Assembly: GCA_003218515.1 (NCBI GenBank) | Contig: QHNT01000055.1 | Location: 10,644-74,643 of the forward strand | DNA from: Verrucomicrobiota bacterium | GTDB taxonomy: Bacteria; Verrucomicrobiota; Verrucomicrobiia; Limisphaerales; AV2 | Reading direction: 5' to 3' | Length of the DNA: 64,000 bases | Shown here: positions 1 through 64,000 of the stretch, one piece after another | Position numbering within the stretch: position 1 is the stretch's first letter | How the letters are laid out: every line of letters begins with the position of its first letter | Position numbers and translations under genes: made by a program | The notes under the pieces: generated by a model | What the model saw: the letters and a program-made list of their open reading frames with translations, nothing else | Told to the model about the DNA's origin: nothing | The model's database searches: none

Positions 1-1
1 T

Positions 2-133
2 CAAGCCTCGACCAACTTGGTGGAATGGTTTCCGATCGGAACGGTGGTGCGAACCAATGGCCGGTTTCGCATTGTGGATACCAACGCAGCAATCTTCAAC
101 CTCCGCTTCTACCGGGTGATTCAAACGCAGTAA
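2..133 (+). CDS. 3' end (partial) of a probable secreted protein, tail ...STNLVEWFPIGTVVRTNGRFRIVDTNAAIFNLRFYRVIQTQ*
   Basis: Frame is open from the window edge to TAA at 131-133. The tail matches the C-terminal ends of the proteins at 54687-56387 and 58760-61828 (xNLxxxxW...RFYR[VL]). Confidence 0.45.
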   Translation, partial: QASTNLVEWFPIGTVVRTNGRFRIVDTNAAIFNLRFYRVIQTQ

Positions 134-287
134 TCTTTTGCCTGGCGCGCGGCAGCCAGCCTGGTCTTCCCTACAAACCGCCGCAAAAAGACCCATTCAA
201 TGCTTGCAATCAGACTCCGCTTGGGTATTTTCCCCAGTCCGCTGCTTTCAGACCGAGAGCAGTTGCGAACGAAAAACGGATAGATTT

Positions 288-845
288 ATGCCAGCAGCAA
301 ACGACTTACGCAAGGGCATGGCGATCCTCTACAACGGTGATGTCGCCGTCGTCCTCGACACACAACATCGCACGCCGGGCAACTTGCGCGCCTTCGTCCA
401 GGCCAGCATCCGCAGCCTCAAGTCCGGCAAATCGTCGGACGTGCGGTTCAGCTCCACGGAAAAAGTGGAAGTGGTGCCGATGACGACGCGGAAGATGGAG
501 TTCAGCTATAAGGACGGCGACGACTTTGTTTTTTCGGATCCGGAGACATACGAAACCGTGACGTTGCCGCCGGAACTGGTCGGTGACGCCAGGAATTATC
601 TGGTGGAAAACGCGCCCATCACGATGACTTTTGTTGAAGATAAAGCCGTATCGATTGAGCTGCCTGCCAGCGCCGTGTTGCGGGTGACCGACGCGCCGGA
701 GGGAATTCGCGGTGATTCCGCCAACAACGTGCAGAAAGCGGTGAAACTGGAGACCGGCATTTCGATTCAGGTGCCGCTTTTCATCAAGACAGGGGAGAAG
801 GTCAAGATCGACACACGCACGGGAAAATACATGGAACGGGCGTGA
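288..845 (+). CDS. efp: Elongation factor P
   Basis: ATG at 288 inside ORF 138..845. The 185-aa product reads as EF-P throughout (...GMAILYNGDVAVVLD..., ...ETGISIQVPLFIKTGEKVKIDTRTGKYMERA). Confidence 0.9.
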   Translation: MPAANDLRKGMAILYNGDVAVVLDTQHRTPGNLRAFVQASIRSLKSGKSSDVRFSSTEKVEVVPMTTRKMEFSYKDGDDFVFSDPETYETVTLPPELVGDARNYLVENAPITMTFVEDKAVSIELPASAVLRVTDAPEGIRGDSANNVQKAVKLETGISIQVPLFIKTGEKVKIDTRTGKYMERA

Positions 846-964
846 GGCCAGTTCCAAATTTCGAGGTAAGACCAATTGCCAAAGGAAATTTCCGAAATGA
901 AACCAATTGTCGAATGCCCAGAGGCTCCCCGCACCCGACATTGATTGGAAATTACTACCACTCT

Positions 965-988
965 AGCTCGCTTCGCGCGGGCTTTTTT
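965..988 (+). terminator. Candidate rho-independent terminator after efp
   Basis: A 6-bp GC stem (gctcgc / gcgggc, one G-U pair) with loop ttcgc, followed by TTTTTT at 983-988. It abuts the stop of the convergent PfkB gene. Confidence 0.5.
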
Positions 989-2037
989 CATTCCGTTGTT
1001 TCGAGCGCCGGACGGAAGTGGTATTTTCTTGCGAGGTCGAGAGCAGCTTTAAGCGGCTTGATGCCGCCCGTGCAAGTCGGGTCTGAAAGCGATGCGGCTG
1101 CGACACAAACGCCCGTTTCCAGGCAACGTCGCAAATCCGATCCTTCGTGCAGCCCTAAAAGCACCCCGGCGCAAAACGCGTCCCCTGCCCCGGCCATGCC
1201 CGCGATGTATTTGGCTGGAAGATTAAGCGAGGATTGCCAGTGATCCTCACCTTTACGCGTGCGGGCAAAGGCGCCTTCCGGAAAATGGATAACCACCAAC
1301 TCATGCACACCCATCTGCAGGAGCGCGCCGGCGGCATGCCGCAGTGCTACGGTGTCCAGCCGTCCGTCCGGCTGGCGGACCCTGAAGCCTGTCGTTTTCC
1401 CCGCTTCGATTTCGTTCACAACGCAGTAGTCAACGTGCTTGAGGGCCGGCGCGACGATGTGGGCATAACGGTCGCTGTCTTCGCTGACCACATCCAGGCT
1501 GGTTTTAAGTCCGGCTTCCCGGGCAGCGGCGAGCAGCGCGGCGGCCCTGGTGCCGAACCTTTTGTCGGACGCATCGAGCCCGTCCAGCAACAACAGGTAA
1601 CCGAGATGAAAAATCCGTGCTTTGACTCTGGTGAAATCCAGGTCGTCGCCGTCCCACAAAGCGTTGGCGCCCCGGTGGTGGAAAAAGGTGCGACGACCGC
1701 CGTTTGTCTCAGTCATGACATCCGTGTATGAAGTCGGCGCTTCGGAGGTGGCGCGCAGAAATCGCGCGTCGATCTTGTATTTTCGGCAATCCGCCAGAAT
1801 CAGTTCGCCCAGAGGGTCTTTGCCGACCAGGCCGGCGGCGAAAAGAGGAAAAGCGACGCCCAATTTGGCGAGATCAACCAGGACGTTGTAGGGTGCGCCG
1901 CCGGTCCCCTGCGCCTGCCTGCGAATGTTGGCAAGCTGTTCCGGCTGCGGGTAGACATCAATCAACTTCACCTGGTCAATGATCCAGTTGCCGCCGGCGA
2001 GGAGACCACTGCGAGCCGAGGCAGGTTTGCTTTTCAT
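988..2037 (-). CDS. PfkB-family carbohydrate kinase (ribokinase-like)
   Basis: 349-aa ORF with the C-terminal PfkB signature ...AGAGDAFCAGVLLGL... and an N-terminal GG dipeptide region. Confidence 0.75.
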   Translation of the reverse strand: MKSKPASARSGLLAGGNWIIDQVKLIDVYPQPEQLANIRRQAQGTGGAPYNVLVDLAKLGVAFPLFAAGLVGKDPLGELILADCRKYKIDARFLRATSEAPTSYTDVMTETNGGRRTFFHHRGANALWDGDDLDFTRVKARIFHLGYLLLLDGLDASDKRFGTRAAALLAAAREAGLKTSLDVVSEDSDRYAHIVAPALKHVDYCVVNEIEAGKTTGFRVRQPDGRLDTVALRHAAGALLQMGVHELVVIHFPEGAFARTRKGEDHWQSSLNLPAKYIAGMAGAGDAFCAGVLLGLHEGSDLRRCLETGVCVAAASLSDPTCTGGIKPLKAALDLARKYHFRPALETTE

Positions 2038-2159
2038 GATGTGCTTGAATTGAGCGTCCGCCGGGTACTGGACTTACGCGAGTCTAATGGAAAATACGAT
2101 CCTTGTCTTTAATGAATTCCGTCCGCTCAGGCAAGCTGTTTGCAACCGAACGCGTGTCC

Positions 2160-2621
2160 TTAAATCACAAAATCGACAGGATTGGCATGAAGCTCTTGTA
2201 GTTCGCGGGCACGCTCGCAGAGGTCGGCCACGGTCAATTTTTCGACGATGCCCACGACGGCATCGCGCGCCTGTTTCATCACACTGCGAATGGCGCACCG
2301 GGCTTCATCAGGGCAGGAACATTTTTCGTAGAAGCATTCGCTCACGCAACTCACCGGGGCCAACGCGCCTTCGATGTGGCGGATCACGCTGGCGAGCGAA
2401 ATGTCCGCCGGCGGACGCGCCAGCCGGTAGCCCCCTGCGACGCCACGTTTGCTTTCAACCACACCCGCCGACTTCAGGTCATTGAGGATCTGCTCCAGGA
2501 ATCGCTTCGGGATGTTCTGATGTTGAGCAATGGTTTGAATTCGCACGACTGACTGTTTGTAGTTCAGTCCCAGCACCAGCAGGGCGCGCAATGCGTATTC
2601 ACCGCGCAGAGATAACTTCAT
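2160..2621 (-). CDS. Rrf2-family transcriptional regulator, Cys-rich (possible Fe-S/redox sensing)
   Basis: MKLSLRGEYALRALL... wHTH typical of Rrf2/IscR/CymR. Cys cluster CVSECFYEKCSCPDEARC. Divergent from the sulfate-uptake operon. Confidence 0.85.
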   Translation of the reverse strand: MKLSLRGEYALRALLVLGLNYKQSVVRIQTIAQHQNIPKRFLEQILNDLKSAGVVESKRGVAGGYRLARPPADISLASVIRHIEGALAPVSCVSECFYEKCSCPDEARCAIRSVMKQARDAVVGIVEKLTVADLCERARELQELHANPVDFVI

Positions 2622-2732
2622 TGCGCAGACGATAGAATCTACATTAAAACTATCAAGAATTACTTCACTTCATTTGATACGACCCATAAACACGAATAAA
2701 TACAGTGATAAAATAATTCATAAAAATGTCTA

Positions 2733-2760
2733 TTGACTTAGTGTATATTAAACTTATTAT
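2733..2760 (+). promoter_or_regulatory. Candidate sigma70-type promoter for the porin/sulfate operon in an AT-rich divergent intergenic region
   Basis: TTGACT (2733-2738), 16-nt spacer, TATTAT (2755-2760), about 40 nt upstream of the porin ATG at 2800. The surrounding 2622-2799 is strikingly AT-rich compared with the rest of the window. Confidence 0.4.
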
Positions 2761-2799
2761 CGCTCTGAATTTGCAATTCGTGAGGCACGAAAAAGCGAA

Positions 2800-4203
2800 A
2801 TGAAACCAACTCTAGGGGCAGTCGCCGCGGCTGTGATCGGCAGTCAATCAATGACCACCAACCATTTGTTGGCTGATGACACGGCCGATACCATCAACGG
2901 TCTCAAACAACAAATCGAACAACTCGACCAGAAGGTCCGCATACTCGAACGCAATCGCGAACTGGAGAAAGAAACCGCTGACACAAAACCCAAAGACGCG
3001 CCGAAAATCAGTATCGGCGAGAAGGGCTTTTCCTTCGGCTCCGCCGATGGCAACTTCGCGATCAATCTGCGAGGCGTCTTGCAACTGGATTCGAGAACAT
3101 TTTTTAAAGACGGCGGGATCAAAGGCAATGATGGTTTCCTGCTGCGCCGGGCCAGACCCGTCATTGAAGGCACTGTTTTCCGGGACTTCGACTTCGTGTT
3201 CGTTCCGGACTTCGGCGGCAGCACACCACAGATTTTTGATGCGTACCTTAACTATCGCTATAGTCGTGGTCTGCAGGCGCAGATCGGAAAGTTCAAGTCC
3301 CCGGTTGGGCTTGAGCAGCTCCAAGCCGACGCAAATCTGCAATTTAACGAGCGTTCAATGGCGACTGACCTGGTGCCGAACCGCGACCTCGGCGTGCAGC
3401 TTCACGGCGATTTGTTTGACGGCACGATGAGCTACGCGGCCGGCATATTCAACGGCGTGGGCGACGCGCGCAATTCCAGCAATGCCGATTTTGAAGACGA
3501 CAAGGAGTTTGCCGGGCGACTCTTCCTCCGGCCTTTGATGAAATCCAGTTTGTCCGCCCTCCAAGGATTTGGTTTTGGCGTAGGCGGAAGCTATGGGGAC
3601 TCCTCCACGGTCAATGCGCTGCCGGCGACGACCGGCGGAACCGCGCCCGGCTACGTCACGGACGGGCAGCAACAGTTCTTCGCCTATCGGAATACCGTCG
3701 TCGCCGGTGGCAAACACTGGAGGGTCTCGCCGCAAGGTTCCTATTATTACGGCCCGTTCGGCTTGCTGGGGGAATACGTGATCTCGGCCCAACGGGCTCA
3801 AACCAACTCGTTGAACACTGCAGCGCTCAAGAATAGGGCGTGGCAAATCACCGGCTCCTGGGTCCTGACCGGCGAAGACGCCTCCTACCAGCGCGTGGTC
3901 CCTGCCAAGCCCTTCGATCCCGCCGCAGGCCGCTGGGGCGCGGTCCAGCTTGTCGCCCGCTACGCACATCTGGACATTGATCGTGATGCGTTTCCCTTAT
4001 TTGCCGATCCGACTACGTCGGCAAGATCGGCGTCGGCCTGGTCCGTGGGCCTCAACTGGTACTTGAATCGGAACGTGCTCGTGAAGACCAGTTTTTCGCG
4101 CACCACCTTCTCCGGCGGCGGCGGGGCCGGCACCACCGCGCCGGCCATCATAACGCGGCAACCGGAAAATGTGTTGTTCACTCGGGTCCAATTGGCGTTT
4201 TAG
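2800..4203 (+). CDS. Anion-selective porin, phosphate-selective porin O/P (OprO/OprP)-like
   Basis: 467 aa with a signal-like N-terminus and a coiled-coil segment ([22 protein letters not shown]). This is followed by beta-barrel-like alternating sequence ending ...FTRVQLAF, with a terminal aromatic residue. Confidence 0.6.
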
Positions 4204-4225
4204 CCCGGCCCAAAAAGAAAATGTT

Positions 4226-5245
4226 ATGACAAAAAGAAACTCAAACAAACGTCCGATCACTTTTACGGCGGCGTTGGCGCTCTCCCTGGTTTGTTCCTTC
4301 GCCAGGGACATCAACCTCCTGAACGTTTCTTACGACCCCACTCGTGAGCTGTATCAGGATTTCAACGCCGCCTTCTCCAAATATTGGAAGGAAAAGACCG
4401 GCGACGCGATCATCATCCGGCAATCGCACGGCGGCTCCGGCAAACAGGCGCGGGCCGTCATCGACGGCCTCGCCGCCGATGTCGTCACTCTGGCGCTGGC
4501 TTATGACATCGACGCGATCGCTGAGAAGGCAAAGTTGCTGCCGCCCGACTGGCAAAGGCGGTTGCCGAACAACAGTTCGCCCTACACTTCCACCATCCTC
4601 TTCCTCGTCCGCAAGGGAAATCCAAAGGGAATCAAGGACTGGGACGATTTGATAAAACCGGGCATCGCGGTTGTCACGCCCAACCCGAAGACCTCTGGTG
4701 GGGCGCGCTGGAACTATCTCGCTGCTTACGGCTACGAATTGAAGCGCGCCGGGGGCGACGAAGCCAGGGCGAAAGAATTTGTGCGGAAGTTGTTCAAGAA
4801 TGTGCCGGTGCTCGATTCGGGAGCGCGCAGCGCGACGACGACCTTCATTCAACGCGGAATCGGAGATGTACTCATCGCGTGGGAAAACGAAGCGATCATG
4901 GCAATCAAAGAGCTTGGCCAGGGGCAGTTCGATCTGGTTGCCCCCTCCATCAGCATCCTGGCAGAACCGCCCGTGACCGTGGTTGACAAGGTAGCCAGGA
5001 AGCGCGGCACGGAGGAGGCAGCCAAAGGGTATCTCGAATATCTCTATAGCGAAACCGGCCAGGACATTGCGGCGAGGCACTACTATCGTCCTCGGCTCGA
5101 ATCGGTCATGCAAAAGTATGCCGGCCAATTTACGCAACTGAAACTGTTCACTATCGACGAAGTGTTTGGCGGCTGGCAAAGGGCTCAAAAAACACACTTC
5201 AACGACGGCGGTGTCTTCGACCAGATCAGTCAAGCCAACCGGTGA
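4226..5245 (+). CDS. sbp: Sulfate/thiosulfate ABC transporter substrate-binding protein
   Basis: ATG at 4226 inside ORF 4169..5245. [20 protein letters not shown]...[33 protein letters not shown] closely matches the E. coli Sbp/CysP sequence as I remember it. Confidence 0.9.
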
Positions 5246-5312
5246 CGAACGAAGATTTCTTTTGCCGCGTCTCCGGGTTCGGATAAGCTTCGCCGCAACC
5301 TCACGACCACTC

Positions 5313-6137
5313 ATGGCAGAAAAAAAGTTCAACGCCCTGCCGGGATTCGGCCTGACGATGGGTTTCACCATCTTTTATTTGAGCGCGATTGCCCTCATTC
5401 CGATCGCCGGTCTGTTTCTGAAAACGCTGGAGATTTCCCTGACAGACTTCTGGCGGCTGGCCACGACCGACCGCGCGCTGGCCGCCTACGAACTGACGTT
5501 CGGCGCCTCGCTGGTCGCCGCGCTCGCCAACGCTCTGTTCGGAACTGTCCTCGCGTGGGTGCTGGTCCGCTACGAGTTTCCCGGCAAACGGTTCATCGAC
5601 GCACTGGTTGATTTTCCGTTCGCTCTGCCGACGGCGGTCGCGGGCTTGACCCTCGCCAATCTCTTTGCCGACAACGGCTGGCTCGGTCAATGGCTCGTGC
5701 CGCTCGGGATCAAAGGCGCATTCACTCCACTGGGCGTGATCATCGCGCTGACGTTTGTCGGGATGCCCTTCGCGGTTCGCACCCTGCAGCCGGTGCTGGA
5801 AAACCTCGAACGCGAGGTCGAAGAAGCCGCGGCCACGCTCGGCGCAAGCCGGGTCCGCACTTTTTTCAGCATCATCGCGCCGACGCTGCTGCCCACGATC
5901 ATTACCGGATTCGCCCTGGCCTTTGCGCGCGCGGTGGGCGAATACGGCTCCATCGTTTTCATCTCCGGCAACCAGCCGTTCAAAACGGAGATCGCCCCAT
6001 ATCTGATCGTCATGCGTCTGGATGAATACGATTACACCGGAGCCGTGGCGCTCGCCGTCGTGCTGATGGTGATTTCATTCGCGATGCTTTACGTCATCAA
6101 CTGGCTTGAAACCTGGTCGAGTCGCTTCCAAAACTGA
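5313..6137 (+). CDS. cysT: Sulfate ABC transporter permease CysT
   Basis: ATG at 5313 inside ORF 5166..6137. Multi-TM permease with an EAA-loop-like ...EEAAATLGASRVRTFFSIIAP...; lies between sbp and cysW. Confidence 0.88.
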   Translation: MAEKKFNALPGFGLTMGFTIFYLSAIALIPIAGLFLKTLEISLTDFWRLATTDRALAAYELTFGASLVAALANALFGTVLAWVLVRYEFPGKRFIDALVDFPFALPTAVAGLTLANLFADNGWLGQWLVPLGIKGAFTPLGVIIALTFVGMPFAVRTLQPVLENLEREVEEAAATLGASRVRTFFSIIAPTLLPTIITGFALAFARAVGEYGSIVFISGNQPFKTEIAPYLIVMRLDEYDYTGAVALAVVLMVISFAMLYVINWLETWSSRFQN

Positions 6138-6139
6138 TC

Positions 6140-7108
6140 ATGGGCGGCGCTCCCTCAACCGACACTGCAATCATCCGTCGCCGCGTCAGCCGGAGCCAGT
6201 CGCAACGCGGCACGGAAGAGCCGCCGCTGATCAAATGGACGCTCATTGCGATTGCGCTCGCCTTTTCGTTGGTCTTTCTGTTGCTGCCGCTGGTGAACGT
6301 GTTCGCGCAGGCCTTCGCCAAAGGATGGCAGGCGTACTGGAATTCGCTGACGGAGCCTGATTCCTGGGCGGCGATTCGCCTGACGCTGATCGTCGCCGCC
6401 ATCGCTGTTCCGCTGAACGTGATGTTCGGCGTAGCCGCGGCCTGGGCCATTGCCAAATTTGAATTCCGCTGGAAATCTCTGCTGACCACATTGATTGATC
6501 TCCCCTTTTCCGTGTCGCCGGTCGTTGCGGGTCTGATGTTCGTGTTGATGTTCGGGCTGCAAGGCTACTTCGGCAAATGGCTCGAGGCGCACGAGATCAA
6601 GATCATCTTCGCCGTGCCCGGGATCGTGCTCGCAACGGTCTTTGTCACCTTTCCCTTTGTGGCGCGCGAACTGATCCCGGTCATGCAAGCGGCCGGCTCG
6701 GAGCAGGAGCAGGCGGCGCTGACGTTGGGCGCAAGCGGCTGGCGGACGTTCTGGCACGTGACGCTGCCGTCGGTCAAATGGGGGCTGATCTACGGCATCA
6801 TCCTTTGCAACGCGCGCGCGATGGGTGAGTTCGGCGCGGTGTCCGTCGTTTCCGGACACATCATTCGCCAGACGGAAACGATGCCGCTGCGCGTTCAGGC
6901 TCTTTATGAAGGCGGCTCCGCGGTGTCGGGTGCGGCCGCTTTCGCGGTGGCGAGCTTGCTGGCATTGCTCGCGTTGATTACGCTGGCGATCAAAACTTTT
7001 CTGGAGTGGAAGCAGGCCCGTGACTACGCGCGCGCGCAGCAACTGGCCATGCCGACACCCGAAAGCGACAGCGACACGGCCTTCCTTGCGCGGCAGAACC
7101 TCAGATGA
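6140..7108 (+). CDS. cysW: Sulfate ABC transporter permease CysW
   Basis: Multi-TM permease with ...EQAALTLGASGWRTFWHVTLP... Its stop overlaps the cysA start (ATGA at 7105-7108). Confidence 0.88.
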   Translation: MGGAPSTDTAIIRRRVSRSQSQRGTEEPPLIKWTLIAIALAFSLVFLLLPLVNVFAQAFAKGWQAYWNSLTEPDSWAAIRLTLIVAAIAVPLNVMFGVAAAWAIAKFEFRWKSLLTTLIDLPFSVSPVVAGLMFVLMFGLQGYFGKWLEAHEIKIIFAVPGIVLATVFVTFPFVARELIPVMQAAGSEQEQAALTLGASGWRTFWHVTLPSVKWGLIYGIILCNARAMGEFGAVSVVSGHIIRQTETMPLRVQALYEGGSAVSGAAAFAVASLLALLALITLAIKTFLEWKQARDYARAQQLAMPTPESDSDTAFLARQNLR

Positions 7109-8208
7109 GCATCGAACTCAAAAACGTGACCAAAAAGTTCGGTGAAGTCACCGCCGTCAACGACGTCAGCTTCTCAGTGAACGAAGGCGAGTTGATGGCG
7201 CTGCTGGGGCCGAGCGGCGGCGGCAAGACCACCGTGCTGCGCATGATCGCCGGGCTGGAAATGCCGACCACAGGCGACGTTTTCATCCGCGGCCAGCGGG
7301 TGAACGATCTTTCCGTGCAGGAGCGCAATATCGGTTTTGTGTTCCAGAATTACGCGCTGTTCAAAAACATGAACGCGTTCAAGAACATCGCTTTTGGCCT
7401 CAAGATCAAGAAGTGGAAACGGCCCGACGTTGAAGCGCGCGTGATGGAATTGCTGAAACTCTTCGACCTGGAGGGACTGGAAAAGCGCTATCCGCACCAG
7501 CTTTCGGGCGGTCAACGCCAGCGCGTCGCCATCGCCCGTGCGCTCGCGCCCAAGCCAGGCGTGCTTCTGCTGGACGAACCGTTCGGCGCCGTGGACGCGA
7601 AGATTCGACAGGAACTCCGCGAATGGCTCGTGACGCTGCACCACGAATTGAACGTCACCACCATCTTCGTAACGCACGATCAGGAGGAGGCGATGGAAGT
7701 TTCCAACCGCACGGTGATTTTCTCGCGCGGCAACCTGGAGCAGATCGGCACGCCGCGCGAAGTCTATGAGCAGCCGGCCAATGAATTCGTCGCCCGTTTC
7801 ATCGGCGTCATGATCGTGCTCGAACTGCACGTGAGCAAAGGCGTCGCGCGGTTGAACGAGCTGGAATTCCCTTCGCACGGCCTGCCCGATGGCGAGCGCT
7901 TGCGGATCGGTTTTCGCCCTTACTCCGTTCAGATTTCGTCGGACGTCAAAGCCTATCGTTACCGCGCCATCCTGCGGCACACTTACTTCCTCGGCGTCAT
8001 GCTGCGGGTCGAACTCGAACTTCCCAGTGGACTGCTCATTCGCGCCCGCATGACCAAGGAGGAATATGCCTTTCAGGGACTCGCCGACGGCAAGGACGTT
8101 TCATTTCAAATCCGGCAATATCGCGTGCTCGCGCGTGAAGGGGAGAAACTGGCACCGGAAGTGGCCGTGACGCACGACGTCCCGCTGACGCTCGGCGAGG
8201 GGATTTAA
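7105..8208 (+). CDS. cysA: Sulfate/thiosulfate ABC transporter ATP-binding protein CysA
   Basis: Walker A GPSGGGKTT, signature LSGGQRQRVAIARAL, Walker B LLLDEPF, plus a C-terminal TOBE-like regulatory domain. Confidence 0.9.
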   Translation: MSIELKNVTKKFGEVTAVNDVSFSVNEGELMALLGPSGGGKTTVLRMIAGLEMPTTGDVFIRGQRVNDLSVQERNIGFVFQNYALFKNMNAFKNIAFGLKIKKWKRPDVEARVMELLKLFDLEGLEKRYPHQLSGGQRQRVAIARALAPKPGVLLLDEPFGAVDAKIRQELREWLVTLHHELNVTTIFVTHDQEEAMEVSNRTVIFSRGNLEQIGTPREVYEQPANEFVARFIGVMIVLELHVSKGVARLNELEFPSHGLPDGERLRIGFRPYSVQISSDVKAYRYRAILRHTYFLGVMLRVELELPSGLLIRARMTKEEYAFQGLADGKDVSFQIRQYRVLAREGEKLAPEVAVTHDVPLTLGEGI

Positions 8209-8211
8209 TAT

Positions 8212-8994
8212 ATGAACCAGAACAACACCGTCTTAGTCGTCGGCTCCGCGGGCCGCATCGGCCAGGCAGTCGTTGCCGAATTGCGGAGGCGAAAACTACC
8301 GGTTCGTGGATTCGATCTAGTCAAGACGCCGGGTGTGGATGATTGCGTGGTTGGCGACATCACCAAACCAGAAGGATTGAATCGAGCCGCGGACGGAATA
8401 GGAACTTTGATTCATCTGGCGGCCACACCCGACGACGACGATTTCCCGACGAAGCTTCTGCCCAACAACCTCGTCGGCGTTTATCACGTGATGGAGGCGG
8501 CCCGGCTCGGTGGCGTACCCCGGCTCGTCCTGGCCAGCAGCGGACAGGTGAACTGGTGGCAGCGGACGGCTGGAAAACTGCCCGTTCGCGTGGAAGACCC
8601 GCCCAGTCCGCGTTACTGGTACGCGGCCACGAAAATGTTTCTGGAAGCCATCGGACGCGGCTACGCCGAAACGCACGGCATTGGCGTCATCGCGGTGCGG
8701 CTCGGGTGGTGTCCGCGCACGCCGGAGCAGGTGCAGGAAATCGCCGCGAGCGAATGGGCGCAGGACGTTTACCTGAGTCCGGGCGATGCCGGCCGTTTTT
8801 TCGCCTGCGCCGTGGAAGCCAGGACCAACATCCGTTTCGCCATCGTTTATGCGTCCAGCAAACCGATTCATCGCGTGCATTTCGACCTGGAGCCCGCGAA
8901 GAATCTGGTCGGTTTCGTCCCGCAGGAAACCTGGCCGCAGGGGATCGAAGTGGTTGAAGCGACCGCTCGCCGCCGAACTTGCGGCTTGAAATGA
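8212..8994 (+). CDS. NAD(P)-dependent epimerase/dehydratase (SDR family)
   Basis: N-terminal Rossmann motif VLVVGSAGRIGQAV and catalytic YAATK (YxxxK). Confidence 0.7.
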   Translation: MNQNNTVLVVGSAGRIGQAVVAELRRRKLPVRGFDLVKTPGVDDCVVGDITKPEGLNRAADGIGTLIHLAATPDDDDFPTKLLPNNLVGVYHVMEAARLGGVPRLVLASSGQVNWWQRTAGKLPVRVEDPPSPRYWYAATKMFLEAIGRGYAETHGIGVIAVRLGWCPRTPEQVQEIAASEWAQDVYLSPGDAGRFFACAVEARTNIRFAIVYASSKPIHRVHFDLEPAKNLVGFVPQETWPQGIEVVEATARRRTCGLK

Positions 8995-9100
8995 TTTTCC
9001 GGGCCGCTATACCAACAGGGAATCGTTGCGCGGCTTGAGCGTTTGTTTCGGCATCGACCAGTCTCCACGAGCTAACGCTTTGGCCGATGCGTGTCGCATC

Positions 9101-10183
9101 ATGAGTGCTTTTTTTTCCCGCGCGATCGGACCGGCTCTGATTCTCTTCCTCGGCCCTGCCGCCGGCTTTGCCTGGGACTACGAAGGTCATCGTCTGGTCA
9201 ATCAATTGGCGGTGGCTACGCTGCCGACAAACTTCCCCGCTTTTGTCCAAACACCGGAAGCGCGGGAGCGCATCGCCTTTCTGAGTGGAGAACCCGACCG
9301 TTGGCGGAACACGTCCGATCTGGCGTTGAAACATTTCAATTCGCCCGATCACTTCATCGACCTGGAGGACCTGGCGCTTTATCACCTGAAGCCGTCAACC
9401 CTGAGCCATTTCCGCTACGAATTCACGGCGCAACTGGCCGTGGCGCGCGCAGCCGACCCGAAAATCTTCCCGCCCATCGTCGCGACCAACGACCTCGACC
9501 GCACCAGAGCATTGATTGGTTTTCTTCCGTGGACCATCACGGAGTATTACGCGAAGTTGAAATCGGCTTTTTCCTACCTGAAAACCTTCGAAGAGGCCGG
9601 CAACGCGGAGGAAATCTCTAACGCACGGCAAAACGCCATTTTCTTCCTGGGTGTCCTGGGTCATTTCGTCGGCGACGCCGCCCAACCCCTGCACACGACG
9701 CGCAATTTCAACGGCTGGGTGGATCGCAACCCGCGCGGTTACACGACCAACCATAACTTCCATGCCTGGATCGACGGCGGTTACTTTCAAAAAACCGGTC
9801 TTCCCGATCCGGCTGATCTGCGAAGCCGCCTGCGCCCGGCGCAAATGCTTTGGCCGGACGATCCCAAAGCGCATCACGACGACGTTTTTCCGGAAGTGAT
9901 GCGGTTCATCGTCGAACAGCACAAGCAGGTGCAGCCGCTCTACCAATTGGAGAAAGAGGGAAAACTGAGCGGTGAAATCTGGACAAGTTTGCCAGGGCGC
10001 GCTTTTCTCGGTGATCAGTTGGTCCGGGCCGGACAAATGCTCGGGGATCTCTGGTATTCGGCCTGGGAACAGGCGCCCATCGACGCTTATCTGCGCACGC
10101 AGTTGCTCAAGCGCAAGAATGGCATCAACCAGAGCCCATCACACACTTCAGTCCTCAATCCGAAGTCGAGCATTGAGAATTGA
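9101..10183 (+). CDS. S1/P1 nuclease-family (zinc-dependent phospholipase C fold) secreted protein
   Basis: ATG at 9101 inside ORF 9026..10183 with a signal-like N-terminus. Mature start FAWDYEGH, and HFVGDAAQPLHTT and NFHAWID motifs resemble the S1/P1 zinc ligand motifs. Confidence 0.6.
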   Translation: MSAFFSRAIGPALILFLGPAAGFAWDYEGHRLVNQLAVATLPTNFPAFVQTPEARERIAFLSGEPDRWRNTSDLALKHFNSPDHFIDLEDLALYHLKPSTLSHFRYEFTAQLAVARAADPKIFPPIVATNDLDRTRALIGFLPWTITEYYAKLKSAFSYLKTFEEAGNAEEISNARQNAIFFLGVLGHFVGDAAQPLHTTRNFNGWVDRNPRGYTTNHNFHAWIDGGYFQKTGLPDPADLRSRLRPAQMLWPDDPKAHHDDVFPEVMRFIVEQHKQVQPLYQLEKEGKLSGEIWTSLPGRAFLGDQLVRAGQMLGDLWYSAWEQAPIDAYLRTQLLKRKNGINQSPSHTSVLNPKSSIEN

Positions 10184-10340
10184 GTTGCCCAAGCACCTCG
10201 GATGTCACTCATCTCCATGCCCCTCCGCGCCAGTTACACGCTTCTGCGCCGTCGCATCCGCAGTCAGTGGAGAAGCCGTTACGCCAACTGTGCGCGCGCT
10301 GGCCACTCCGGGGGCAGCGGGTGAACGTGCACTTACCCCG

Positions 10341-10379
10341 AAACAAAAAAGGGCGGCCCGTAACCGAGTCGCCCCGCCC
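10341..10379 (-). terminator. Candidate rho-independent terminator closing the long minus-strand array
   Basis: On the minus strand, GGGCGG...CCGCCC (6-bp GC stem, long loop) is followed by TTTTTTGTTT. It lies ~150 nt downstream of the thioesterase stop. A separate perfect 8-bp hairpin (cgtcggct/agccgacg, 10485-10505) sits just after the stop but has no U-tract. Confidence 0.4.
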
Positions 10380-10528
10380 TCATGTGAAAGGGACCGCACC
10401 GCATGTTGGACAAGCACGCTGAAATGAAGCTTTGGAACGGGCAGTGTCCTGATTCAGCGTCGAGTGGGCTGTCCTCGGCACACTCGTCGGCTGAGACAGC
10501 CGACGCTACAATTCAATTCAGGGCATTC

Positions 10529-11515
10529 CTATTTGACACTCCGTGCGCGGCACTCCCTGAAGAGCTCGGCAAACACAGGTGCGTAATGCTCGCGGAGCAT
10601 GATGTCGGTGTTGCAACCGTCCGGTCCGAAGTATTCCTCGGCGTGCTGCGCCACTGATCTCCACCGCAGTGGTTCATTGCCAGAGCGCACCCATTCTTTG
10701 CACGGCAAGAACAGGCTGACACGGCCCGCGAAGTGACCGGGTGTGTAGCGACGCGCCGCCGCAATCGTGGCGCGCTCAACCTTGGCGCGCAGGACCAGCA
10801 CTGAATCCGGCTCGGCAGGACGCTCAGCAGTTCGTTGCGCCTCGTGGTTGCGCAGTTTCTCGGCGATGTACAACCGCCGTTCCCTGGAGGACCGCGATGC
10901 CAGCGCCCGGGTGTGCGTGATCACTCGCGCCACCTGATCCACGAGTTGCTGCCGCAGTTGCGGCAGCAACCGGTACGAGGTCGGATAAGGGGCGCCAAAC
11001 AGGGCGAGAAAGCTGATCGCCGCGCGTTCCTGCAGGAGTTGGCGCCCCAACTCGAAAGCGATGGTGCCGCCGGTGCAGAAGCCGGCGATGATGTAAGGTC
11101 CGCCCGGTCGGAACGCGCGGATCTGGGCTGCGAAGTACGCCGCGAGGTCCTCGATGCGGGTGAGCGGTTCGCTCTGGCCGTCGCGACCGGGAGGCTCGAG
11201 CCCGTAGAACGGCTGATCGTCGCCCAAGTGCCGCGCGAGAGCGCGGTAGCAGAAGACGTCGCCGTTGTGCCCGGCCACGGCAAAAATGGGGGTGCGCTTC
11301 CCGCGCGGCTGCAGCGGCACGATGGCGCGCTGCTGCTGAGCAAGCGCTCCGGCCGAGTGCAGGAACTCCAGGATATCGTTCTTGCGTTGCTGCAACTGAT
11401 CGCGCAGCTCGGGTGTCAGCGCGTCGGCCGGAGCATTACACCGCAGCCGATCGCCGTCGGCCCAGACCTGGATATCCCGGCGGCGCAACTCAGCGAGCAA
11501 GGCTGGCACCCTCAT
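10529..11515 (-). CDS. Stand-alone thioesterase with N-terminal TubC-type beta-hairpin docking domain; nucleophile motif GxCxG
   Basis: ATG at 11515 overlaps the NRPS stop (ATGA). MRVPALLAELRRRDIQVWADGDRLRCNAPADALTPELRDQLQQRKNDILEFL looks like a TubC_N docking domain. The alpha/beta-hydrolase TE core PIFAVAGHNGDVFCYRALARHLGDDQPFYGLE...IIAGFCTGGTIAFELG has Cys (codon 11075-11077) where GxSxG Ser is expected. Confidence 0.8.
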   Translation of the reverse strand: MRVPALLAELRRRDIQVWADGDRLRCNAPADALTPELRDQLQQRKNDILEFLHSAGALAQQQRAIVPLQPRGKRTPIFAVAGHNGDVFCYRALARHLGDDQPFYGLEPPGRDGQSEPLTRIEDLAAYFAAQIRAFRPGGPYIIAGFCTGGTIAFELGRQLLQERAAISFLALFGAPYPTSYRLLPQLRQQLVDQVARVITHTRALASRSSRERRLYIAEKLRNHEAQRTAERPAEPDSVLVLRAKVERATIAAARRYTPGHFAGRVSLFLPCKEWVRSGNEPLRWRSVAQHAEEYFGPDGCNTDIMLREHYAPVFAELFRECRARSVK

Positions 11516-13320
11516 AGCTCGATCTCCACCCTGTCGCCGGCAAGGGCGGGCTGCTGCCGGGAGCTTGCTGCCCACACGAGGGCATCGATGGCCTCGGCCA
11601 GCGCTGAAACAGTCGGCCGTTCAAAGAGAACACGAAGCGGCAAATCGAGGCCCGAGGCGGCACGAAGTTGAAACATGATCCGGGCCGCCATGAGCGAATG
11701 GCCGCCGAGGTCAAAGAAGTTGTCGAACACCCCGAAATCGGTGCGGCCAAGCACACCGCGGAATACGCTCGCGACCATTTCTTCACTGGGCGTCCGAGGG
11801 TCAACCGCGACGGCGCTTGGCAACCCATCTCCCAGGCTGGGCGCCGGCATCGCCTTGCGATCGAGTTTGCCGTTGTGGGTTCGCGGCAGCGCCTTGAGCA
11901 TGACGAAGTGGGCGGGGACCATGTACTCGGGCATGGCGGCGCGCACCAGCGCGCGCAACTGACCGACCAGGTCGGCCGGCGGGTTCTCGGCGACGAGATA
12001 GGCAACGAGGCGCTTATCCCCCGGGGTGTCCTCGCGCGCGATGACTGCGACCTCCCGAACGGCGGGGTGCTGCGCGATACCGGCCTCGATCTCCCCCACT
12101 TCGATGCGAAAGCCGCGGAGCTTGATCTGGAAGTCAAGTCGGCCAAGGTGCTCGAGCGTGCCGTCATTGCGCCAACGTGCGCGGTCACCGGTGCAGTAGA
12201 GGGTAGCTCCTGGGGTCGTGCCGAACGGGTCCGGGATGAATCGGTCGGCGGTGAGCTCGGGGCGATTCCAGTAACCGAGAGCGACCCCATCGCCTCCGAT
12301 GCACAATTCGCCAGGGACGCCGACAGGGCACAGGCTCTTCCGCACGTCGAGGACGCGGACGGTGGTATTGGCAATTGGCTTGCCGATGGTGATCCCGTTG
12401 GAGGTGTTGGTAATGCGGGCGCAGGTGGACCAGACCGTGGTCTCGGTGGGGCCGTACATATTCCACAACTCAATGCCGCCTGCGATCAACTGATCAGCAA
12501 GATCTTCAGGCATTGCTTCGCCACCGACCAACGCCTTGAACGCCGTCCTGGGGGTCCAGCCTGCCTCCAACAGCAGGCGCCAGGTGACCGGGGTGGCTTG
12601 CATGACGCTGGCGCAATGCCGTTCAAGGAGGCAACCGAGGGCATGGCCGTCGACGGTTTCATCGTGGGTCGCGATAACGACCGTGGCGCCAACCGTGAGC
12701 GGCAGGTAGAGCTCGAGCACGGCAATGTCAAAGGATAAGGTGGTGACGGCCACGAGCACGTCATTGGCGGTGAGGCCGGGCTCGCGGGCCATGCTGCTGA
12801 GGAAATTGACGACCGCGCGGTGTGGCACGACGACGCCCTTGGGTTTGCCGGTGGAACCGGAGGTGTAGATGACATAGGCCGGGTCCCCGGGCTGCGTAGC
12901 ACACACATCGGCCGGCACATGGGTATCCGACGTGGAATGGATGGTCTCGCCATCGGCCTCGAGAAGCAGATGGGCGCCCTGGAGCGGCTCGTCCAACAGC
13001 ACAAGACTGACGGCGCTGCCCTCCAGACCGGCAGCCAGATTCTTTTGGGTGACGACAACGGCGACGCGCGAGTCGGCGAGCATGAAGGCGAGCCGCTCTT
13101 TCGGGAAGGCCGGGTCGAGCGGCAAATAGGCGCCGCCAGCCTCGAGAATGCCCAAAATGCCGACGACCATCTCCAACGAGCGTTCCACGCAAATACCCAC
13201 AAGCACGTTTGGGCCGACGCCCAATTTGCGCAAATGCTGAGCGAGCTGATTGGAACGGCGATGTAATTCCCGGTAAGTGACGTGCTGATCTCGGAACGTA
13301 ACCAGACACGCGGCGCTTGG
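11512..13320 (-). CDS. NRPS module 2 adenylation + thiolation (A2-T2), Gly-like code; no convincing own start, out of frame with upstream C domain
   Basis: ORF 11512..13461. Homology starts only at ...ACLVTFRDQHVTYRELH... (A1 core), followed by YTSGSTGKPKG, NMYGPTE, GELCIGG, YCTGD and T-domain FFDLGGHSLMAA. The first ~45 codons of the ORF are an out-of-frame read of the C domain. Confidence 0.75.
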   Translation of the reverse strand, partial: PSAACLVTFRDQHVTYRELHRRSNQLAQHLRKLGVGPNVLVGICVERSLEMVVGILGILEAGGAYLPLDPAFPKERLAFMLADSRVAVVVTQKNLAAGLEGSAVSLVLLDEPLQGAHLLLEADGETIHSTSDTHVPADVCATQPGDPAYVIYTSGSTGKPKGVVVPHRAVVNFLSSMAREPGLTANDVLVAVTTLSFDIAVLELYLPLTVGATVVIATHDETVDGHALGCLLERHCASVMQATPVTWRLLLEAGWTPRTAFKALVGGEAMPEDLADQLIAGGIELWNMYGPTETTVWSTCARITNTSNGITIGKPIANTTVRVLDVRKSLCPVGVPGELCIGGDGVALGYWNRPELTADRFIPDPFGTTPGATLYCTGDRARWRNDGTLEHLGRLDFQIKLRGFRIEVGEIEAGIAQHPAVREVAVIAREDTPGDKRLVAYLVAENPPADLVGQLRALVRAAMPEYMVPAHFVMLKALPRTHNGKLDRKAMPAPSLGDGLPSAVAVDPRTPSEEMVASVFRGVLGRTDFGVFDNFFDLGGHSLMAARIMFQLRAASGLDLPLRVLFERPTVSALAEAIDALVWAASSRQQPALAGDRVEIEL

Positions 13321-16300
13321 GTGAAGCGACCATCGCTTCGAGCAGCGAGCGCCAATTCGTCGCCATGCGCGCGATAGTCTGCTCCTCGAACAGATCGGTG
13401 GCGTACTCGAAGAGTGCGCTGAGTCCCTCGGCCGTCTCCTGCACGTGCAGCGTGAGGTCAACCATTGCCACTCCGGGGTCCACCTCGAGCGGGCTGAGCG
13501 TAAGGCCCGGCAGGTCCAGCGGCCGCAGCGGCGCGTTCTGCAGCGCGAACATCACCTGGATCACGGGGTTGCGGCTGAGGTCGCGCGCGGGTCGCAACTC
13601 CTCCACCAGCCGCTCGAAGGGCAGGTCCTGGTGCGCAAAAGCGTCCAGGCACACTTCGCGCATGCGGCCGAGGAACTCCTTGGCCGACGGATCGCCCGAT
13701 AGATCGGTGCGCAGCACCAGGGTGTTGACGAAAAAGCCCACCACATCCTCGATCTCGGCGCGGTTGCGGTTGGCAACTGGCGTGCCGACAAGAAGGTCTT
13801 GCTGACCGCTGTAGCGCGAAAGCAGCGCCGTGAAACCGGCCAGCAAAGTCATGTAAAGCGTCGCGCCCTCGCGCCGCGCAAACCCGCGCAGCGCCGCAGT
13901 CAGCTCAAGGGGCAAGCTGAACGAATAAAGCGCCCCGCGGTTGCTCTCCACGGCCGGCCGCGGCCGATCGGCGGGCAACTCAAGCACTTGAGGAGACTCA
14001 GCAAGACGCGACCGCCAGTGCACGAGCAGTCCCTCCAGCGCTTCGCCCTGCAGCCAGTTGCGCTGCCAACGCGCAAAGTCACGATACTGAAAACGAAGCG
14101 CCGGCATCGTTGCCCCCTCTCCCCGGCAGAAGCGGCCATACAACTCGCCCAGCTCCCGGAACAAAATGCCCAGCGACCAGCCGTCGGAAATGGCGCTCAA
14201 GTCCACCACCGGCAGCAGCGTCCACTCGCCCGGCTCCGACACAACCTGCAGCGGCCGTCCCTCGACGTTCACGAAGCTCGTGCGCAGCGACTCATGGCGG
14301 CGGACGAGCTCCCCGAGCGCGCGCTCAAGCATCGGCGCATCGAGCGCCCCGCGCATCTCGAGGGCTCCCGCGATCACATAAGTCGCCTTTCCGGGCTCCA
14401 TCTGGTCCAGGAACCAGAGCCGCTGCTGCGAGAAAGAAAGTTCCGCCGGTCCGGGTTCCGCGGCCGCCTCCAATGGCCGAGCCGTTAGACCAGGCGCGGA
14501 GCCCGCCTGCAACACCCCGATGCGCGCCGCCAGGCGCGCAACCGTCGGGGCGGCGAAGAGATCGCGCAACGGCAACTCGACGGCGAGCGCCTGGCGCACG
14601 CGGGAAACGACCCGCATGGCCAGCAGCGAATTGCCGCCCAACTCGAAGAAGTCTTTGTCGATCCCCACACGCTCGAGGCCGAGAACCTCCGCCCAAGTGC
14701 CGGCCAGAATCTCCTCGGTGGGAGTTCGCGGTGCCAAGCAGGCAATCTGCTCCGAGTCAGGGTGCCTGGGGACCGGCAGTCGCTTGCGGTCGATCTTGCC
14801 GTTAGGGGTAAGCGCAAAAGAATCCAGCAGGACAAAGGCTGCCGGAACCATGTACTCCGGCAGACTTGCGCGAAGCAGCGCGCGCAACTCGCACACCAGA
14901 TCGGCAGACGGCTTCTCGGCCACGACGTAGCCCACCAGGCGCTTGTCGCCCGGGACGTCCTCGCGCGCAAGCACCACCACCTCCCGTACGGCAGGGTGTC
15001 GGCTGAGGGTCGATTCGATCTCCCCCAGCTCGACGCGAAAGCCGCGGATTTTGACCTGGTGATCAATGCGCCCGAGAAACTCGATACACCCGTCTGCGCG
15101 GAATCGCACCAGATCACCCGTCTTGTAGAGCCGCGCCCCGGCCTCACCGCTGAACGGATCGGGGACAAACTTCTGCGCGGTCAGCTCCGGCTGGAGCAGA
15201 TACTCGCGTGCCAGTCCATCGCCCCCGATGCACAACTCCCCGTACACACCGATCGGCACCGGCTGCATGTGGTGGTCCAGAACGTACACCCTCGTGTTGC
15301 TGATCGGTCGGCCAATCGGAACCGTCTGATCGATGCGGCTCTGCGCCGTCATGACGTGACAGCAGGTAAAGGTGGTGTTCTCGGTCGGACCGTACCCGTT
15401 GATGAGCCGGTTCTTTCCGACCATTTCGAGCATCCGGCGCACATGGGAAACGGACAACGTCTCTCCCCCTGTCAGCAGTTGGCGCACGCCCTGCAGACAT
15501 CCGATCTGCTCGTCAACCATCTGGTGAAACAGCGCCGCCGTCAGCCAAAGCGTGGTCACGCCATGCTCTTGAATCACGCGACCCAGCTCTTGTAGCGACA
15601 GCGGCCCCGCAGGGCACACCACCAGCCGGGCACCGTTGAGCAGACTGCCCCAAAGCTCCAAGGTGGACGCATCGAACGAGATCGGCGCAAACTGCAGGAA
15701 CACCTCTGGCGGACCCAACTCCACATAATTCGTGGACTTCACCAGACGCACCACGCTGCGGTGCTCGATGCAGGTCCCCTTGGGCCGACCGCTGGAGCCC
15801 GAGGTGTAGATCACGTACGCGAGGTTGCGGGCGTTGAGCCCAACGTTCAGGTCGTTCTGGTCCTCGAGCGCGATCTGCGGCCAGTCCGCATCCAGAAATA
15901 CGGTTCGCCCGGCACACGCCGGCAATCTGTCGCGCAGTTTGGCCTGTGTCAGCAGCACTGGCGCGGCAGTGTCCTCGAGCATGAAGCTCAGGCGCGACGC
16001 CGGATAATCGGGATCCAATGGCACGTACACCCCTCCCGCCTTGAGAATGCCCAGGATCCCCACCACCGTCTCCAGGCTGCGCTCCACGCAGATGCCGACC
16101 ATGACTTCCGGCCCCACCCCATGACGCGCCAGGTAACGGGCGATTTGATTAGCCCGGTCATTGAGTTCTCGGTACGTGAGCCGCTGTCCCTCATACTCGA
16201 GCGCTACTGCGTCGGGCGTGCACCTCGTTTGCGCCTCAAAAATTTCGTGGATACACGAATTGCGCGGGTAATCCACGGCTGTTTGGTTCCAATCCACCAG

Positions 16301-17749
16301 CAGTTGCTGGCGCTCAGCATCGGTGAGCAACGGTAACGTGGAAATACTTTGGTCCGGCTCGCGGGCGATCGCTTCCAGAAGGTTTCCGAAATGTCCACAT
16401 AGACGCCGAATGGTCTGAGCTTCGAATAAATCCGAGCAGTACTCAAACCGTCCCTGGTAATCTGCGGCGTCCTCGTAGAGATGAAGACTTAAATCAAACT
16501 GGGCGAACTTCAGATCAAAATGAAAGCTGCTGATGTCCAGGTCGCCGATTCTCGGCGGGGTGCCGGCCAACACCTGCAACACGACCTGAAAGACAGGATT
16601 CCGGCTTGGGTCCCTTTCAAACTTCAGGTGTTGCGTCAGGGCTTCGAAGGGCAGGTCGCTGTTGGAAAAGGCATCGAGCGTTGTGTCCCGAGTCCTTCGC
16701 AGCAATTCGATAAAGGTTGGATTGCCCGACAGGTCGCATCGCAAGGCAGCCATGTTGAGGATAAGCCCGATCAACGGCGCGAGCTCGCCGGGGTTTCTCG
16801 CAGCGAGAGGCGTTCCAATAACAATATCCTCCGCGCTGGAATACCGCTGAAGCAGCACTTGAAAGGCCGCCAAGACGGTCATGAAAAACGTGCAGCCTTC
16901 GCGCGCGCCGAGTGACTTCAGGTCCTGCACCAGCGCGGCGGGGATGTTGAAAAAGACATTCGAGCCGTGGAAGGACTGGAGGGCCGGCCTGGGTTTGTCC
17001 GCGGGCAACTCGAGGACGGGAAGCGTGCCGTCCAACTGCTTCTGCCAGAACTCAATCTGTTTGGCATAGGCGGCTTCATTGAGCATCATGTTCCGCTGCC
17101 ACAGGGCAAAATCCCCATACTGCACGGTCAACTCGGGTGGACGCGTTTCGATACGCTCGGTGAACGCCCGATAAAACGTGTTCAGCTCGTTCAACAGCAG
17201 CTCAATGGACAGTCCGTCCGCCACGATGTGATGCAGGTTGATGATTAAGACGTGTTCGGCTTCCCCCAGCTTGAACAAGGAGACGCGGATCAGCGGGAGC
17301 CGAGACAGGTCGAACGATTTGACGGATACTTCCGAGGCCAGGGCTTGCAGTCTGTTCTCGCGTTCCTCGCCCGCGACGTGATCCAGTTCCGTGACATTTA
17401 TTTTGATTTTGAGTTCGGGATGGATGAGTTGCAGGGGCTCTTCGTCCTTCACGGCGAACGTGGTTCTCAGTGCCTCATGCCGTTTGATGACTTCATTGAA
17501 GCTGTCTTCCAGAGCCGTCAATTTCAACTGGCCACGAAGACGAAATCCGTACGGCAGGTTATAAGCCGGATTACCCGGCGTCATCTGATCGATCAACCAC
17601 ATCTGGCGTTGAGTAAACGACAGGGGGGCGGAGTCACGATTGGGCCGTCTGGGTATTTCAGGACGCCTGGCCAAACCGTGGGAAGCCCTCTTCCAGCGCC
17701 GCTCCAGCAGCGCTTGCTTCACCGGTGAAAGCGTGGATGACTTCTGCAT
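13319..17749 (-). CDS. NRPS: C1-A1(Val-like)-T1-C2(degenerate). Reading frame runs on as nonsense to 12761
   Basis: ORF 12761..17893, with the likely start at M49 (17749), after the PKS stop at 17784. C1 has HHIVADGLS. A1 has YTSGSSGRPKG, NGYGPTE and YKTGD. T1 is FFELGGNSLLAM. C2 lacks HH (VVDLSA|ISDGWS). Homology ends at ...LLEAMVASP (about 13319). Confidence 0.8.
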
Positions 17750-17783
17750 AAGACTCAGGTCACTCTCTGGCGGGAGGCTAAAG

Positions 17784-20700
17784 TCACTCGCTCGAGACAA
17801 GCTGCCGAGCTTCCTCATCCGTGAGCGCTTCAATTTCAGCGACGAGTTGCTCTTTGATACACTTTGAAAGTTCGGCGATCGTTGGTGCGTCAAACAGCGC
17901 TCTTACCGGCAGGTCGATCTGAAAAGCCTTGCGTAATTCGGATACGATCCGAATGGCAATAAGAGAGTGCCCTCCCAGTTGGGAAAAAGCGTCATGGATT
18001 CCTATTTCGTCAATCCCGAGCGCATCCTCCCAAACGCGAGCAATCTGTTGCTCGGTTTCATCACGCGGAGCGTCATATTGCGTTGGCAAACTGGGCCGCT
18101 GGGAAAGCGGCGATCGGGTCGGACCGGCTGCGTCCGCCAGTCCCGCTGGATTCAGCGACTCCAGGTTGATCCATTGCTTGATCCTTGCGGCCAGATCGCC
18201 GGTGGACACAACGAGTTGGCTGGCGGTCCTCACCGCCAGGACAGTTTCCATCATCGTCGTCGCTTCTTCGGCGCTCATGCCCAGTTCCTTGAGCGTTGTC
18301 CCGAGACCCGAACCAAACGCGGCTTGATCGTGAATGCGCCATACGTCCCAGTTCACACTCAGCCAACGAACGGGGGACGTCCGCTTATGCCTGCGCGCAA
18401 ACGAGTCCATGTAGATATTGGACGAGGCATAGGCGGCTTGCCCGATTCCTCCGAGAATGGATGTCAAAGAGGACAGCAGCAGGCAGAAGTCCAATGTTTT
18501 GCCCTTGAGTACGTCTTCCAACACAAGCAAGCCGTGCGCCTTGGCCTGAAAGTGCGAGTCGCAATTGTCATCGTTGCTGTCTTTGATTTCCCGATAGCCG
18601 TCCTCCCCGACGACGCCGGCCCCATGGATGACACCATGGAGGTTGCCAAAGCGTTGATACGCTTGCTCGATGGCGCCACGCATCGCGTTGACATCCGCCA
18701 CACTCGCGTTCACGTACAAAACCCTGCCGCCCAGTTTCTCGATCCTTTCGATGGTGCGGATTCTCGCGCTGACGGGATCATCAGCCGGGTGGCTGGCAAT
18801 CCATGTGTCCCAGGCTTTCCTGGCGGGGAGGCTGGAACGCCCCACCAACACCAGGCTGGCTCTGTACTTTTCGGCCAGGTATTCTGAAATTGCGACGCCG
18901 ATCCTGCCAAGTCCACCTGTGATCAGGTACACGCCGCCCTCTCGGAGGGACGATCGGGCTTGAGCGGTGTTGCCTGATACAACTGGCTCATAGGTCTGGA
19001 CCCAGCGCTGCGTGTTTCGATAGGCAACGAACAAGCTCGAATCAGAATCAAGAAATTCGCCAAAAACAAGATCCGCGGCTGATTCATGCTCACTGGCATG
19101 CTCAGAGACATCCACATCAATACTCTTCAGTCGGATATTTGGGTATTCCTGACGGATCACCATACACGGCCCCAGCAGCGTCGATTTTTCCGGGCATAGT
19201 GTTTCTGTGCCGCAGACCTCCTGGACGTTGTTGGAAAGGACGAACAGTTTGATCTCGTGTCCAACGTTGTGTGCGGCGAGTGCTTTGGCGAGAAAGAGCA
19301 GGCTGTAGAAGCCCAGAGCCTGCGCCTGTGCGAAAGTGCCGGCTTCCGGCTGGGCGGAAGGGATTCCGCTGACGCTCCACGCATGGACGATACGATTCGG
19401 CAGTGACTGGTTCGTCTGCAAGGCTCGGATCAACAAATCATAGTGTTGAGAGTTGGCTGGTTCGATTGTGAAACTGCGCGGGTCCGCTTGTCGAAAACCG
19501 CTGCCGGCCTTCACGGTAACCACGTTCTGACCGGCGGACTTTAATCGTGTGATCAAAACCGAGGTGAAACCACAGTCATTCGCATAGACCAGCCATGTTC
19601 TGGTTTTTTCCATCCGCAAAGCCGCCTCCTGGCTGCTGACGGTCATCGGCAAGAGACGTTTCCACGATGGCACGTATAACCATTGAGAAGTATCCGGGTT
19701 CTTTTGAACCGACACTTGTGGTTGCCGGCCCACGTCCGGAAGAGAAACCGGTTCCAGCCAGTGCTGCTGTCTTTCAAAGGGATAGGTCGGCAACGGAACT
19801 CTGCGCCGCTGTTCTCCAGAGTGCGCATTTTCCCACTTGATCCCGGCTCCTGACAGCCAGAGCCTGCCGATGCCGTGCCACAGAAATTCAACATCCGACT
19901 GGTTTTCATAATGGTGCCTGATCGAGGAAACCGCCACGGGGTCTCCGGCATCCTGCCGGTCGGGATGCTGCATAGCCAGCACGCCCAGCGTCCGACCGGG
20001 CCCCGCCTCCAGGAGAATGGGATTCTTGAACTGCCACAGCTCATGCAAGGCGTCGCTGAACCTGGCTGTGTGATTGGCATGCCTGGCCCAATAGGCAGGC
20101 TTGACAGCCTCGCGTGCTGTTATCCACGTCCCGGAGACGTTGGATATGTACGGAATTGTCGGCTCGTTCAATTGAATCTTGTTCACCTCCGCTTGAAATG
20201 CCGTCACGATCGGATCAAGCATTCTCGAATGAAAGGCATGGGCATTCTGAACGCGCCGACAAATGATGCTCTTTTCGTTCAGCATCCTCTCGAACTCGGC
20301 CACAGCCGCGACCGGACCGGCCACGACACACAAGCATGGACCGTTGATCAAAGAGATGGACAAATCTTCAGGGAGCAAGGGAAGCAATTTATTTTCCGGC
20401 AGGGTAACGGCAAGCATGGCTCCCTGAGGCAACTCATTGACCAGCCTGGCTCGCGTTGCAATCAGCCGCAACGCATTCTCCAGCGACAACACCCCAGCCA
20501 GACACGCCGCCACGTATTCACCCATGCTGTGGCCGACAATAGCGTCCGGGGTGACGCCCAACGATTGCCAGAGACGGCTCATCGCATATTCGATTGTGAA
20601 CAGCGCCGGCTGGGCAAACAGCGTCTGATTCAGATTCCCGGCGTCCTGATCCACCGGCGCATCGGTTTTTCGACCGAGCATCTGCTTTAAGTCAATTCCC

Positions 20701-22460
20701 TTGGGTTTACCCTCCTTCTTCCAGTTTTGGTTGTTCGGATAAATGATGTTCCGGATATCGACTCCCAGGCGCGACTCAAGAATATGCGAGCATCGATCAA
20801 CTTCCTGTTTGAAAATCGCCCATGTTTGATAGAGATCGTGGCCCATACCCACGTAGTGATCGCCGATGCCAGGCAATAGCAAGATCAACGGACGCCGGGC
20901 CGATTCGTCCGTCCGGCTGGAAAAGACTCGCTTCGAGCGTTCCTGGCCGAGGGCGGTGATCGCGTCCTCCCGGTCGGCACAGACCAGACACCGTCTGTGC
21001 GGAAAAGCCTTTCGTCCAATCTGCAAGGTGTAGGCCACGTCACTCATGTTCAATGAGCCGTTACGATTCAGAAACTCCCGCAACCGATGCGTGGCCTGAT
21101 CAAGCGCCGTTTCCGTCCTGGCCGACAGAATCAACAAGTGAGGAGCGGTGGCATTGGTCGATACCAGCGGTTCGGGCGCCTCCTCGAGGACGACATGGGC
21201 GTTCGTTCCGCCCATGCCCGTGGACATCACTCCTGCTCGCCTGGGGCCCTCGCTGGTCCATTCCCGCAGTCGCGTGTTTACGCAGAACGGGGTGCTCGGA
21301 AAATCGATCTCTGGATTGGGCTCGCTAAAGTGGAGACTCGGTGGAAGTTGTCGGTGCTTGAGGGCAAGGACGGTCTTTATGATGCCGGCGACTGCCGCCG
21401 CGGCGTCGAGGTGCCCGACATTGGTTTTTACCGAACCGATGGCGCAGTAGCCTGAACGCTGCGTAAAGGTGCGGAACGCTTTGGTCAAGGCTCTGATCTC
21501 AATGGGGTCCCCGACGGGCGTCCCCGAACCATGAGCCTCGAGATAGCTGATGCTGTCGGCCTCGACCCCGGCATTGGCCAGTGCCTCCACGACAGCGTCG
21601 GCCTGGCTGTTGACGCCGGGCGCGGTGTAACCGGCTTTTTCCGACCCATCGTTATTGACGGCCGAGCCCTTGATCACGGCATGAACGGTGTCGCCGTCTG
21701 AGAGTGCGTCTGCCAATCGTTTCAGCACCAGGATGCCGCCGCCGCTGCCGAAAACAGTGCCGTTTGCCCTGGCGTCAAACGCCCTGACGCGCCCGTCCGG
21801 AGAGACCACGCCGCCACCGTCAAAAAAGTAACCGGCACGATGAGGAACCCGCACTGAGATGGCCCCGGCCAGCGCCATATCCGTCTCTTCGCTCAAAAGA
21901 CTCTGGCGGGCCAGATGGACGGCGACCATGGAGGTCGAGCACGCGGTCTGAATCGTAATGCTCGGCCCCTTGAGATTCAGTTTGTAAGAAATCCGAGTAC
22001 TCAGAAAGTCTTTGTCGTTGCCGATGAGCGTGGGAATGTACTCCTCGGCCAGTCGGCTGTTCAGCCCGACGTTCGTGAAATACGTGTTCAGAGCCGCACC
22101 GGTGAACACGCCGATGCGTCCTTGATAGCGTTCCGGGTCACAGCCCGCGCTCTCGAGCGCCTCGTAAGACAGCTCCAACAAAATGCGGTGCTGTGGATCC
22201 ATGGTCCTGGCTTCCAGCGGCGAGAAACCGAAGAACCCCGCGTCAAAATGGCCAGGCTCCTCCAGGATTGGCGCCGCCTTCACATAGCTCGGATGGCTCA
22301 GGTAAGCTGCAGGCACGCCCGATTCCAGCATCTCCTGGTCTGTAAACCGGGTAATCGACTCAATGCCTTCGGCCAGGTTATGCCAGAACTCGTCGAGGTT
22401 GCGCGCGCCTGGAAAACGGCCGGACATCCCGACAATGGCGATATCGAACTCGTTGTTCAT
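17784..22460 (-). CDS. Type I PKS module KS-AT-KR-carrier protein
   Basis: KS has TACSTS, EAHGSGTPVGDP and GHLDAAAA. AT has GHSMGEYVAA and HAFHS (malonyl-type signature). KR has VYLITGGLGRIG...YASSNIY. The C-terminal carrier is FSQLGGHSLIAIRIV. Confidence 0.9.
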   Translation of the reverse strand: MNNEFDIAIVGMSGRFPGARNLDEFWHNLAEGIESITRFTDQEMLESGVPAAYLSHPSYVKAAPILEEPGHFDAGFFGFSPLEARTMDPQHRILLELSYEALESAGCDPERYQGRIGVFTGAALNTYFTNVGLNSRLAEEYIPTLIGNDKDFLSTRISYKLNLKGPSITIQTACSTSMVAVHLARQSLLSEETDMALAGAISVRVPHRAGYFFDGGGVVSPDGRVRAFDARANGTVFGSGGGILVLKRLADALSDGDTVHAVIKGSAVNNDGSEKAGYTAPGVNSQADAVVEALANAGVEADSISYLEAHGSGTPVGDPIEIRALTKAFRTFTQRSGYCAIGSVKTNVGHLDAAAAVAGIIKTVLALKHRQLPPSLHFSEPNPEIDFPSTPFCVNTRLREWTSEGPRRAGVMSTGMGGTNAHVVLEEAPEPLVSTNATAPHLLILSARTETALDQATHRLREFLNRNGSLNMSDVAYTLQIGRKAFPHRRCLVCADREDAITALGQERSKRVFSSRTDESARRPLILLLPGIGDHYVGMGHDLYQTWAIFKQEVDRCSHILESRLGVDIRNIIYPNNQNWKKEGKPKGIDLKQMLGRKTDAPVDQDAGNLNQTLFAQPALFTIEYAMSRLWQSLGVTPDAIVGHSMGEYVAACLAGVLSLENALRLIATRARLVNELPQGAMLAVTLPENKLLPLLPEDLSISLINGPCLCVVAGPVAAVAEFERMLNEKSIICRRVQNAHAFHSRMLDPIVTAFQAEVNKIQLNEPTIPYISNVSGTWITAREAVKPAYWARHANHTARFSDALHELWQFKNPILLEAGPGRTLGVLAMQHPDRQDAGDPVAVSSIRHHYENQSDVEFLWHGIGRLWLSGAGIKWENAHSGEQRRRVPLPTYPFERQQHWLEPVSLPDVGRQPQVSVQKNPDTSQWLYVPSWKRLLPMTVSSQEAALRMEKTRTWLVYANDCGFTSVLITRLKSAGQNVVTVKAGSGFRQADPRSFTIEPANSQHYDLLIRALQTNQSLPNRIVHAWSVSGIPSAQPEAGTFAQAQALGFYSLLFLAKALAAHNVGHEIKLFVLSNNVQEVCGTETLCPEKSTLLGPCMVIRQEYPNIRLKSIDVDVSEHASEHESAADLVFGEFLDSDSSLFVAYRNTQRWVQTYEPVVSGNTAQARSSLREGGVYLITGGLGRIGVAISEYLAEKYRASLVLVGRSSLPARKAWDTWIASHPADDPVSARIRTIERIEKLGGRVLYVNASVADVNAMRGAIEQAYQRFGNLHGVIHGAGVVGEDGYREIKDSNDDNCDSHFQAKAHGLLVLEDVLKGKTLDFCLLLSSLTSILGGIGQAAYASSNIYMDSFARRHKRTSPVRWLSVNWDVWRIHDQAAFGSGLGTTLKELGMSAEEATTMMETVLAVRTASQLVVSTGDLAARIKQWINLESLNPAGLADAAGPTRSPLSQRPSLPTQYDAPRDETEQQIARVWEDALGIDEIGIHDAFSQLGGHSLIAIRIVSELRKAFQIDLPVRALFDAPTIAELSKCIKEQLVAEIEALTDEEARQLVSSE

Positions 22461-22466
22461 GGGCGT

Positions 22467-24098
22467 TTATGAAGGACTCACCTGAATGACAGGTTCCGGC
22501 AAGGCCTTGCGATCCGCTTTCCCGCTCGGCGTCAACGGCATTTCATCGATTTTCTCAAAACGATTTGGGATCATGTAGTCGGGAAGGTGTTTTTTCAGGT
22601 AACGCTTCAGACCCTCAACCTCCAAGCCAGATTTGCAAACAAAGTAAGCGATAATGAGGATGATGTTCTCCGAGTACTCCTTGACCAGCGCAACGCAGTC
22701 GGTGATGCCCGGGTACTCCCTGATCGTGTTTTCGATCTCGCCCAGTTCGATCCGCAATCCCCGAATCTTTACCTGGTGATCCTCCCGGCCTAGATACTCG
22801 AGATTCCCGTCGGTCAGCCAGCGGGCGACGTCGCCGGTTCGATAAATCCTTTCACCGGGGTTGACAGGGTTGTCGGTGAACTTTTCATCGGTCAGGGCCG
22901 CGTTATTCAGGTAACCTCTGGCCAGACCGATCCCGGCAATGCACAATTCTCCGGGCTCACCGATCGCCACCTGCCGGCCGTCTCTGATGACGTAAAGCCT
23001 GGTGTTATGGATCGGTCGCCCGATTGGAATGTTGTCGAAATCATTTTGCGCGGGGCAATCGAAATAACTGACGTCCACCGTCGCCTCGGTGGGGCCGTAG
23101 AGGTTGGTCAGCCGGGCTCCGGTCTTGCTACCCCAAATGTCATTGAACTTTCTGACATGACTGGCAGTCAGCGCTTCACCGCTCGCAAATACCCGCCGAA
23201 CCGAAGCCAGGCTTCTCAGTCCGCAAGCAGACTTGCCATCCAAATACTCCAGAAACACGTTCAGCATGGATGGCACGAAGTGCATGACGCTGACGTGCTG
23301 TTTCTTGACGGTCTCAACAATGACCAAGGGATTCCTTTCTCCGCCTGGCATCAAGAAGCAGAGTTTGGCGCTCTGCAGTGCCCACCAGAAAAGCTCCCAC
23401 ACCGAGACATCAAAGTAGTAGGGCGTTTTTTGTAGCACGACGTCGTTTTCATCGATCGGGTAGGCTTGCTGCATCCAATGCAAGCGGTTGACCAGAGAGC
23501 GGTGCTCGATCATCACTCCCTTGGGTTTGCCGGTCGATCCGGAGGTATAGATCACGTACGCCAGATCGCGCGGCTTGTTGAGGATGGCGGGGTTCGCTGT
23601 TGAGCCACGGTAAGTGTCCAGATCGTCAAGATTGATGATCAGCCCTCCAAAACCGATCCGGCCGGCTGTCTTATTCTGCACCAACAGTATTTTGACTCCG
23701 CCATCCTTCAGCATGTAGTCGCTGCGCTCCGGCGGATTGTCCGGTGATACAGGCAGATAAGCCCCTCCGGCTTTTACGATCCCCAGGATGCCGATGATCA
23801 TGGCAAAGGATCGTTCCACCATCAACGCAACGATGTGTCCGGGCCGAACGCCCTCAGCCCTCAATAAGTGCGCCAGTTGATTGACCTTGTCATTGAGCTG
23901 CGCGTAAGTCAGGGATGGCACGCCGAAAACTTTGTCGTGGTCACAAAGGACGGCCGTTCCGAACAAATGTTTCTCGATCTGTGCCTCGATTAATTCTTGA
24001 AGAGTGACGTTATCCGGAAACGCCGCCTCCGTGCGGTTGAATTGAACGATCCTCGCCAGATCGGCTTCCGCAGCGGCGGGTGGAGGGTGAGCGGCCAT
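22467..24098 (-). CDS. Stand-alone NRPS-type adenylation enzyme, Ser-type specificity code
   Basis: YTSGSTGKPKG, NLYGPTEA, GELCIAG and YRTGD motifs, with no carrier domain. Specificity residues read by eye are D-V-W-H-F-S-L-V-D, the same as the EntF Ser code as I recall it. Confidence 0.85.
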   Translation of the reverse strand: MAAHPPPAAAEADLARIVQFNRTEAAFPDNVTLQELIEAQIEKHLFGTAVLCDHDKVFGVPSLTYAQLNDKVNQLAHLLRAEGVRPGHIVALMVERSFAMIIGILGIVKAGGAYLPVSPDNPPERSDYMLKDGGVKILLVQNKTAGRIGFGGLIINLDDLDTYRGSTANPAILNKPRDLAYVIYTSGSTGKPKGVMIEHRSLVNRLHWMQQAYPIDENDVVLQKTPYYFDVSVWELFWWALQSAKLCFLMPGGERNPLVIVETVKKQHVSVMHFVPSMLNVFLEYLDGKSACGLRSLASVRRVFASGEALTASHVRKFNDIWGSKTGARLTNLYGPTEATVDVSYFDCPAQNDFDNIPIGRPIHNTRLYVIRDGRQVAIGEPGELCIAGIGLARGYLNNAALTDEKFTDNPVNPGERIYRTGDVARWLTDGNLEYLGREDHQVKIRGLRIELGEIENTIREYPGITDCVALVKEYSENIILIIAYFVCKSGLEVEGLKRYLKKHLPDYMIPNRFEKIDEMPLTPSGKADRKALPEPVIQVSPS

Positions 24099-24118
24099 AT
24101 GAAATCAACCGGCTCCAG

Positions 24119-25288
24119 TCACTTGCCGAACCTGCCAGCTTGATCGACAAATATCTTCCCCAGAATGTCCTCATGGATCTGGGTGGTGCCTTCAATGATC
24201 TCCATAATCTTGGCATCACGGTAATACCGGGAAACCGGTGATGATCCGTGGCAGCCCGAGGCCCCCTTGATCTGAACGGCGTCAGACGCGGCTCTCACGG
24301 CGGCTCTCGACGTAAAATATTTAGCCATCAAGGTCTTTTCAAAGGCTTCCGGAAGATGACTGTCTTCCGCGCGGCAGGCGTTGTGGCATAAGAGACTCCC
24401 GGCCTCCAGATCGGTACCCATTCTGGCGATCAGTGATCGGACCATCCCCAGGTCTCCCACGGTTTTGTCACCAATCTTTCGTGTGCCCGCGTAGGCGATG
24501 CTTTCTTCAAAACATCCTCTCAGAAGCCCCAAGGCCGAGCAGGCCGTGCTGATTCTTCCATAGTGCAAACCCACCTGTGCGACGTGGGACAGGGCGAAAC
24601 CAGGTTTGCCAACGAGGTTGGCTGATGGCACTTCCACATCGTGAAAGTGAAGCTCGGCCAGACCGGCCGCACGGAACCCCATCAAATCGGAAATGGCTTC
24701 AATGTGAAGACCGGGAGTTTCTCTGGGCACCAAACACGCCGCCGAACGTTGGCCGAGTGTCCCAAACACCAGAAACACCGCGGCGAATTGGGCGCAGCTT
24801 ATCCATTTCTTGTGACCGTTCAGAAGAAGACAGTCACCTTTGGAATTCGGAGTGAATTCGGTGGTCAGGGATTGAAGGGCGCTACCAGCGCCCGGCTCCG
24901 TCAGCGCAAAGGCCCCGATCATCTCCCCCTTGGCCAGTGGAGGCAGCCATTTCCGCTTTTGCTCCGTCGTGCCCCATTTGAGCAGCGCCATGGAAACCAT
25001 GGCTTGGACCGTCACCACATCGGTCAAAGCGGACGATCCTCTCCCCAGGGCTTCATTGAGCAAATCAAACGTGACCGTGTCCCATCCTTGTCCAGCGTAC
25101 TCTCGTGGCAGGCTACAGCCCAGGTAACCGCGCTTTGCCAACTTGTCTATGACGGATTCAGGAAGTCTTTGCTCCCGATCCCACTGTTCGGCAAACGGTT
25201 CAACATCGAGCCTCACGAAGGACTTGAATTCTTCGTGCCGGCCCTTTTGCGCCCCAGTCAGCAGCTGTTGTCCCCCGCTCTTATCCAT
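24119..25288 (-). CDS. Acyl-CoA dehydrogenase-family enzyme (FkbI/ZmaI-like candidate acting on acyl-ACP)
   Basis: ATG at 25288 overlaps the ACP stop by 8 nt. ACAD fold sequence throughout (...GAFALTEPGAGS..., C-terminal ...YRDAKIMEIIEGTTQIHEDILGK). Confidence 0.8.
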   Translation of the reverse strand: MDKSGGQQLLTGAQKGRHEEFKSFVRLDVEPFAEQWDREQRLPESVIDKLAKRGYLGCSLPREYAGQGWDTVTFDLLNEALGRGSSALTDVVTVQAMVSMALLKWGTTEQKRKWLPPLAKGEMIGAFALTEPGAGSALQSLTTEFTPNSKGDCLLLNGHKKWISCAQFAAVFLVFGTLGQRSAACLVPRETPGLHIEAISDLMGFRAAGLAELHFHDVEVPSANLVGKPGFALSHVAQVGLHYGRISTACSALGLLRGCFEESIAYAGTRKIGDKTVGDLGMVRSLIARMGTDLEAGSLLCHNACRAEDSHLPEAFEKTLMAKYFTSRAAVRAASDAVQIKGASGCHGSSPVSRYYRDAKIMEIIEGTTQIHEDILGKIFVDQAGRFGK

Positions 25289-25544
25289 TCGGGTGCCCGT
25301 TCTTTTGCAGGACAAAAGCCGTCATCGCGTTCAGCGACTTGAAATTCTCGATGTCCAAATCGTCCGTTCCCACCTCGATGGCAAAGGTCTTTTCGATGAA
25401 CGTCATCAGTTGAACGGCAAACAGGGAATTGACGATTCCCGATTCAAACAGGTTGTCGTCGTCATCCAATTTCGCGATACTGATCGAGCTCGATATGAAA
25501 CGCTTGACGGTTTCTTTGATTCCTTTTTCGTCTGTAGTAGTCAT
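25281..25544 (-). CDS. Stand-alone acyl carrier protein
   Basis: 87 aa. ...DDDNLFESGIVNSLFAVQLMTFIE... has a phosphopantetheine Ser context (xNSL). Confidence 0.75.
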   Translation of the reverse strand: MTTTDEKGIKETVKRFISSSISIAKLDDDDNLFESGIVNSLFAVQLMTFIEKTFAIEVGTDDLDIENFKSLNAMTAFVLQKNGHPNG

Positions 25545-25783
25545 AGACTTTTCTGAATGATACCAACACCTTCGATTAGATGGTATGATCTACTTGGTTG
25601 GCGCTACTTTGATCAGTGCGAAATCCGCGTGAATCTTTGAGTCTCTTTGGAAAACCACCCTCGCAGGTCTCACGATCAGATGGCTTGTTGAGTGTTGAAA
25701 GGCAACCGCACATCGTTGCAAGCGCGGCTGCTGCCACGAACCTTGTGATGAACCTGGCGCCAATGATCCAGCGGAATCGGTAT

Positions 25784-26554
25784 CTAATGCGCGGAGCGCG
25801 CGGAGGATGAGGTTCGCGCATTTCGCGGCTTGCGCGTCACGCCGAGGTGGCCGACACGAGTGGGCCGAAGGTCGTGCTTCACGCAGAAGTCGTCCCAGGC
25901 GCCGTGGAGGTGCGTATCGTCGCTCATGAGCAGGCCCCCATGCTTAAGCCTGGGAAAGGCCTGCTCGAACTCGAACGACATATTTTCATAGGAATGATCG
26001 CTGTCGTGTAAAAAGATGTCCACGTGACCGAGGGTCCGCAGGAGGTCGGGCAAGAGCTTCCGCGAATCGCCAATCTGCAACTTCCAACGGAACCGCAGGG
26101 AATCAGGCACAATCCAACCGGACGCGCGCCCGTCCGGGAGCACTGAGCCCTGTTGGACGTTGGGCAGGTCAATCGAGTGCAGCGTGCCCGTGCCGTTCGC
26201 GGCAAGCGCCCGCAAAATGTGGGCCGACGAGAGGCCACTGGCAACCCCCGTTTCGACGATCACACCGGGTTTAATCGCGCGCACGACGGCATAGACCTCG
26301 GCCGTCTCGGGAAAGATGTAGGGGACATCGACAAGGCAGCGCTTGAGGTGCCCTTGAAACTCAGCGTCGTCGCGGAGCTCACGTCGGTAACGCATGACTT
26401 CGGCGTAGGGCAGACCCGCATGGTGTGCCAGGAGCACCCAACGGCGCAGGAGGTTCCACGCACCGCGCGGGTTAACGAAGGCGCGCCCAAAGTCATGAGC
26501 GAGCGACCACGCCGGGAACGATTGCTTCATTTGCTGAACATTGCTTAGTCTCAT
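25784..26554 (-). CDS. Class I SAM-dependent methyltransferase (O-methyltransferase-like)
   Basis: 256 aa. ...VIVETGVASGLSSAHILRAL... is a SAM-binding glycine-rich loop. ...DIFLHDSDHSYENM...HGGLLMSDD is typical of Methyltransf_24-like enzymes. Confidence 0.65.
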   Translation of the reverse strand: MRLSNVQQMKQSFPAWSLAHDFGRAFVNPRGAWNLLRRWVLLAHHAGLPYAEVMRYRRELRDDAEFQGHLKRCLVDVPYIFPETAEVYAVVRAIKPGVIVETGVASGLSSAHILRALAANGTGTLHSIDLPNVQQGSVLPDGRASGWIVPDSLRFRWKLQIGDSRKLLPDLLRTLGHVDIFLHDSDHSYENMSFEFEQAFPRLKHGGLLMSDDTHLHGAWDDFCVKHDLRPTRVGHLGVTRKPRNARTSSSARSAH

Positions 26555-26643
26555 TTCTTTTGCTCCTCTCGGATACAGTCAACTGCCTCGGCCCACGTCG
26601 CCTCGGCCGCTGACTTCATAGCTCTCACCTCGCGCGTTAAATC

Positions 26644-29600
26644 CTACGAAGCTTGTCGCCTCATTGTCTTATATCGCCTTTGCTGACCCCGCTGGGCGGC
26701 CCCCGCAGTTGTGGTCCCGACGCGGGCAACTCCAGACGTCGAATTCAATTTGGCGGCGAGAAGTGCCACCGTCGGGCACTCGAACAGACTGACAATTGAC
26801 AGATTCTGTTTCAGCTCCTTTTTGATCATGGCAATCACCTGGACGGCTCTGAGCGACGTTCCGCCCGCCTCAAAAAAGTTATCATTCATCCCGATTCGCG
26901 GCCTGCCCAAAACCTTTCTCCATATGTTAATGAGCGCGGCTTGCAGCGTGTTGCCCGGTGCGACGTCCGTCCGGGCATGGAGAGGTTGCTTCCCGAGCCG
27001 GTATTCCTCAATGGCCGTTGCAATCCGGTCGATATCGTACAGGTCCTCCCCAATCCGCTGCAGGCGCTCGGATCGGTCAGCGACGCCGAATCCCCATGCC
27101 GGGCGTGGCGCGAGTTTTTCCGGGTTGACGGTTGCCTGCATCTCGTGCCCGACCGGCGCCGTCGCGTCCGGATTGTATTCCACGCCTGCCAGGCATTCTG
27201 CTGGAAAGGTCCAGGACGTGCCGGCCTCGTTCCGATGCTGATCGCCGAGGTGGGTGAGGAACTCCAGTGCCGGCCGATTCTTTTCCGTCGGCAGATACCT
27301 GAGTTCTACAAATCTTTTTCCTTCCTTGACCGCCCGCCGGCCGAGTCGGGACACCACCGCGTGTTCCACTCCCCGGCCCAATACCCGGCAGCTCAGCAAC
27401 AAGGTGTCCACCTTGTAACGGTCAGCCTCCGTCCCATACATCACGACCCCGACGAGCCCATAATCCCCAAATCGATCCACCACGCGAACCACCAGACAAT
27501 GGGCGCCTTCACTCATCAGGAAGCGTTTGATGTCATTTTCCGAGCGCCGGATGGTGGTGAAGTTGAATTGATTTGTTCTGAACGTCAGTTGCGAGACACG
27601 GCCGAGTTGATTTTCAGTCGCTTCAGCAATCTCGACGCTGAGTTGCAGTCCTTTGACAAAATCCTTCAAGGAGAACGAACGCTCACGGAACTGCTGCCTT
27701 TCCGTGTTTTCCCGATACATCCTGGTGCGGTTTTGATCCTCCTGGGTCGCACCCGTGTGATCGAACGCCCAAATATGATTCAGGAACGCAGGGAACAATT
27801 CGGCGTTCCGCGGCAATTGCAGCGCCAAAACGCCGGGGCAGTTGATCCTGACATCCGCGCAATCAACCGGGTTGTCATCCATGAAAAAGAAACTGTCCAG
27901 CCCAAGATTGAGCTCGTTCGCGAGCGATTTGATGTTTCCCGACTTGCTGTTCCAATTGATGCGCCACGAAACCAGGTGCTCGCGTTTCAGGAGCATATCG
28001 GTTCGTTGATCAAAGACGTCCTGCGCATCCTTTTCATTGTTCTTGCTGCACAGACAGAGCAGCATACCGGCGTGCAATTGACCGATCATGAATTCCTGCA
28101 ACGCGCGGTAAGGCGCAGTCAGTTCAATTCCCCAGGGACCATCCTCACCGCAAACCCCTTTCCAAAGCGTGTTGTCGCAGTCCAACACGATCACTTTGAA
28201 TGGGCTCCCTTTCAGGTTGAAGAGGGTTCGGACGAGCGCGGTCCCGATCGCGGCGTAACACTCCGGTGTGTACGGGATATGACCCGCATGATGACTATGT
28301 GGATCGTAATAGTCGTTGACCGGATAGCGCTGCAACAGCGCCGCCGAACTGATGGTGTGAACATTCGCTATTCTGGCCGCTTCTGATAACAAGGACTCCT
28401 CGGCATCGCTCAATGCCGCCTTCAGTTCCGCATCGGCTTCCGCGGCCGGGGTGCTTGGACAGAAACACAGGACCAGAGGTACCGCAGCCTGATTCATGAG
28501 CGAGCGCAGCGCCGCGCAGAACTCCCCGACGGTTCGTTGCAAACTGGCAACGCTCTGGCCCGTTTGACGCGTTCCATTGAGGCAGTCCCCTCTCCCTTTC
28601 TCCCTGTCCCCATTAGATGGGGAGAGGGATGGGGTGAGGGGTTTGCTGCCGGCCTCGCCCCGGGTTGCGTAAAGATTAAACAATCCGGAATGCTCGAGCA
28701 GTTTTTCGTGTTCGACGGCGCAACGGTACCCCCGCTCGCTCAGCAACTTTTCAATCCGCTTGACCGCCTCGCCAGTGCGGTCGTGAATTTCGATCACGAT
28801 CTGATCGATTTTCGGCCAGTCGCGGTCGTCGATGCCCTGAATGATGTCCAGCTCGCTTTTCTCCGCATCAATCTTGAGGAGATCGATTTTGTCGATCTGA
28901 TTGTCCTGGATAATGTCCGACACCGAGGTCAAGCGGCACTCGTGGGTCCTGCGGCGGAGCCTGTCGGCGGTGAGTTCATTGACGTATTCCTCCACGGATT
29001 CTCCTGCGACCGATTCGTTGTTCAGCATGTTCCGCACGACCGTTTGAATGGCCTCGCGATCCTCGTTTTCATCCGAATGAAAACCGGAGAAGACCGAGGA
29101 TTTTTCATAAAAGGTAAACGTCGCGGTCCGGGGCTTGTCCGACACGCCGGCGTTCAAGGCCCGGACATTCGATCCGTAGGCATCGCAGTTTGCCTTCAAC
29201 AGGTCATACACAACCGGAGCCGGTTCGAAGGCGAAAATGTTTGGGTTGGCACAGCGGCTCATCACGAACAGCGAAAAGAGCCCGATGTTCGCCCCGATAT
29301 CCACCACGGTCGCCCCGTCCCGCAGGCGGATGCCATGCCTCAAATAGCATTCATCCTCAAAAACCTCCTTGTAAACATAGTCCGTCTCATACCGGTTCAA
29401 ATGAACAATTTCCAGGCCATTCGGCAGGACGTATCTCGGACGATCGCCGAAGCATGGCTTTAACCTTTCCTGGTTGAGCGTCAGGACGGCAGACCGATGC
29501 TCTCCGGCCCATTCCTCCAACCTCAAGAGGACAACGTTGACCCCGTCGCGGTTCTTGCGAAACGCACTGCCCGCGTCCAGCAACTGCTGAAAGATCTGGT

Positions 29601-30711
29601 TGTAGGGCGCAAATTCGAGATGGATTGGAACGCCGAAATGGTCGCCCCAGAATTTCAGCGAATCTTCCATTGGCTCGGCGGTGAAATTGGCAGCGATGAC
29701 GACGTGGGCTGCCTTCTTTTCGTCGGCAGCGTCAACGCGGTCCAGTAAGGTGAAGGCGACGCCCGAGAGTTCCACATACGGTTTGCCCCCCTGGTCGAAA
29801 ACGCGAACGTTGCCGACAAGACCCCTCTCCCTTTCTCCCTCTCCCCATCGGACGGGGAGAGGGACGGGGTGAGGGGCATCCTGCGCCTGCAGGGTTGCGT
29901 GACCCCACAGCGTATCGGGGAAATTGACGTCGGTTACTTCGATCTTCTCAATCGATCGCAAGACGAAGGTCTTCCCCTTCTCCATGATGAAGGGCGCCAG
30001 CAACTGAGTTATCGAATCCAGCAGACTTGGGTGCAAGTCATGTGCCTCGATTTCGCCAGCCTGGCGCGCCACGGAAAGTTTTCCCAGGGATTGATCGCCC
30101 GTGCGCCAAATCGCGGAGATGTTTTGAAAGCGGGACCCGTATTGGTTGCCATTGTCACGCAGCTTTTTGTAAAAATGTTCCGAGTCGATCACGGCATGAG
30201 ACTGCGCCTGGAATGCTTCGATGGAAAACGGTTCGGTGCCCGCTCCCGGAAACGTTGATGGATTCCGGTCAATTTCGAGCTTGGCGGCAAATTGGCGGAC
30301 GGGAGGCCGGGCGCTGCCATCCCCGACATCTGCTTCGTAGAACGTGTACTCAACCGGCCCGCCGCTGTTGTCCCTGACTTCGATCCTGATGACGGTATCC
30401 TCTGCCGAAAGAATGATGGGGGTTTGGAAGGTCACGTTTCGTACGAGGCCCGGAACGCGCTTAAAAAGTTCGCGATACCCAACCAGGGCCAGGTGAATAT
30501 AGAAGGACCCCGGCAGCACGATCATGTCCTGAAAACCGTGATCAGCCAAATACGGCACGGAACGAACACCGATCCTGAATTCCGCGGAGGCTGCCAGCGG
30601 CCGATCCGTGGGGAAACTGACACTGTGTATCGAGGCGGCTTCAGGAGCCCACTTGCGAGGAGAGGATGGATCGTGGCCCATCAAATCAGAAGAATTTGCG
30701 CATGCTTTCAC
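26644..30711 (-). CDS. Multidomain loading enzyme: PKS-type dehydratase - FkbH N-region interrupted by an FkbM-family methyltransferase - HAD-IIIC (FkbH) - GNAT-like - carrier protein
   Basis: DH has YLADHGFQDMIVLPGSFY and LHPSLLDSITQLL. FkbM has VVDIGANIGLFSLF...FAFEP...IDLLKIDAEKSELD. FkbH/HAD has KVIVLDCDNTLWKGVCGEDG...LCSKNNEKD. GNAT-like region has VVDRFGDYGLVGV...LLLSCRVLGRGVEH. C-terminal carrier is FFEAGGTSLRAVQVI. Confidence 0.85.
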   Translation of the reverse strand: MKACANSSDLMGHDPSSPRKWAPEAASIHSVSFPTDRPLAASAEFRIGVRSVPYLADHGFQDMIVLPGSFYIHLALVGYRELFKRVPGLVRNVTFQTPIILSAEDTVIRIEVRDNSGGPVEYTFYEADVGDGSARPPVRQFAAKLEIDRNPSTFPGAGTEPFSIEAFQAQSHAVIDSEHFYKKLRDNGNQYGSRFQNISAIWRTGDQSLGKLSVARQAGEIEAHDLHPSLLDSITQLLAPFIMEKGKTFVLRSIEKIEVTDVNFPDTLWGHATLQAQDAPHPVPLPVRWGEGERERGLVGNVRVFDQGGKPYVELSGVAFTLLDRVDAADEKKAAHVVIAANFTAEPMEDSLKFWGDHFGVPIHLEFAPYNQIFQQLLDAGSAFRKNRDGVNVVLLRLEEWAGEHRSAVLTLNQERLKPCFGDRPRYVLPNGLEIVHLNRYETDYVYKEVFEDECYLRHGIRLRDGATVVDIGANIGLFSLFVMSRCANPNIFAFEPAPVVYDLLKANCDAYGSNVRALNAGVSDKPRTATFTFYEKSSVFSGFHSDENEDREAIQTVVRNMLNNESVAGESVEEYVNELTADRLRRRTHECRLTSVSDIIQDNQIDKIDLLKIDAEKSELDIIQGIDDRDWPKIDQIVIEIHDRTGEAVKRIEKLLSERGYRCAVEHEKLLEHSGLFNLYATRGEAGSKPLTPSLSPSNGDREKGRGDCLNGTRQTGQSVASLQRTVGEFCAALRSLMNQAAVPLVLCFCPSTPAAEADAELKAALSDAEESLLSEAARIANVHTISSAALLQRYPVNDYYDPHSHHAGHIPYTPECYAAIGTALVRTLFNLKGSPFKVIVLDCDNTLWKGVCGEDGPWGIELTAPYRALQEFMIGQLHAGMLLCLCSKNNEKDAQDVFDQRTDMLLKREHLVSWRINWNSKSGNIKSLANELNLGLDSFFFMDDNPVDCADVRINCPGVLALQLPRNAELFPAFLNHIWAFDHTGATQEDQNRTRMYRENTERQQFRERSFSLKDFVKGLQLSVEIAEATENQLGRVSQLTFRTNQFNFTTIRRSENDIKRFLMSEGAHCLVVRVVDRFGDYGLVGVVMYGTEADRYKVDTLLLSCRVLGRGVEHAVVSRLGRRAVKEGKRFVELRYLPTEKNRPALEFLTHLGDQHRNEAGTSWTFPAECLAGVEYNPDATAPVGHEMQATVNPEKLAPRPAWGFGVADRSERLQRIGEDLYDIDRIATAIEEYRLGKQPLHARTDVAPGNTLQAALINIWRKVLGRPRIGMNDNFFEAGGTSLRAVQVIAMIKKELKQNLSIVSLFECPTVALLAAKLNSTSGVARVGTTTAGAAQRGQQRRYKTMRRQAS
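28587..28641. repeat. GC-rich palindromic repeat element (REP/MITE-like core), in frame inside the loading-enzyme gene
   Basis: cccctctccctttctccctgtcccc-attagat-ggggagagggatggggtgagggg. Translated on the minus strand as ...PLTPSLSPSNGDREKGRG... Confidence 0.8.
29822..29875. repeat. Second copy of the GC-rich palindromic element, same plus-strand orientation, different reading frame
   Basis: cccctctccctttctccctctcccc-atcggac-ggggagagggacggggtgagggg. Translated on the minus strand as ...PHPVPLPVRWGEGERERG... Confidence 0.8.
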
Positions 30712-30799
30712 GAGAGGGCAAGGGTGAGGGTGAGGAGAAGGGATCGTGCGGCCGCGAGTAATTTCTTCAATACTTCTCCGGCGTTGGGTTCGTGGCGGG

Positions 30800-31882
30800 T
30801 CACCGTCTGGCTGACGCCACGGCCCGGTTCACTGAGGAGATGGCTGGAATGGAAAGGCGGTCGGAGGACGCGAGAAGTCGAATGGACCTGCCCTCGCGTG
30901 TAATATCCTCATAGCAACGCTTCAACTTTTGAGCCACACTCAACGTCGAAAGGTCCTCGAGCCGCGTTCGACAGTCGAGACGCTTGCCGCGCTGCCGAAC
31001 CAGACCAAGCTTTGCGGCCAGTTCTGCTGGCTGAGGCCGCGCCACATAACAGCCTTCAACGCCTTCGATTCGCTCGGCAACGTCTCCCACGTCAACCGAG
31101 ACCACGGGAAGGCCGCACGCCAGGGCTTCTTTCACAATAGTTGGTGATCCCTCGTGCATCGACGTGAGAAGCAAAACATCGCTCGCATTAAGCCAGACCG
31201 GCACTTCCGCATTTGGTATCGCGGTCAGGAAATGAAGCTCCGACGGACGCACCGAATTGTTCAATTGCGCGACGGCATCTTTTGCCAGCCATGGGCGCTT
31301 CACCGGGTCGCCGTTGCTGGACGCGAACAGCACGTGGAAGGACTCGGTACCCCAGCCCAGCCGGCGCTTGCAGGCAAGCGGATCCATGGGCTTGAAGCGT
31401 TCCAAGTCCACGCCACACGGGATCACGCGGACTTTGTCAGCCGTGGCGGCGCCGTTCAAAGCTCCTGTCAGATGCCGCGCCACGACGATCACGCCCTCGG
31501 CCGCTTTTGCCGCCCTTCTCGAGCAATGCACCCCGTAGCGTGAAATTATTTTCCGCACGCAGCCGGAAAGATTCTCGCCCAGTAAATCCGAACCATGGAA
31601 AGTCACCACGAGCGGGCGGACATGGTGACGGCGCACGATCTGGTCCGCCATAACTCCGCCATACATCACGTGAATTGCCTCGGGCTCGAACTCGGCGACG
31701 GCATCGTTGATTTTGCTCCGCAGCCGATAGTACGCCGAGGGTCCCTCGGCCTGTCGATCGACAAACAAAACGCGCACGCTCAAGCCGATAGCGCACAGAC
31801 CCTTGACCTGTTCCTGCACAAAGACACCCCTGGCTGGGAACGCCGGCGACGGGTAAATATTTGTGATGGCCAGGATTCGCAT
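30800..31882 (-). CDS. Glycosyltransferase family 4
   Basis: ATG at 31882 inside ORF 30800..32017. MRILAITNIYPSP... N-terminus and the C-terminal ...LLLTSMHEGSPTIVKEALACGLPVV (E-x7-E region). Confidence 0.8.
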   Translation of the reverse strand: MRILAITNIYPSPAFPARGVFVQEQVKGLCAIGLSVRVLFVDRQAEGPSAYYRLRSKINDAVAEFEPEAIHVMYGGVMADQIVRRHHVRPLVVTFHGSDLLGENLSGCVRKIISRYGVHCSRRAAKAAEGVIVVARHLTGALNGAATADKVRVIPCGVDLERFKPMDPLACKRRLGWGTESFHVLFASSNGDPVKRPWLAKDAVAQLNNSVRPSELHFLTAIPNAEVPVWLNASDVLLLTSMHEGSPTIVKEALACGLPVVSVDVGDVAERIEGVEGCYVARPQPAELAAKLGLVRQRGKRLDCRTRLEDLSTLSVAQKLKRCYEDITREGRSIRLLASSDRLSIPAISSVNRAVASARR

Positions 31883-31904
31883 AGAGAGGGACCCTGGAAA
31901 CTTC

Positions 31905-33335
31905 TCACCTGGGCACGTCCATGCCCGCGACGGGGTGGAAGGGCTCCTCGAATCCGGGCTCTCGACCCGGACGCCGGCCATTCCTCTTGTCCTTGCCCTC
32001 ACTCCCTGCGCGTGCATCCTTAAGCGGGGGTACGCCGCCAGTAAACTGTCCCAGTTGTGGCTGGTATTCAGGGACAGCGCATTTCAAGAACCATTTGAAC
32101 TCGTCCGGCCGCAGCTGATCTATTTGCTCAACCAATTCGAGCACGAAGGCGCGGACCTGTTCGTAGGGCAGAGGTTCACAAAGCAATCGCATGATCTTGG
32201 GATGCCGAGTGCCGGTGATTCTCTCGCCTCGGTAGCTGAGCTCTTCGAACAGTTTTTCACCGGGACGAAGCCCGGTAAACTCAATCCGAATATCCTGATC
32301 GGGAGTGAAACCGGAAAGCTCGATCAACTGCCGTGCCAGGTCCAGAATCCTGACCGGCTTGCCCATATCCAGGGTGAAAATTTCCCCGCCAGATCCGAGC
32401 GCGGCGCTCTGCAAGACGAGGCCCACGGCCTCCGGGATGGTCATGAAATACCGCACCACATCCGGATGAGTGACGGTGACCGGTCCGCCGGTGGCAATTT
32501 GTTTGGTGAAAATCGGAACGACGCTGCCGGAGGATCCGAGCACGTTGCCGAACCGGACCGCCATAAAGCGGGTGGCTCCCGGCTGGTTGACGTGGAGCGA
32601 CTGCACACACATTTCCGCCAGTCTCTTGGTTGCCCCCATGACACTGGTCGGGTTAATGGCTTTATCGCTTGAAATCAGGACGAAACGGTCGGTCGGGTGT
32701 TTTGCGCATGTCTCGGCGAGCCGCAAAGTTCCCAGCGCGTTGTTTTTGACGGCCTCGCCGGGTTGCGTTTCCATCATGGGCACATGCTTGTGGGCGGCCG
32801 CATGAAAAATGACCTGGGGATGATAGTGCTGGAAAATATAGTCCACTCGCCGTTGATCCAGAATATTCGCCACCAGAGGCACGACCGCTTCGCCGCAGCT
32901 GCAATGCATCAAGTCCTGTTGGATTTGAAAAAGTTGAACTTCAGATTGCTCTACCAGCAGCAGACGACGCGGAGAATAACCGGCGATTTGCCGGCACAGT
33001 TCGCCGCCAATGCTTCCGCCGGCGCCCGTCACCATCACCACGCGATCCCGTAGAAGCTGTTCAATGTCGTCGGTGGCCAGCCGCACCTGCTCCCGGCCCA
33101 GCAGATCTTGAGCTTCCACGGACCGCAACTGGCTCACCTTGGCCTGGCCGGTAGTGAGTTCGTAGATGGAGGGGACGGTGCTGAATTTGATTTGGAGCCG
33201 CTGCTGAGTCTTGTTCCGCAGTGTAATGCTGGACGTAGAAGGGAACCTCGGGTCTCGGGCCGACCAGACCCGCGCCGATGATTCCCGCGCGTCGCGCGCG
33301 TTGGCGGGGCAGGCTTGGCGTGCGGGCGGTGGCAC
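31905..33335 (-). CDS. CapD/WbpM/PglF-type polysaccharide biosynthesis SDR (nucleotide-sugar 4,6-dehydratase) catalytic domain; N-terminal membrane part detached
   Basis: Homology begins near 33190 (...IKFSTVPSIYELTTGQAKVSQLRSVEAQDLLGREQV), then VMVTGAGGSIGGELCRQI...SSDKAINPTSVMGATKR. Codons upstream of ~33200 are an out-of-frame read of the 59-nt patch and the membrane module. Confidence 0.75.
   Translation of the reverse strand: MPPPARQACPANARDARESSARVWSARDPRFPSTSSITLRNKTQQRLQIKFSTVPSIYELTTGQAKVSQLRSVEAQDLLGREQVRLATDDIEQLLRDRVVMVTGAGGSIGGELCRQIAGYSPRRLLLVEQSEVQLFQIQQDLMHCSCGEAVVPLVANILDQRRVDYIFQHYHPQVIFHAAAHKHVPMMETQPGEAVKNNALGTLRLAETCAKHPTDRFVLISSDKAINPTSVMGATKRLAEMCVQSLHVNQPGATRFMAVRFGNVLGSSGSVVPIFTKQIATGGPVTVTHPDVVRYFMTIPEAVGLVLQSAALGSGGEIFTLDMGKPVRILDLARQLIELSGFTPDQDIRIEFTGLRPGEKLFEELSYRGERITGTRHPKIMRLLCEPLPYEQVRAFVLELVEQIDQLRPDEFKWFLKCAVPEYQPQLGQFTGGVPPLKDARAGSEGKDKRNGRRPGREPGFEEPFHPVAGMDVPR
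33211..33269. repeat. 59-nt copy of an internal sugar-transferase gene segment, embedded in the CapD gene
   Basis: 57/59 identical to 34727-34785 (only aa vs cg differs). Encodes LVGPRPEVPFYVQHYTAEQ on the minus strand. Confidence 0.95.
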
Positions 33336-33720
33336 GAGTGCGCGCCTGGCGAAACGCCAGGCGGATGGCGGTCAGCCCGAGGATGGAGAAACTGAAGTCG
33401 ACCAAAACCACGCTCCGTGGCGGCGCGTAATCCGAGCCCAGATTCGTGGAGATCCCGAACACGATGAAACTCGTGGCGAGCAGAACCCAGAACAGCCGCG
33501 AAAAATCCGGCAGGCTGAAATAACCCACGAGCACCTCGAACTGGCGCAATCGCCACAGACAAACCAGCTTGAAGCCGATGACCCAGGCGAACACGGGCAG
33601 AAACGTTCGCTCGGCTTCCGGCGGCACAGCAAAGTCGAATCGAAGTTGATACCCCAACCACAGACTGCCGACCAACCCGGCAGCGTAGGACAGGACAAGG
33701 CAGATGCGAGTAAAGCTCAT
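33270..33720 (-). pseudogene. CapD/WbpM-type N-terminal membrane module (4 TM + start of GxGxxG), separated from its catalytic domain by a patch and a frame change
   Basis: ORF 33061..33720. MSFTRICLVLSYAAGLVGSLWLGYQLRFDF...RRAGIIGAGLVG is paralogous to residues in the C-terminal half of the 33782..35434 product. It then runs into the 59-nt patch and nonsense. Confidence 0.6.
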
Positions 33721-33781
33721 GGAAATGTATCCCCGTTAAACAGTTGAGACAGCCGTGACGCCAGGAGGCGTTAACGATGGA

Positions 33782-35434
33782 TCACGAGGTCTGTTGCCGT
33801 CCCCAGAATTTGATCGGGCAACTGACCGTATAGAATCTCAAGCCGGTTTGGCGGAGCAGTTCATCCAGCTCACGGATTCGCTCCACAGGAGCGCTGGGCA
33901 TGGCGATGACCACTTCGTCGAGTTTTTCGCTCCAGCCGTCGAGCAGACATTCAGGCATGCCGACCACGGGCACTTCGTGGATGCGCTTCTGCCATTTCTG
34001 AGAGTCATCGTCGAAGAAAGCGACGATGACCCGGCCGAATTTCCTTTTGACGATCAGCTCCAACGCGAGTTTCGCGCCCGTGCTTCCGGCCCCGATGATG
34101 CCGACTCGCGCCGGCGGATCGACAGACGCGTCTTCCTCTCCCGCCGAGCGCTCGCGCCACAGCCGCAGCAAAACGCGGAAGCCACTGAGCAAAGAAAGCG
34201 ACAAGAGAAAATCGACGAGAATGAAGTTCCGCGGAGGGCTGCCCGCGCCGGCAGCCCACCAGGCGAGCAGACCGAGAGTAGCCAGGCCCAGCGCGGTGCC
34301 GACTTGCCGCAGTTCGGGAAAACTGAAGTAGCTGAGCAATCCCCGGCACTGATTACGCCACGTCAGGCACGCAAGCTGCAAGGCGAGCACCACGGAAATC
34401 TCACGCCAAAACTGAAGCGCGGACATTGCCGGTGGCACGAAATCGTAAACCAGTTGGCAGGAGAGCCAAAAGGATGCCGCCAGGATGATTCCATACGTTG
34501 CCAGCACGCCGATCCAATACGGACAGACGGTTCGCACAATGATCCAGGTATCGCTTAACAAGTTCGCGCGCAGGGCGTATTCCCGATTGAGCGCCAGCTT
34601 TCGCGGCATGCATTGCTGAATGTAAAACTCCTCCAGGTTGTCCGCGTTTCCCAGCAACACCTCCTCGTCGCGGAAACACAAAGATGCCAGATCGGTGATC
34701 CCGGGCTTGCACTGCAAAATGTCACGTTGTTCCGCAGTGTAATGCTGGACGTAGCGGGGAACCTCGGGTCTCGGGCCGACCAGACTCATTTCGCCCGTCA
34801 ATACATTCCAAAGCTGTGGCAATTCGTCCAACTTCGTCCGGCGCAGGATCCGTCCGATCCAGGTAATGCGAGCATCACCGTCCTTCGTGACGAACGGCCC
34901 GACCTGCTCCGCCGCGGGCACCATAGTGCGGAATTTGCAGATTCGGAATGGTCGTCCCTGAAGACCAATCCGTATTTGCCGGTAGAAAATGTCTCCCCCA
35001 TCGGCAATTTTTATGAGCGCGCCAATCAGCAGAAATGCCGGGCTGAGCGCCACCAGACCGGCCAGGGAAAAAACAATGTCGTAGAGACGCTTGGCCGCGG
35101 GGAAGGCCCGGACCGCAGCGGTCTCATGCGCCGGCCCGCTCGTTCCCGGAAAGACGGGCCTTTCCACCCAACGCACCGCCGTGCGGAGAAAACTTGTCGC
35201 CCTTCGGAGCGTCGCTTGGGCGGTCGAGAGGATGGCGGCGATCGGGCCAGGGACGGAGGCCGCACAAGGTTGCCCATTTCGCCTCGCCATCTGCCTGGAG
35301 GCGTCCCGGTTTACGAAGCCGGGTCGCCACCGATGTCTGCGCGGCCGGATTCGGAATGCGTTTGTCTGCGGCTGTAATTCGTTCATACGGTCGATTGAAG
35401 GTTGCAGGAGAATCCGCCAGCGGCGGACTTTCAC
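33782..35434 (-). CDS. Bacterial sugar(-phosphate) transferase domain fused to a CapD/WbpM-type membrane + Rossmann-like N-module
   Basis: Bac_transf motifs: KRLYDIVFSLAGLVALSPAFLLIGALIKIADGGDIFYRQIRIG..., KFRTM, DELPQLWNVLTGEMSLVGPRPE. Next come 4 TM segments, then VGIIGAGSTGAKLALEL...VAFFDDDSQKWQKRIHEVPVVG...DEVVIAMPSA. The true start is uncertain. Confidence 0.75.
   Translation of the reverse strand: MKVRRWRILLQPSIDRMNELQPQTNAFRIRPRRHRWRPGFVNRDASRQMARRNGQPCAASVPGPIAAILSTAQATLRRATSFLRTAVRWVERPVFPGTSGPAHETAAVRAFPAAKRLYDIVFSLAGLVALSPAFLLIGALIKIADGGDIFYRQIRIGLQGRPFRICKFRTMVPAAEQVGPFVTKDGDARITWIGRILRRTKLDELPQLWNVLTGEMSLVGPRPEVPRYVQHYTAEQRDILQCKPGITDLASLCFRDEEVLLGNADNLEEFYIQQCMPRKLALNREYALRANLLSDTWIIVRTVCPYWIGVLATYGIILAASFWLSCQLVYDFVPPAMSALQFWREISVVLALQLACLTWRNQCRGLLSYFSFPELRQVGTALGLATLGLLAWWAAGAGSPPRNFILVDFLLSLSLLSGFRVLLRLWRERSAGEEDASVDPPARVGIIGAGSTGAKLALELIVKRKFGRVIVAFFDDDSQKWQKRIHEVPVVGMPECLLDGWSEKLDEVVIAMPSAPVERIRELDELLRQTGLRFYTVSCPIKFWGRQQTS
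34727..34785. repeat. Source copy of the 59-nt segment, inside the sugar-transferase domain
   Basis: Encodes SLVGPRPEVPRYVQHYTAEQ, part of the conserved transferase core. 57/59 identical to 33211-33269. Confidence 0.95.
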
Positions 35435-35462
35435 GCCGGCAAAAGCGACTTCGCACGCGACG

Positions 35463-36710
35463 TTATCTCGGGATAATGGCTTCCTTTTGCTCGGCCGCCG
35501 AAACGCCCGCGCCTCGGACTGCCAGGCGCGAACGGCCGATGATTTTCTTCAGGGTCCGACAGACATACTCCACCTCATCAGAGGTCATGTCCGGGTACAG
35601 AGGCAGGCTCAATAACTCCGGGTAGAGGGTTGCGGAACATGGACAGTCCGATGGCTCGTAGCCGAACATGTGGCGGTAATAGGGATGCATATGGAGCGGC
35701 ATCCAATGCACACTGGTGCCAATGCCAGCGCTCTTCATTTCGGAAATCACCTCCGCACGATCGACACTCAAACGGTCCAACCTCAAGCGGACAGAGTAAA
35801 GATGCCAGGAATGGATGCGGTTCGGCATCTCCTTCGGCAAGATCAACTCGTCCACCTCGCTGAGATACTCGGAGTAAAGTCGCGCCCACTGCGTTCTCTT
35901 CTCGTGCAACCGATCCGCTTTGCGGAGTTGATGCAATCCAATGGCCGCAGCGGTGTCGGGGAGGTTGTATTTGTATCCCGGCGCGATGATCTCATAGCGC
36001 CACGAACCCTCCGCGGTGTAGCGTTTCCATGCGTCGCGCGAGATGCCGTGCAGCGACATGATCCGCATGCGGTCGGCGTGCTCCTGGGATTCCGTGCAAG
36101 CCATTCCTCCCTCCCCGGTCGTGATGGTTTTATTCGCGTAAAAGGAAAAGCAGCTGATCTCGGCTTCGGTTCCAACAGTCTTCCAAGGCGATCCTGCGTC
36201 GTCGCGGTAGTACGCGGGACAGCAGTGAGCGGCATCCTCAATGATTTTCAAATCGTAGCGCTCGGCCAAGGCGGTGACGCCGGCGATGTCCCCGATCTGC
36301 CCTCCATAATGGACGGGGATAATCGCCGTGACTTCTTCGCCTCGCGCGAGGGCGGCTTCGATTCGCCGGTCGACATCCGCGACGTCGAGGTTGAGGTCCG
36401 CCGCCCGGCAATCGACCAGCAGCGGCGTGGCGCCGAAATAGCGGACCACCTCAGCCGTGGCCGCAAACGTCATCGTTGGCACCACGACCGTTTGGCCGGC
36501 CTTCAATCCGACCGCTTCCAGCGCCAGATGCAGCGCGGCGGTGCAGGAATTGACCGCGACGCCGTGAGTGTGCCGTATGTAGCGGGCAAACTCCGTCTCA
36601 AACTGTTTTGCCTTCGGACCGGTCGTCAGCCAACCGGTCCGCAAACAATCCACCACCTCATTGATTTCCGCCTCGCCGATACTCGGCTTGTAAAACGGGA
36701 TCGAGTGCAT
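35463..36710 (-). CDS. DegT/DnrJ/EryC1/StrS-family PLP-dependent sugar aminotransferase
   Basis: 415 aa. MHSIPFYKPSIGEAEINEVVDCLRTGWLTTGPKAKQFE... and ...SFYANKTITTGEGG (PLP Lys context). Confidence 0.85.
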   Translation of the reverse strand: MHSIPFYKPSIGEAEINEVVDCLRTGWLTTGPKAKQFETEFARYIRHTHGVAVNSCTAALHLALEAVGLKAGQTVVVPTMTFAATAEVVRYFGATPLLVDCRAADLNLDVADVDRRIEAALARGEEVTAIIPVHYGGQIGDIAGVTALAERYDLKIIEDAAHCCPAYYRDDAGSPWKTVGTEAEISCFSFYANKTITTGEGGMACTESQEHADRMRIMSLHGISRDAWKRYTAEGSWRYEIIAPGYKYNLPDTAAAIGLHQLRKADRLHEKRTQWARLYSEYLSEVDELILPKEMPNRIHSWHLYSVRLRLDRLSVDRAEVISEMKSAGIGTSVHWMPLHMHPYYRHMFGYEPSDCPCSATLYPELLSLPLYPDMTSDEVEYVCRTLKKIIGRSRLAVRGAGVSAAEQKEAIIPR

Positions 36711-36743
36711 AAACCTCCTCCAACCGGCAAACCCTCTGTTCTC

Positions 36744-37490
36744 TCAAGATTTTATCAGCACCCCGAGATAATGGCTGCGCAAGAACAGCAAAGAGGCAAG
36801 CCAAGGGTATAACAGGTCTGTAAGACAGCCCGCCCGCCGGGCCAGCGGCGGCAGCAAAGTGACCGTCATCAGACGCGAATCATACTCCGGAAACAATCTG
36901 CGAACTCCTTTGCGTGAAATGCCTCGCACATGTGGATTAAACGGGTTGTTCATTCGAAAGTCATACCAGACGACCGCCCCGCCGGAGCGCAGGATGCGGT
37001 TGATTTCCCGACTGACGTTGCGCGCCATCTGATGATCGCGAATCGAAGTGAACACTGTAAACAATGCGACCAAATCAAAAAAGCCGTTTGCGAACGGCAA
37101 CGCCTCGGCATTGGCCTCTTGAAACGTCATCTCCGGGAAATTGTCCTTTGCGCGTCGGATGCGCTCTGCCAGCAAATCAACGCCGAAAAGATTTTCCGGC
37201 CTGGCCCCCCACGCCTCGAAGCCGGCCAAAATTTCGCCCGTGCCGCAACCCACATCCAAAATGCGCCGGTTACCCAGCGGGAGAAAACCCGCGCGTTGCA
37301 GCAACTGTTCCAGCTTTCGGTCGCGTTCCTGTTGGATGGCTTGATTGCCTCGGTTTGTGACCGCCCATTTCTTTTTGCCCCAGCCGCGTTCACCATATTG
37401 CCGGTAAACGTCCTTAAGGCGATCGACTTCGAAGTGGGTTTCCATGCGGCTCTCCAGATTCCATCGGCTGCCGTCCTTTGAAATCAGCAT
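36744..37490 (-). CDS. Class I SAM-dependent methyltransferase
   Basis: ILDVGCGTGEILAGF SAM motif. Start is either ATG 37490 or ATG 37445 (the latter preceded by GGAGAG). The longer ORF to 37961 overlaps the GT2 gene. Confidence 0.7.
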   Translation of the reverse strand: MLISKDGSRWNLESRMETHFEVDRLKDVYRQYGERGWGKKKWAVTNRGNQAIQQERDRKLEQLLQRAGFLPLGNRRILDVGCGTGEILAGFEAWGARPENLFGVDLLAERIRRAKDNFPEMTFQEANAEALPFANGFFDLVALFTVFTSIRDHQMARNVSREINRILRSGGAVVWYDFRMNNPFNPHVRGISRKGVRRLFPEYDSRLMTVTLLPPLARRAGCLTDLLYPWLASLLFLRSHYLGVLIKS

Positions 37491-37555
37491 GCCTTCAGGT
37501 CTGCGCCGAGTTATACGGCCGATTCGATTCAAGATCTGACACTGCCCGGCTTTGG

Positions 37556-38596
37556 TCAGTGTTTTCTGGTTAATTGGACAAACTGTGTGTCGGGCGCATT
37601 GTGGAGGAGCACCAAATCCAGGATTCCACGAAGGAATCCGTAGCCATAGCCGAAATGAAAGCACCAAACGACAACGGGTAAAACCGGGAGCAATGCCCAT
37701 TGTACGCGGGCAGCGGTGACAAGCGAAACGGCCAGCGCTGCGGCGGCATAGAGGACTGCCAACCCGGCGGCCCCCCATAGTGCCGGGGACCAGAACAATC
37801 CCAGGGCCGCCAGCAAACTGAAACAACCGACGAAGGTTCCAGGCACGAGATGTCGGAAGGACGCGGGGGTCTGGTGTTTTCGAATGACCAGAGCTTTCCA
37901 GTATCCATATTGCATGTATTGGCGGAACAGAGCCTGGAGTGAGCCCCGCACATGGTACCAACTGCGAATGCGCGTGGACTGATAGATTTTACCGCCGGCG
38001 CGGGTGAGGCGAAGATTGTGCTCGTCATCCTGGTTGCGGACCAATTCTTCGTCGAAATAACCGATGCGCTCAAAAACGCTCTTCTTCCAGCAACCGTAAA
38101 TCACGGTGTCCACATAGCCTTCATAACCGGCCTGGTGCGAGCGCGCGCCGCCCACTGCGAAAGCCGAATGAAACACGGCGCGAATCGCCCTTTCCATAAA
38201 TGTCTCGGCCGTGGTTTGCATGGGTCCGCCAACATTGTCGGCTTCGGTTTCGCTCATGACCGCCAGGCACTGCTGCACATAATCAGGCGCATAGATGGTA
38301 TGAGCATCCATGCGAACGATGATTTCACCGCGGGCGGCTCGAATGGCCGTGTTCAGCCCGGTGGAGACAATGCGACCGGGATTGTCGAGAATACGGATTT
38401 GGGGATATTGTGTGGCGATCTGCTGCAAGTACTCGCGCGTGCCATCGGTTGACATCCCATCCGCGACAAGGATTTCAAAGCCGGCCTCCGGCGGATCCTG
38501 ATGGAGAGCTGATTGCAGGCAAGCCTGGATGTAGCCCTGTTCATTCCGGCACGGCAGCACGATCGAAACCAACGGATTGGGATCAGACGATTTCAT
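37556..38596 (-). CDS. Glycosyltransferase family 2 with C-terminal TM segments
   Basis: VSIVLPCRNEQGYIQACLQSAL...ILVADGMSTDGT...VRMDAH (DxD/GT-A motifs). Confidence 0.8.
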   Translation of the reverse strand: MKSSDPNPLVSIVLPCRNEQGYIQACLQSALHQDPPEAGFEILVADGMSTDGTREYLQQIATQYPQIRILDNPGRIVSTGLNTAIRAARGEIIVRMDAHTIYAPDYVQQCLAVMSETEADNVGGPMQTTAETFMERAIRAVFHSAFAVGGARSHQAGYEGYVDTVIYGCWKKSVFERIGYFDEELVRNQDDEHNLRLTRAGGKIYQSTRIRSWYHVRGSLQALFRQYMQYGYWKALVIRKHQTPASFRHLVPGTFVGCFSLLAALGLFWSPALWGAAGLAVLYAAAALAVSLVTAARVQWALLPVLPVVVWCFHFGYGYGFLRGILDLVLLHNAPDTQFVQLTRKH

Positions 38597-38679
38597 AGTT
38601 TGTTCGACAGAGTCATTAGTTTGGTAGAAAGGGCGTGTTCCAAAGATCCAAAACGGGCCGAGCCAAATGCGTAGGGAGG

Positions 38680-39618
38680 TCAGATAGATTGTGGGCTTTG
38701 GCGAAGCGCACTCCTCCGCTTATCAACCTGCCGATACGCTCTTCCTGATCCGTCCGGGTTAGCCAAAACTCCTCGCAACCCTGCCAAGGCAACCTTTAGT
38801 TCGATTCGAGTCCGGGTGGATTCTCCGAAGAGCTGAATGCGGGGGAGCCGCCACAGCGCAGAATGGCTCTCGGCCCATACTGGTTCCGTTGTCATGACGG
38901 TGCTGGCCCCACATTGCAACGCGTGCTGCGCCAACTCCGGGCTGTAATTCCCGTTTGGAAAAGCGAAGGTTTTGCACGGAGCACCCAGTTCGGAGCTTAC
39001 TTTTGCGAGACTCTCTTCGATCTCCGCGAAGGCCCTCTCTCTCGTTTCACGTATGAGGATGGCGTGTGTCAAGCCGTGGGCGCCGATAACGAATCCACGC
39101 CGACTCAAGCTTCGCGCGTCCTCCCAGGACATCGGCCGAACGTCATCTGATTCCATTTCCGGCCTGACTCCAAATTGAGCGCAGGCTCGATCCAGCCGCT
39201 CGTTCAACGCGGCGAAGGCCAGTTGCTTCAGCGTTTCCAGTTCAAGCCCGGCCGGACACTGGCCGAGCGCGCGCACCAACGCCTTGCGACGGTCGAACCA
39301 GAGGGCTGTCCCGTTCGTGAGAAAGGCGGTTGTGACGTAAAAAACCGCCGGCACTCCGAGGCGTTCCAACTCCGGCGCGATCTCGGTGACATTGCAGCGC
39401 TTGCCATCATCAAAGGTTAATAGGCAAAACGGCCGTCTGCCCGGCTGTGCCAACCGGCGGGGCAGTTCGTCAAGGCGGATAAAGTCAAACCACCGCCCCA
39501 GCACTCCGACATGCCGGCGGGTCTGAGCTGACGTCAGGTCGTGTTCATTGATGATCACGCCACCGCGCTTCACCTGCCTGACCAGCGCCAGCAAGAACGA
39601 CATAGCAATGGGAAACAT
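38680..39618 (-). CDS. Polysaccharide deacetylase (NodB-homology) family protein
   Basis: ATG at 39618 inside ORF 38680..39786. ...FCLLTFDDGKRCNVTEIAPELERLGVPAVFYVTT...GAHGLTH. Confidence 0.7.
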   Translation of the reverse strand: MFPIAMSFLLALVRQVKRGGVIINEHDLTSAQTRRHVGVLGRWFDFIRLDELPRRLAQPGRRPFCLLTFDDGKRCNVTEIAPELERLGVPAVFYVTTAFLTNGTALWFDRRKALVRALGQCPAGLELETLKQLAFAALNERLDRACAQFGVRPEMESDDVRPMSWEDARSLSRRGFVIGAHGLTHAILIRETRERAFAEIEESLAKVSSELGAPCKTFAFPNGNYSPELAQHALQCGASTVMTTEPVWAESHSALWRLPRIQLFGESTRTRIELKVALAGLRGVLANPDGSGRAYRQVDKRRSALRQSPQSI

Positions 39619-39667
39619 TTGGAGTCCTGTGCGAGGAGCAACCGCGACGTGGCGATGGTGACCTGGA

Positions 39668-40816
39668 TCAGACCGAGGTGCCCTGAACCACCCTGGTCGT
39701 CGAATGGCGCGTCGTCGGAACGGCCAGTTGATAGAGACCGCGCAGATACACGGGAAGCCGGTGGAGGCAGTGGTTTTCTTCAACATCGGACCGAGCGCAT
39801 TGCCCCATTTCCCTTCTGAGTTCGGAATTCTTCACAAGCTTGACCAGTGCCGCGACGAGACCTTCGAGATCGTCAGGCTGGAGCAAAAAACCCGTCTGGC
39901 CGTGCCGGACAATACCTGACACCCCTCCCACCTTCGTGGCCACCACGGGCAACCCGCAGGCCATCGCTTCGAGCAACACGTTGGGTGTGCCTTCGAAATC
40001 TGAAGTGAGGACGCAGACCGCCGCCTCGTGGTAAGCCGACCGGATATCCGAGACACCGCCTCTGAATTGAAGAAAGTCCGGAAACAACCCGAGGCTCCGG
40101 GCTTGACTTTCCAACGCCGGCCGAAGGTCCTCGTTTTGGCATCCTGGCCCAACTATCAGACCTCTTACGTCCAGACGGAAATCCGACCGCAAATGGGCCA
40201 GGATCGAAATGAAACGGTCCAACCTCTTCTGTTTCACCAAACGTCCCACTGCGACCAGGGTGAGCGGTCCCGTCGAACAGGGGCTTGAAGGCTTGAACCA
40301 GTCCGTATCCACGACGTTCGGAAGGAAATAGAGCCGCGAGGCCGGCACACCCCGGGCGATGGCGTATTTCATGGCGACCCGCGAGTTCACCGCAATCGTT
40401 CTGGGCAGGTGCAAATTCAGCCAGCCTCCCAAAGGTCCACTATCACTCACCTCGGTACGTCCGTTGTTGCGCATTGCGCCGATCCCGCTCGCCTGCAAAA
40501 GCCACGCCGCCACACTGACATAAGCATTCGCGTAAAAATGCTGGCTCTGCAGGACATCGGGCGGGTTTTTCCACAGTTCTTTCAGGACCCGAAAGAGCCG
40601 CGTCAGGCGTGAGGGTTGGTCGCCCACCCAGGTGACGCAAATTCCCAAGGCCTTTATCTTCTCCTCCCAGAATTCGCTGTGATCCAGTGACAGCAACCGA
40701 GGAGTGGCTCCCGCCTGGCAGAGCGCCTGGAGAACATAAAAAAGTTGGCGTTCCGCTCCCCCATGCTCCAGCGTTCCTGCCAAAAAGCACAGCTTCAGTT
40801 TGGAAAGATTGCTCAT
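39668..40816 (-). CDS. Glycosyltransferase family 4
   Basis: ATG at 40816 inside ORF 39668..41065. KLCFLAGTLEHGGAERQ... and ...VLTSDFEGTPNVLLEAMACGLPVVATKVGG. Confidence 0.8.
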   Translation of the reverse strand: MSNLSKLKLCFLAGTLEHGGAERQLFYVLQALCQAGATPRLLSLDHSEFWEEKIKALGICVTWVGDQPSRLTRLFRVLKELWKNPPDVLQSQHFYANAYVSVAAWLLQASGIGAMRNNGRTEVSDSGPLGGWLNLHLPRTIAVNSRVAMKYAIARGVPASRLYFLPNVVDTDWFKPSSPCSTGPLTLVAVGRLVKQKRLDRFISILAHLRSDFRLDVRGLIVGPGCQNEDLRPALESQARSLGLFPDFLQFRGGVSDIRSAYHEAAVCVLTSDFEGTPNVLLEAMACGLPVVATKVGGVSGIVRHGQTGFLLQPDDLEGLVAALVKLVKNSELRREMGQCARSDVEENHCLHRLPVYLRGLYQLAVPTTRHSTTRVVQGTSV

Positions 40817-40868
40817 AGCATCAAGCTCGCCGGTTTCACATGCCAGTACCCAAGGCTCCAAACACGGA

Positions 40869-42116
40869 TCACGCTGCGGGCCCCTCGAGGAGCAATGCCC
40901 CTGAGAGCGTTTCGGTTTTCCTGGTGGGAACGCCGCGCTCCAACATTTCAAGCAAGCAGGCCCTCCGCTGTCGGGCGGCGAAGCTGTGAAATATGGCCAC
41001 CAGGCGGCCCGCGAGTGATCCATAATCATATTCCTGCTCGACGCGTTTGCGGCCTGTTTCTCCAAAGTTCAATCTCGTCGAAGGTGATCGCGCCAGTCGA
41101 ACCATGAACGCGGCCATGCCTTGGGTATCCTCCCTTTCAACCACATAGCCGGTTTTGCCATGTTGCACGACCAGGCTGGCATCTCCTGCCGGCGTGGTGA
41201 CGACCGGGAGGCGAGCCGCCATCGCCTCGAGAATGACATTCGGGAAGCCCTCGTAATCCGAAGAAAGAACCAGCAAGGCAGACCGAGTGAGCAAGGCTGG
41301 AACTCGATCGCATTCGCCCACGAAAGTGAGATGCTCCGGCGCCAAGCCCAACGCGTTCGCTTTTTCCTGCAATGCTGCTTTGGCTCCGCAATCAGCCCCG
41401 GCGATAACGCCGGCCAATGCCGGCTCGCTGCGCCGTGCCAGCGCGAGCGCCTCCAGAAACCGATCAAAACGCTTGCACGGATGCAGGCTGCCGACGGCGG
41501 ACGCGATTATCCGGCCCGAAGGCAGAGAGATCTCTGAAGGCAGCGCACTCCGGGCATCAAAATCCTGCAGATCGATGACGTTCGGCAGCAATTCTATTTT
41601 CTCACGCCGGATCCCTTGAGACACCAGAGTGAGCCTGCCGCGACAGGAATTCGCGACCAGACCATGAGCCAGACGGAGCATCCACTGACTCAGCCGACCC
41701 CGATCGTTGAGCTCGTACCAACCATCACTTCTTACGCCTCCCAGGGTTAGCGCATTGCAAAGCCGGCCTGCGGTGCCGCCATGAACAAGGTCGCCAAATT
41801 GACTCACCAGGACTATATGGGGCCGCAATAAACACAACGCTCCGATCAACCTCGCGAGAATGAGCCACGGTCTATTGGGGGCGTAAATCTGGATTATCGG
41901 GACGCCTATCTGTTGCAAGACAGTCTCGTAATGGCCACCGCCGCCGAGGTAAAACAATCGCGCATCGATTCCGGTCTGGACCAAGGCCCGGGCCATGTAA
42001 ACGGTCTGCTTTTCGGCCCCGGCCAACCTCAGACTCGAAGTAACCAAGGCCACGCGCAGGGACCGCGACCGGGAAGCCTCGGTGAACAGCCCGCCTTTGT
42101 TCAAATGATGGGACAT
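40869..42116 (-). CDS. Glycosyltransferase family 4
   Basis: ...VALVTSSLRLAGAEKQ... and ...VLSSDYEGFPNVILEAMAARLPVVTTPAGD. Confidence 0.8.
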   Translation of the reverse strand: MSHHLNKGGLFTEASRSRSLRVALVTSSLRLAGAEKQTVYMARALVQTGIDARLFYLGGGGHYETVLQQIGVPIIQIYAPNRPWLILARLIGALCLLRPHIVLVSQFGDLVHGGTAGRLCNALTLGGVRSDGWYELNDRGRLSQWMLRLAHGLVANSCRGRLTLVSQGIRREKIELLPNVIDLQDFDARSALPSEISLPSGRIIASAVGSLHPCKRFDRFLEALALARRSEPALAGVIAGADCGAKAALQEKANALGLAPEHLTFVGECDRVPALLTRSALLVLSSDYEGFPNVILEAMAARLPVVTTPAGDASLVVQHGKTGYVVEREDTQGMAAFMVRLARSPSTRLNFGETGRKRVEQEYDYGSLAGRLVAIFHSFAARQRRACLLEMLERGVPTRKTETLSGALLLEGPAA

Positions 42117-42128
42117 CGTGACGAAGTT

Positions 42129-43418
42129 TCAGGCCGCTCCAGCCAGGGCATACGCCATGGCAAACCAAAAAACCAAATCGTGACTGGGATCACACACGAT
42201 CGCGCCCGCTATCGTGAGCGGCAGAAGGAGAGCTAACGGCAGCGAGCCGCAGGGATTGCGACGGGCCCTCCACGCCGCGGCCAGCGCCGTCCCGACCCCG
42301 AACGAGAAAAGCAGAAAACCAATCACGCCGGTCTCGACCAGCAGCAACAAAACGAGATTATGAGCGGCGATGGTCCTCTGCTCCTTGATCAGGTAAGGCA
42401 GCGCTCGGCGGGTCAACTCAAATTGATACCGATCCGGTCCGGATCCATAGATGGGGCTTCTCAGAAACATTTCCCAAAGAACAGGCGCCATTCGGACCCG
42501 CCCCTCCTGCTGGTAGATATTGGAGGAGTTCACCTTTTGAAACCGTTCCATGACTGTCGGTATCTGCCGGACGATCGCCGCCAGGACCGCGCCAATCAGC
42601 AGCAGACTGGCAAAGCGCTTCGTTCTTGAACCGAACGATCGGCCCTGGAAAAGCAGCACGAGCACACCCATGACGAGAATCAGAACGGCGGTCCGGGAAC
42701 CGGTCTTGGCCATTCCAGCTCCAACCACGGCGGTTAAAACGAGCATCAGGAGCCGTTCGCGCAGTTTGACACCGGGGAACATCCCCAGTCCCACCAGGGT
42801 GATCACCGCTACGGCGTAGATCGCGCCGATCACGTTTGCATTCTGGCCAAAGACCGAGGAACGCCCTTCGATTCCATGATCCACTTCGACCACGCCGATC
42901 CCGGCGATGTGGAAGGAGGCGCAGAGCGAGCAGCCCCAGACCAAAGCCCACAAGCCGCCGCGGCGCGCCTGGGGAAATTGCAGGACGTTGAACATCATCC
43001 ATAGCCACGGGAGCGAGAACTCAAGCAATTCAAGAGTGCTCGGCCACCAAAGCGTGGACAACTCGGGTGTGAACCATAAACCAGAGAGAATTCGGACCCC
43101 GCAATAAGCGAGAAACCAAATCATGGCCACCGGAACCAGCCGGAGACAGACTCGCGGTTGGGAGAGGACGCCGCACAGGATGAGCAGCTGCGCCAGTCTG
43201 GTGACCCCGACTCTCTCGCCTGTGCCTGGCAGATAGAGATGGCCAAAAGGGACGGAGAAGATCGACAGGTAGAAGGCCCAACGCACAAGAAAGTTTGGTC
43301 GCAAGGCATCGTCGGCCTGCGCCCCGAAAAGGGGGCGGCCAGCCTTGGACTCCGTTCCTGCGTCCGGCTTCGGAAAGCCGCCGGGCGGCGAGCTTATTAC
43401 CGGGGCTATGGCTGGCAT
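42129..43418 (-). CDS. O-antigen ligase/polymerase-like (Wzy_C) integral membrane protein
   Basis: Start taken at M52 (43418), a 13-nt overlap with the AsnB-like stop. About 10 hydrophobic segments and a ...KTGSRTAVLILVMGVL... loop typical of the O-antigen ligase family. Confidence 0.55.
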   Translation of the reverse strand: MPAIAPVISSPPGGFPKPDAGTESKAGRPLFGAQADDALRPNFLVRWAFYLSIFSVPFGHLYLPGTGERVGVTRLAQLLILCGVLSQPRVCLRLVPVAMIWFLAYCGVRILSGLWFTPELSTLWWPSTLELLEFSLPWLWMMFNVLQFPQARRGGLWALVWGCSLCASFHIAGIGVVEVDHGIEGRSSVFGQNANVIGAIYAVAVITLVGLGMFPGVKLRERLLMLVLTAVVGAGMAKTGSRTAVLILVMGVLVLLFQGRSFGSRTKRFASLLLIGAVLAAIVRQIPTVMERFQKVNSSNIYQQEGRVRMAPVLWEMFLRSPIYGSGPDRYQFELTRRALPYLIKEQRTIAAHNLVLLLLVETGVIGFLLFSFGVGTALAAAWRARRNPCGSLPLALLLPLTIAGAIVCDPSHDLVFWFAMAYALAGAA

Positions 43419-45418
43419 AATTCCGCTTCCGTCATTCTTTCCGCAGCCAACTCGGCGGCGGTCTCTATTCGGTCCGGCACAACCTTTTGCTGGTCCAGCC
43501 ACGCTTGGAACATGAGCGCGTGCCACAGTCCCGCCGACCAATCGCGCTTGCCGGAAAGGTGCTCGGTCCACCGTTGTCGCAATGTTTCAGGTTCGAGAAA
43601 TCCCTCCTGACGCAAACGCGTTTCCCCGAGGAGGTCCTCGGCCCAGTCGCGCAGCGGGCCGCTCAGCCATTCCGCGATTGGCGCTGCAAAACCTTTTTTG
43701 GGGCGCTCCACGAGAGCGGGCGGGACATATTGATCCAGAATTCGACGCAACAGCCATTTCCCCTGATTCCGTCGTTGTTTAAACGAAGTGGGAAGACTAT
43801 AGGCGAATTCTATGATTCGATGATCCAGCAGTGGAATACGCGTTTCCAGGCCGACCGACATGGCAGCCCGATCCACTTTCACAAGTATGTCGTCCGGAAG
43901 ATACGAAACGAAGTCCAGATACGTCATCCTCTGCAATAGTTCAGGCAAGCTCTCCCAGAATGAACGCGACCCGAATTGGATTTGTGGTTCCATTGCATCC
44001 CTCAGCCATACGCGAGAATCACGGTTCGGGGACATCAGCCGTTGGTATAGTGACCTGTCAGTCGGCGCAGGCAGAATGTCCGATAGGTTCGAGAGCCGGT
44101 TCAAAATCTGCCTCACCGGGCGGGATGTGACTTCTCTGTCCAGTCCGGCGCTGGAGAAAGACTTCAAGCGGCAGGCAAGCCGCTTGCGAACGGGCTCGGG
44201 AATCCTCCCGATCGCCCTCCAGATGCGCTGGGCTTTGCGATAGTGGTCGTATCCCCCGAACAGTTCGTCACCCGCGTCGCCGGATAAGCTCACCTTCACC
44301 TGTTCTCCCGCCAATCGGCAGAGCAGAACTGTCGGAATCTGAGAAGGATCGGCCAAAGGTTCGTCGTAGATGCTCGGCAACCTGGAAATGACCTGCTGCA
44401 GTTCACTGGTCTGGACGTAAAACTCGGTGTGGTCGGTTCCAAGATAGCGGGCTACGCCTTTGGCAAAGGGGGCCTCGTTAAAGGTCTCCTGCTCAAATCC
44501 AATGCTGAACGTCTTGATCGGCCGCGGACTCTGTGCCTGCATCAACGCCACCACCAGGGAGGAGTCAATCCCGCCTGAAAGGAAGGCGCCCAATGGGACG
44601 TCTGCGACCATTTGCTGGGCGACAGACCTGCGCAACAATGCTGCCAGCCCCTCGCTCGCCTCCTCCTCGACCCCGTCAAACGGATGGGCTGTTCCCGCTT
44701 CCACAATCGTTTCCAACGACCAGTACGGCTCCGGCTGGGGCGTATTACGTGTGCGGATTTGAGCCTCGGTCAAGGTGAGCACGCAACCCGGCGACAACTT
44801 GCAAATGTTTTCATAGATACAAGACGGCGCCGGGATGTACCCGTAGCGAACCAACAGAGCCAACGCGCCGCGGTTTACCCCGCCGCGCCACCCGGGGTGA
44901 GCCCGGAGAGCTTTTAATTCCGATCCGAAAACAAACGCGTCCCCGGCCCACCCATAATACAACGGCTTCTCCCCTGCCCGGTCGCGAACGAGGCTCAGTG
45001 TGCGCGCCCGGCGATCCCACAATGCGAACGCGAACATGCCGACGAAACGCTCCAGGGCCGGGAGGAGCCCCCATTCACAGAGGGCGGCCAGCATCACCTC
45101 GGTATCGGAGCGGCCCCGGAAAGAGTGGCCTGTCTTTTCCAACCTGCGTCGGAGGGCGTGGAAATTGTAAATCTCTCCGTTGAACGCCAGCACGTAACGG
45201 CCATCGACGGAGTGCATCGGTTGGTGCCCCTCGGCGCTGAGGTCCAGAATCGCCAATCGACGATGGCCCAGGGCCAGCCCCGTGCGGGCATCCGCCCAGG
45301 TGCCTTGATCATCCGGTCCGCGATGGTGCAAAGCCTCTGCCATTCGCAGGACAAGCTGCTCCAGCTCGACCTCGCCAACATCGCGCGGCGAATTCCAGAA
45401 TCCGGCAATCCCGCACAT
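43406..45418 (-). CDS. Asparagine synthase (glutamine-hydrolysing) family amidotransferase
   Basis: ATG at 45418 gives MCGIAGFW... (Ntn Cys2). SGGIDSS PP-loop motif. About 670 aa. Confidence 0.85.
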   Translation of the reverse strand: MCGIAGFWNSPRDVGEVELEQLVLRMAEALHHRGPDDQGTWADARTGLALGHRRLAILDLSAEGHQPMHSVDGRYVLAFNGEIYNFHALRRRLEKTGHSFRGRSDTEVMLAALCEWGLLPALERFVGMFAFALWDRRARTLSLVRDRAGEKPLYYGWAGDAFVFGSELKALRAHPGWRGGVNRGALALLVRYGYIPAPSCIYENICKLSPGCVLTLTEAQIRTRNTPQPEPYWSLETIVEAGTAHPFDGVEEEASEGLAALLRRSVAQQMVADVPLGAFLSGGIDSSLVVALMQAQSPRPIKTFSIGFEQETFNEAPFAKGVARYLGTDHTEFYVQTSELQQVISRLPSIYDEPLADPSQIPTVLLCRLAGEQVKVSLSGDAGDELFGGYDHYRKAQRIWRAIGRIPEPVRKRLACRLKSFSSAGLDREVTSRPVRQILNRLSNLSDILPAPTDRSLYQRLMSPNRDSRVWLRDAMEPQIQFGSRSFWESLPELLQRMTYLDFVSYLPDDILVKVDRAAMSVGLETRIPLLDHRIIEFAYSLPTSFKQRRNQGKWLLRRILDQYVPPALVERPKKGFAAPIAEWLSGPLRDWAEDLLGETRLRQEGFLEPETLRQRWTEHLSGKRDWSAGLWHALMFQAWLDQQKVVPDRIETAAELAAERMTEAELCQP

Positions 45419-45426
45419 AAGAGCTG

Positions 45427-46251
45427 CTACCTCAATAGCTGCACTGCGTTCACGTCCGCACAAGGGAGGCGCCTTCGTCCGGCGCCCCTCCAACTCCAGA
45501 GTTTAAGTTCCGAACGAATCAGAAAACGCGAGATACGAGGGCGGGTGCAGAGCCAAGCCGACCATTTGCATTCCGGCGGGGCGCCCCGATCCAGAATGGC
45601 ATCGAGCGACATGATGTTCGCGCCATACTGATCCACATCCTCGCGAAATCTCCTCGGCTGTGACGCGCTCCATTGATTATGATGGTAGCAAACCGTCCAC
45701 ACGCCCGCTGGCGCCGGACGGAAATAATACAACTGCTGTGGCACCCAGGTCATTCGCCTCGGACAAACGTACGGATAGCGGAAATACCCGCCGCTTATGA
45801 CCCGGATTCCAAACTCCGGGAGCAGTGCGACCGTGGCGGCGTCGAACGAGTCGCCAGGAGCAATCCAGACACGCGACGTGATTCGTTCGCGCTCGAAGAT
45901 TTCCAGCCCGCGCCGAAGCTTCTCCCGCTGCACCTCGGCCGGCAAACCGGCAAACTCGCTCTTCTTTCGGACGGCGACCATGCCCGCGCTCCTGGTTACG
46001 TAGCGATGCTGGAATCCGTGCAGCGCGATCGTCCAGCCGCGGTCCTGCCAGGCGCGCACGCGGTCCCAAAAATCCCCGGCCGGCGGGTCCACCTGCAGCC
46101 CGGGATCGCGATTGTCCGGCACCACCGCCAGGAGCGGCTTGAACCGACGCTGAACCAGTACCGTTTCAATCTCCGCCCACGCCCTCCAGTTCATGGTCGG
46201 GCAGATGTCATCAAACCGGAGGAGATATTGCGTGGTGCTCGTCCGCTTCAT
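45427..46251 (-). CDS. DUF2334-like (polysaccharide deacetylase-related) protein
   Basis: YLLRFDDICPTMNWRAWAEIE...LLAVVPDNRD...IALHGFQHRY resembles the DUF2334 pattern as I remember it. Confidence 0.5.
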   Translation of the reverse strand: MKRTSTTQYLLRFDDICPTMNWRAWAEIETVLVQRRFKPLLAVVPDNRDPGLQVDPPAGDFWDRVRAWQDRGWTIALHGFQHRYVTRSAGMVAVRKKSEFAGLPAEVQREKLRRGLEIFERERITSRVWIAPGDSFDAATVALLPEFGIRVISGGYFRYPYVCPRRMTWVPQQLYYFRPAPAGVWTVCYHHNQWSASQPRRFREDVDQYGANIMSLDAILDRGAPPECKWSAWLCTRPRISRFLIRSELKLWSWRGAGRRRLPCADVNAVQLLR

Positions 46252-46269
46252 CGGTGGAGGAGGAGGCCG

Positions 46270-47115
46270 TCACGCGGATGGGGCTGCCACGGGATGCCGA
46301 ACTGCCGGCGGAGGCGAGTCCGCGGCCGGCTTTCCTTGACCCGAAGGAAAGAGTTTCGTCTGCTTCAGTAATCTGGCGACGCGGAGCACCAACCAACCTT
46401 TGAGCGTCAGGATTTGCTCGCACTGGTATGCGCGCACGACCTGTCCGCCGAACCCTCTTTTGAACTCGTTGATTTTGAGCAGCGCCGGATCGGCAGTTCC
46501 AGGATACCAGCCGCCAAAGTCAAAGTACTTCAGACCTTGCGCCTTGTAGCGAAGCATATCACTCCAGATGAGATAGCGGTTCGCCCGGCCGATGGCGTTC
46601 CTCGCCGCGCTGGCGGAAAGCTTGCGGTACAGCGACGGCAAATACAATTCCGTCGCCCGATCTTGATTGCGGTAGTTGGCGTGGTACACGAGCACGTTGC
46701 CTTGTGAATCCTTGACGACGGACAAATCAAGAGCACCCGCGGAGGCCATGCCGTCTATCCGCGCCCGGTCCAATGGGAGCAAGCCCTTCAACGCCGCAAA
46801 CGGATTGTACATCTCCTCGAACCGATCGATGACAGCGTGATCGCTTGGATCGCAACACTCACAAGTGACCTTGTCCCGGTCACGGGCGCGCCGGATTTTG
46901 TATGCGGTATCCTCGTTCAAGCCCGCCAGCAGTTGCTCGCGACTTTGAGTCAGATCGATGAAGTAAGTGTAGAAGTATCTGCAGCTGGCGCCGGGAACCG
47001 GGCTCGGACGCTGGTTATAAAGTATCCAGTCCGCCGAGCGGGTATCGCCCGGTTCGTCATCAAACCAGACTTCAATTCGCGTCAGGAAACGTGACCTGTA
47101 AGTAATCATCGGCAT
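46270..47115 (-). CDS. FemAB/GNAT-fold (Acetyltransf_6-like) acyl- or aminoacyl-transferase
   Basis: ATG at 47115 inside ORF 46270..47253. The C-terminal ...YFDFGGWYPGTADPALLKINEFKRGFGGQVV is typical of FemAB-like EPS-locus proteins. Confidence 0.45.
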   Translation of the reverse strand: MPMITYRSRFLTRIEVWFDDEPGDTRSADWILYNQRPSPVPGASCRYFYTYFIDLTQSREQLLAGLNEDTAYKIRRARDRDKVTCECCDPSDHAVIDRFEEMYNPFAALKGLLPLDRARIDGMASAGALDLSVVKDSQGNVLVYHANYRNQDRATELYLPSLYRKLSASAARNAIGRANRYLIWSDMLRYKAQGLKYFDFGGWYPGTADPALLKINEFKRGFGGQVVRAYQCEQILTLKGWLVLRVARLLKQTKLFPSGQGKPAADSPPPAVRHPVAAPSA

Positions 47116-47173
47116 GCGGCGTGCCCGGGCTCCGAGAGGCGTCTCTGTGTGAGTTCGGGGAGGCTGGATTCGT

Positions 47174-48520
47174 TCAGGCGCTGACCTCGGAGATGGTATA
47201 ACGGTATTTGCCGGAAGGATGCGGCGGCAAGTCGTCGGGAAATTCAAAATCAACCCGGCAATCCGCCCCCATCACCAGTCGCGCTTTCGCCGCGATGTCC
47301 TCGAGTTCACTCCGGCTCGGGCCGCCGTTCGCCCGGACGCACTTGAACAGGACGTGCTCTTGGGCCTTCTGGACCACCTGAAACTTCCGGACCCAAGGCC
47401 GGAAATAGAGGAGGTGCGTAAAGTATTCTCCGTCGATCAGCGTCTGGTCGCGTGTCCTGAACACGTCCACGCTGCGACCGGACACCCGCTTGAGCACTTG
47501 AGTGCCCGGATGCTCGGCCAGCGTGTCGTCGGGACGCAGCGCGCCGCGATCACCGATCCAGTAGCGGAGCAGCGGCATGGCGTAGTTGGTCAGGCACGTC
47601 ACGACGATGTTGCCTTCCGTGCCCGGCGGCACCGGGCGGCCCGCCTCATCCACGATTTCCACAAAATTGCCCCAGGGCGCGACCCAGAGCCCGTCGAGGC
47701 CCGGCAGTTCACAGGCAATATCACTGACCTCGCGCGAACCATACAGGTTATAGACTTCACATCCGAACACGGTTGCGATCTTCTCGCGCATGAACGGATA
47801 GAGGGTGCCGGCCGAGGTGAGCACGGCCCGCTGCGGCGCGACGGAAATCCGCTCCCCTTCAGCAAACCGCGCCAGTTCATAAGCTGCTTGCACGTAAGCC
47901 ACGATCAGGCGCGGGCGCAGTCGATTCAGCGATTGAATGAACTGCCGCATGCGCTCCGGGGACATGAGAAACGCGTTCAACCAGGTGGTGTTGGTCAGCC
48001 AGTTGAAGAAGCGGGCTTTGCGGGAGTTCGTGCCTCCCTCCAGGTCGCGCTCGGATCCCCAGAGCCGGACAACCGGCTCGCCAACCTCACCACCCAACAG
48101 CCAATTGTAGAACAAGCCGATGGCGGCGCTGCGATCGTCGTATTCACTGTCCTGAACGAGTCGGACAGGTTCGCCAGTCGAACCGCCGGAGGTATTGTAG
48201 GACCACTTTCGGCGTCCAAGATCCGTGGACTGGAGTTTGACGAATTCAGCTCGAATCGTTTCTTTCGTCACGATCGGCAGGCGAAGCAGAAACTCTCTTG
48301 GATCTGCGTCTTCCAGGTGGGTGCTGTCTATGCTCCGAAAACGCTCGACGTAGTACGGCACGGCACCTCGGCAATGCCGTAGCAGCCTGGCTAAGGCACG
48401 CGTCACCGTCTCACGGCCCACTCCGCCCTCATATTCCCGCGAGTACTGCGCAAGCAACGACGGAAAACGATAGCCTCGCAAGGAAGCGTAGGACAGGTAA
48501 GCTGGTTTTCTCCAGTTCAT
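47174..48520 (-). CDS. CapK / phenylacetate-CoA ligase-family adenylate-forming enzyme
   Basis: ...WSYNTSGGSTGEPVRLVQD... (AMP-binding P-loop variant). About 448 aa. Confidence 0.7.
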   Translation of the reverse strand: MNWRKPAYLSYASLRGYRFPSLLAQYSREYEGGVGRETVTRALARLLRHCRGAVPYYVERFRSIDSTHLEDADPREFLLRLPIVTKETIRAEFVKLQSTDLGRRKWSYNTSGGSTGEPVRLVQDSEYDDRSAAIGLFYNWLLGGEVGEPVVRLWGSERDLEGGTNSRKARFFNWLTNTTWLNAFLMSPERMRQFIQSLNRLRPRLIVAYVQAAYELARFAEGERISVAPQRAVLTSAGTLYPFMREKIATVFGCEVYNLYGSREVSDIACELPGLDGLWVAPWGNFVEIVDEAGRPVPPGTEGNIVVTCLTNYAMPLLRYWIGDRGALRPDDTLAEHPGTQVLKRVSGRSVDVFRTRDQTLIDGEYFTHLLYFRPWVRKFQVVQKAQEHVLFKCVRANGGPSRSELEDIAAKARLVMGADCRVDFEFPDDLPPHPSGKYRYTISEVSA

Positions 48521-48544
48521 CCGAAGGTCAACCGCCGGCGTGAG

Positions 48545-50101
48545 TTAAGGTTTCTTGCGAGAGCGGAAGGTCGCATCCCTTACAGTCAACCGTTCCTCAG
48601 GGCTCAGAAGAAGGTAAACGACCGCTGCGTAAAGCAACGCTACCCCCAAGGCCGCTATCCCAAAATCGATCCAGTTCGAAACAACCCAGCGCCACAGAAT
48701 CAGTCTGCACATCCCGATGGTCGCCAACGTTGCCAGGACAATCGGGACAACTGCCCGGAAGAATGTTCCATAAGTCCGATTCAAAACCCGCGCTCCGTAA
48801 AGCGGGGTGAACAGCAGATGCCGGACTGTCAGCGTAATCGCCCCCGCCGCCGCCAGGCCGTAGAGGCCCCAACCGAAGACCCCGGCCAGAAGCAGGGCGA
48901 GCAGCAGATTCCCCACGCCGATCGCGAGCGTCACCACCCCCGGCACTTTCACGCGATTCGCGGCCAACGGCAGAGCGTAGAGCGGGTACATGGAAAGACT
49001 CATACAAAGGTGTATTGCCATCAGAAACAACAACGACGCCAGACTGCCGAAGGCCGGGCCAAGCCATAGCCTCAGCAGCGGTTCCGAAAACCCACAAATC
49101 AACCCGATGCACAGCGCCATCACCAGGCCGACGAACTTGATCGCGCGATTCAAATAAACCACGAGGCCGTCGATATCCCCTCGGGCATAAATGTGATACA
49201 TGGTCGGCGCGAAGATTCCTCCCACCGCACTGGCGAGCGAGCGAAGCAAGGTCGGCAGTGCCAGGACCGCGGCGTATCGACCCCCTTGCTCCGGGCCAAA
49301 CATGCGGTTGGCCAACAGCAGATCAATGTTCAAATACAACATGACCCCGAGCTGACTGATAAGGACCCAGCCACCGGTGCTGCACAGGTTCCTGAACATG
49401 GTCCAATCGAACTGACCCAGGCTGATCCTGAGACTTGGGGTGAGCACTTTCCACAGCCAGACCATGCCCACGGTTGAAACCATCGTCCCGGCGAGTATGG
49501 CCGTGCCGACGTATTCGATCCTGGGCGTGAAGATGCAGAACAGGAAAACTACCAGGCCCACGCGTGCGAGCGTTTCGCTGGCTGCCACGAGGTTCAGCAG
49601 GTCAAGCCGGTTGCGGCAAAAGGAGGAAACACCGAACGGTGTTTTGACCTGGTTTAACAGGAACGCGGCAACCATGCCGACAAAAAGCCACCGGGTCGGA
49701 GCTTCATATCCCGGGGGAATCCGCAGGATGTGGTCCACCTGCGCGATGGCAGCGGCTGCGGGAATCACCAGCAAAGCGCTGAGCGCGAGATTGCCCCAGA
49801 GCGAAACGTTGAAGATCAGATTCGCGTTTTCGTGATCCTTCCGCTCCAACGCGATTGTCAGGTATCTGGCCACCGCCGAATCAAGCCCAAAGGTGATGAG
49901 GGCCATATACGAAGTCACCAGCGAAGTGAGCGGAATCAGCCCATAAACGGCTGGACCCAGGTGCCTGACCAGAAACGGCACGTACAAAACCCCCACCACC
50001 ATGCTCAACCCGAGGTTTCCGACATTGGCAACCAGGTTGAGCGCAAACCGTCGGGATTGAACCGGGCGAATTGCCTGGATCGTGGCTGCTTCGGCGCTCA
50101 T
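48545..50101 (-). CDS. MOP-superfamily polysaccharide flippase (Wzx-like)
   Basis: 518 aa with about 14 hydrophobic segments. Lies next to the chain-length/kinase gene. Confidence 0.7.
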   Translation of the reverse strand: MSAEAATIQAIRPVQSRRFALNLVANVGNLGLSMVVGVLYVPFLVRHLGPAVYGLIPLTSLVTSYMALITFGLDSAVARYLTIALERKDHENANLIFNVSLWGNLALSALLVIPAAAAIAQVDHILRIPPGYEAPTRWLFVGMVAAFLLNQVKTPFGVSSFCRNRLDLLNLVAASETLARVGLVVFLFCIFTPRIEYVGTAILAGTMVSTVGMVWLWKVLTPSLRISLGQFDWTMFRNLCSTGGWVLISQLGVMLYLNIDLLLANRMFGPEQGGRYAAVLALPTLLRSLASAVGGIFAPTMYHIYARGDIDGLVVYLNRAIKFVGLVMALCIGLICGFSEPLLRLWLGPAFGSLASLLFLMAIHLCMSLSMYPLYALPLAANRVKVPGVVTLAIGVGNLLLALLLAGVFGWGLYGLAAAGAITLTVRHLLFTPLYGARVLNRTYGTFFRAVVPIVLATLATIGMCRLILWRWVVSNWIDFGIAALGVALLYAAVVYLLLSPEERLTVRDATFRSRKKP

Positions 50102-50131
50102 CAGAAACTCACTCTCATTCTTTAGCAGGAC

Positions 50132-52420
50132 TTAGCCGCCGGTGGCGTCGGGAGCGGAGTGGCCCGCCAGCGCGGTTGCGCGTCTGGTCTCCTTGGGTTC
50201 CCAACGATAGGCGCGCCGATAACGCTGATAATAATCATGCCCGTAAGGCGAGGAAGCTGCGCGGTTGAAAATCAGACCCAACACATGGACGTGACGCTGC
50301 CGTAATGCATCCAAAGCTCCGCGCGCCATTCGCGCCGAAGTGAACGACCCGCGCACCACGAACAGGACGCCATCCACTTTAGGTGCCAGGCTCGCCGCAT
50401 CGTCGGTCGCCAATACCGGAGGTGTGTCCACCAGAATGTAGTCAAACTGCGGTTTAGCTTCAGCCAGAAAGCCCGGCCAGACCTGGCTCAACACCAGTTC
50501 GCCGGGATTTCGATTTGCTTCGCCGGCCGGCAGCAGCGCCAGATTTTCCAACCCGGTGGGAACAATCGCCTCCGCGAAGGAAATTTCCTCGTTAAGAATC
50601 TCCGCCAGGCCGGGACGGGGGGCTGTGCCAAAAAACGTGTGCAAAGTCGCCCGGCGCAGGTCCGCGTCAATGAGGAGCACACGCGAGTTGGCCCTGGCCA
50701 GCGTGGCGGCCAGATAAAGCGCGACCGTCGATTTGCCTTCCTCAGGGACCGAACTGGCGACGATAATCGTTTTCGGTTTCGTTCCCCCATTGCTCATGAA
50801 CAGGAGCGAGGAGCGGATGCTGCGGAAGGCCTCCAGAAACTCGAAGCGCTGCTTTTCCAGCGCTTCGACGCCGAGCTGGCGTCTGGGTTTCTTGATGGAG
50901 ATGGCGGGGATTTGACCCACCACTTCCTCGCAAAGCTGGTTGGTCAGTTCCGCCAGCGAGGCAAAGTCATCCTGAAACAAACCGATACAATAGAGTAATC
51001 CGAAACCCAGGAGCAGAGAGCCGATCAGTGCGATCGCCATGTTTCTGAGCACCCGATGGGTCGGCGTCGCCACCGACGCCGGTTCCAGAATACCGACATT
51101 CTCCTGCTCCACCTTTTTGCTCACATCCACCGTCTGGATGAGAGTCAACGTTTTGTCGTAAGCGGTCTGGAGCCGCTGCAGATTTTGGCGGATTTGTTCG
51201 TAATCAGCCATTTTGCGGCTGGACTCGATGGCTTTGGCATCCCATTCCTTGAACGCGGCTTCCAAATTTTGGACCTGCAACTCGATGGCCTGACGCCGAT
51301 GAGCCAGTTGTTTCAGCGCTTCGTCCCGCGAGATTTGAACCAGTTTCTCCTGAGTCGCGATCTGTTCGTTTAGTTTTAAGATTTTCGGATGTAACGGGCG
51401 CAGGAAACGGGAAAGCTCATCACGCTTGGCCTTGAGCAACTGCATTTGTTGGTTCGCCTTGAACAATTCGAGCTGCGGCTCCGCCAGGCTTGCCAACATC
51501 TCTTTCTCAGTGGCTGGGTCCGGCAAAGATTCACCGGCTGGCACGCCTTTGTGGCCGGTTTCGATCCACTGCTCAGGCTGGAGCGACTGCAGCAGTCTCA
51601 GCTCGGTGCGCAGAGTGGCGAGCTGCTTGTTCAGCGAGGCCAGATAGCTTCCGGCGCTGTTCCCTTGCTCCTGCAGAAACACGACGTTGTTCGACGCCTG
51701 GAAAGCGTGCAATTTCTCCTGCTGAGCCTCCAACTCACCCTTCAACTGTGTCACCTCGGCGCCCAGGGATGTCGCGGTCCGGTCGGAAGTCTTCTCCCGA
51801 GATTCTTTTTTGAAGCTCAGATACTCCTCCATCAGGCAGTTAAGAAAGGCCCGGGTCGAGGCGGGCTCTGCTCCGATGGCCCGCAGCTCCAGAGTGCTGC
51901 TTTTGGCGCCTTCCAGAACTTTGACGTCGAACGGAAACCGCGGCGGCGCATTGCTGCTGGAGGTAGAGCCGGATGCAAACAGCCTCTTGCAAAGCGCCTT
52001 GGGCTTGTGGAGCAGTTCTGATTGCCTTCCACCGCCATCGAGGAGCACAGCAAGGTCGGGATTGAGTTCCGAGCGCAACCTGGCCAGTGCGCGGCCCTGA
52101 ATCGCCGGGCTGCGCAGCAATTCCGCCTGGGTCCCAAGAAAATTGATCAACTCTTCCGTATAGAGCCGGCCCTCGTAGATATCGAGTCGGCCGGTCAGCC
52201 ACATCCGGGCCTTCGACTCATAGGCGGGCAGAGAATTGAAGCTCAGGACACCGACCGGCCCCAGCACCAAAACCAGGATCAAAACAATCACCCACCAGTA
52301 CCGGCCCAGCAGAAGCCACCACCGATGCAGCCGTCCATACAGCCTTGAGGCCGAAACGAACCTGTCCGCAGGGGCGAACAAATCCACTGCCGCAGCGTTA
52401 GGGTGGTTGTTGTTGTTCAT
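50132..52420 (-). CDS. Polysaccharide co-polymerase with C-terminal BY-tyrosine kinase (Wzc/GumC/EpsA-B-like)
   Basis: N-terminal TM segment, long coiled-coil periplasmic region and a second TM segment. Walker A SVPEEGKST, A' LLIDADLRR, B YILVDTPP, and a Tyr-rich tail PYGHDYYQRYRRAYRW. Confidence 0.85.
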   Translation of the reverse strand: MNNNNHPNAAAVDLFAPADRFVSASRLYGRLHRWWLLLGRYWWVIVLILVLVLGPVGVLSFNSLPAYESKARMWLTGRLDIYEGRLYTEELINFLGTQAELLRSPAIQGRALARLRSELNPDLAVLLDGGGRQSELLHKPKALCKRLFASGSTSSSNAPPRFPFDVKVLEGAKSSTLELRAIGAEPASTRAFLNCLMEEYLSFKKESREKTSDRTATSLGAEVTQLKGELEAQQEKLHAFQASNNVVFLQEQGNSAGSYLASLNKQLATLRTELRLLQSLQPEQWIETGHKGVPAGESLPDPATEKEMLASLAEPQLELFKANQQMQLLKAKRDELSRFLRPLHPKILKLNEQIATQEKLVQISRDEALKQLAHRRQAIELQVQNLEAAFKEWDAKAIESSRKMADYEQIRQNLQRLQTAYDKTLTLIQTVDVSKKVEQENVGILEPASVATPTHRVLRNMAIALIGSLLLGFGLLYCIGLFQDDFASLAELTNQLCEEVVGQIPAISIKKPRRQLGVEALEKQRFEFLEAFRSIRSSLLFMSNGGTKPKTIIVASSVPEEGKSTVALYLAATLARANSRVLLIDADLRRATLHTFFGTAPRPGLAEILNEEISFAEAIVPTGLENLALLPAGEANRNPGELVLSQVWPGFLAEAKPQFDYILVDTPPVLATDDAASLAPKVDGVLFVVRGSFTSARMARGALDALRQRHVHVLGLIFNRAASSPYGHDYYQRYRRAYRWEPKETRRATALAGHSAPDATGG

Positions 52421-52432
52421 CGAGCTCTCCCA

Positions 52433-53077
52433 TCAATAATTCACCAGCCGGGCGGGTACAACGATCAAATCGTCCGGCTGAACCACCAGGTCTTTATCCA
52501 GATTCCCCTTCTCCCAAATATCAACGACGTTGATGACAAAAGTCTGCTTCCCGTTGGCGGTCTTGCGGATCAACCGCACGTTCTTCTTGTCGGAAAAGTC
52601 GCTGAACCCACCGGCGCTCAAAATCGCCTTGCTGACGGTGAGGGTCTCGCCTCCGGGAATTTCAAAGCCACCCCGGTTGCGCACCTGGCCGGTAACATAG
52701 ACCTTGCCGGAAACCCGCGTCTTGTTCACTACCTCAATGGCGATGATCACCGTCGCTTGATAATAAAGTTGCTTCTCTAAAAGGCCTTTGACTTCCTTCG
52801 CGAGCTGCAGACTGGTTTTGCCCGCAGCGTGAACCAGCCCAAGGTAGGGCACTTCCAGATCGCCCGAATCGGTTATCGTCAGGGAGCGAGGGTCGTCCTG
52901 GTCCTCGATCACGCGGTAAGTGACACGGTCGCCAGGCCCCAGCTTCTGGCGATCGTCCAGCAAAGTTATTGGCCTGGCAGCGTCCGGGAGCACCAGGCTG
53001 TTGGTTTCCTTCGTCTCGGCGCTGGCAAGATGCACGCCGAAACAAATAGCCATCAAAATAAGGGATCGCCTTTTCAT
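52433..53077 (-). CDS. Polysaccharide export protein (Wza-like; Poly_export + SLBB)
   Basis: ATG at 53077 gives the signal peptide MKRRSLILMAICFGVHLASA. ...LGPGDRVTYRV...LEVPYLGLVHAAGKT...VYVTGQVRNRG... Confidence 0.8.
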   Translation of the reverse strand: MKRRSLILMAICFGVHLASAETKETNSLVLPDAARPITLLDDRQKLGPGDRVTYRVIEDQDDPRSLTITDSGDLEVPYLGLVHAAGKTSLQLAKEVKGLLEKQLYYQATVIIAIEVVNKTRVSGKVYVTGQVRNRGGFEIPGGETLTVSKAILSAGGFSDFSDKKNVRLIRKTANGKQTFVINVVDIWEKGNLDKDLVVQPDDLIVVPARLVNY

Positions 53078-53181
53078 GATCTTAAAGACGCTTCGGAATT
53101 TTCGTGGAGAGCCTTCTCGGCCATATTTCCGACGACAACGGACCACACGTCTCCGGCTGAGGAGCGACCAAACCCTGCTTT

Positions 53182-54480
53182 TCAATAGCTGAAGGCCAAA
53201 TCCCAGGAGAGCCGATTCCGAGCAAAATCTCGCGACGGGAAGTCCGACTCTTTCAGGTAGAAATCATATCCCAGGTCTGTCCGCCAGTACTTGTGGAACT
53301 GATAGCCAATCGTCAGGCCGGCGCGATAATAGGTGAATTTTTCACTAAAGGCCCCGCCGAATTCCTCTGCGAAATTGATGGATAAATTCGCTCCCAGGTC
53401 CACATGGTTGAGGACGGGCGAGGAAATCGAGTAGCGAACGCGGGTTGTCCTCAAGTTGTTCGCGTTGTCGCCAAGCAGATGCTCCCGCGCGGCCGTCAGC
53501 GCATGGGTGAACAAACGTGTTTCCTGCTGGATTCTCACATACACATAGTACGTCTCAAAATTGCCGTCAGCACCAGCGGCATCAAAACGGGCCGTATCGA
53601 AACCGCCCCCGGCCCGCAGGCCGATTTTCTCTTCGGAGTTGACTTCCACAAACGGCCCCACCCTGGCCCTCCAATTGTTATTGAGCACAGTTTCCCGCCC
53701 GTAATCGTGCCGACTCGCTTGCGCTTCCAAACCGGTTTGCGCGTTGTCGCCGATCCGCAATGACGCGCTGGCTCTAAACCATTCTGAAGCCCGATTCAGG
53801 TAGTCAAACTGCGTCGTCACGGGGATGAAATTCTCATGGTCGTACCCCGCTGAGAAAACGACCTTATTGAGGTCCCAATCGACGTTCAGCCCGGCCAGAT
53901 TGTCCCAGCGGGAGAACTTGCCCACATCATTGAAATTGAAGAACAGCTCGTTCGCGCCAGGGAACGAGTTGAAGAACAGGCTCTCCTGATAAGAGAACTT
54001 CTCGTGCAATTTGATTCGAAAATCACCCACGAAGACATTGAACCCCAGTTCTGAATCCGGGTTAATCAGCGGTGCACCGCTGTTCAGGATCGTGTTGTTC
54101 AGATACCATTCATAGCCCAGGCCAAGGGACAGCCTCAGCGTGTTGAGTTCGGTGATCGGCCATAACGCCCGCAGATCAACTTCCGGGTTGACCAGAAAAT
54201 CCGCTTTCCGATTCTTTTCAGAGTAAAAGACGTTGTCCGTGTACCCCAGGCCCACGCTGCCCTGGGTTTGGAAGCGGACAGGACCGTACTTCAGATTATA
54301 CTCCTCAGCCGCAATCGACTTTTTCAGTGCCTGCGCCGCTTCCTCTCCGGCCAGCGACCCGCGAGTTTGGGCCTGTCCGACCGGTCCCGAAAATACGCAA
54401 CCGCAGGCAACGAAAACCCGCAGACATGCGAAATCGGTCAATGATCGAAAGCCGCTGCCGGGCAGGATCGTTTTGTCCAT
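53182..54480 (-). CDS. Outer-membrane beta-barrel protein of the EPS locus
   Basis: ATG at 54480. Signal-like N-terminus, alternating amphipathic pattern, and the C-terminal ...LSWDLAFSY with a terminal aromatic residue. Confidence 0.6.
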   Translation of the reverse strand: MDKTILPGSGFRSLTDFACLRVFVACGCVFSGPVGQAQTRGSLAGEEAAQALKKSIAAEEYNLKYGPVRFQTQGSVGLGYTDNVFYSEKNRKADFLVNPEVDLRALWPITELNTLRLSLGLGYEWYLNNTILNSGAPLINPDSELGFNVFVGDFRIKLHEKFSYQESLFFNSFPGANELFFNFNDVGKFSRWDNLAGLNVDWDLNKVVFSAGYDHENFIPVTTQFDYLNRASEWFRASASLRIGDNAQTGLEAQASRHDYGRETVLNNNWRARVGPFVEVNSEEKIGLRAGGGFDTARFDAAGADGNFETYYVYVRIQQETRLFTHALTAAREHLLGDNANNLRTTRVRYSISSPVLNHVDLGANLSINFAEEFGGAFSEKFTYYRAGLTIGYQFHKYWRTDLGYDFYLKESDFPSRDFARNRLSWDLAFSY

Positions 54481-54686
54481 GAATCGTCCCCTTGTCCTCG
54501 TCGTCGTCCTCGTTCTCGGTCGGTGAACCTGGTTTCGAACGCGAGGAGCAATATGAGGACAATCCGGTTCATGGTCGGTGAGCAGGTCCAAACGGAACAG
54601 GAGCCTTTCCATCAATCCGCAGGCGGTGCTCAGTCGATGCTTCTTAATCGAAAGCACCCAGTTTGGCCTGTGCGAAAGACCGGGCG

Positions 54687-56387
54687 CTATGGGGCGGCTC
54701 GCAACCGGTAAAACCGGGCGCCCTGCGAAATGGAATTCGTCACTACGTATTGACCGCCGACGACGACAGGGGTGCTGAGATCATCCGTCCAGGCGCTGTT
54801 GGGGGACAAGCTCTCCGTGAATTGCAAGACCCACTTGCCGGAGTTCGTCGGCCAGGAGATCTGCGCTTGACCATCCACCGCCGCGGCTTGCAGACGGACC
54901 GAACCGGGCAGCAGGATAAAGACGTTGAAAGTCGGCCCGGTTGGCGGCGGGGTGAGCAAGGGACCGTTGGGGACGGCTACTTTCAAGCCTGTCATTGGAA
55001 GGTCCAGCGGCTGGCCGTCAAAGACGCCGCTCAACACCGGCGGAGCGAAGAAATCCTGAGCGTTTCGCACTTCGTAAGCCGCGCCTGGCGCCAAGGTCGA
55101 GCTGACATCAACGGTCACGTCGCTCAGTTTGTCCCAGTTGTAAACAATAATGTTCGCCCGCCCTGCCTCATACCGGTTGGGCCGCACAAAGACCTTCGTG
55201 CCGGTGAGCTTGGCCACGCTGTAGGTGCTGTGGCTGTCATAGCCCGTGTCGCCCTGCCAATCATAAAAGCCGTACTCGGTCGAATTTCCCAGGAAATCCC
55301 CGCCCGCTCCCGAACGCGAGTAACTGTTGTCATTCCAGGCGGTCGCCAACGGGACCTGCGTCTGGTTCAAATTGACGATGTAACTCGAGCTTTGCGCCGC
55401 GAACAGATTCCCGGCCACCGCGGCAATGGTCCAGTTGTTCATCACCAGCCCCTGCGGCAGGTAGTTGTTCAGGAGAGCCACGCTGCCGTTCACCCCTTCA
55501 CGACCGATCTGCACCTGCTCGAGTGCGCCCGATCCCGCCGCGTAGTAACCCATGTTGTTCTTCAAAATAATGCCGTCCGCGCCCACCGCCGGAGCGTCCA
55601 CCCCAACGATCCAGTCTCGATAGGTCCGCACCGCCTGGATCGCCCCTGCATTGAAGGCCACGTTGCCGTCCAGCGTGATTCCCACCAGGCGCATGTTGGT
55701 GGCGTTTTCATAAATCTGAAAATTGGCCCCCGATGCGTTGAAGGCCATATTGTCCGTTATCTCTCTCGTCCCCCGGTTGCTTTGAACGTAAAAGTTGTGA
55801 CCCTCAGCGTTGTCGGGCGAAGCCCAGCCGTTATTGTAAACCAGACACCCATACACAAGATTGTTCGTCGCGTATTCCGAAATGTAGAAACCGTGGCGGG
55901 TCTGATCATGAACCACGAGATTGATGAAGCTCATATTCGGCACATAAGACGCGACTCCGGGAATGATCTTGATGTCGGTCGGATCGAACCCGGCGCCGAT
56001 TTGAGCGCTGAGGCGGTTCGTGTCCGAGCGGTACAGTTCAAAATCTCTGAGGACCACATTTCCCGCGCTGGAATAGAAGGTCAGCGAACCGTCAACGCGC
56101 GCCCTCTCTCCAGGCATTTGGCGGAACGTGATCGGCTGTCCGGGCGCTCCTTCGATTTTGGTGTCGATGTGTCCAATCACATAGTTGCCGCCGCTCAACC
56201 AGACCGTATCACCCGCTTGTCCCGCTTGGCCTGACAGCGCCGTCGCCAGGTCGTACGGTTGCGCCATCGTCCCGGGACCCAGGGGAGTTCCGTCGGGGGA
56301 AACATACAAATCATTCCCCAGGATCCCGAGCGGAATGAGCAGAACGCAGAGAACGCATAAGCGCACGGCGAGGGCAGCGTGGACCAT
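54687..56387 (-). CDS. Secreted right-handed parallel beta-helix protein (candidate EPS lyase/epimerase) with C-terminal ...RFYRL tail domain
   Basis: ATG at 56387 gives a signal-like MVHAALAVRLCVLCVLLIPLG. DLYVSPDGTPLGPGTMAQPY... plus repeated N/G-rich beta-helix turns. Tail is ...ISWPTNSGKWVLQFTESLSPNSAW...GARFYRLRAAP. Confidence 0.7.
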   Translation of the reverse strand: MVHAALAVRLCVLCVLLIPLGILGNDLYVSPDGTPLGPGTMAQPYDLATALSGQAGQAGDTVWLSGGNYVIGHIDTKIEGAPGQPITFRQMPGERARVDGSLTFYSSAGNVVLRDFELYRSDTNRLSAQIGAGFDPTDIKIIPGVASYVPNMSFINLVVHDQTRHGFYISEYATNNLVYGCLVYNNGWASPDNAEGHNFYVQSNRGTREITDNMAFNASGANFQIYENATNMRLVGITLDGNVAFNAGAIQAVRTYRDWIVGVDAPAVGADGIILKNNMGYYAAGSGALEQVQIGREGVNGSVALLNNYLPQGLVMNNWTIAAVAGNLFAAQSSSYIVNLNQTQVPLATAWNDNSYSRSGAGGDFLGNSTEYGFYDWQGDTGYDSHSTYSVAKLTGTKVFVRPNRYEAGRANIIVYNWDKLSDVTVDVSSTLAPGAAYEVRNAQDFFAPPVLSGVFDGQPLDLPMTGLKVAVPNGPLLTPPPTGPTFNVFILLPGSVRLQAAAVDGQAQISWPTNSGKWVLQFTESLSPNSAWTDDLSTPVVVGGQYVVTNSISQGARFYRLRAAP

Positions 56388-56638
56388 GGTCACGTCCGTA
56401 GTTGAATAGAATCGGAGCAACATTGACCTGCCGGACGCAGCCTCGAGCCTTCGATCGGACGCCGACCAGAAGTTCCGGTCTATCCTCTTTCAGCAAAAGC
56501 TCTGGTGGCTCAGAATCGAAGCGAAACGCCGCGATCCTGAATTGACGCGTTAAGAGCCATCCCCAGCTCTTCTACACTCAACCGTCGTTGACCACCGGAC
56601 TCGTCCGCGGGCCATCCACTAAAGCCATATTCGCGCTG

Positions 56639-57265
56639 TCAAGCGGCAACTACTCCGGTCGGTAAAACCGGGTTCTGAACCATCGGCTCGTCCACGGAAA
56701 CCGATTCAACCCGCCGGAGCGCGATCCCGGCGGCACTCCGCCTGTTAAACAGCACGAAGTTCAGACTCAGTTCGGCAGGCACCGAGCGGCCCATAACGTC
56801 CACGAGAATTCGCGCTCGCTGTTTACCCGGCAGGACGTGTGTGACCAACGCCTTCGTGCCGACAAACGGCCCGGTGGCAATTTCTACTTCCTCTCCTTCC
56901 AAAGGAGCGTCCGTTAATACCGTGGAACCAAGTTCGCTCAGGCCTTGCCGCAAGTCCTCAATCACCCCGTCCGGTATTTCCGGCATCCGATCGCCAAATC
57001 GCAGCACCACCTTGACTGCCGGAGTGTACCTGACCTTCTCCAGCATGGACTTCAAAGCGAAGCGAGCGAACAGGTAATTGGGAAACAGAGATTCCGTGCT
57101 CCATCTACGGCCACGCCGCGTCGAGCGCAAAAGCCGCAGTTGCGGATTGAACACTTCCACGCCACGAATCTGCCGCAAATGGGCTGCGGCAATGTGCTCA
57201 CGCTTCATATGCGTACGGATGCATCGCCAGGCTTCGTCGGCTCGACAAGTGCAAAGCTCCGCCAT
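56639..57265 (-). CDS. NusG/RfaH/UpxY-family transcription antiterminator paralog (NGN + KOW)
   Basis: ...WRCIRTHMKREHIAAAHLRQIRGVEVFNPQ...SLFPNYLFARF...YTPAVKVVLRFGD (NGN), then GEEVEIATGPFVGTKALVTHV (KOW). Alternative starts are at 57286 and 57328. Confidence 0.75.
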   Translation of the reverse strand: MAELCTCRADEAWRCIRTHMKREHIAAAHLRQIRGVEVFNPQLRLLRSTRRGRRWSTESLFPNYLFARFALKSMLEKVRYTPAVKVVLRFGDRMPEIPDGVIEDLRQGLSELGSTVLTDAPLEGEEVEIATGPFVGTKALVTHVLPGKQRARILVDVMGRSVPAELSLNFVLFNRRSAAGIALRRVESVSVDEPMVQNPVLPTGVVAA

Positions 57266-57445
57266 TGGTGAGGAAGTGGCTTCCATCTCCGTTTTCACGT
57301 CGGCTTTCGTTTTGTTGCCTCGGACCACCCAGCATTGTCCCGACTCGAACTAGACCGGGAATCGATGGCCCAGAAGCTCGGCGGCTGGTGCGTAAATTAA
57401 AATAGTGGATTGCTGGTAGCTATGGGGTCTCTCCCTATTCTTCGT
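57230..57445 (-). repeat. Leader + 5' coding end of the antiterminator gene (copy A of a duplicated ~210-nt segment)
   Basis: Aligns block-wise with 58105-58315. Shared minus-strand blocks include acgaaNaataggga, accccatagNtaccag, ttcccgg, tagttcgag, ccgaggc, gagatggaNgcNacttcctc and gcggagctttgc. Confidence 0.7.
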
Positions 57446-57966
57446 AAAAATCCGGTTACAGTACTGTTGCAGCTCGACAGCGGGTCGGCCTTCCGGAACC
57501 CGCCAACACTGGAGTTGGCCACGCGGTAACCTTCCAGCCAGCCGTCAATCGCGCCCGCATGGTTGTGAATGGACAGAGCCCACGGAATCTCGACCTCGAC
57601 TTGACGCAGGTACAGGTCTTGAAAAACCATCGGCGCGGCTGGTGAATCCAGTCCGTTGCGTTGTGGACCGTGGAGTCCGTCCTCATAAACATCAGTATCA
57701 TCAGAATTACTGACGCCTCTACCTTCCCGCTGTTCAATCGCCGTGTGATAGATACATTCCGTCTGGGAGGCAAACGCCCGACGCAGCAATGGGCTGATGA
57801 CCCCATGTCGTTTACTCCCTTTGTTGCAGGAACCACAAATCACAAACTTGTGCGTGAACCTCTTCAACTTGGTTGAACAAAGTTTGGTGTCGCGGGCGCA
57901 GTTCAGCGCAGGTGAACCGTGAGGTTTCAGAGGATCTGAAACAGTGACAGAAAATCGTTGCACCAC
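57397..57966 (-). CDS. Hypothetical ORF (GTG start) in an AT-richer gap; no family recognised
   Basis: 189-codon ORF only. Its 3' end overlaps leader copy A. No RBS or motif that I can name. Confidence 0.15.
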   Translation of the reverse strand: MVQRFSVTVSDPLKPHGSPALNCARDTKLCSTKLKRFTHKFVICGSCNKGSKRHGVISPLLRRAFASQTECIYHTAIEQREGRGVSNSDDTDVYEDGLHGPQRNGLDSPAAPMVFQDLYLRQVEVEIPWALSIHNHAGAIDGWLEGYRVANSSVGGFRKADPLSSCNSTVTGFLRRIGRDPIATSNPLF

Positions 57967-58104
57967 TACAGAGAGGCGATTCTGCGCTGATTAGTTGCCG
58001 TCCTACAAAGGCCAAACGGGCGGCATAAAGCCAAACCATGATTCAACGGAAAAGTCCTTACAGAACACCGTCGAATCCGTACGGATGCAAAAACCAAGCT
58101 GGCT

Positions 58105-58315
58105 TTCTTCGACAAGCGCAAAGCTCCGCACTTCGCGAGGAAGTTGCCTCCATCTCGGTTTTCGCATCGGCTTGGATTTTGGCCTCGGCCCATATCCTGG
58201 ATCGTCCTTGCTCGAACTACGCCGGGAACCTATCCCATGGAGAACCTTCGGCCAACCCGCAGCGTAAGACAGTGGTTTACTGGTATCTATGGGGTTTATT
58301 CCCTATTTTCGTACT
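58105..58315 (-). repeat. Copy B of the antiterminator leader, followed by a truncated NGN-like start (...AWFLHPYGFDGVL*)
   Basis: Block-wise similarity to 57230-57445. The similarity continues through tgcatccgtacg (58078-58089), then diverges and hits a stop. Confidence 0.65.
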
Positions 58316-58759
58316 GGGTCCACCACGCCCGACAAACAACAGTCACGACCTGAAATCGACATCGGTAATGACCGTATATTCCCTGTCACCAGGGGTTGGA
58401 AGCCATTCTACGGAGAAGCCACAACTCGCAGCGCAAGGTCAGTGACTTCGCAGCAGGAACAAAAAACCTTGCACGCCTTTTTCCACCAACGCTGCTCCCG
58501 ATTCAGAAGCGATCGACCCGGATGAGTTGGCGTCCTACAAATACATCTCCGATGAAGCTTACGCCCCGCGTGAAACGGACGAGCAGAAAGCCAAAAAATG
58601 CCGCCGCAGGATGTTGACTTTCGACGGAAGCAGAACAGAAGAAGCTGGACGTTAATCCGGCGCGCGCCGCTATCTTCGGAATTTAAGTTCCCGAATCGCG
58701 ACGGATTGAAATCGAGTTGTCCCAAATGCGGCGATACGGGATAAGGCGCGATAAGGAGA

Positions 58760-61700
58760 TCAGGGACGCGTTATCACACTGTAAAACCGATTCCCAACCA
58801 CGTAGTCAGACCGAGAGGTGATTGTATTGGTAGCGGTCTGGTCAGCGCCCAAAGTCTCCCATGCGGCCTCGGTTAGATTCGTCTTGTACACGACTCGATA
58901 GGTTTTGCCCGGCATCGTCGGCCAGGCGAGCGTGACATAGCCGGCTGTGCCAAATGCAATCGAGGAAATTCTGACTGGCGGTGTTGTGGTTGAAAAAACG
59001 ACGTTAGGAACGTAATCGGGATCGTTCGTGACGAGGATCTGATCCAGCCCTGTGCCTGATTCCCGCGCGCGAAACACAATGCTGTGCAGTCCCGCACCCA
59101 ACCGAAACGTTCGAGGGTTGATTGCGAGCGCAGTTGTGAAATTAGTACCGCCCCGTCCATTGACAACCGTCCACTGCCACGCATTCGTCCTGGTGCCTTC
59201 GGCGGTGTCGTAGATATCTTCGCTTCCGCCGTCCACAGAGACGTAAAAGGAATCGCGACTGTCGTCCGGTGAAAGCACCCGACTCCAGATGGAATAAACA
59301 CCGGAAACTGGAATGTTTACGTCAAATGTGACACTGCCCGAATCAGAGATGGAGGACAGAATGAATTGGCCCTGACCGGCGTTCGTATCAGAGGCTACGG
59401 CCATGGGAGGAACCAATCCGGCTGACTCGGCTTCGAACGGCAGATAGACGTACGTGGGAACTGTGGCTGGGTTAACCGTCAACAAAAAGCTCGTGCTGGT
59501 CGTGGCAATGCCATCACTGACCGTCACGGTGATGGTTGCGGTGCCGGACTGAGTTCCTGCGGGGATGGCGGCAACAGTTCGATTGGAACCTGATCCAGCG
59601 AAGACAATGTTGCTTTTGGGAACCAACGCAGGGTCGGATGAACTGCCCGATACCGTGAGGCTGCTGGCCGCTGTCTCCGCATCGCTCACTGTAAAAGCAA
59701 GCGTGGTCAGGGTGCCCGCGCTGATGGTTTGATTGGCAATGCTCGAGATTTTTGGCGCCGTGTTCGGATTGTTGACGACGACTGAGAGGGCAGTCGCCGT
59801 GGACTGATTGCCGGCGGCGTCCCGCGCCACTACACTGAGCGTGTGCGTACCGTTCGCAATCGTCGTCGTGTTCCACGTCACGCTGTACGGCGCGCCGGTG
59901 TCTTCGGCACCCAGATTGGCCCCGTCCAGTTTGAATTGCACTCCAACGACGCCGACGTTGTCTCTCGCGTCAGCTGAAACCGCAACCGACGAGCCGGTCA
60001 CCGTCGCGTTGTTCGCGGGTGCGGTGAGCGAAACCGTTGGTGAGGTCGTGTCACCGGGCGGCGGCCCGCCGTTGCTGTCGAGGATAGTCAAGCTGAGGGA
60101 ATTCGGCGTGCCGACGCTGTAGTTGGCACCGGGTTGAATCGTCAGCGTCGCCGTCTCAGTGCCTTCGACAATATTGTCGGCCGCCGCCATGACCGTGATG
60201 GTCGCTGTGTTGGCGCCGGCCGGAATCGTGAACGTGTCCGGCATGTCTCCTTGCGCCGGACGGCGGTAATCATCCCACTTGGTGGCTGTGCCGCTGAACG
60301 TCAAGCTCACCGCCAGGTCGCCGGCCGTGCTGCCCGTGCGCGCGAGTGTAAACGAGGCCGTGTCGGTCGGCCCTTCCGTCGCCGTCGTATCCGCGCTGCT
60401 CACCGTCACCGTTGGTAGTGGCGTCGGAGTCGAGTTGCTCACCACCACGGACACGGAGTTCGCTGTCGTTTGTTTGCCAGCCGAGTCCCGGGCCACCGCC
60501 GTCAAGGTGTGCGTACCGTTCGGAATCGTCGTCGTGTTCCACATCACGCTGTACGGCGCGCCGGTGTCCTCGGCACCCAGATTGGCCCCGTCCAGTTTGA
60601 ACTGCACTCCCGCCACGCCGACGTTGTCCGTGGCGTTGGCGGAAACCGTAACCGACGAGCCCGACACCGTCGCGTTGTTCGCCGGGGCATTCAAGGAAAC
60701 CGTGGGGGGAATCGTGTCGGTATTGCCATATCGATAGGCGCCCAGGTCCCACCCTCCGGAGGCCGCTCGCGCTGCGCCGTCTTTGTCGGTGGTAAAGAAT
60801 GAGGAAAGATTCAGTCCGGCATTGATGGCAGGTGAACCGGCTCCCAGGTGCGAATCGAAACCCGCTGAACTGGAATTCACGAAGAGTGGCGCGACAGAGA
60901 TCGTCGTCCCTCGCGTGTAGGAATAATCCGATCCTCCATTGACGAAATTGTAGTCTCCGGAGCCATTCCCGAACAAGAGATTGTGATCGATGACGACGCC
61001 GCTGCCATGGGCATCCCAGGAGTTGATCCCGTAACTGCCGTTCTGGTAAATGATATTGTTTTTGATGTCCACGCCGTTGAGAGCCTGCCAGAGGATGACC
61101 CCGCTGGTGCCGTTAAAGGCCACCACGTTGTTGTAAACTTTCATGTTGCTCACCGTGGTGTAGCCGGCGATCTGCAGGCCGGTGGCCGCATTGCGGACCG
61201 ACACGTTATTGAGGACGATCTCATTGGCGCCGCACAGATACAATCCATGATCGAGATTGCTGCCCGGGCGTCCGTTGTCGTGAATGTAGTTCGCCGTATA
61301 GATATTATTACGGGTGCCTTCGTTGGAATAGACGCCATCTTTGCCATTGGTACTGGTGCTGGCGGGGTTGCCGTTGTGATGGATTTCGTTGTTGACGATT
61401 TGATTGGAATTTCCCCAGATCGTGACGCCGCCGTTGGGACCTCCCCTGATTTCAAATCCATCAACGATATTGTAACTGCCGTCAATATAGATGCCCTCGT
61501 TGCGATCCGAGGCGTTCTGTCCATCGATGATTGCCCCGCCTCTGACCTGGGATCTCAGCACGATGGGGCTGGATGCGCTGCCGCTAGCGCCGAGCCGAAG
61601 CCCCCAGCCGCTGGTATGGTCGGTGTACACCCCGGGCATTACGATGATGGTGGTGCCAGGGCCGGCCAGGCTGTAGGCGCGGGTAATCGTCCGGAATGGC

Positions 61701-61828
61701 TGCGCCGAAGTTCCGGGGTTCGAATCGCTGCCTTGGGTGGATACATAGAAATCAGCCGCTCGGACACTGACAACGCCCAGGCTTAGGATGAGTAACGCAA
61801 GCCGGTAAACAGAAACTTCAATTCTCAT
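58760..61828 (-). CDS. Large secreted protein: beta-helix (pectate-lyase fold) - Ig-like - Calx-beta-like - Ig-like - cadherin/Ig-like - CBM-like - ...RFYSV tail domain
   Basis: Signal peptide MRIEVSVYRLALLILSLGVVSVRA. DFYVSTQGSDSNPGTSAQPFRTI plus NosD-like repeats. Two 92-aa Ig modules (PTVSL.APANNATV.GSSV.VSA.A.DNVGV.GVQFKLDGANLGAEDTGAPYSV.WNTT). A Calx-like segment, the FEAESA... CBM-like domain, and the tail ...LAWPTMPGKTYRVVYKTNLTEAAW...GNRFYSVITRP. Confidence 0.75.
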   Translation of the reverse strand: MRIEVSVYRLALLILSLGVVSVRAADFYVSTQGSDSNPGTSAQPFRTITRAYSLAGPGTTIIVMPGVYTDHTSGWGLRLGASGSASSPIVLRSQVRGGAIIDGQNASDRNEGIYIDGSYNIVDGFEIRGGPNGGVTIWGNSNQIVNNEIHHNGNPASTSTNGKDGVYSNEGTRNNIYTANYIHDNGRPGSNLDHGLYLCGANEIVLNNVSVRNAATGLQIAGYTTVSNMKVYNNVVAFNGTSGVILWQALNGVDIKNNIIYQNGSYGINSWDAHGSGVVIDHNLLFGNGSGDYNFVNGGSDYSYTRGTTISVAPLFVNSSSAGFDSHLGAGSPAINAGLNLSSFFTTDKDGAARAASGGWDLGAYRYGNTDTIPPTVSLNAPANNATVSGSSVTVSANATDNVGVAGVQFKLDGANLGAEDTGAPYSVMWNTTTIPNGTHTLTAVARDSAGKQTTANSVSVVVSNSTPTPLPTVTVSSADTTATEGPTDTASFTLARTGSTAGDLAVSLTFSGTATKWDDYRRPAQGDMPDTFTIPAGANTATITVMAAADNIVEGTETATLTIQPGANYSVGTPNSLSLTILDSNGGPPPGDTTSPTVSLTAPANNATVTGSSVAVSADARDNVGVVGVQFKLDGANLGAEDTGAPYSVTWNTTTIANGTHTLSVVARDAAGNQSTATALSVVVNNPNTAPKISSIANQTISAGTLTTLAFTVSDAETAASSLTVSGSSSDPALVPKSNIVFAGSGSNRTVAAIPAGTQSGTATITVTVSDGIATTSTSFLLTVNPATVPTYVYLPFEAESAGLVPPMAVASDTNAGQGQFILSSISDSGSVTFDVNIPVSGVYSIWSRVLSPDDSRDSFYVSVDGGSEDIYDTAEGTRTNAWQWTVVNGRGGTNFTTALAINPRTFRLGAGLHSIVFRARESGTGLDQILVTNDPDYVPNVVFSTTTPPVRISSIAFGTAGYVTLAWPTMPGKTYRVVYKTNLTEAAWETLGADQTATNTITSRSDYVVGNRFYSVITRP

Positions 61829-62006
61829 GCACTGAGATTGAAGTCCTCACCTCCGTGCAGGAATCAGTGGCCGTCTGATCTTTCCGTAAGCATCCGTCTG
61901 TTTCTTCTGTCAGTCTCTGTCCGACGCGCCCTGCGGCCAAAAGCGCCGTCGGCTGGGCATCCGCGACGAAAGTCTGATGGGGTTCGTCCCAGCCCCTATC
62001 TTGTCA

Positions 62007-64000
62007 TTATCCTGTGACCTTGACCTCTCTCGCGTGTTCCCGCGATCGCCGGGGTTTGCCGGCTCGCAACACGCGCAGCGTGAACCCGCGACCATTGTCG
62101 AAATGCTCAACCCGAGCCTCGATTTCCAACACGGGATAGCGCACGGTTGCCAGGCCGTAACTCTTGTAAGTCTGCGCGAATAGTTCGGTTTCGACGATGC
62201 CCGTCCAGTCGGCCAGTGACAGAAACTTCATTGGCTCGCCGGTTATCTGGTGGTGAGCGCGTTGCTCGACGACGAGTCCGCAGGTGGTGACGGTCTCACC
62301 GACGAATTCACCGAGCCGATTCACGGGACAGTACGTGTCCCAGGCAACGTCCGCGAATAATTCCAGCGGGTGTCCGCTGACGGCAAAACCGAACAGGTCG
62401 GTTTCCCATTCCAAGCATTCACGGCGGCTTGGCTCATGGAGAGCCTCCATTCGCTTTTGCGCACGCATTGGGACCATGAACCACCCCTCACCCGACCTTC
62501 GGCCACCCTCTCCCCATCGGATGGGGAGAGGGGGCGGTTCATGGAAAGCCCCCTTTCGTTTTTCGCATGCATTGGGACCATGAACCACCCCCTCACCCGA
62601 CCTCCGGGCACCCTCTCCCCCTCCGAGGGGGAGAGGGATGGGGTGAGGGGGTGGTTCATGGAGAGGGATGCCGGGCAAGTGTTGCCAGCCGGGCGGTGGA
62701 ATGAGCCAGCCCTGGTTCGGCTCTACGCCCGCGCCGTAGGTCTTGAGCAGATGCTGGGCTTGCCAAAACTGGCGCGTCCGAGTCTCGCCAAATTCGTCGA
62801 ACGCTCCCACGCGGATCATCGCTTCCAGTTCCTCTCCCGCAGGAGCGACTCGATGAAAGAAATCCGCCAATGACTCAAACGGCCCGCGCTCGCGAGCGTC
62901 GAGGATCGCGTCCTTCGTGCGCGTCGTGAGTCCTTTCACCCGCGTCAATGGCACGCGGATGGAGTTGCCCTGCGGCACGAAGGCCGGTCCGGGTTCGTTG
63001 GTCGATGGCGGCGACAACTTCAATCCGAGCCGATGACATTCGAGGACATAAACAATCGGGTGGTAAAAGCCCTTGCCGTTGGTTAGCACGGCGGCCATGA
63101 ACTCGGCGGGAAAGTAGCGTTTGAGCCACGCCGATTGATACGCTTCGACGCCGTAAGCGGTGCTGTGCGCTTTGCAGAAGGCGTATCCAGCGAAGCCGGT
63201 GACCAGTCCCCACACTTCGGCGGTCTTCTCGGGCGAATGGCCGCGCGCTTGGGCGGACTCGAAAAACTCGCCGCGAATTTCCTCAATGAGGGCGCGCTTT
63301 TGTTTATTGAGAGCGCGCCGGAGCACGTCCGCCCGCCCGGGCGGCAAGCCGGCGAACGCTTCGCAGAGTTGCAGGATATGTTCCTCATAAACCACCAGCC
63401 CATAGGTGCTCCGCAGGCACGCTTCCAGTGACGGATGCGGATAGGTGACCGGCTCAAGACCTTGGTAGCGCCGTGTGAAGGCCAGCTTCTTGCCTTCGTT
63501 GGCCGCGCCGGGCCGAATGACGCTGACGATGGCAATCAGTCCGTCAATTTCGCGCACGTTGCACATCCGGCAGAGGCTTGTCATCGCCGGGCTTTCGATG
63601 TGATGGACTGCCCGCGCACTGCCGCTGGCGATCATCTCCCACACATTCGGGCCGCGCCACGGTTCGGGCGCTTGCGGGTCGCCGAGCAGCAAGCGGCCAT
63701 CGGATTTGTCCCGCGCAATACACCGGTCCAGGTCCACTTCGATGCCGCGCTCGCCGAGCATGGTTTTCACGTCGCGCATGGCCGCAAGTCCGCCCTGCGC
63801 GAGAATGTCCATCTTAACGAGGCCGATGGCTTCCACCGCGTCCATGTCAAAGTGCGTCGTGGCGTAGCCCTTGTTGGCGATGAAGGTCGGCGTCAACTGG
63901 TGCAGCGGCTGGCGTGAGAGCACGAGCCCGCACGGATGCATCTTGGGGTAGCGCGGCACGCCGTCGAGGAACTCCGCCATTTGCAGGGCCGTCCGGTAAG
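62007..64000 (-). CDS. dnaE: DNA polymerase III alpha subunit family (DnaE or DnaE2), C-terminal ~660 codons; 5' end outside the window
   Basis: ...KMHPCGLVLSRQPL..., KMDILAQGGL, ...FCKAHSTAYGVEAYQSAWLKRYFPAEFMAAVL..., and an OB-fold tail. The frame is open to the window edge. Confidence 0.8.
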   Translation of the reverse strand, partial: YRTALQMAEFLDGVPRYPKMHPCGLVLSRQPLHQLTPTFIANKGYATTHFDMDAVEAIGLVKMDILAQGGLAAMRDVKTMLGERGIEVDLDRCIARDKSDGRLLLGDPQAPEPWRGPNVWEMIASGSARAVHHIESPAMTSLCRMCNVREIDGLIAIVSVIRPGAANEGKKLAFTRRYQGLEPVTYPHPSLEACLRSTYGLVVYEEHILQLCEAFAGLPPGRADVLRRALNKQKRALIEEIRGEFFESAQARGHSPEKTAEVWGLVTGFAGYAFCKAHSTAYGVEAYQSAWLKRYFPAEFMAAVLTNGKGFYHPIVYVLECHRLGLKLSPPSTNEPGPAFVPQGNSIRVPLTRVKGLTTRTKDAILDARERGPFESLADFFHRVAPAGEELEAMIRVGAFDEFGETRTRQFWQAQHLLKTYGAGVEPNQGWLIPPPGWQHLPGIPLHEPPPHPIPLPLGGGEGARRSGEGVVHGPNACEKRKGAFHEPPPLPIRWGEGGRRSGEGWFMVPMRAQKRMEALHEPSRRECLEWETDLFGFAVSGHPLELFADVAWDTYCPVNRLGEFVGETVTTCGLVVEQRAHHQITGEPMKFLSLADWTGIVETELFAQTYKSYGLATVRYPVLEIEARVEHFDNGRGFTLRVLRAGKPRRSREHAREVKVTG
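62434..62665. repeat. Two tandem composite repeat units (catgga-type module + GC-rich palindrome) inserted in frame in the dnaE-family gene
   Basis: Unit 1 is about 62434-62539 and unit 2 about 62540-62665. Unit 2 holds a long imperfect palindrome, tgaaccaccccctcaccc...ccctctcccc-ctccga-gggggagaggg...ggggtgagggggtggttca. The palindrome core is the same family as 28587-28641 and 29822-29875. Confidence 0.85.

Follow-up and report, generated by a model that had tools for sequence, protein, structure and literature searches.

The window, i.e., the whole stretch of 64,000 nt analyzed here, carries 28 co-directional genes on the minus strand between 57328 and 10529 (two broken genes merged; Pfam and NCBIfam scans). 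A NusG paralog is followed by 19 EPS genes of the Wzx/Wzy/Wza/Wzc type and then by 8 thiotemplate genes, giving 20 EPS-type genes. The sequence-only reading had estimated about 28 genes in this region, and this number and every gene it named were confirmed by the scans. The EPS-type genes are, in gene order (locus numbers of relatives begin with L):

56639-57328, minus strand: specialized NusG paralog with NGN and weak KOW domains (PF02357, 39.1 bits against a cutoff of 22.2), likely start ATG 57269
54687-56423, minus strand: beta-helix protein of 578 aa, conserved in second position in this locus family (L135, L139, L146 and L163)
53182-54657, minus strand: DUF2490-like putative outer-membrane protein (sub-threshold match, position conserved in relatives)
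52433-53185, minus strand: Wza-type polysaccharide export protein (Poly_export and SLBB)
50132-52420, minus strand: Wzc-type chain-length determinant with tyrosine autokinase (TIGR01007, 134.5 bits against a cutoff of 108)
48545-50101, minus strand: Wzx flippase (PF01943)
43406-48520, minus strand: four genes for a PaaK-like adenylating enzyme, an unknown protein of 327 aa, a DUF2334/deacetylase-like protein and an AsnB-type amidotransferase (profile scans; order kept in L139 and L146)
42129-43571, minus strand: Wzy-type polymerase (Wzy_C)
35463-42116, minus strand: six genes for GT4, GT4, polysaccharide deacetylase, GT2, SAM methyltransferase and DegT-type sugar aminotransferase (profile scans; order kept in L086 and L096)
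33782-35434, minus strand: initiating polyprenyl-phosphate glycosylphosphotransferase, Bac_transf (PF02397, 190.8 bits; TIGR03025, 252 bits)
31905-33720, minus strand: PglF/PseB-like UDP-HexNAc 4,6-dehydratase, broken (comparison with L086 and L088)
30800-32017, minus strand: terminal GT4 glycosyltransferase "GT4c", the junction gene (80 orthologues or paralogues retrieved; tree built)

The junction and the thiotemplate part follow:

30681-30799, minus strand: EPS/thiotemplate junction of 119 nt, with 125 nt inserted in comparison with L084 and L090
26644-30711, minus strand: DH-FkbM methyltransferase-FkbH-ACP loading protein (TIGR01686 FkbH, 304 bits against a cutoff of 146; PS-DH, FkbM and PP-binding)
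25784-26554, minus strand: O-methyltransferase-like protein, Methyltransf_24 (profile scans)
25281-25544, minus strand: free-standing ACP, added here to the earlier gene list (profile scan)
24119-25315, minus strand: acyl-CoA-dehydrogenase-like protein, ACAD (profile scans)
22467-24098, minus strand: free-standing adenylation enzyme, specificity code DVWHFSLVDK for serine
17784-22460, minus strand: type I PKS module KS-AT-KR-ACP (KS Cys-His-His triad intact, AT motif HAFH)
11512-17893, minus strand: NRPS C-A(Val-like)-T-C-A(Gly-like)-T in two overlapping ORFs (domain and motif analysis)
10529-11575, minus strand: stand-alone thioesterase (TE) with TubC_N docking domain and cysteine nucleophile in GFCTG (domain and motif analysis)
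10341-10390, minus strand: candidate intrinsic terminator, GGGCGG..CCGCCC then T6 (terminator scan)

What had been called a loading enzyme is indeed an FkbH loading protein, whose architecture the domain scan refined; its DH His58, DxDxT motif and ACP serine are present. The TE nucleophile is kept as cysteine in 10 of 10 orthologues. Four lesions were found in the window copy. The PglF-like gene lacks about 170 nt and changes frame at 33212-33259 (it is intact in L086, with 661 aa), and L088, an independent contig of the same strain with 99.96% identity, departs from the window exactly at 33212. The 3-hydroxyacyl-CoA dehydrogenase (3HCDH) of relatives is precisely missing from the set at 24119-26554; L027 and L084 both carry it, and their neighboring genes share 81-97% identity with those of the window. 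An in-frame gap of about 45-50 aa removes the HHxxxDG motif from the second C domain of the NRPS, and a frameshift lies at about 13304-13320. GC content is 0.55-0.62 in the EPS genes, 0.55-0.58 from FkbH to PKS and 0.64-0.66 from the first A domain of the NRPS to the TE, having risen to 0.64 within the NRPS gene.

The array had been proposed to begin at the NusG paralog. This holds for the EPS genes, but the co-directional run extends further upstream to the window edge, with an ORF at 57397-57966, a large Ig/beta-helix protein and a DnaE-like gene. Three features upstream of or at the NusG paralog are relevant here:

58760-61828, minus strand: large secreted-type protein of 1022 aa with beta-helix, Big_7 and Ig-like domains (Pfam)
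58075-58313, minus strand: upstream leader copy with GTGCGGAGCTTTGC at 58118-58131 (duplication with a period of 867 nt)
57209-57446, minus strand: duplicated leader before and overlapping the start of the NusG paralog, with a hairpin GGAAG..CTTCC followed by GCGGAGCTTTGC at 57251-57262

The Ig/beta-helix gene lies outside the 57.3-10.5 kb interval yet belongs to the same locus family, as its homologues (48-70% identity) adjoin the GT4c-type loci L127, L131 and L141. Orthologues of the NusG paralog (54-62% identity) head syntenic EPS loci, and those in L135 and L139 open the locus next to divergent neighbors. The leader, duplicated in the window, is conserved in these NusG-led relatives. In L135, L139 and L146 its 14-mer precedes the NusG ORF by 40-70 nt, and it occurs nowhere else among 167 loci; likewise, the element GTGCGGAGC(T/C)TTGC plus hairpin was found only before NusG paralogs. 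This agrees with the earlier placing of a NusG paralog at the head of a long EPS array. Models for RfaH, UpxY and LoaP all scored below their cutoffs.

Measured from the longest ORFs, the largest intergenic gaps are 239 nt (25545-25783), 215 nt (56424-56638) and 89 nt (26555-26643), and all others are at most 83 nt or overlaps. Two of the gaps listed before, at 56.4-56.6 and 25.5-25.8 kb, are present, but the one at 54.5-54.7 kb depends on the start codon and measures 29 nt with the longest ORF. Consensus promoter and terminator scans gave chance-level results throughout, such scans being uninformative for this phylum. Between genes, the minus strand has just one terminator-like site, a GC stem with T6 at about 10347-10385, past the TE stop; it matches the single candidate terminator, a weak one, reported for the end of the array. 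At the junction, the GT4c stop at 30800 was confirmed. The proposed FkbH start, GTG 30711, is possible, but homologues favor ATG 30680, which leaves a gap of 119 nt; 30681-30799 contains no U-tract terminator. The 119-nt and 239-nt gaps of the window could hold promoters.

The EPS and PKS-NRPS blocks are probably linked by function, because dozens of contigs from soil metagenomes show the same junction. Thiotemplate genes follow GT4c in 31 of 37 orthologues (64-100% identity, at least 300 nt of downstream sequence), although these contigs are not evolutionarily independent and include near-duplicates (L100/L101; L088/L147/window). The next gene is FkbH in 19 and an NRPS in 9, and in 3 an NRPS follows past an epimerase or carbamoyltransferase. 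The GT4c stop and FkbH start are 39 nt apart in L084 and L090, and overlap or lie at most 20 nt apart in six relatives (L103, L107, L110, L111, L118, L120), which argues for co-transcription. The order of the window is repeated over 16 genes in L086. All cargo variants terminate in orthologous TubC_N-Cys-TE genes (55-80% identity), and the slot past GT4c holds almost exclusively thiotemplate genes or genes for sugar modification.

The two blocks had been expected to travel together, but each was also found alone at unrelated loci. In L087, an FkbH-PKS-(NRPS)-TE cassette with its own PPTase and an orthologous TE is located beside era/recO/pdxJ/uvrC, and self-contained cassettes occur in varied non-EPS contexts in MAGs of Acidobacteriota, Gemmatimonadota and Chthoniobacterales; 134 ORFs upstream of cassettes match 142 different Pfam families. 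Conversely, no thiotemplate genes follow at the end of the EPS sub-block in L124, L127 and L130. The coupling is therefore facultative: it is frequent and apparently selected, but not obligatory. In eleven stand-alone cassettes (L002, L004, L006, L010, L011, L013, L018, L024, L037, L085, L087) a PPTase directly precedes the FkbH gene, a position occupied by GT4c in embedded ones.

The product of stand-alone cassettes is presumably a free metabolite. The same could be true here: a small metabolite, e.g., a linear or beta-lactone/amide-type polyketide-peptide, might be expressed together with the matrix, its genes having been recruited to the end of the EPS operon for this purpose, and never be attached to the glycan. 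We regard this as possible, if somewhat doubtful. The cassette is autonomous elsewhere with the same Cys-TE, and Cys-thioesterases are known for ring-forming release, e.g., in obafluorin and sulfazecin. The last gene product of L112 and of L115 has an A domain into which a luciferase-like monooxygenase is inserted; we take these terminal modules to resemble amide-releasing modules of the MtaG type, and they therefore point to a free product. No transferase was identified that could link an acyl group on a carrier protein to a sugar, and the tight junction spacing fits shared transcription equally well. A free metabolite, however, leaves several observations unexplained. In eight loci across phyla (L002, L004, L037, L023, L017, L018, L031, L086), Bac_transf or WecA-like genes are found at most 10 kb upstream of the cassette, the cassettes of L017 and L026 contain a GT, and the GT4c slot has its near-exclusive filling. 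Full export sets are found upstream in L001, L003 and L018. A link to the glycan is also favored by carrier-protein genes among the sugar genes of relatives: an ACP and an acyl-AMP ligase precede a GT2 in L112, L115 and L130, and L112 has a carbamoyltransferase between its NRPS genes. As the sequence-only reading had noted, the thiotemplate part brings no exporter for a free product among the scanned genes, and neither a PPTase nor an MbtH motif occurs within the window. A 3HCDH motif is absent as well.

It is unlikely that a mobile PKS-NRPS cassette simply landed in a recombination hot spot formed by the variable 3' end of an EPS locus that itself moves horizontally, with separate promoters and unrelated roles for the two blocks. 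The separate occurrence of both blocks, the GC steps and the 125-nt insertion would fit this, as would the GT4c tree, on which FkbH-type and NRPS-type partners are interspersed and which therefore indicates frequent exchange. Nevertheless, the junction survives GT4c divergence down to 64-66% identity, several relatives have overlapping stop and start codons there, the cargo is of one functional class with an orthologous TE, and loss of the PPTase is confined to embedded copies. Decay or partial misassembly of the window copy, leaving no functional EPS-PKS-NRPS unit in this genome, is suggested by the four lesions, the L088 breakpoint and the GC jump inside the NRPS gene, but appears improbable, since the remaining ORFs are long, uninterrupted and conserved in their catalytic motifs, and intact versions in relatives show that the architecture is real whatever the state of this copy.

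For the observed gene content, gene order, conserved junction and leader element, we tentatively favor a NusG-led EPS locus with a distal thiotemplate slot, whose product enters the glycan pathway as a polymer decoration. The locus would direct a Wzx/Wzy-dependent, Wza/Wzc-exported polysaccharide of a soil bacterium, probably of the Verrucomicrobiota. The NusG paralog may be recruited at the leader element and sustain elongation by RNA polymerase over the array, so that the thiotemplate genes would be transcribed with the last sugar genes; the cargo of the slot would change while the slot stays fixed. From the domains we infer a glycerate-derived starter loaded by FkbH and worked on by the DH and MT domains. 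The serine-specific A, ACP and ACAD set, together with the 3HCDH of relatives, would correspond to an aminomalonyl-ACP route, and the chain would then pass one KS-AT-KR-ACP module, the Val-like and Gly-like NRPS modules and the docking Cys-thioesterase, whose role is a guess.

Covalent attachment of this product to the glycan is plausible. Most likely it would become the N-acyl group of a 4-amino-4,6-dideoxy-HexNAc, the product of the neighboring PglF-like and DegT enzymes, and be added before or after transfer to undecaprenyl phosphate. No PglD-type N-acetyltransferase gene was found beside the PglF-like/DegT/Bac_transf trio in Pfam and NCBIfam scans of the array; this is weak evidence, because such sugars also occur normally with a free 4-amino group, e.g., AATGal in zwitterionic polysaccharides. 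Alternatively, the terminal GT4 may glycosylate the thiotemplate product. An EPS operon ending in PKS-NRPS genes, for which no described equivalent was found, would by either route provide its polymer with a variable decoration.

By a six-frame ORF listing combined with Pfam and NCBIfam scans, the minus-strand array was found to be unbroken from 57328 down to 10529. From 5' to 3' it contains the following genes.

Minus strand, 5' part, from 57328: NusG paralog, beta-helix protein, DUF2490-like outer-membrane candidate, Wza, Wzc and Wzx
Minus strand, next: PaaK-like adenylating enzyme, unknown protein, DUF2334/deacetylase-like protein, AsnB-type amidotransferase and Wzy
Minus strand, then: two GT4 glycosyltransferases (GT), polysaccharide deacetylase, GT2 glycosyltransferase, methyltransferase and DegT aminotransferase
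Minus strand, last EPS genes: Bac_transf initiating transferase, PglF/PseB-like dehydratase and the terminal GT4 glycosyltransferase, GT4c (30800-32017)
Minus strand, after GT4c: DH-FkbM_MT-FkbH-ACP protein of 1345-1355 aa (FkbH protein, 26644-30711), Methyltransf_24, ACP of 87 aa and acyl-CoA-dehydrogenase-like protein (ACAD)
Minus strand, down to 10529: stand-alone A domain, KS-AT-KR-ACP PKS, two-module NRPS and TubC_N-docking thioesterase (10529-11575)

About 28 genes had been claimed by the sequence-only reading, and 28 were counted after two broken genes were merged. Its list of gaps agrees overall with ours, apart from the gap at 54.5-54.7 kb, which varies with the choice of the start. 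It had also taken the NusG paralog as the start of the co-directional run; this needs correction, as three more ORFs were found upstream on the same strand. They are a putative, unassigned gene of 189 aa, a DnaE-like gene and, between these, a gene for an Ig/beta-helix protein of 1022 aa. The 189-aa ORF (57397-57966) has no Pfam match and a homologue in none of the fetched homologous loci (genomes, MAGs and metagenome contigs, numbered with the prefix L). Among named sequences, the DnaE-like fragment matches Verrucomicrobiota MAGs best (69-83% identity), in agreement with the label Verrucomicrobia of L027, the closest relative of the thiotemplate cassette. The sole intergenic terminator-like hairpin with a T-run is located at about 10347-10385. 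Scans for sigma-70 and intrinsic-terminator consensus gave counts equal to shuffled controls everywhere in the array and therefore carry no weight for or against internal signals. An Rfam gathering scan of the whole window gave zero matches.

The first part of the array encodes a Wzx/Wzy-dependent pathway with OPX/PCP export. The initiating polyprenyl-phosphate glycosylphosphotransferase was identified with 190.8 bits (PF02397), together with the Wzx flippase (PF01943, 43.3 vs 28.2 bits), the Wzy polymerase (PF04932, 59.8 vs 31.7), Wza (OPX; PF02563, 40.7 vs 28) and Wzc (PCP-2a tyrosine autokinase; TIGR01007, 134.5 vs 108). All XrtA/PEP-CTERM EPS models applied (TIGR03027, TIGR03018, TIGR03108, TIGR03088 and TIGR03013) stayed under cutoff, and no exosortase gene was present among the window ORFs scanned.

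At the head of the array stands a dedicated NusG paralog, preceded by a conserved leader. The NGN domain of the paralog was detected at residues 33-126 (PF02357, 39.1 bits, cutoff 22.2), while its KOW reached 19.9 bits (PF00467, cutoff 22.3). The protein remains under the curated equivalog cutoffs of the RfaH models TIGR01955 (81 vs 144.5 bits) and NF006534 (65 vs 124), and also under those of the UpxY model NF033644 (51.2 bits, cutoff 100) and the LoaP model NF033641 (43.8 bits, cutoff 125). Directly 3' of it, a 578-aa beta-helix protein is encoded and not the UpxZ-type gene expected for UpxY. The first half of the window, from the NusG paralog through Wzy, is reproduced in the five loci L135, L139, L146, L159 and L163, and the NusG-led EPS architecture is therefore a conserved family itself. 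GT4 paralogues with 52-63% identity are located between Wzc and Wzx in these loci. The NusG paralog is the first gene in L135 and L139, since the upstream genes there lie on the opposite strand. Another NusG paralog (38% identity) is found in L017 beside a Bac_transf gene, divergent from the cassette.

A 14-nt element, GTGCGGAGC(T/C)TTGC, occurs 40-70 nt 5' of the paralog ORF in three relatives and nowhere else in the 167 fetched loci. Its copies are as follows.

Window, 57249-57262, minus strand: leader 14-mer
Window, 58118-58131, minus strand: leader 14-mer
L135, 1223-1236: leader 14-mer
L139, 3260-3273: leader 14-mer
L146, 84-97: leader 14-mer

Confined to positions just upstream of NusG-paralog genes, the 14-mer is a candidate recruitment or pause site. 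Further copies inside the array, e.g. before the FkbH gene, were not found; a one-mismatch match at 50311 is at chance level. The 14-mer is preceded by a short inverted repeat, the sequence of which differs between the relatives (TGGTT-TTCG/TGCG-AACCA, just 5' of the element) and the two leader copies of the window (GGAAG-CCA-CTTCC and GGAGG-CAA-CTTCC). When the five leaders were aligned by MAFFT and analyzed with RNAalifold, the hairpins were out of register and gave no usable covariation. The two window copies lie in a minus-strand stretch of about 240 nt that is directly duplicated (57209-57446 and 58075-58313), with 75-80% identity and a period of 867 nt. The duplicated stretch comprises the leader and the first codons of the NusG paralog, and ORF 57397-57966 sits between the copies. 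A 25-mer, ACCCCATAG[C/A]TACCAG[C/T]AA[T/A]CCACT, is restricted to these two leader copies and missing from all fetched loci.

For the thiotemplate part, the FkbH (HAD-IIIC) domain matched TIGR01686 with 304.4 bits (cutoff 146.65). The FkbH protein contains the DH histidine, the DxDxT motif as DCDNTLW at residue 844 and the ACP serine (GGTS at 1283). FkbH-type glyceryl loading is thus represented by a domain over cutoff, DxDxT and a cognate ACP, and the combination of FkbH, DH and MT suggests glycerate, O-methylated and/or dehydrated, as starter. Cyanobacterial matches from Nostoc, Scytonema and related genera (L033-L040, L047, L048, L053 and L078) cover the MT-FkbH-ACP part alone (query residues ~337-1322), and therefore the N-terminal DH appears specific to the soil-bacterial cassette. 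In the cyanobacterial proteins this part is fused to NRPS modules.

GrsA-PheA was the reference for reading the A-domain specificity codes, and as a control its own code was recovered correctly. Serine is predicted for the free A domain (DVWHFSLVDK), a Val-like substrate for NRPS module 1 (DALWLGGTFK) and a Gly-like one for module 2 (DILQLGMVWK). The KS has Cys-His-His and the AT carries GHSMG and HAFH. With a free ACP at 25281-25544 and the detected ACAD domains, the Ser-A, ACP and ACAD part of the aminomalonyl-ACP route is present. In zwittermicin and colibactin biosynthesis, this route consists of Ser-A, ACP, 3-hydroxyacyl-CoA dehydrogenase (3HCDH) and ACAD. 3HCDH has no tblastn match anywhere in the window but is present in L001-L006, L027, L084-L087 and L119. 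The gene order in the relatives is FkbH protein, 3HCDH, (Methyltransf_24), ACP, ACAD, A(Ser), PKS, then NRPS and/or TE. Use of aminomalonyl-ACP by the PKS is putative, because the AT bears a malonyl-type HAFH motif; we know of no reliable sequence signature for aminomalonyl selection by AT or KS. Assembly-line motifs are present in the window for KS, AT, C1, A1, A2, T1 and T2, whereas the C2 motif is lost. No PPTase was found in the window. Judged by the domain content, the product would be small and polar, consisting of a C3 starter, one reduced C2 extension, Val and Gly.

Type I thioesterases normally use serine at the nucleophile position. In the docking TE family (window 10529-11575) it is replaced by cysteine within G(F/Y)C(A/T)GG, conserved in 10 of 10 sequences, i.e., the window and its orthologues in L010, L015, L021, L087, L096, L097, L112, L115 and L121. 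Among NCBIfam models, the TE matches the Pks13 TE region best, with just 39 bits, and a PDB sequence search returned generic type I TE relatives alone, which do not indicate the acceptor.

In addition, we analyzed the junction between the EPS and the thiotemplate genes in relatives. A metagenome scan with GT4c gave 80 loci, and the counts were based on 37 GT4c orthologues with at least 64% identity and at least 300 nt of downstream sequence.

FkbH gene directly after GT4c: 19 of 37 loci
C-A-T NRPS directly after GT4c: 9 of 37 loci
NRPS after an epimerase and/or carbamoyltransferase 3' of GT4c: 3 of 37 loci
No thiotemplate gene in the sequence available 3' of GT4c: 6 of 37 loci

The order GT2-MT-DegT-Bac_transf-PglF-GT4c upstream of the junction is common to these loci and the window. 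GT4c stop and FkbH start overlap or are separated by at most 20 nt in six relatives. In the nearest informative relatives, two in number, the distance is 39 nt. It is 119 nt in the window, where a 125-nt insertion is found and ATG 30680 is the probable start of the FkbH gene. An EPS/thiotemplate junction that is real, old and tightly packed emerges from these data. FkbH-type and NRPS-type loci are interspersed in a neighbour-joining tree of GT4c (no bootstrap), and loci of all types terminate in orthologous docking Cys-TE genes. The distal end can therefore be regarded as a slot with exchanged cargo of one functional class. A PglD-type acetyltransferase replacing the NRPS was considered for the EPS-alone relatives and was not found; they carry an epimerase, carbamoyltransferase, FGE-sulfatase-type protein or histidine kinase instead. 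In L112 (16284-20027) and L115 (12967-16695), the terminal NRPS modules have just half a C domain, and their A domain is interrupted by a luciferase-like monooxygenase. A NodU/CmcH-type carbamoyltransferase gene lies between or before the NRPS genes of these two loci and occurs also in L124, L125 and L129.

Close homologues of the FkbH protein number more than 500. Among species-representative genomes, its carriers are MAGs labelled Betaproteobacteria, Acidobacteriota, Verrucomicrobiota, Gemmatimonadota, Ignavibacteriota and others, and in these genomes the cassette downstream of the FkbH gene is always the same. Full polysaccharide export or assembly sets are located near the cassette in L001, L003, L018 and L086. 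A WecA-like transferase adjoins a PPTase in L002, L004 and L037 and is divergent in L023; Bac_transf is found near the cassette in L017, L018, L031 and L086, and GTs next to or within it in L003, L010, L017 and L026. The GTs of L003 and L010 are not GT4c orthologues, and the idea of one conserved cassette-borne GT beside the FkbH gene was therefore rejected. A GT2 gene lies inside the cassette, directly 3' of the FkbH gene, in a Verrucomicrobiia MAG (L017:13909-15000) and an Ignavibacteriaceae MAG (L026:13805 onward). In a betaproteobacterial MAG, a gene for a LuxR-type autoinducer-binding regulator (L004:300-1091) precedes the cassette by about 9 kb, and a LuxR homologue (40% identity) also occurs downstream of GT4c in L127.

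We tentatively favour, at somewhat less than an even chance, that the thiotemplate product is fed into the glycan pathway and decorates the glycan. This reading is preferred because initiating transferases and GTs recur beside the cassette across phyla, because the cargo of the slot is restricted, because the sugar block of the relatives contains carrier-protein genes and because an N-acetyltransferase is absent. The most plausible form of such a decoration would be the N-acyl group of the 4-amino sugar that the neighbouring PglF-like and DegT enzymes make.

The main rival, a free metabolite co-expressed with the matrix, is a slightly less probable explanation. It is supported by the autonomy of the cassette elsewhere and by release-type terminal domains in some relatives. 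The upstream neighbourhoods of the cassette are heterogeneous (134 ORFs match 142 Pfam families), and the commonest upstream neighbour of the FkbH gene is a directly adjoining PPTase. In L087 the cassette and its PPTase are found beside era, recO, pdxJ, acpS, uvrC and pgsA, and the cassette can therefore stand alone. On the other side, about 6 of 21 loci have an initiating transferase within 10 kb, against a rough expectation of about 1%, an order-of-magnitude estimate as some loci are related. As initiating transferases make up a handful of genes per genome, this is far above expectation. A chance adjacency of the two blocks at a recombination hot spot is unlikely.

The window copy itself carries four lesions. 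The PglF-like gene is short by about 170 nt, with a frame change at 33212-33259. An independent contig, L088, is 99.96% identical over 4.6 kb, parts from the window exactly at 33212 and has an open PglF-like ORF; the interruption is due either to strain variation or to misassembly. The 3HCDH of the closest relatives is missing, with an 89-nt gap left in its place. The second C domain lacks HHxxxDG owing to an in-frame gap of about 45-50 aa at about 13900-14100, and C2 and A2 lie in different frames due to a frameshift at about 13304-13320. Furthermore, the GC content within the NRPS gene changes at the C1/A1 boundary from about 0.56 to 0.64-0.66, and this higher level persists through the TE (window 10529-16260). 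The step points to recombination or a foreign origin of the A-T-C-A-T-TE segment, or to a chimeric assembly. Lesions and GC step may represent real decay, recombination or assembly errors. That the window copy is non-functional is very unlikely, and the lesions leave the architecture seen in relatives untouched.

If the product is a glycan decoration, the thiotemplate line at the end of the EPS operon would build a polyketide-peptide in line for covalent attachment to the exopolysaccharide, and the Cys-thioesterase would pass it to the initiating amino sugar or the polymer. Swaps of NRPS and PKS modules in the slot would diversify the surface glycan, and a new NusG-paralog subfamily, recruited at its own leader element, would read through the array of about 50 kb. 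A widespread class of soil EPS that combines all of this (covalent polyketide-peptide, Cys-TE transfer, slot swapping and read-through by the new NusG subfamily) is rather unlikely as a whole.

Each component is of a known kind, and the novelty rests in their conserved combination. If the functional link is true, thiotemplate chemistry would be an added route to surface-polysaccharide decoration and to glycan diversity in abundant uncultured soil lineages, and a terminal GT4 followed by FkbH/NRPS genes and a docking Cys-TE would serve as a genomic rule for such glycoconjugates. It would also be a natural case of one NusG paralog carrying RNA polymerase through polysaccharide and megasynthase genes, targets hitherto seen separately, and the conserved leader element would be a directly testable recruitment site. 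If the product is merely a co-regulated free metabolite, matrix production and secondary metabolism would be wired in a single transcription unit.

Many loci from soil metagenomes show synteny with the first half of the locus. With Wzx/Wzy EPS and group-1-capsule-like loci, the locus as a whole has in common the initiating PGT, several GTs, Wzx, Wzy, Wzc, Wza, an AsnB-like amidotransferase and deacetylases. Unlike known Wzx/Wzy and XrtA loci, it carries thiotemplate genes at the distal end. Within the incomplete coverage of the full-text literature, neither a thiotemplate line inside a Wzx/Wzy locus nor FkbH/NRPS in polysaccharide loci was found to be described.

Operons with specialised NusG proteins (RfaH with ops, Bacteroides UpxY capsules, Myxococcus TaA and Bacillus LoaP polyketides) are likewise very long and costly and headed by a NusG paralog with NGN and KOW domains, of which the KOW scores below its cutoff in the window. 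Polysaccharide and polyketide targets are both already known among them, and the window array has both classes. To our knowledge, no described NusG-paralog operon joins polysaccharide and thiotemplate genes in one array. A search of the full-text literature also returned none, an absence of evidence given its incomplete coverage. In contrast to RfaH, UpxY and LoaP, the window paralog is under all three curated model cutoffs, and antitermination would apply here by analogy. The ops element GGCGGTAGnnTG is absent from the leader, where GTGCGGAGC(T/C)TTGC is conserved; the leader element GTGCGGAGCYTTGC differs from the RfaH ops consensus, the likeness being limited to the GCGG core. RfaH (ops DNA hairpin) and LoaP (small leader RNA hairpin) need a leader hairpin plus a conserved sequence (PMC7593976, PMC12691694), and LoaP antitermination requires a small UNCG-type RNA hairpin in the leader (PMC12691694). 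The leaders of the window family, with a conserved short element and a hairpin, may be analogous.

As in FkbH loaders of the bryostatin BryA type and the cyanopeptolin type, the FkbH domain of the window is part of one protein with an ACP. A free ACP, an ACAD-like protein, a stand-alone A domain for Ser and an O-MT-like protein are shared with the hydroxy-, methoxy- and aminomalonyl-ACP routes (FkbGHIJK; ZmaN/D/G/E, ZmaJ/H/G/I; ClbH/E/D/F). The 3HCDH of these routes is matched in the relatives, whereas the window is without it. The N-terminal DH-FkbM before FkbH is the arrangement of the window and not that of the bryostatin, cyanopeptolin, Fkb, Zma and Clb systems.

DltABCD is responsible for the D-alanylation of teichoic acids, and the Pks13 thioesterase moves mycolate to trehalose; their likeness to the window array serves as a lead. 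Like the window, DltABCD D-alanylation, the Vibrio cholerae O1 tetronate side-chain genes RfbK-O and Pks13 have adenylating enzymes and carrier proteins among glycan genes, and by analogy the acyl group of the window would pass from a phosphopantetheine arm to a sugar. However, such systems move a single simple acyl or aminoacyl group with dedicated transferases (DltB/DltD), whereas the window encodes a multi-module PKS-NRPS, and no dedicated transferase in the role of DltB/DltD was identified here. NRPS/PKS genes are likewise clustered with GTs and sugar methyltransferases for mycobacterial glycopeptidolipids, heterocyst glycolipids and myxoglucamides (PMC13638107). The products of these clusters are glycosylated small molecules made without Wzx/Wzy polymerisation or Wza/Wzc export, and, unlike glycosylated lipopeptides and glycolipids, the aglycone predicted for the window would be short and not lipidic.

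What the first reader, a model, noticed from the sequence alone, without database searches (positions are those of the whole stretch)
26644..30711. Unusual loading megaenzyme: PKS dehydratase + FkbH whose N-terminal region is split by an FkbM methyltransferase + carrier protein
The domain order read from motifs is as follows. First, DH (YLADHGFQDMIVLPG; LLDSITQLL). Second, the first part of the FkbH N-region (...FTAEPMEDSLKFWGDHFGVPIHLEFAPYNQIFQQLLDAGSAF...VVLLRLEEW). Third, an FkbM-family methyltransferase (VVDIGANIG...IDLLKIDAEKSE). Fourth, the rest of the FkbH N-region (...VPLVLCFCPS...GHIPYTPECYAAIG). Fifth, the HAD-IIIC core (VLDCDNTLWKG), then a GNAT-like part, then the carrier (GGTSL). 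FkbH enzymes load a glyceryl unit from 1,3-bisphosphoglycerate onto an ACP, as in methoxymalonyl-ACP and tetronate pathways. A DH-KR-FkbH-ACP loading module is proposed for the bryostatin lactate starter. A DH plus an embedded FkbM-type methyltransferase suggests a modified C3 starter, for example an O-methylated and/or dehydrated glycerate. That chemistry is inference only. I do not recall this architecture being described.
Basis: partly seen in the sequence, partly recalled or inferred. Interest (0 to 1): 0.68.

Follow-up and report, generated by a model that had tools for sequence, protein, structure and literature searches.

The report
Free-standing methoxyacrylyl starter-loading enzyme
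This gene encodes a four-part enzyme (dehydratase, methyltransferase, glycerate loader, carrier) of a type already reported at the start of the oocydin, phormidolide and gynuellalide assembly lines, so it is a real but not a new kind of enzyme.

Summary
Window 26644-30711 (- strand) is one intact 1355-aa ORF with the domain order PKS dehydratase, FkbM-type methyltransferase, FkbH (HAD phosphatase plus a GNAT-like part carrying the conserved Cys), and carrier protein. The methyltransferase does interrupt the alpha/beta domain that precedes the FkbH core. Relatives without the methyltransferase, and the solved structure 3slr, have that domain in one piece.

The architecture is not undescribed. 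OocJ module 1 is published as DH-MT-FkbH-ACP and GynD as DH-FkbM-FkbH-ACP. The same domain set in the phormidolide synthase is stated to make a 2-methoxyacrylyl starter. GynD aligns colinearly with this protein, with the methyltransferase at the same place.

All catalytic motifs are conserved in 167 relatives. The most likely function is therefore to convert 1,3-bisphosphoglycerate into 2-methoxyacrylyl-S-ACP.

What differs here is context. The module is a free-standing protein in a conserved, orphan cis-AT PKS/NRPS cluster that also carries a serine-activating A domain, an ACP and an acyl-CoA dehydrogenase. This cluster is common in soil metagenomes. I found no paper that describes the methyltransferase as an insertion inside the FkbH N-domain. 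Verdict: new member of a known kind, modest interest.

The parts
26644..30711 (-). Whole ORF, 1355 aa: DH, N-domain part 1, FkbM methyltransferase, N-domain part 2, FkbH core, ACP
   Evidence: same architecture in at least 120 homologue clusters
29734..30576 (-). PKS dehydratase, double hot-dog (residues 46-326). Catalytic His58 in LADHGFQDMIVLPG; Asp232/Gln236 in LLDSITQLL
   Evidence: Pfam PF21089 and PF14765. Best PDB matches are CurF/CurK/CurJ dehydratases. His58 present in 157/157 non-gap sequences, Asp232 in 166/167
29500..29706 (-). N-domain part 1 (residues 336-404): strand-helix-strand-helix-strand, ending in VVLLRLEEW
   Evidence: Aligns to the N-terminus of MT-less FkbH-like proteins. 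pLDDT 83-96. Its second half is part of the contiguous match to 3slr
28642..29487 (-). FkbM-family SAM methyltransferase inserted in the N-domain (residues ~409-690; SAM motif VVDIGANIG at 469-477)
   Evidence: PF05050 and TIGR01444. D471, G473, A474, N475 and G477 invariant in 167 sequences, the other four positions nearly so. Folded unit at residues 414-684 in the model
28587..28640 (-). 54-nt palindromic repeat element inserted in frame in the MT-to-N2 linker (encodes ...PLTPSLSPSNGDREKGRG...)
   Evidence: The encoded peptide falls in the only segment with pLDDT below 50 (model 357-384 = residues 687-714)
29822..29875 (-). Second copy of the same palindromic element, in frame within the sequence matched by the dehydratase model (encodes PHPVPLPVRWGEGERERG)
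   Evidence: Absent from the 90%-identical homologue P0001
28198..28551 (-). N-domain part 2 (residues 721-838): long helix, then strand/helix repeats leading into the HAD domain
   Evidence: Contiguous with part 1 in 3slr
27238..28197 (-). FkbH core (residues 839-1158): HAD-IIIC phosphatase with D844-x-D846-x-T848, then a GNAT-like part with invariant S1107-C1108-R1109
   Evidence: TIGR01686 304 bits and TIGR01681. Motifs invariant. Foldseek hits to 3slr and to GNATs
26752..26937 (-). Carrier protein (residues 1259-1320), phosphopantetheine site Ser1286 in GGTSL
   Evidence: PF00550. Ser1286 invariant
26647..26700 (-). Conserved basic C-terminal tail (RGQQRRYKTMRRQAS), a possible docking peptide
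   Evidence: Seen in all homologue sequences read. The docking function is inference only
25784..26554 (-). Neighbour: class I methyltransferase (Methyltransf_24). Present in L002 and L003, replaced in L008
25281..25544 (-). Neighbour: discrete 87-aa acyl carrier protein
   Evidence: Conserved in synteny
24119..25315 (-). Neighbour: acyl-CoA dehydrogenase family protein (FkbI/ZmaI-like)
22467..24098 (-). Neighbour: stand-alone amino-acid adenylation domain, predicted to activate serine
   Evidence: TIGR01733 438 bits. Specificity code DVWSFSLVDK. The best hits that cover a single A domain are Txo2, tyrocidine synthase 1, GrsA, Txo1, a fuscachelin A domain and EntF
17784..22460 (-). Neighbour: cis-AT PKS module KS-AT-KR-ACP. 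KS has Cys-His-His; AT has GHSMGE and HAFH
10529..17893 (-). Neighbours: NRPS C-A-PCP-C, a frameshift near nt 13305, then A-PCP (the A domain starts at 13308 in another frame), then a TubC-type docking domain plus thioesterase (10529-11575)

Best explanation
The protein is a free-standing loading module of the DH-MT-FkbH-ACP type. It most likely makes 2-methoxyacrylyl-S-ACP, in these steps.
1. The HAD part of FkbH takes D-1,3-bisphosphoglycerate and removes the 3-phosphate.
2. The glyceryl group passes through a thioester on Cys1108, in the GNAT-like part, to the phosphopantetheine arm on Ser1286 of the fused carrier.
3. The FkbM-type methyltransferase, which sits as an insertion in a loop of the FkbH N-terminal alpha/beta domain, O-methylates the 2-hydroxyl using SAM.
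4. The N-terminal PKS dehydratase (His58/Asp232) eliminates the 3-hydroxyl.

The product is an enol ether that cannot tautomerise to pyruvoyl. The order of steps 3 and 4 is not known.

Shown here: the domain composition, the insertion topology, the conservation of all catalytic motifs, the colinear homology to GynD, and the conserved gene neighbourhood.

Inferred: the substrate, the site of methylation, the product and the hand-over partner.
For: - Domain hits are above the curated cutoffs.
- Catalytic residues of all four domains are conserved in 167 family members. These are DH His58, Asp232 and Gln236; five of the nine MT motif I positions invariant and the other four nearly so; HAD D844 and D846 invariant and T848 in 166 of 167; Cys1108; and ACP Ser1286.
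- GynD (P0322, WP_044617471.1) is annotated DH-FkbM-FkbH-ACP-KS.... It matches query residues 331-1165 in a single stretch and is 34.7% identical over 1190 colinear residues. It has the DH motifs HxxxGxxxxP and DxxxQ.
- The related DH-KR-FkbH-ACP architecture is listed for the spliceostatin PKS SxcD (supplement of PMC7930024). From my own knowledge, that module type is assigned a lactyl starter in bryostatin and FR901464, which would give a precedent for a dehydratase acting on glyceryl-ACP.
- Characterised FkbM-family enzymes are O-methyltransferases (my own knowledge).
- Synteny with a KS-AT-KR-ACP module is conserved in loci binned to four phyla. That KS has an intact Cys-His-His triad.
Against: - No biochemistry exists for this protein or its close family.
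- The 2-methoxyacrylyl assignment in phormidolide and oocydin is itself a proposal based on collinearity. The earlier oocydin paper regarded the OocJ DH and MT as lacking conserved motifs, and the module as non-functional (PMC4552970).
- Here the module is not fused to a KS. In the window three genes (methyltransferase, ACP and ACAD), followed by a serine A domain, lie between it and the PKS, so a second carrier-bound unit competes for the starter role.
- In every related locus the gene is followed by FkbK-, FkbJ- and FkbI-like genes. That is the classical company of an FkbH that makes an extender unit.
Confidence: 0.62

Rival explanations
1. Extender-unit supplier. FkbH loads glyceryl onto a carrier. 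The neighbouring FkbK-like dehydrogenase (present in relatives) and the FkbI-like ACAD oxidise it to hydroxymalonyl-ACP. A methyltransferase then makes methoxymalonyl-ACP for the PKS module. The dehydratase would be vestigial or would act elsewhere.
For: All seven related loci encode a 3-hydroxyacyl-CoA dehydrogenase immediately after the gene, then an ACP and an ACAD. Window proteins (ACP, ACAD) and the relatives' dehydrogenase match canonical FkbK-FkbJ-FkbI-FkbH cassettes in myxobacterial loci L031 and L060 at 35-52% identity. The best PDB match of the AT domain is ZmaA-AT at 222 bits; from my own knowledge, ZmaA-AT is specific for hydroxymalonyl-ACP.
Against: - The AT carries the malonyl signature HAFH where ZmaA has GAAH (the meaning of the signature is my own knowledge).
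- The dehydratase catalytic residues are conserved across 167 sequences, which argues that it is used.
- The discrete ACP, ACAD and dehydrogenase are paired with a serine-type A domain. From my own knowledge, that combination matches the zwittermicin ZmaG/H/I/J aminomalonyl-ACP cassette, which would explain those genes without FkbH.
- The window itself has no FkbK-like gene.
- The homologous fused modules in GynD and OocJ are loading modules.
Confidence: 0.15
2. O-methylglyceryl loader. The module stops at 2-O- or 3-O-methylglyceryl-ACP, like the O-methylglycerate units of aeruginosin-type peptides. The dehydratase would be inactive on this substrate, or would act in trans on the beta-hydroxy product of the KR-containing PKS module.
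For: OMT plus FkbH loading modules that give methylated glycerate are proposed for BslA of the suomilide pathway (PMC13122637). Many relatives have N1-MT-N2-FkbH-CP without any detectable dehydratase (16 of 145 cores). The methyltransferase-interrupted FkbH therefore works without a dehydratase. The downstream module has a KR but no DH.
Against: The dehydratase is fused N-terminally in 57 of 145 related cores with intact His and Asp. The same fusion occurs in GynD and OocJ, and the phormidolide synthase is stated to have the same domain set. Phormidolide carries a dehydrated methoxyvinyl terminus (structure from my own knowledge).
Confidence: 0.13
3. Artefact. The ORF is an assembly or gene-calling fusion of separate DH, methyltransferase and FkbH genes, or a decaying pseudogene.
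For: The local cluster shows damage. There is a frameshift near nt 13305, a second C domain lacking HHxxxDG, and no FkbK-like gene. Two repeat elements are inserted in the ORF.
Against: The ORF is uninterrupted over 1355 codons. At least 120 independent homologue clusters have the same architecture at 61-99% identity, and 57 more distant representatives do as well. The repeat insertions are in frame; one lies in a disordered linker and the other within the dehydratase region.
Confidence: 0.03

Closest known systems
Loading modules OocJ module 1 (oocydin), the first phormidolide PKS module and GynD module 1 (gynuellalide): DH-MT(FkbM)-FkbH-ACP
   Same: Same four domains in the same order. For GynD, the methyltransferase is inserted at the same point of the FkbH N-domain (single-stretch match), the identity is 34.7% over 1190 residues, and the DH motifs are present. 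Published product: a 2-methoxyacrylyl starter.
   Different: Those modules are the N-terminus of giant trans-AT PKS proteins and are followed directly by a KS. Here the module is a separate 1355-aa protein. The partner PKS has its own AT domain and lies four genes downstream. The product is unknown. The OocJ and phormidolide sequences themselves were not available to align.
DH-KR-FkbH-ACP loading modules (bryostatin BryA, FR901464/spliceostatin; SxcD listed)
   Same: An N-terminal PKS dehydratase combined with FkbH and ACP. Dehydration of glyceryl-ACP is the proposed first tailoring step (my own knowledge).
   Different: A ketoreductase takes the place of the methyltransferase, giving a lactyl rather than a methoxyacrylyl starter. 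No KR is present in this protein.
Stand-alone FkbH / OzmB / Tmn16-type glyceryl-ACP loaders and the FkbGHIJK methoxymalonyl-ACP pathway
   Same: FkbH core above the TIGR01686 cutoff, with the DxDxT motif and the conserved Cys. ACP and ACAD neighbours are present, and an FkbK-like gene is present in relatives.
   Different: This protein additionally has a fused dehydratase, an embedded methyltransferase and a fused carrier. The AT signature is malonyl-type. The window has no FkbK-like gene.
NRPS modules that use FkbH in place of an A domain (vioprolide, corramycin, cystomanamide: C-FkbH-T; BslA: OMT, FkbH, PCP, ST)
   Same: The N-domain plus FkbH core plus carrier unit is the same. Many metagenomic relatives are C-N1-(MT)-N2-FkbH-CP. 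An O-methylated glycerate is proposed for BslA.
   Different: Those modules have no dehydratase, the unit is joined by a condensation domain, and the glycerate stays hydrated.
BF1531 N-terminal fragment, PDB 3slr
   Same: The only solved relative. The N-domain and the HAD domain align contiguously (E 6.6e-45; Foldseek E 1.8e-17, target-normalised TM-score 0.62).
   Different: No methyltransferase insertion, dehydratase or carrier. Its function is uncharacterised.
Interrupted adenylation domains of NRPSs (a methyltransferase embedded inside an A domain)
   Same: A methyltransferase is inserted into a loop of the substrate-loading domain, so that loading and methylation share one carrier. This analogy is from my own knowledge. 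A-MT-CP arrangements are also seen in P0333.
   Different: The host domain here is the non-catalytic N-domain of FkbH, not an A domain.

Membership tests
DH-MT-FkbH-ACP 2-methoxyacrylyl loading module (OocJ1 / phormidolide / GynD1 type) | Domain order: PKS DH, FkbM-type MT, FkbH, ACP in one polypeptide | tested here: met
   Published architectures
DH-MT-FkbH-ACP 2-methoxyacrylyl loading module (OocJ1 / phormidolide / GynD1 type) | Colinear sequence homology to a published member, including the position of the methyltransferase | tested here: met
   GynD (P0322): one stretch covering query 9-828 of the 835-aa query; 34.7% identity over 1190 aa
DH-MT-FkbH-ACP 2-methoxyacrylyl loading module (OocJ1 / phormidolide / GynD1 type) | Catalytic residues of DH, MT, HAD, Cys and ACP Ser are intact | tested here: met
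   (167 sequences)
DH-MT-FkbH-ACP 2-methoxyacrylyl loading module (OocJ1 / phormidolide / GynD1 type) | Module is fused to the first KS of a trans-AT PKS | tested here: not met
   The ORF ends after the ACP. The partner PKS has an AT domain and is a separate gene
DH-MT-FkbH-ACP 2-methoxyacrylyl loading module (OocJ1 / phormidolide / GynD1 type) | Product is 2-methoxyacrylyl-S-ACP, or a methoxyvinyl terminus in the metabolite | not testable with these tools
   Needs in vitro loading and mass spectrometry, or isolation of the metabolite
FkbH family (TIGR01686, glyceryl transferase/phosphatase) | Score above the curated cutoff; HAD DxDxT motif; conserved Cys in SCRVLGR | tested here: met
   304.4 bits against 146.65. 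D844, D846 and C1108 invariant and T848 in 166 of 167
FkbH family (TIGR01686, glyceryl transferase/phosphatase) | Uses 1,3-bisphosphoglycerate and forms glyceryl-S-ACP | not testable with these tools
   Biochemical assay required
FkbM family methyltransferase (TIGR01444 / PF05050) | Score above the cutoff and SAM-binding motif I | tested here: met
   89.8 bits against 37.7; 63.6 bits against 22.7. In VVDIGANIG, D471, G473, A474, N475 and G477 are invariant and the other four positions nearly so
DH-KR-FkbH-ACP lactyl loading module (BryA / FR901464 type) | Ketoreductase domain between DH and FkbH | tested here: not met
   No KR or SDR hit in the protein. A methyltransferase occupies that position
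Methoxymalonyl-ACP pathway (FkbG, H, I, J, K) | FkbK-type 3-hydroxyacyl-CoA dehydrogenase in the cluster | tested here: not met
   No tblastn match in the window. It is present in all seven related loci
Methoxymalonyl-ACP pathway (FkbG, H, I, J, K) | AT domain specific for an ACP-linked (hydroxy/methoxy)malonyl extender | tested here: inconclusive
   The best PDB hit is ZmaA-AT, but the signature is HAFH (malonyl type) against GAAH in ZmaA
Aminomalonyl-ACP cassette (ZmaG/H/I/J type), for the neighbouring genes only | Serine-activating A domain, discrete ACP, ACAD and 3-hydroxyacyl-CoA dehydrogenase | tested here: inconclusive
   The A domain (code DVWSFSLVDK), ACP and ACAD are present. The dehydrogenase is present only in relatives. 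No Zma sequences were available for direct comparison

The most novel reading that the evidence does not exclude
The free-standing DH-MT-FkbH-ACP protein may be the core of a widespread, uncharacterised soil-bacterial pathway. The other parts would be the FkbK-like dehydrogenase, the ACP, the ACAD and the serine A domain (an aminomalonyl-type cassette), plus a single KS-AT-KR-ACP module and a thioesterase. The pathway would join a 2-methoxyacrylyl starter to a serine-derived carrier-bound unit. The product would be a small methoxyvinyl-bearing amino-acid-like metabolite of a class not yet isolated. The minimal version is seen in L003, where the PKS is followed directly by the thioesterase.

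Separately, the methyltransferase inserted inside the FkbH N-domain would be a first documented 'interrupted FkbH', analogous to interrupted A domains.
Probability: 0.25. Interest if true: 0.55.

Novelty: new member of a known kind. Interest (0 to 1): 0.3.

Why it matters
The module type is already in the literature, so the architecture itself adds little. Three modest points remain.

1. In at least one published member (GynD) and in more than 80 metagenomic representatives, the methyltransferase of this module type is an insertion in a loop of the FkbH N-terminal domain. It is not a separate bead on the string. This matters for domain-boundary choices in engineering, and for annotation tools that currently label these proteins 'FkbH-like protein/FkbM family methyltransferase'.

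2. The module also exists as a free-standing protein serving a cis-AT PKS/NRPS. That makes it a compact candidate for in vitro study of how the methoxyvinyl starter is made. This chemistry has so far only been proposed.

3. The conserved orphan cluster is abundant in soil metagenomes and has no known product.

Tried and rejected
- Assembly fusion: rejected, because more than 120 independent homologues share the architecture.
- Link to the upstream polysaccharide genes (glycosyltransferases, Wzy, AsnB, deacetylases): rejected as part of the system. None of those genes is found next to the gene in L004, L005, L009 or L010. They are syntenic only in the 87%-identical locus L007.
- AMP-binding neighbour as a fatty acyl-AMP ligase, as in vioprolide or corramycin: rejected. 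It is an amino-acid adenylation domain (TIGR01733) with a serine-like code.
- Proline-to-pyrrole system (A, PCP, ACAD): considered. RedW- and PigA-type models score far below their cutoffs and the code is serine-like, so it is not favoured.
- Neighbour-joining tree of 145 FkbH cores, to ask whether the methyltransferase insertion arose once: the architecture classes were interspersed and the tree was not informative.
- The phormidolide gene-cluster paper (PMC4878910, doi 10.1002/cbic.201500467) is not held. Its content is cited only through PMC6174933 and PMC7930024.
- A direct check of N1-N2 packing in the model was not possible, because coordinates and PAE are not exposed. It is inferred from the secondary-structure order, the high pLDDT of the 70-residue N1 fragment and the contiguous match to 3slr.
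- MAFFT with mixed architectures aligned the MT-less N1 segments after the methyltransferase, following the MT-first protein P0338. That alignment was therefore not used to define the insertion boundaries.

Full report
**1. The observation**

Window 26644-30711 on the minus strand is a single open reading frame of 1355 codons.

Pfam finds a PKS dehydratase (PF21089 at residues 46-125, PF14765 at 165-326), an FkbM methyltransferase (PF05050 at 471-664) and a carrier domain (PF00550 at 1259-1320). NCBIfam adds the FkbH domain TIGR01686 at 839-1158 with 304 bits against a cutoff of 147. It also finds the HAD-IIIC model at 839-955, and TIGR01444 (FkbM family) at 468-643.

Two stretches have no model: residues 327-467 and 665-838.

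**2. Is the N-region really split?**

Four lines of evidence agree.

- A 503-aa Paenibacillus FkbH-like protein without a methyltransferase aligns its residues 13-78 to query 336-401. Its residues 168-495 align to query 792-1126.
- In Paenibacillus loci L041, L048 and L052, tblastn places the first flank directly before the second flank and the FkbH core, with nothing between them.
- I aligned 41 members of this family with 51 MT-less 'HAD-IIIC family phosphatase / FkbH-like' proteins. Positions on both flanks are at least 90% conserved across both groups. Examples are F13, P17, W25, P39, Y40, Q42, E69 and W71 before the methyltransferase, and P415, P422, Y466, D473 and P483 after it.
- A profile of that alignment matches the solved structure 3slr (BF1531 N-terminal fragment) at E 6.6e-45. 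The match is one contiguous stretch, chain 50-378. It runs through the second half of the first flank, the whole second flank and the HAD domain.

An AlphaFold2 model of residues 331-1165 (mean pLDDT 85.6) gives the following order:
- strand-helix-strand-helix-strand for the first flank (pLDDT 83-96);
- a folded methyltransferase at model residues 84-354;
- one disordered linker at 357-384;
- a long helix and further strand/helix units;
- the HAD domain;
- a mixed alpha/beta C-terminal part.

Foldseek finds 3slr first (E 1.8e-17, target-normalised TM-score 0.62). It also finds GNAT acetyltransferases for the C-terminal part.

I could not inspect coordinates, so the physical packing of the two flanks is inferred, not seen.

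**3. It is not an artefact and not rare**

The word-indexed search returned at least 120 clusters at 61-99% identity with the same Pfam content and a length of about 1300 aa. They come from JGI, ENA, NCBI and Logan assemblies.

The exhaustive search of 50%-identity representatives, using residues 331-1165 as the query, found 7941 proteins at E <= 1e-30. I classified the top 150 with the window's own domain pieces and then extracted 145 FkbH cores from them.

| Architecture around the FkbH core | Cores (of 145) |
|---|---|
| DH, then MT-interrupted N-domain, then FkbH (includes the window protein itself) | 57 |
| Interrupted form without a detected DH | 16 |
| Interrupted form with about 280 unassigned N-terminal residues (8 of them followed by KS domains) | 14 |
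| MT before the N-domain | 8 |
| MT after FkbH | 3 |
| No MT | 37 |
| Other or partial arrangements | 10 |

In the first three rows, 87 cores (86 besides the window protein) have the interrupted form. The interrupted FkbH is thus a common building block. It is found free-standing, at the head of NRPSs, after condensation domains, and at the head of AT-less PKSs.

**4. The architecture is already published**

One of the KS-fused representatives, P0322, is WP_044617471.1 of Gynuella sunshinyii. The supplement of Helfrich et al. [quoted passage not shown]

Its N-terminus shows the dehydratase motifs (LMNHQVKGEAIFPAVGY; ILDAAVQCVL). It matches query residues 331-1165 as one stretch. It is 34.7% identical to the window protein over 1190 colinear residues.

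Matilla et al. 2015 describe the first module of OocJ as 'DH-MT-FkbH-ACP' (PMC4552970). In the papers I could search, I found no statement that the methyltransferase lies inside the FkbH N-domain.

**5. Mechanism**

In 167 aligned family members the following are conserved:
- dehydratase His58 (157 of 157 non-gap sequences), Asp232 (166 of 167) and Gln236;
- methyltransferase motif I, VVDIGANIG, with five of its nine positions invariant;
- HAD D844-x-D846-x-T848 (both aspartates invariant);
- Cys1108 in SCRVLGR;
- carrier Ser1286.

All four activities therefore appear to be under selection.

The best-supported path is this. FkbH converts 1,3-bisphosphoglycerate to glyceryl-S-ACP through the Cys thioester. 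This step rests on established FkbH/OzmB chemistry, which I recall rather than tested. The methyltransferase then methylates the 2-hydroxyl, and the dehydratase removes the 3-hydroxyl. The result is 2-methoxyacrylyl-S-ACP.

The methylated substrate is a beta-hydroxyacyl-ACP with an alpha substituent, which is what PKS dehydratases normally handle. This point is inference. The order of methylation and dehydration, and the site of methylation, are not shown.

**6. Context**

On the same strand, downstream of the gene, lie:
- a Methyltransf_24 protein (25784-26554);
- an 87-aa ACP (25281-25544);
- an acyl-CoA dehydrogenase (24119-25315);
- a stand-alone adenylation domain (22467-24098);
- a KS-AT-KR-ACP module (17784-22460);
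- an NRPS (C-A-PCP-C, then A-PCP);
- a TubC-type docking domain fused to a thioesterase.

The order 'this gene, ACP, ACAD, A domain, KS-AT-KR-ACP' is conserved in MAG loci labelled Burkholderiales, Acidobacteria, Verrucomicrobia and Ignavibacteria. The NRPS part varies between loci. In L003 the PKS is followed directly by the thioesterase.

The A domain is an amino-acid adenylation domain (TIGR01733). Its specificity code is DVWSFSLVDK, one residue away from the EntF serine code. The GrsA reference positions and the EntF code are from my memory. Among the solved matches that cover a single A domain, Txo2 scores highest; Txo1 and EntF follow, interleaved with tyrocidine synthase 1, GrsA and a fuscachelin A domain.

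All seven related loci also carry a 3-hydroxyacyl-CoA dehydrogenase gene directly after this gene. As I recall it, dehydrogenase plus ACP plus ACAD plus serine A domain is the composition of the zwittermicin aminomalonyl-ACP cassette. The window has no such dehydrogenase.

The AT resembles ZmaA-AT most closely among solved structures, but it has the malonyl-type HAFH where ZmaA has GAAH. The KS has its Cys-His-His triad.

The upstream polysaccharide genes are not conserved next to the gene in other loci. I treat them as neighbours only.

**7. Rivals**

- Extender-unit supplier (methoxymalonyl type). The FkbK/J/I-like neighbours favour it. Against it are the conserved dehydratase, the serine A domain that accounts for those neighbours, the HAFH signature and the loading role of the homologous fused modules.
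- O-methylglyceryl product with the dehydratase idle or acting elsewhere. The DH-less relatives, and the BslA proposal for suomilides, keep this open.
- Assembly fusion. This is excluded.

**8. State of this copy**

The NRPS shows a frameshift near nt 13305 between its second C domain and the next A domain. That C domain has lost the HHxxxDG motif. Together with the missing dehydrogenase, this suggests either assembly errors or a decaying cluster in this genome. The gene of interest is itself intact.

**9. Verdict**

This is a real, well-conserved multi-domain enzyme and a new free-standing member of a published module type. The insertion topology is a small addition to what is published. The product of the surrounding orphan cluster is unknown.

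Noticed in passing
window 28587-28640 and 29822-29875 (- strand, inside the ORF); core palindrome also at 62506-62532 and 62611-62637: A ~54-nt G/C-rich palindromic element (CCCTCACCCCRTCCCTCTCCCC...GGGGASAGGGAGAAAGGGAGAGGGG) is inserted twice in frame in the gene. One copy lies within the sequence matched by the dehydratase model and one in the disordered MT-to-N2 linker. Its core palindrome occurs twice more, inside a DnaE-like gene (62007-63980), after the helix-hairpin-helix domain. None is expected by chance. The 90%-identical homologue P0001 lacks the first copy, and P0049 carries similar peptides elsewhere. It looks like a small mobile repeat that is tolerated in protein linkers.
   Followed up: partly
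window 25545-26643, compared with L002, L003, L004, L006, L008, L009, L010: Every related locus has a 3-hydroxyacyl-CoA dehydrogenase (FkbK/ZmaG-like) gene directly after the DH-MT-FkbH-ACP gene. The window has none. The interval is variable: dehydrogenase plus Methyltransf_24 in L002 and L003; a stand-alone FkbM-like methyltransferase plus dehydrogenase plus a remnant of the Methyltransf_24 gene in L008; Methyltransf_24 only in the window.
   Followed up: yes
window 12761-13461: The NRPS ORF (12761-17893) and the next ORF (11512-13461) overlap by about 700 nt in different frames. The second C domain ends at about nt 13304 and the next A domain starts at 13308 in another frame. After that point the NRPS frame reads Arg-rich nonsense. 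This indicates a frameshift, either real or an assembly error.
   Followed up: partly
window about 14210-14240 (NRPS residues about 1219-1229): The second condensation domain has an internal deletion of about 50 residues and lacks the HHxxxDG catalytic motif. The first C domain has HHIVADG.
   Followed up: partly
window 22467-25544: A stand-alone A domain with a serine-like code (DVWSFSLVDK), an 87-aa ACP and an acyl-CoA dehydrogenase form a conserved trio. With the dehydrogenase present in relatives, it resembles the zwittermicin aminomalonyl-ACP cassette, as far as I recall that system. Its role next to a glycerate-derived starter is unexplained.
   Followed up: partly
window 19971-20903 (AT domain of the PKS): The closest solved structure is ZmaA-AT (4qbu, 222 bits); from my own knowledge, ZmaA-AT is specific for hydroxymalonyl-ACP. 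The window's AT has GHSMGE and HAFH where ZmaA has GYSFGE and GAAH, so its extender specificity is ambiguous.
   Followed up: partly
window 26647-26700 and 10529-11575: The protein ends in a basic tail (RGQQRRY..MRR.AS). The tail is conserved in all homologues read, including the Ignavibacteria one. The cluster's thioesterase carries a TubC-type N-terminal docking domain. The two could form a docking pair, but this was not tested.
   Followed up: no
L002, L003, L004, L008, L009, L010 compared with window 21380-22040 (KS active-site region): A 220-residue stretch of the KS is 88-95% identical between the window and MAGs labelled Acidobacteria, Burkholderiales, Verrucomicrobiae and beta proteobacterium. 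This is far more than expected across phyla. It suggests recent horizontal transfer of the cluster, or mis-binning.
   Followed up: no
L017, L023, L032 (Paenibacillus), about 9755-15300: In these loci an FkbH N-domain (both halves adjacent, directly after a condensation domain) lies about 4 kb upstream of the FkbH core hit. Either something large separates the N-domain from the core, or the N-domain occurs on its own.
   Followed up: no
window 36744-48520: A polysaccharide locus lies upstream on the same strand. It contains GT4 glycosyltransferases, a Wzy-type polymerase/ligase, a glutamine-dependent asparagine synthase homologue, polysaccharide deacetylases and DUF2334. It is adjacent to the PKS/NRPS cluster but not syntenic with it in other genomes.
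   Followed up: partly

Follow-up and report, generated by a model that had tools for sequence, protein, structure and literature searches.

In E. coli K-12, BoxC/PIT/TMECO elements are always intergenic; TMECO have been counted in 262 proteobacterial genomes, other G/C-rich triplex motifs have been noted in cyanobacteria, and the motif has been linked to local genome instability (Holder et al. 2015, NAR, PMC4666352, where the earlier accounts of BoxC and PIT are cited). That study reported that PIT elements acted neither as promoters nor as terminators and that no triplex was observed in vivo (PMC4666352). Palindromic repeats inside genes have been described elsewhere. RPEs, as presented in two papers that cite the original report, measure ~105–146 nt and belong to an obligate intracellular alphaproteobacterium (Ogata et al. 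2000, cited in PMC3733652 and PMC3184786). Intragenic REPs lie within ORFs of several species, most numerously in the verrucomicrobium Opitutus terrae, and many reside in genes for replication and repair, among them uvrA/B, recBCD and dnaE2; they encode 20–30 amino acids, sometimes occur twice in one gene, end in a GTAG or CGTC tag and are associated with RAYT transposases (Di Nocera et al. 2013, PMC3733652). MITE-ORF fusions and internal insertions of MITEs are also documented (Delihas 2011, review, PMC3184786). In-frame palindromic repeats are therefore already known from RPEs and from intragenic REPs, dnaE2 being among the hosts of the latter; what is new in the case described here is the repeat family and the phylum.

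We analysed a window of 64,000 nt, in which a minus-strand ORF of 1355 aa (26644–30711) encodes a polyketide-pathway loading enzyme with DH, FkbM-type methyltransferase, FkbH and ACP domains. Pfam and NCBIfam place PKS_DH_N at residues 46–125, PS-DH at 165–326, FkbM at 471–664, FkbH at 839–1158 and PP-binding at 1259–1320. The ORF contains a palindromic element of ~55 nt (copy A, 28587–28641) and a second one of the same subfamily (copy B, 29822–29875). Both are in + orientation and 54–55 nt long, with cores that are 91% identical; these coordinates, sequences and this identity agree with the initial annotation, which had pointed out two near-identical copies in the same orientation. The window contains their 19-nt 5' block exactly two times, whereas shuffles give an expectation of 0.01. 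The initial annotation had also described the ORF as unbroken and the copies as read in two frames. Indeed, the domains on either side of each copy share one frame (Pfam/NCBIfam), the 1355-aa translation contains both peptides, and the frames of the copies differ because their starts are 1235 nt apart, which equals 2 mod 3. In the host translation (minus strand) copy A reads PLTPSLSPSNGDREKGRG (aa 691–708) and copy B reads APHPVPLPVRWGEGERERG (aa 279–297), or (A)PHPVPLPVRWGEGERERG with the preceding residue.

Both copies had been thought to lie between domains. This is correct for copy A, which occupies a hypervariable, length-variable linker past the FkbM methyltransferase domain in the orthologue alignment, but not for copy B, which falls within the Pfam PS-DH match, in a beta-hairpin loop inside the DH rather than after it. 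In the AlphaFold model (predicted fold of the enzyme with pTM 0.81), copy B forms the loop between strands 267–274 and 297–305 of the second hotdog of the DH; the loop has a pLDDT of ~66 with confident strands on both sides, and beyond it the hotdog sheet continues with two further strands, as far as residue 323. The DH keeps the invariant H58, P67 and D232 and the nearly invariant Q236; with the predicted fold, this indirectly suggests that the protein carrying the inserts may be functional.

The core of the element comprises CCCTCTCCCC, a loop, GGGGAGAGGG, N3 and GGGTGAGGGG. Copy A is laid out as C-block, C-block, 7-nt loop, G-block and G-block, with a single stem mismatch (CCCTGTCCCC), and copy B has a perfect 10-bp inner stem. 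By sequence, the element is a BoxC/PIT/TMECO-type motif that departs from the strict published pattern. The blocks CCCTCNCCC, GGGNGAGGG and GGGNGAGGG of this motif are matched in order by B(+), B(–) and the second copy found in a DnaE-family gene, described below, on its + strand (DnaE copy 2(+)), while copy A has one mismatch to the three-block pattern, which the published definition permits. Canonical purine-motif triads (G*G:C, A*A:T, T*A:T) account for 10/10 positions in B(+), A(+), DnaE copy 2(+) and B(–); these triads, like the purine and third-strand 10-mers, are identical to those of E. coli TMECO no. 22. Loop 2 has the published length of 3 nt on the + strand and 5 nt on the minus strand. 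Loop 1 spans 9 nt with 9-nt stems or 7 nt with 10-nt stems, versus a published 3–6 nt, and the 7-nt version pairs internally, leaving a 3-nt loop. Due to this longer loop 1, the strict published TMECO regular expression gives zero matches in the window. Shared with BoxC/PIT/TMECO are the order CCCTC(N)CCC(C), loop, GGGGAGAGGG, 3-nt loop, GGGTGAGGGG, the occurrence of some palindromic copies with the motif on both strands, the lack of an associated transposon, and flanks tied to small deletions and changes. The present element differs in its longer loop 1, in having an additional outer C-block or long inverted repeats, in its hosts (Verrucomicrobiota, Planctomycetota, Acidobacteriota) and in location: 4/4 copies in the window are in frame in genes, whereas E. 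coli K-12 copies are intergenic.

The REP/MITE-type identity proposed in the initial annotation does not fit this sequence. We rejected a REP or classical MITE, since the GTAG/CGTC tag is absent at the ends of the copies (..AGT|CCCCTC...GAGGGG|TTT and ..AGA|CCCCTC...GAGGGG|CAT), there is no target-site duplication, and a Pfam scan of 21 window ORFs revealed no RAYT or other transposase gene. The element has DnaE-family, UvrB and RecD hosts in common with intragenic REPs. Its long form resembles bacterial MITEs in its 21-nt perfect terminal inverted repeats and long stem-loop fold, although it has no known parent IS; the short form is palindromic over its whole length. Like Rickettsia RPEs, as far as the citing papers describe them, the copies are small palindromic in-frame inserts that leave genes open and add a peptide segment: they lie inside ORFs, preserve the frame and are absent from orthologues. 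The short form differs from RPEs in being ~55 nt long, G/C-rich and, by prediction, triplex/G4-capable. RPEs and the present element are probably unrelated in sequence. The element matches no Rfam family, and no terminator was found in it.

A second host, at 62007–64000 on the minus strand, is a gene for a DnaE-family DNA polymerase III alpha subunit, which may be the error-prone DnaE2; it runs past the end of the window, so that the C-terminal 663 aa are covered. Two tandem long-form copies (~105 + ~117 nt, 62434–62665) make up an in-frame insert of 222 nt (74 aa) in this gene. Each of them has the triplex-motif core within CCATGAACC...GGTTCATGG inverted repeats plus a ~34-nt tail, and the perfect 21-nt inverted arms are at 62578–62598 and 62641–62661. 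The insert comes after the end of the fingers/HhH region and before the conserved LFGFAVSGHP segment, in a length-variable part of the alignment, and is absent from 120/120 nearest homologues, one of which is 87% identical. Its edge is ambiguous within a 10-nt repeat, TCATGGAGAG (62434–62443 and 62656–62665). In total, the window holds four copies at three sites in two genes, all in frame inside the genes.

Comparison with orthologues of the loading enzyme gives the relative age of these inserts. P0001, with 94% DNA identity over the gene, has no insert at site B, and neither have P0003 and P0006; overall, ~115/120 orthologues are empty there and have a different, conserved DGDEKG-type loop. 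Copy A is common to the query and P0001, and site A is empty in P0003, the next closest relative, and in most other orthologues. An assembly artefact was rejected, as the same filled sites are found in the independent assemblies P0002, L131 and L133. One could suppose that the copies are ancient native linkers or loops of the enzyme family that resemble each other by chance, and orthologues with a related peptide at exactly site B (P0049, at 68–70% identity, and P0043) or with remnants at site A (P0006, P0039 and P0067) would agree with that. The initial annotation had named the same peptide in distant orthologues as evidence against insertion, and the 68%-identical P0049 answers to this description only superficially: its site-B element is 84% identical to that of the query in DNA, closer relatives are empty, and the query's 150-nt flanks of site B match the empty P0001 allele at 97% but P0049 at only 79%, which argues against an ancient linker. 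Moreover, A and B remain 91% identical in DNA across different reading frames, a 96% match to B exists at an unrelated locus (L135), and the same core occurs in the unrelated DnaE-family gene of the window. We thus consider native linkers extremely unlikely. Aligned filled and empty alleles identify copies A and B and the DnaE insert as recent additions, in line with the earlier proposal that a repeat landed in tolerant positions and is now read as new peptide.

Copy B might instead be a local copy of A, 1.2 kb away, produced by intragenic duplication or ectopic gene conversion. The two copies point the same way and both carry the unusual outer block CCCCTCTCCCTTTCT in place of the generic CCCCTCACCC, a subfamily block that is rare in the metagenome collection, and A, being shared with P0001, is the older. 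However, B is closer to L135 (96%) and to copy A of P0001 (93%) than to copy A of its own gene (91%), and the same subfamily fills site B of P0049, whose site-A copies are of other types. A local origin of B is therefore possible but doubtful. Filled alleles may also have passed between lineages by homologous recombination, without a new insertion each time. At site A, derived codons next to the element (CLNG...SQ..) are common to the filled alleles of the query, P0006 and P0049 but not to P0003, which suggests a single origin plus exchange; at site B, identical junctions are filled in three lineages. Against exchange at site B stand the flanks of the query, which follow the empty P0001 allele, and the element itself, which is nearer to L135 than to P0049; a conversion tract would need to end exactly at the element borders. 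We regard allele exchange as unlikely. The filling of site B in three lineages would not be expected from random copying plus selection and hints at targeting or allele exchange.

The empty sites, sought through the orthologue alignment that had been suggested earlier, set the boundaries of the inserts. Copy B replaces 13–15 nt of the ancestral DGDEKG-type loop, and the net length changes at the three insertions are +39 (copy B), +27 and +222 nt, all multiples of three. No target-site duplication was found at the three insertions when filled and empty sites were compared; 4 to ~45 target bases are replaced, with 1–4 nt of microhomology, and the phase of the tandem array, together with 4 nt of microhomology, accounts for the 10-nt repeat flanking the DnaE insert. 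On account of these features, and for these three junctions only, we tentatively favour templated copying over transposase-catalysed insertion; of the whole explanation this is the least secure step. Such copying could take place in replication or break repair, e.g. by a template switch to another structure-forming copy.

Recurrence of the core elsewhere, which had been put forward as a test of the repeat, is extensive beyond the DnaE-family gene. The exact core was found at at least 119 loci over many phyla, nearly always flanked by CCCCTCACCC or GGGTGAGGGG blocks, often in Verrucomicrobiota and also in short domain-less ORFs. In other genomes, Pfam domains in the same frame flank it in ABC transporter, Ser/Thr kinase, UvrB, HrpB, TsaD, RecD, GlyS, CtaA and GCV_T genes. 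Within the cross-genome sample a long ORF spans 24% of copies versus 48% of random positions. Over the element ±12 nt, 4.45/6 frames are open versus 4.32/6 in random windows of the same GC-rich loci; hence, the elements are not unusually stop-free, and safe translation is largely a property of the genome and not of the element. These occurrences establish, at the sequence level, both membership in one family and in-frame retention in several real genes. The insert peptides are probably translated, as judged from the open frame alone, and probably harmless.

The hairpins of A and B, for which RNA folding had been proposed, are strong on either strand (–44 to –51 kcal/mol, z –4.2 to –6.0), and the elements supply 5/6 of the G4 motifs in the 64 kb. 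A hairpin, triplex or G-quadruplex might be retained for a function, such as making ribosomes pause at fold boundaries, affecting mRNA stability, or serving as a recombination/mutation hot spot that reshuffles PKS domains and repair genes. The very stable hairpins on the mRNA strand (–44 to –49 kcal/mol), the share of G4 motifs and the reported tie of the motif to local genome instability (Holder et al. 2015, PMC4666352) would be compatible with this. Most orthologues, however, lack the element, and its structure decays at orthologous sites with no compensation: from –48.1 to –34.7 to –18.8 kcal/mol (z –0.6) at site B and from about –41 to –21.2 kcal/mol (z –1.0) at site A. The hairpin thus erodes with time, and its loss from older copies indicates no local function. 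Recombination between the direct copies would remove 1235 nt and shift the frame, and PIT elements had neither promoter nor terminator activity nor a triplex seen in vivo (Holder et al., PMC4666352). A retained function is very unlikely.

Overall, we suggest, with a probability of about 0.8, that a dispersed non-coding G/C-rich BoxC/PIT/TMECO repeat has been copied into coding DNA, kept where it can be tolerated, and decays there without a job. Copies would be written into the coding DNA of a Verrucomicrobiota-like genome and would survive only where the net length is a multiple of three, the frame in use is free of stops and the position is a surface loop or linker. Whichever frame is used, the C-rich arm encodes Pro/Leu/Ser/Thr/His and the G-rich arm Gly/Glu/Arg/Asp/Trp, and the translated repeat may form a flexible hydrophilic loop that the host protein can tolerate.

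These observations join two separate fields, that of the intergenic, mainly proteobacterial BoxC/PIT/TMECO motif and that of in-frame palindromic inserts. For annotation, peptide strings such as PLTPSLSPSDGER.., PHPxPLPxRWGEG.. and ..GSWSQC.. in Verrucomicrobiota-type and 'hypothetical' proteins are repeat-derived, and call for masking when homologues are searched for, domain boundaries are called or PKS/NRPS linkers are analysed. For engineering, sites that tolerate an insert flag permissive loops for use. To our knowledge, the route by which BoxC/PIT/TMECO-type repeats multiply has never been established; the anatomy of the junctions and the recurrent filling of one site offer a concrete handle on it. 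A more far-reaching, and quite unlikely, reading is that a pan-bacterial, sequence-constant structure-forming element enters the coding DNA of Verrucomicrobiota/Acidobacteriota by homology- or structure-guided templated copying, not transposition, and with a real target preference (one subfamily at an identical DH-loop junction, independently in up to three lineages), repeatedly decorating DnaE-family, UvrB, RecD and HrpB proteins. If true, this would be a distinct mode of protein-loop innovation and repeat propagation.

The polyketide-pathway gene at 26644..30711(-), an ORF of 1355 aa, carries two copies of a palindromic element: copy A (28587-28641), which reads CCCCTCTCCCTTTCTCCCTGTCCCC-ATTAGAT-GGGGAGAGGGATGGGGTGAGGGG, and copy B (29822-29875), which is near-identical to it (cores 91% identical). 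A 39-nt stretch of the element reads CCCTCTCCCCATCGGACGGGGAGAGGGACGGGGTGAGGG. The 64 kb contain exactly two occurrences of the 19-nt left block of the element, versus 0.01 expected from shuffles. Since the copies are spaced by 1235 nt (2 mod 3), they are read in two frames of the minus strand. Copy A is predicted to be translated as PLTPSLSPSNGDREKGRG (aa 691-708 of the ORF) and copy B as APHPVPLPVRWGEGERERG (aa 279-297), and the peptide strings predicted from the ORF at the insert junctions are ..AQDAPHPVPLPVR and WGEGER... Pfam/NCBIfam assign PKS_DH_N (aa 46-125), PS-DH (aa 165-326), an FkbM methyltransferase (aa 471-664), an FkbH domain (aa 839-1158) and an ACP (aa 1259-1320) to the minus strand, all in one frame. 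Hence, the host ORF is intact. Sequence, translation and domain frames all agree with the initial annotation, which had described two near-identical copies here, read in two frames without breaking the ORF. RNA folding bears out its proposed hairpins: both copies form strong, long ones, with energies of -44 to -51 kcal/mol (z -4.2 to -6.0) whichever strand is folded.

Both copies had been placed between domains. This is correct for copy A, which follows the FkbM domain in a segment of variable length and sequence throughout the orthologues, flanked by conserved ...LFNLYATR (the methyltransferase end) and conserved ...FCAAL. Copy B, said to follow the DH, instead falls within the envelope of the Pfam PS-DH match. 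An AlphaFold model of host residues 1-345 (47 orthologues as input; pLDDT 79.8, pTM 0.81) has DH strands at 248-259, 267-274, 297-305 and 311-323, and in this model copy B is predicted to fill the loop at 275-296, which joins two strands of the second hotdog and has lower local confidence (about 66). The DH keeps the invariant H58, P67 and D232 and the nearly invariant Q236.

Searching full texts for the 10-mers of the element brought up Holder et al. 2015, where TMECO, formerly named BoxC and PIT, is defined by the pattern CCCTCNCCC-N3-6-GGGNGAGGG-N3-GGGNGAGGG (PMC4666352). TMECO occurs 3610 times in 262 proteobacterial genomes, and all 23 copies of E. coli K-12 are intergenic (PMC4666352). 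As single-stranded DNA it forms a purine-motif triplex in vitro, which is not demonstrated in vivo; PIT elements showed neither promoter nor terminator activity, and TMECO is linked to small local rearrangements without an associated mobile element (PMC4666352). The purine and third-strand 10-mers of the window copies are the same as those of E. coli TMECO no. 22. A second loop of 3 nt, 10/10 Watson-Crick pairs and 10/10 canonical triads are predicted for the window copies, and their complementary strand also bears the motif due to an extra outer C-block. The strict published regex has no match in the window, solely because loop 1 of these copies is longer, and a relaxed pattern was used in its place. 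Of the 6 G-quadruplex motifs that the window contains, 5 are due to the elements. Judged by its sequence, the element belongs to the BoxC/TMECO type of putative triplex motif.

We found 521 homologues with the same architecture and aligned the best 120. Nearly all aligned orthologues have a short conserved loop of D-G-D-E-K-G type at site B, the position of copy B. Among the best 120 of 521, the site B element is present only in the window gene, in P0002 (99% identical) and in P0049, with an eroded copy in P0043. At the DNA level, site B spans 52-54 nt in the window gene versus 13-15 nt in the homologues P0001, P0003 and P0006 (net +39 nt), and comparison with these three revealed no target-site duplication. 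P0001 is empty at site B and is 94% identical to the window gene in DNA over the host gene. The element at site A, the position of copy A, is common to the window gene, P0001 and P0002; P0003 and most others lack it, while P0006, P0039 and P0067 have eroded versions. Here the net gain is 27 nt, with about 45 nt of target replaced. Empty sites in close relatives (B in P0001, A in P0003) fit the earlier reading of the copies as inserts that landed in the gene. The filled sites also occur in the independent metagenome contigs L131 and L133, which, like the contig of P0002, derive from near-identical relatives; they are therefore not assembly artefacts. The P0049 gene (L003 10001-14116) has three elements: site B is filled once, and the post-FkbM linker contains two that belong to different subtypes and point in opposite directions; the same two permissive positions have thus been filled repeatedly.

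In a neighbour-joining tree of 121 proteins the window protein forms one clade with P0002, P0001 and P0003, and P0049 and P0043 fall into another together with P0006, P0039 and P0067, all three with an empty site B. The three filled lineages agree there in junctions, orientation and frame. This could mean repeated strikes by the same subfamily at one spot, that is, targeting, or else a conversion tract ending exactly at the element borders. The 150-nt flanks of site B in the window gene share 97% identity with the empty allele of P0001 and 79% with P0049; copy B itself is 96% identical to a copy at the unrelated locus L135 and 84% identical to that of P0049. Derived flanks shared at site A suggest that allele exchange occurs in the host gene.

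A repeat search of the window revealed two longer related copies at about 62455-62661. They form a tandem long-form insert (62434-62665; in frame, 74 aa) in ORF 62007..>64000(-), which runs off the window end and encodes a DnaE-family polymerase, of which the C-terminal 663 aa lie in the window. The insert lies past the fingers/HhH region, ahead of the conserved LFGFAVSGHP segment, and is found in 0/120 nearest homologues, including P0121 (87% identity). Many homologues are labelled 'error-prone DNA polymerase' by JGI, making DnaE or DnaE2 the candidates, and P0215 among them is a fusion with ImuB-like domains. A 10-nt direct repeat flanking the insert was considered as a target-site duplication and was ruled out by the empty-site DNA of P0121 and P0125: 226 nt stand in place of 4 nt, and the repeat is accounted for by the phase of the two tandem units together with a 4-nt microhomology, CTCT. 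An nhmmer profile (59 columns, built from 124 copies) detected just the four known copies and no eroded extra ones in the window; a match at 14102-14131 (E = 0.31) was too weak and was taken as chance.

All three insertion events lack a target-site duplication, replace a few target bases and show 1-4 nt of junction microhomology. These three junctions argue against classical transposition, and no transposase was found among the 21 window ORFs scanned, which belong to a glycan/EPS cluster and to a hybrid NRPS-PKS one. We tentatively infer that the junctions fit better with templated copying, by which new copies would arise during replication restart or break repair, than with transposase action. 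Such copying would be consistent with the instability reported around TMECO copies (PMC4666352).

Recurrence outside the first host gene extends beyond the polymerase gene: the exact core CCCTCTCCCC-N7-GGGGAGAGGG is present in at least 119 stretches of GTDB species genomes. By label, the matches listed comprise about 26 Verrucomicrobiota, 23 Acidobacteriota, 31 Alphaproteobacteria and 8 Planctomycetota, among others, and in nearly all of them the core is preceded by CCCCTCACCC and/or followed by GGGTGAGGGG. An ORF reaching 100 codons or more to either side spans 24% of copies versus 48% of random positions in the same loci; hence, most copies are probably intergenic. Thirty-one ORFs passed this threshold and 30 were run against Pfam. 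In 9/30, same-frame domains or split domain matches lie on both sides of the element: an ABC transporter (L005, in the linker between membrane and ATPase domains), a Ser/Thr kinase (L017), UvrB (L018), HrpB (L020), TsaD (L087), RecD (L115), GlyS (L116), CtaA (L025) and GCV_T (L058). All three frames are used by intragenic elements in other genomes (PLP.., LSPS.., PSP..). A subfamily-specific metagenome scan yielded one informative extra locus only, L135, where the 96%-identical copy forms the C-terminal tail of a 498-aa ORF, possibly an NADH-dehydrogenase-like flavoprotein; the remaining matches came from relatives' versions of the same gene, from other repeat families or from low-complexity sequence. 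The initial annotation had also suggested that such peptides are common in hypothetical proteins of Verrucomicrobiota-like genomes. The DnaE-insert peptide gave 45 protein-database matches among the 87 candidates retrieved, all 45 being domain-less ORFs of 98-136 aa, which lends weak support to this suggestion; the matches carry no taxonomy and are not a census. A literature search for the peptide strings returned no papers.

The building blocks of the element also have other organisational forms: core units repeated head to tail every 48 nt (27-nt palindrome and identical 21-nt spacer) in a Thermoanaerobaculia MAG (L062 4378-4506), and dense mixed arrays in an Omnitrophota MAG (L056 6998-7134). 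Five loci with Bifidobacteriaceae/Bifidobacterium MAG labels (L051, L059, L070, L094, L119) have the repeat with Verrucomicrobiota-typical flanks and may be mis-assigned contigs.

There is no sign of a local function of the element at sites A and B. The hairpin decays at orthologous filled sites: from -48.1 kcal/mol in the window gene to -34.7 in P0049 and -18.8 in P0043 (z -0.6; 12-nt central deletion) at site B, and from -40.6 in the window gene and -42.6 in P0001 to -21.2 in P0006 (z -1.0) at site A. No intrinsic terminator or promoter was found in 28400-30000, and nowhere in the window did an Rfam family attain its gathering score. Permissive E-values gave generic hairpin noise only (miRNA precursor models; Antizyme_FSE at 27.8 bits versus a threshold of 40), and we rejected a known structured RNA. 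Nor is the element specially stop-free, with 4.45/6 frames open versus 4.32/6 in random windows of the same loci; stops occur in 2 frames of copy A, 1 of copy B and 3 of the DnaE insert. Being no freer of stops than the GC-rich background, the elements appear to be tolerated mainly through position and the composition of the encoded loops (Pro/Ser/Leu, then Gly/Glu/Arg).

Other features of the window were noted. Downstream of the host gene (24119-26554) lie a Methyltransf_24 methyltransferase and an acyl-CoA dehydrogenase, and orthologous loci (e.g. L003 14118-17380) add a 3-hydroxyacyl-CoA dehydrogenase and a free ACP, a neighbourhood that we take to resemble a methoxymalonyl-ACP-type extender-unit cassette such as the FK520 fkbGHIJK genes. 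In the window the Methyltransf_24 ORF starts 90 nt past the host gene, a gap too short for the 3-hydroxyacyl-CoA dehydrogenase, which L001 also lacks. A 59-nt direct repeat (33211-33269 and 34727-34785, 97% identical) involves ORFs 31905..33335(-), 33061..33720(-) and 33782..35434(-). Its first copy is the exact point at which a CapD/Polysacc_synt_2-like gene is split into two frames, with about 73 aa missing versus the 699-aa L003 orthologue, and its second lies inside the adjoining Bac_transf gene. The arrangement suggests that these partly paralogous neighbours recombined ectopically and that the event disrupted the CapD/Polysacc_synt_2-like gene. A 300-nt internal repeat (59753-60052 and 60419-60718; 80% identity, 666-nt spacing) in a 1022-aa beta-helix protein matches the two Big_7 Ig-like domains of that protein, an ordinary domain duplication.

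In-frame palindromic inserts are already established, for instance for the RPEs of Rickettsia (PMC3733652, PMC3184786). Di Nocera et al. 2013 described intragenic REPs, which reach their highest number in the verrucomicrobium Opitutus terrae and frequently lie in uvrA/B, recBCD and dnaE2 (PMC3733652). What is new here is an in-frame repeat of the BoxC/TMECO triplex-motif type, hitherto described as intergenic, its presence within a DH fold and within a DnaE-family polymerase, and junction evidence on copies of this type against classical transposition. The BoxC/TMECO type also reaches Verrucomicrobiota, Planctomycetota and Acidobacteriota.
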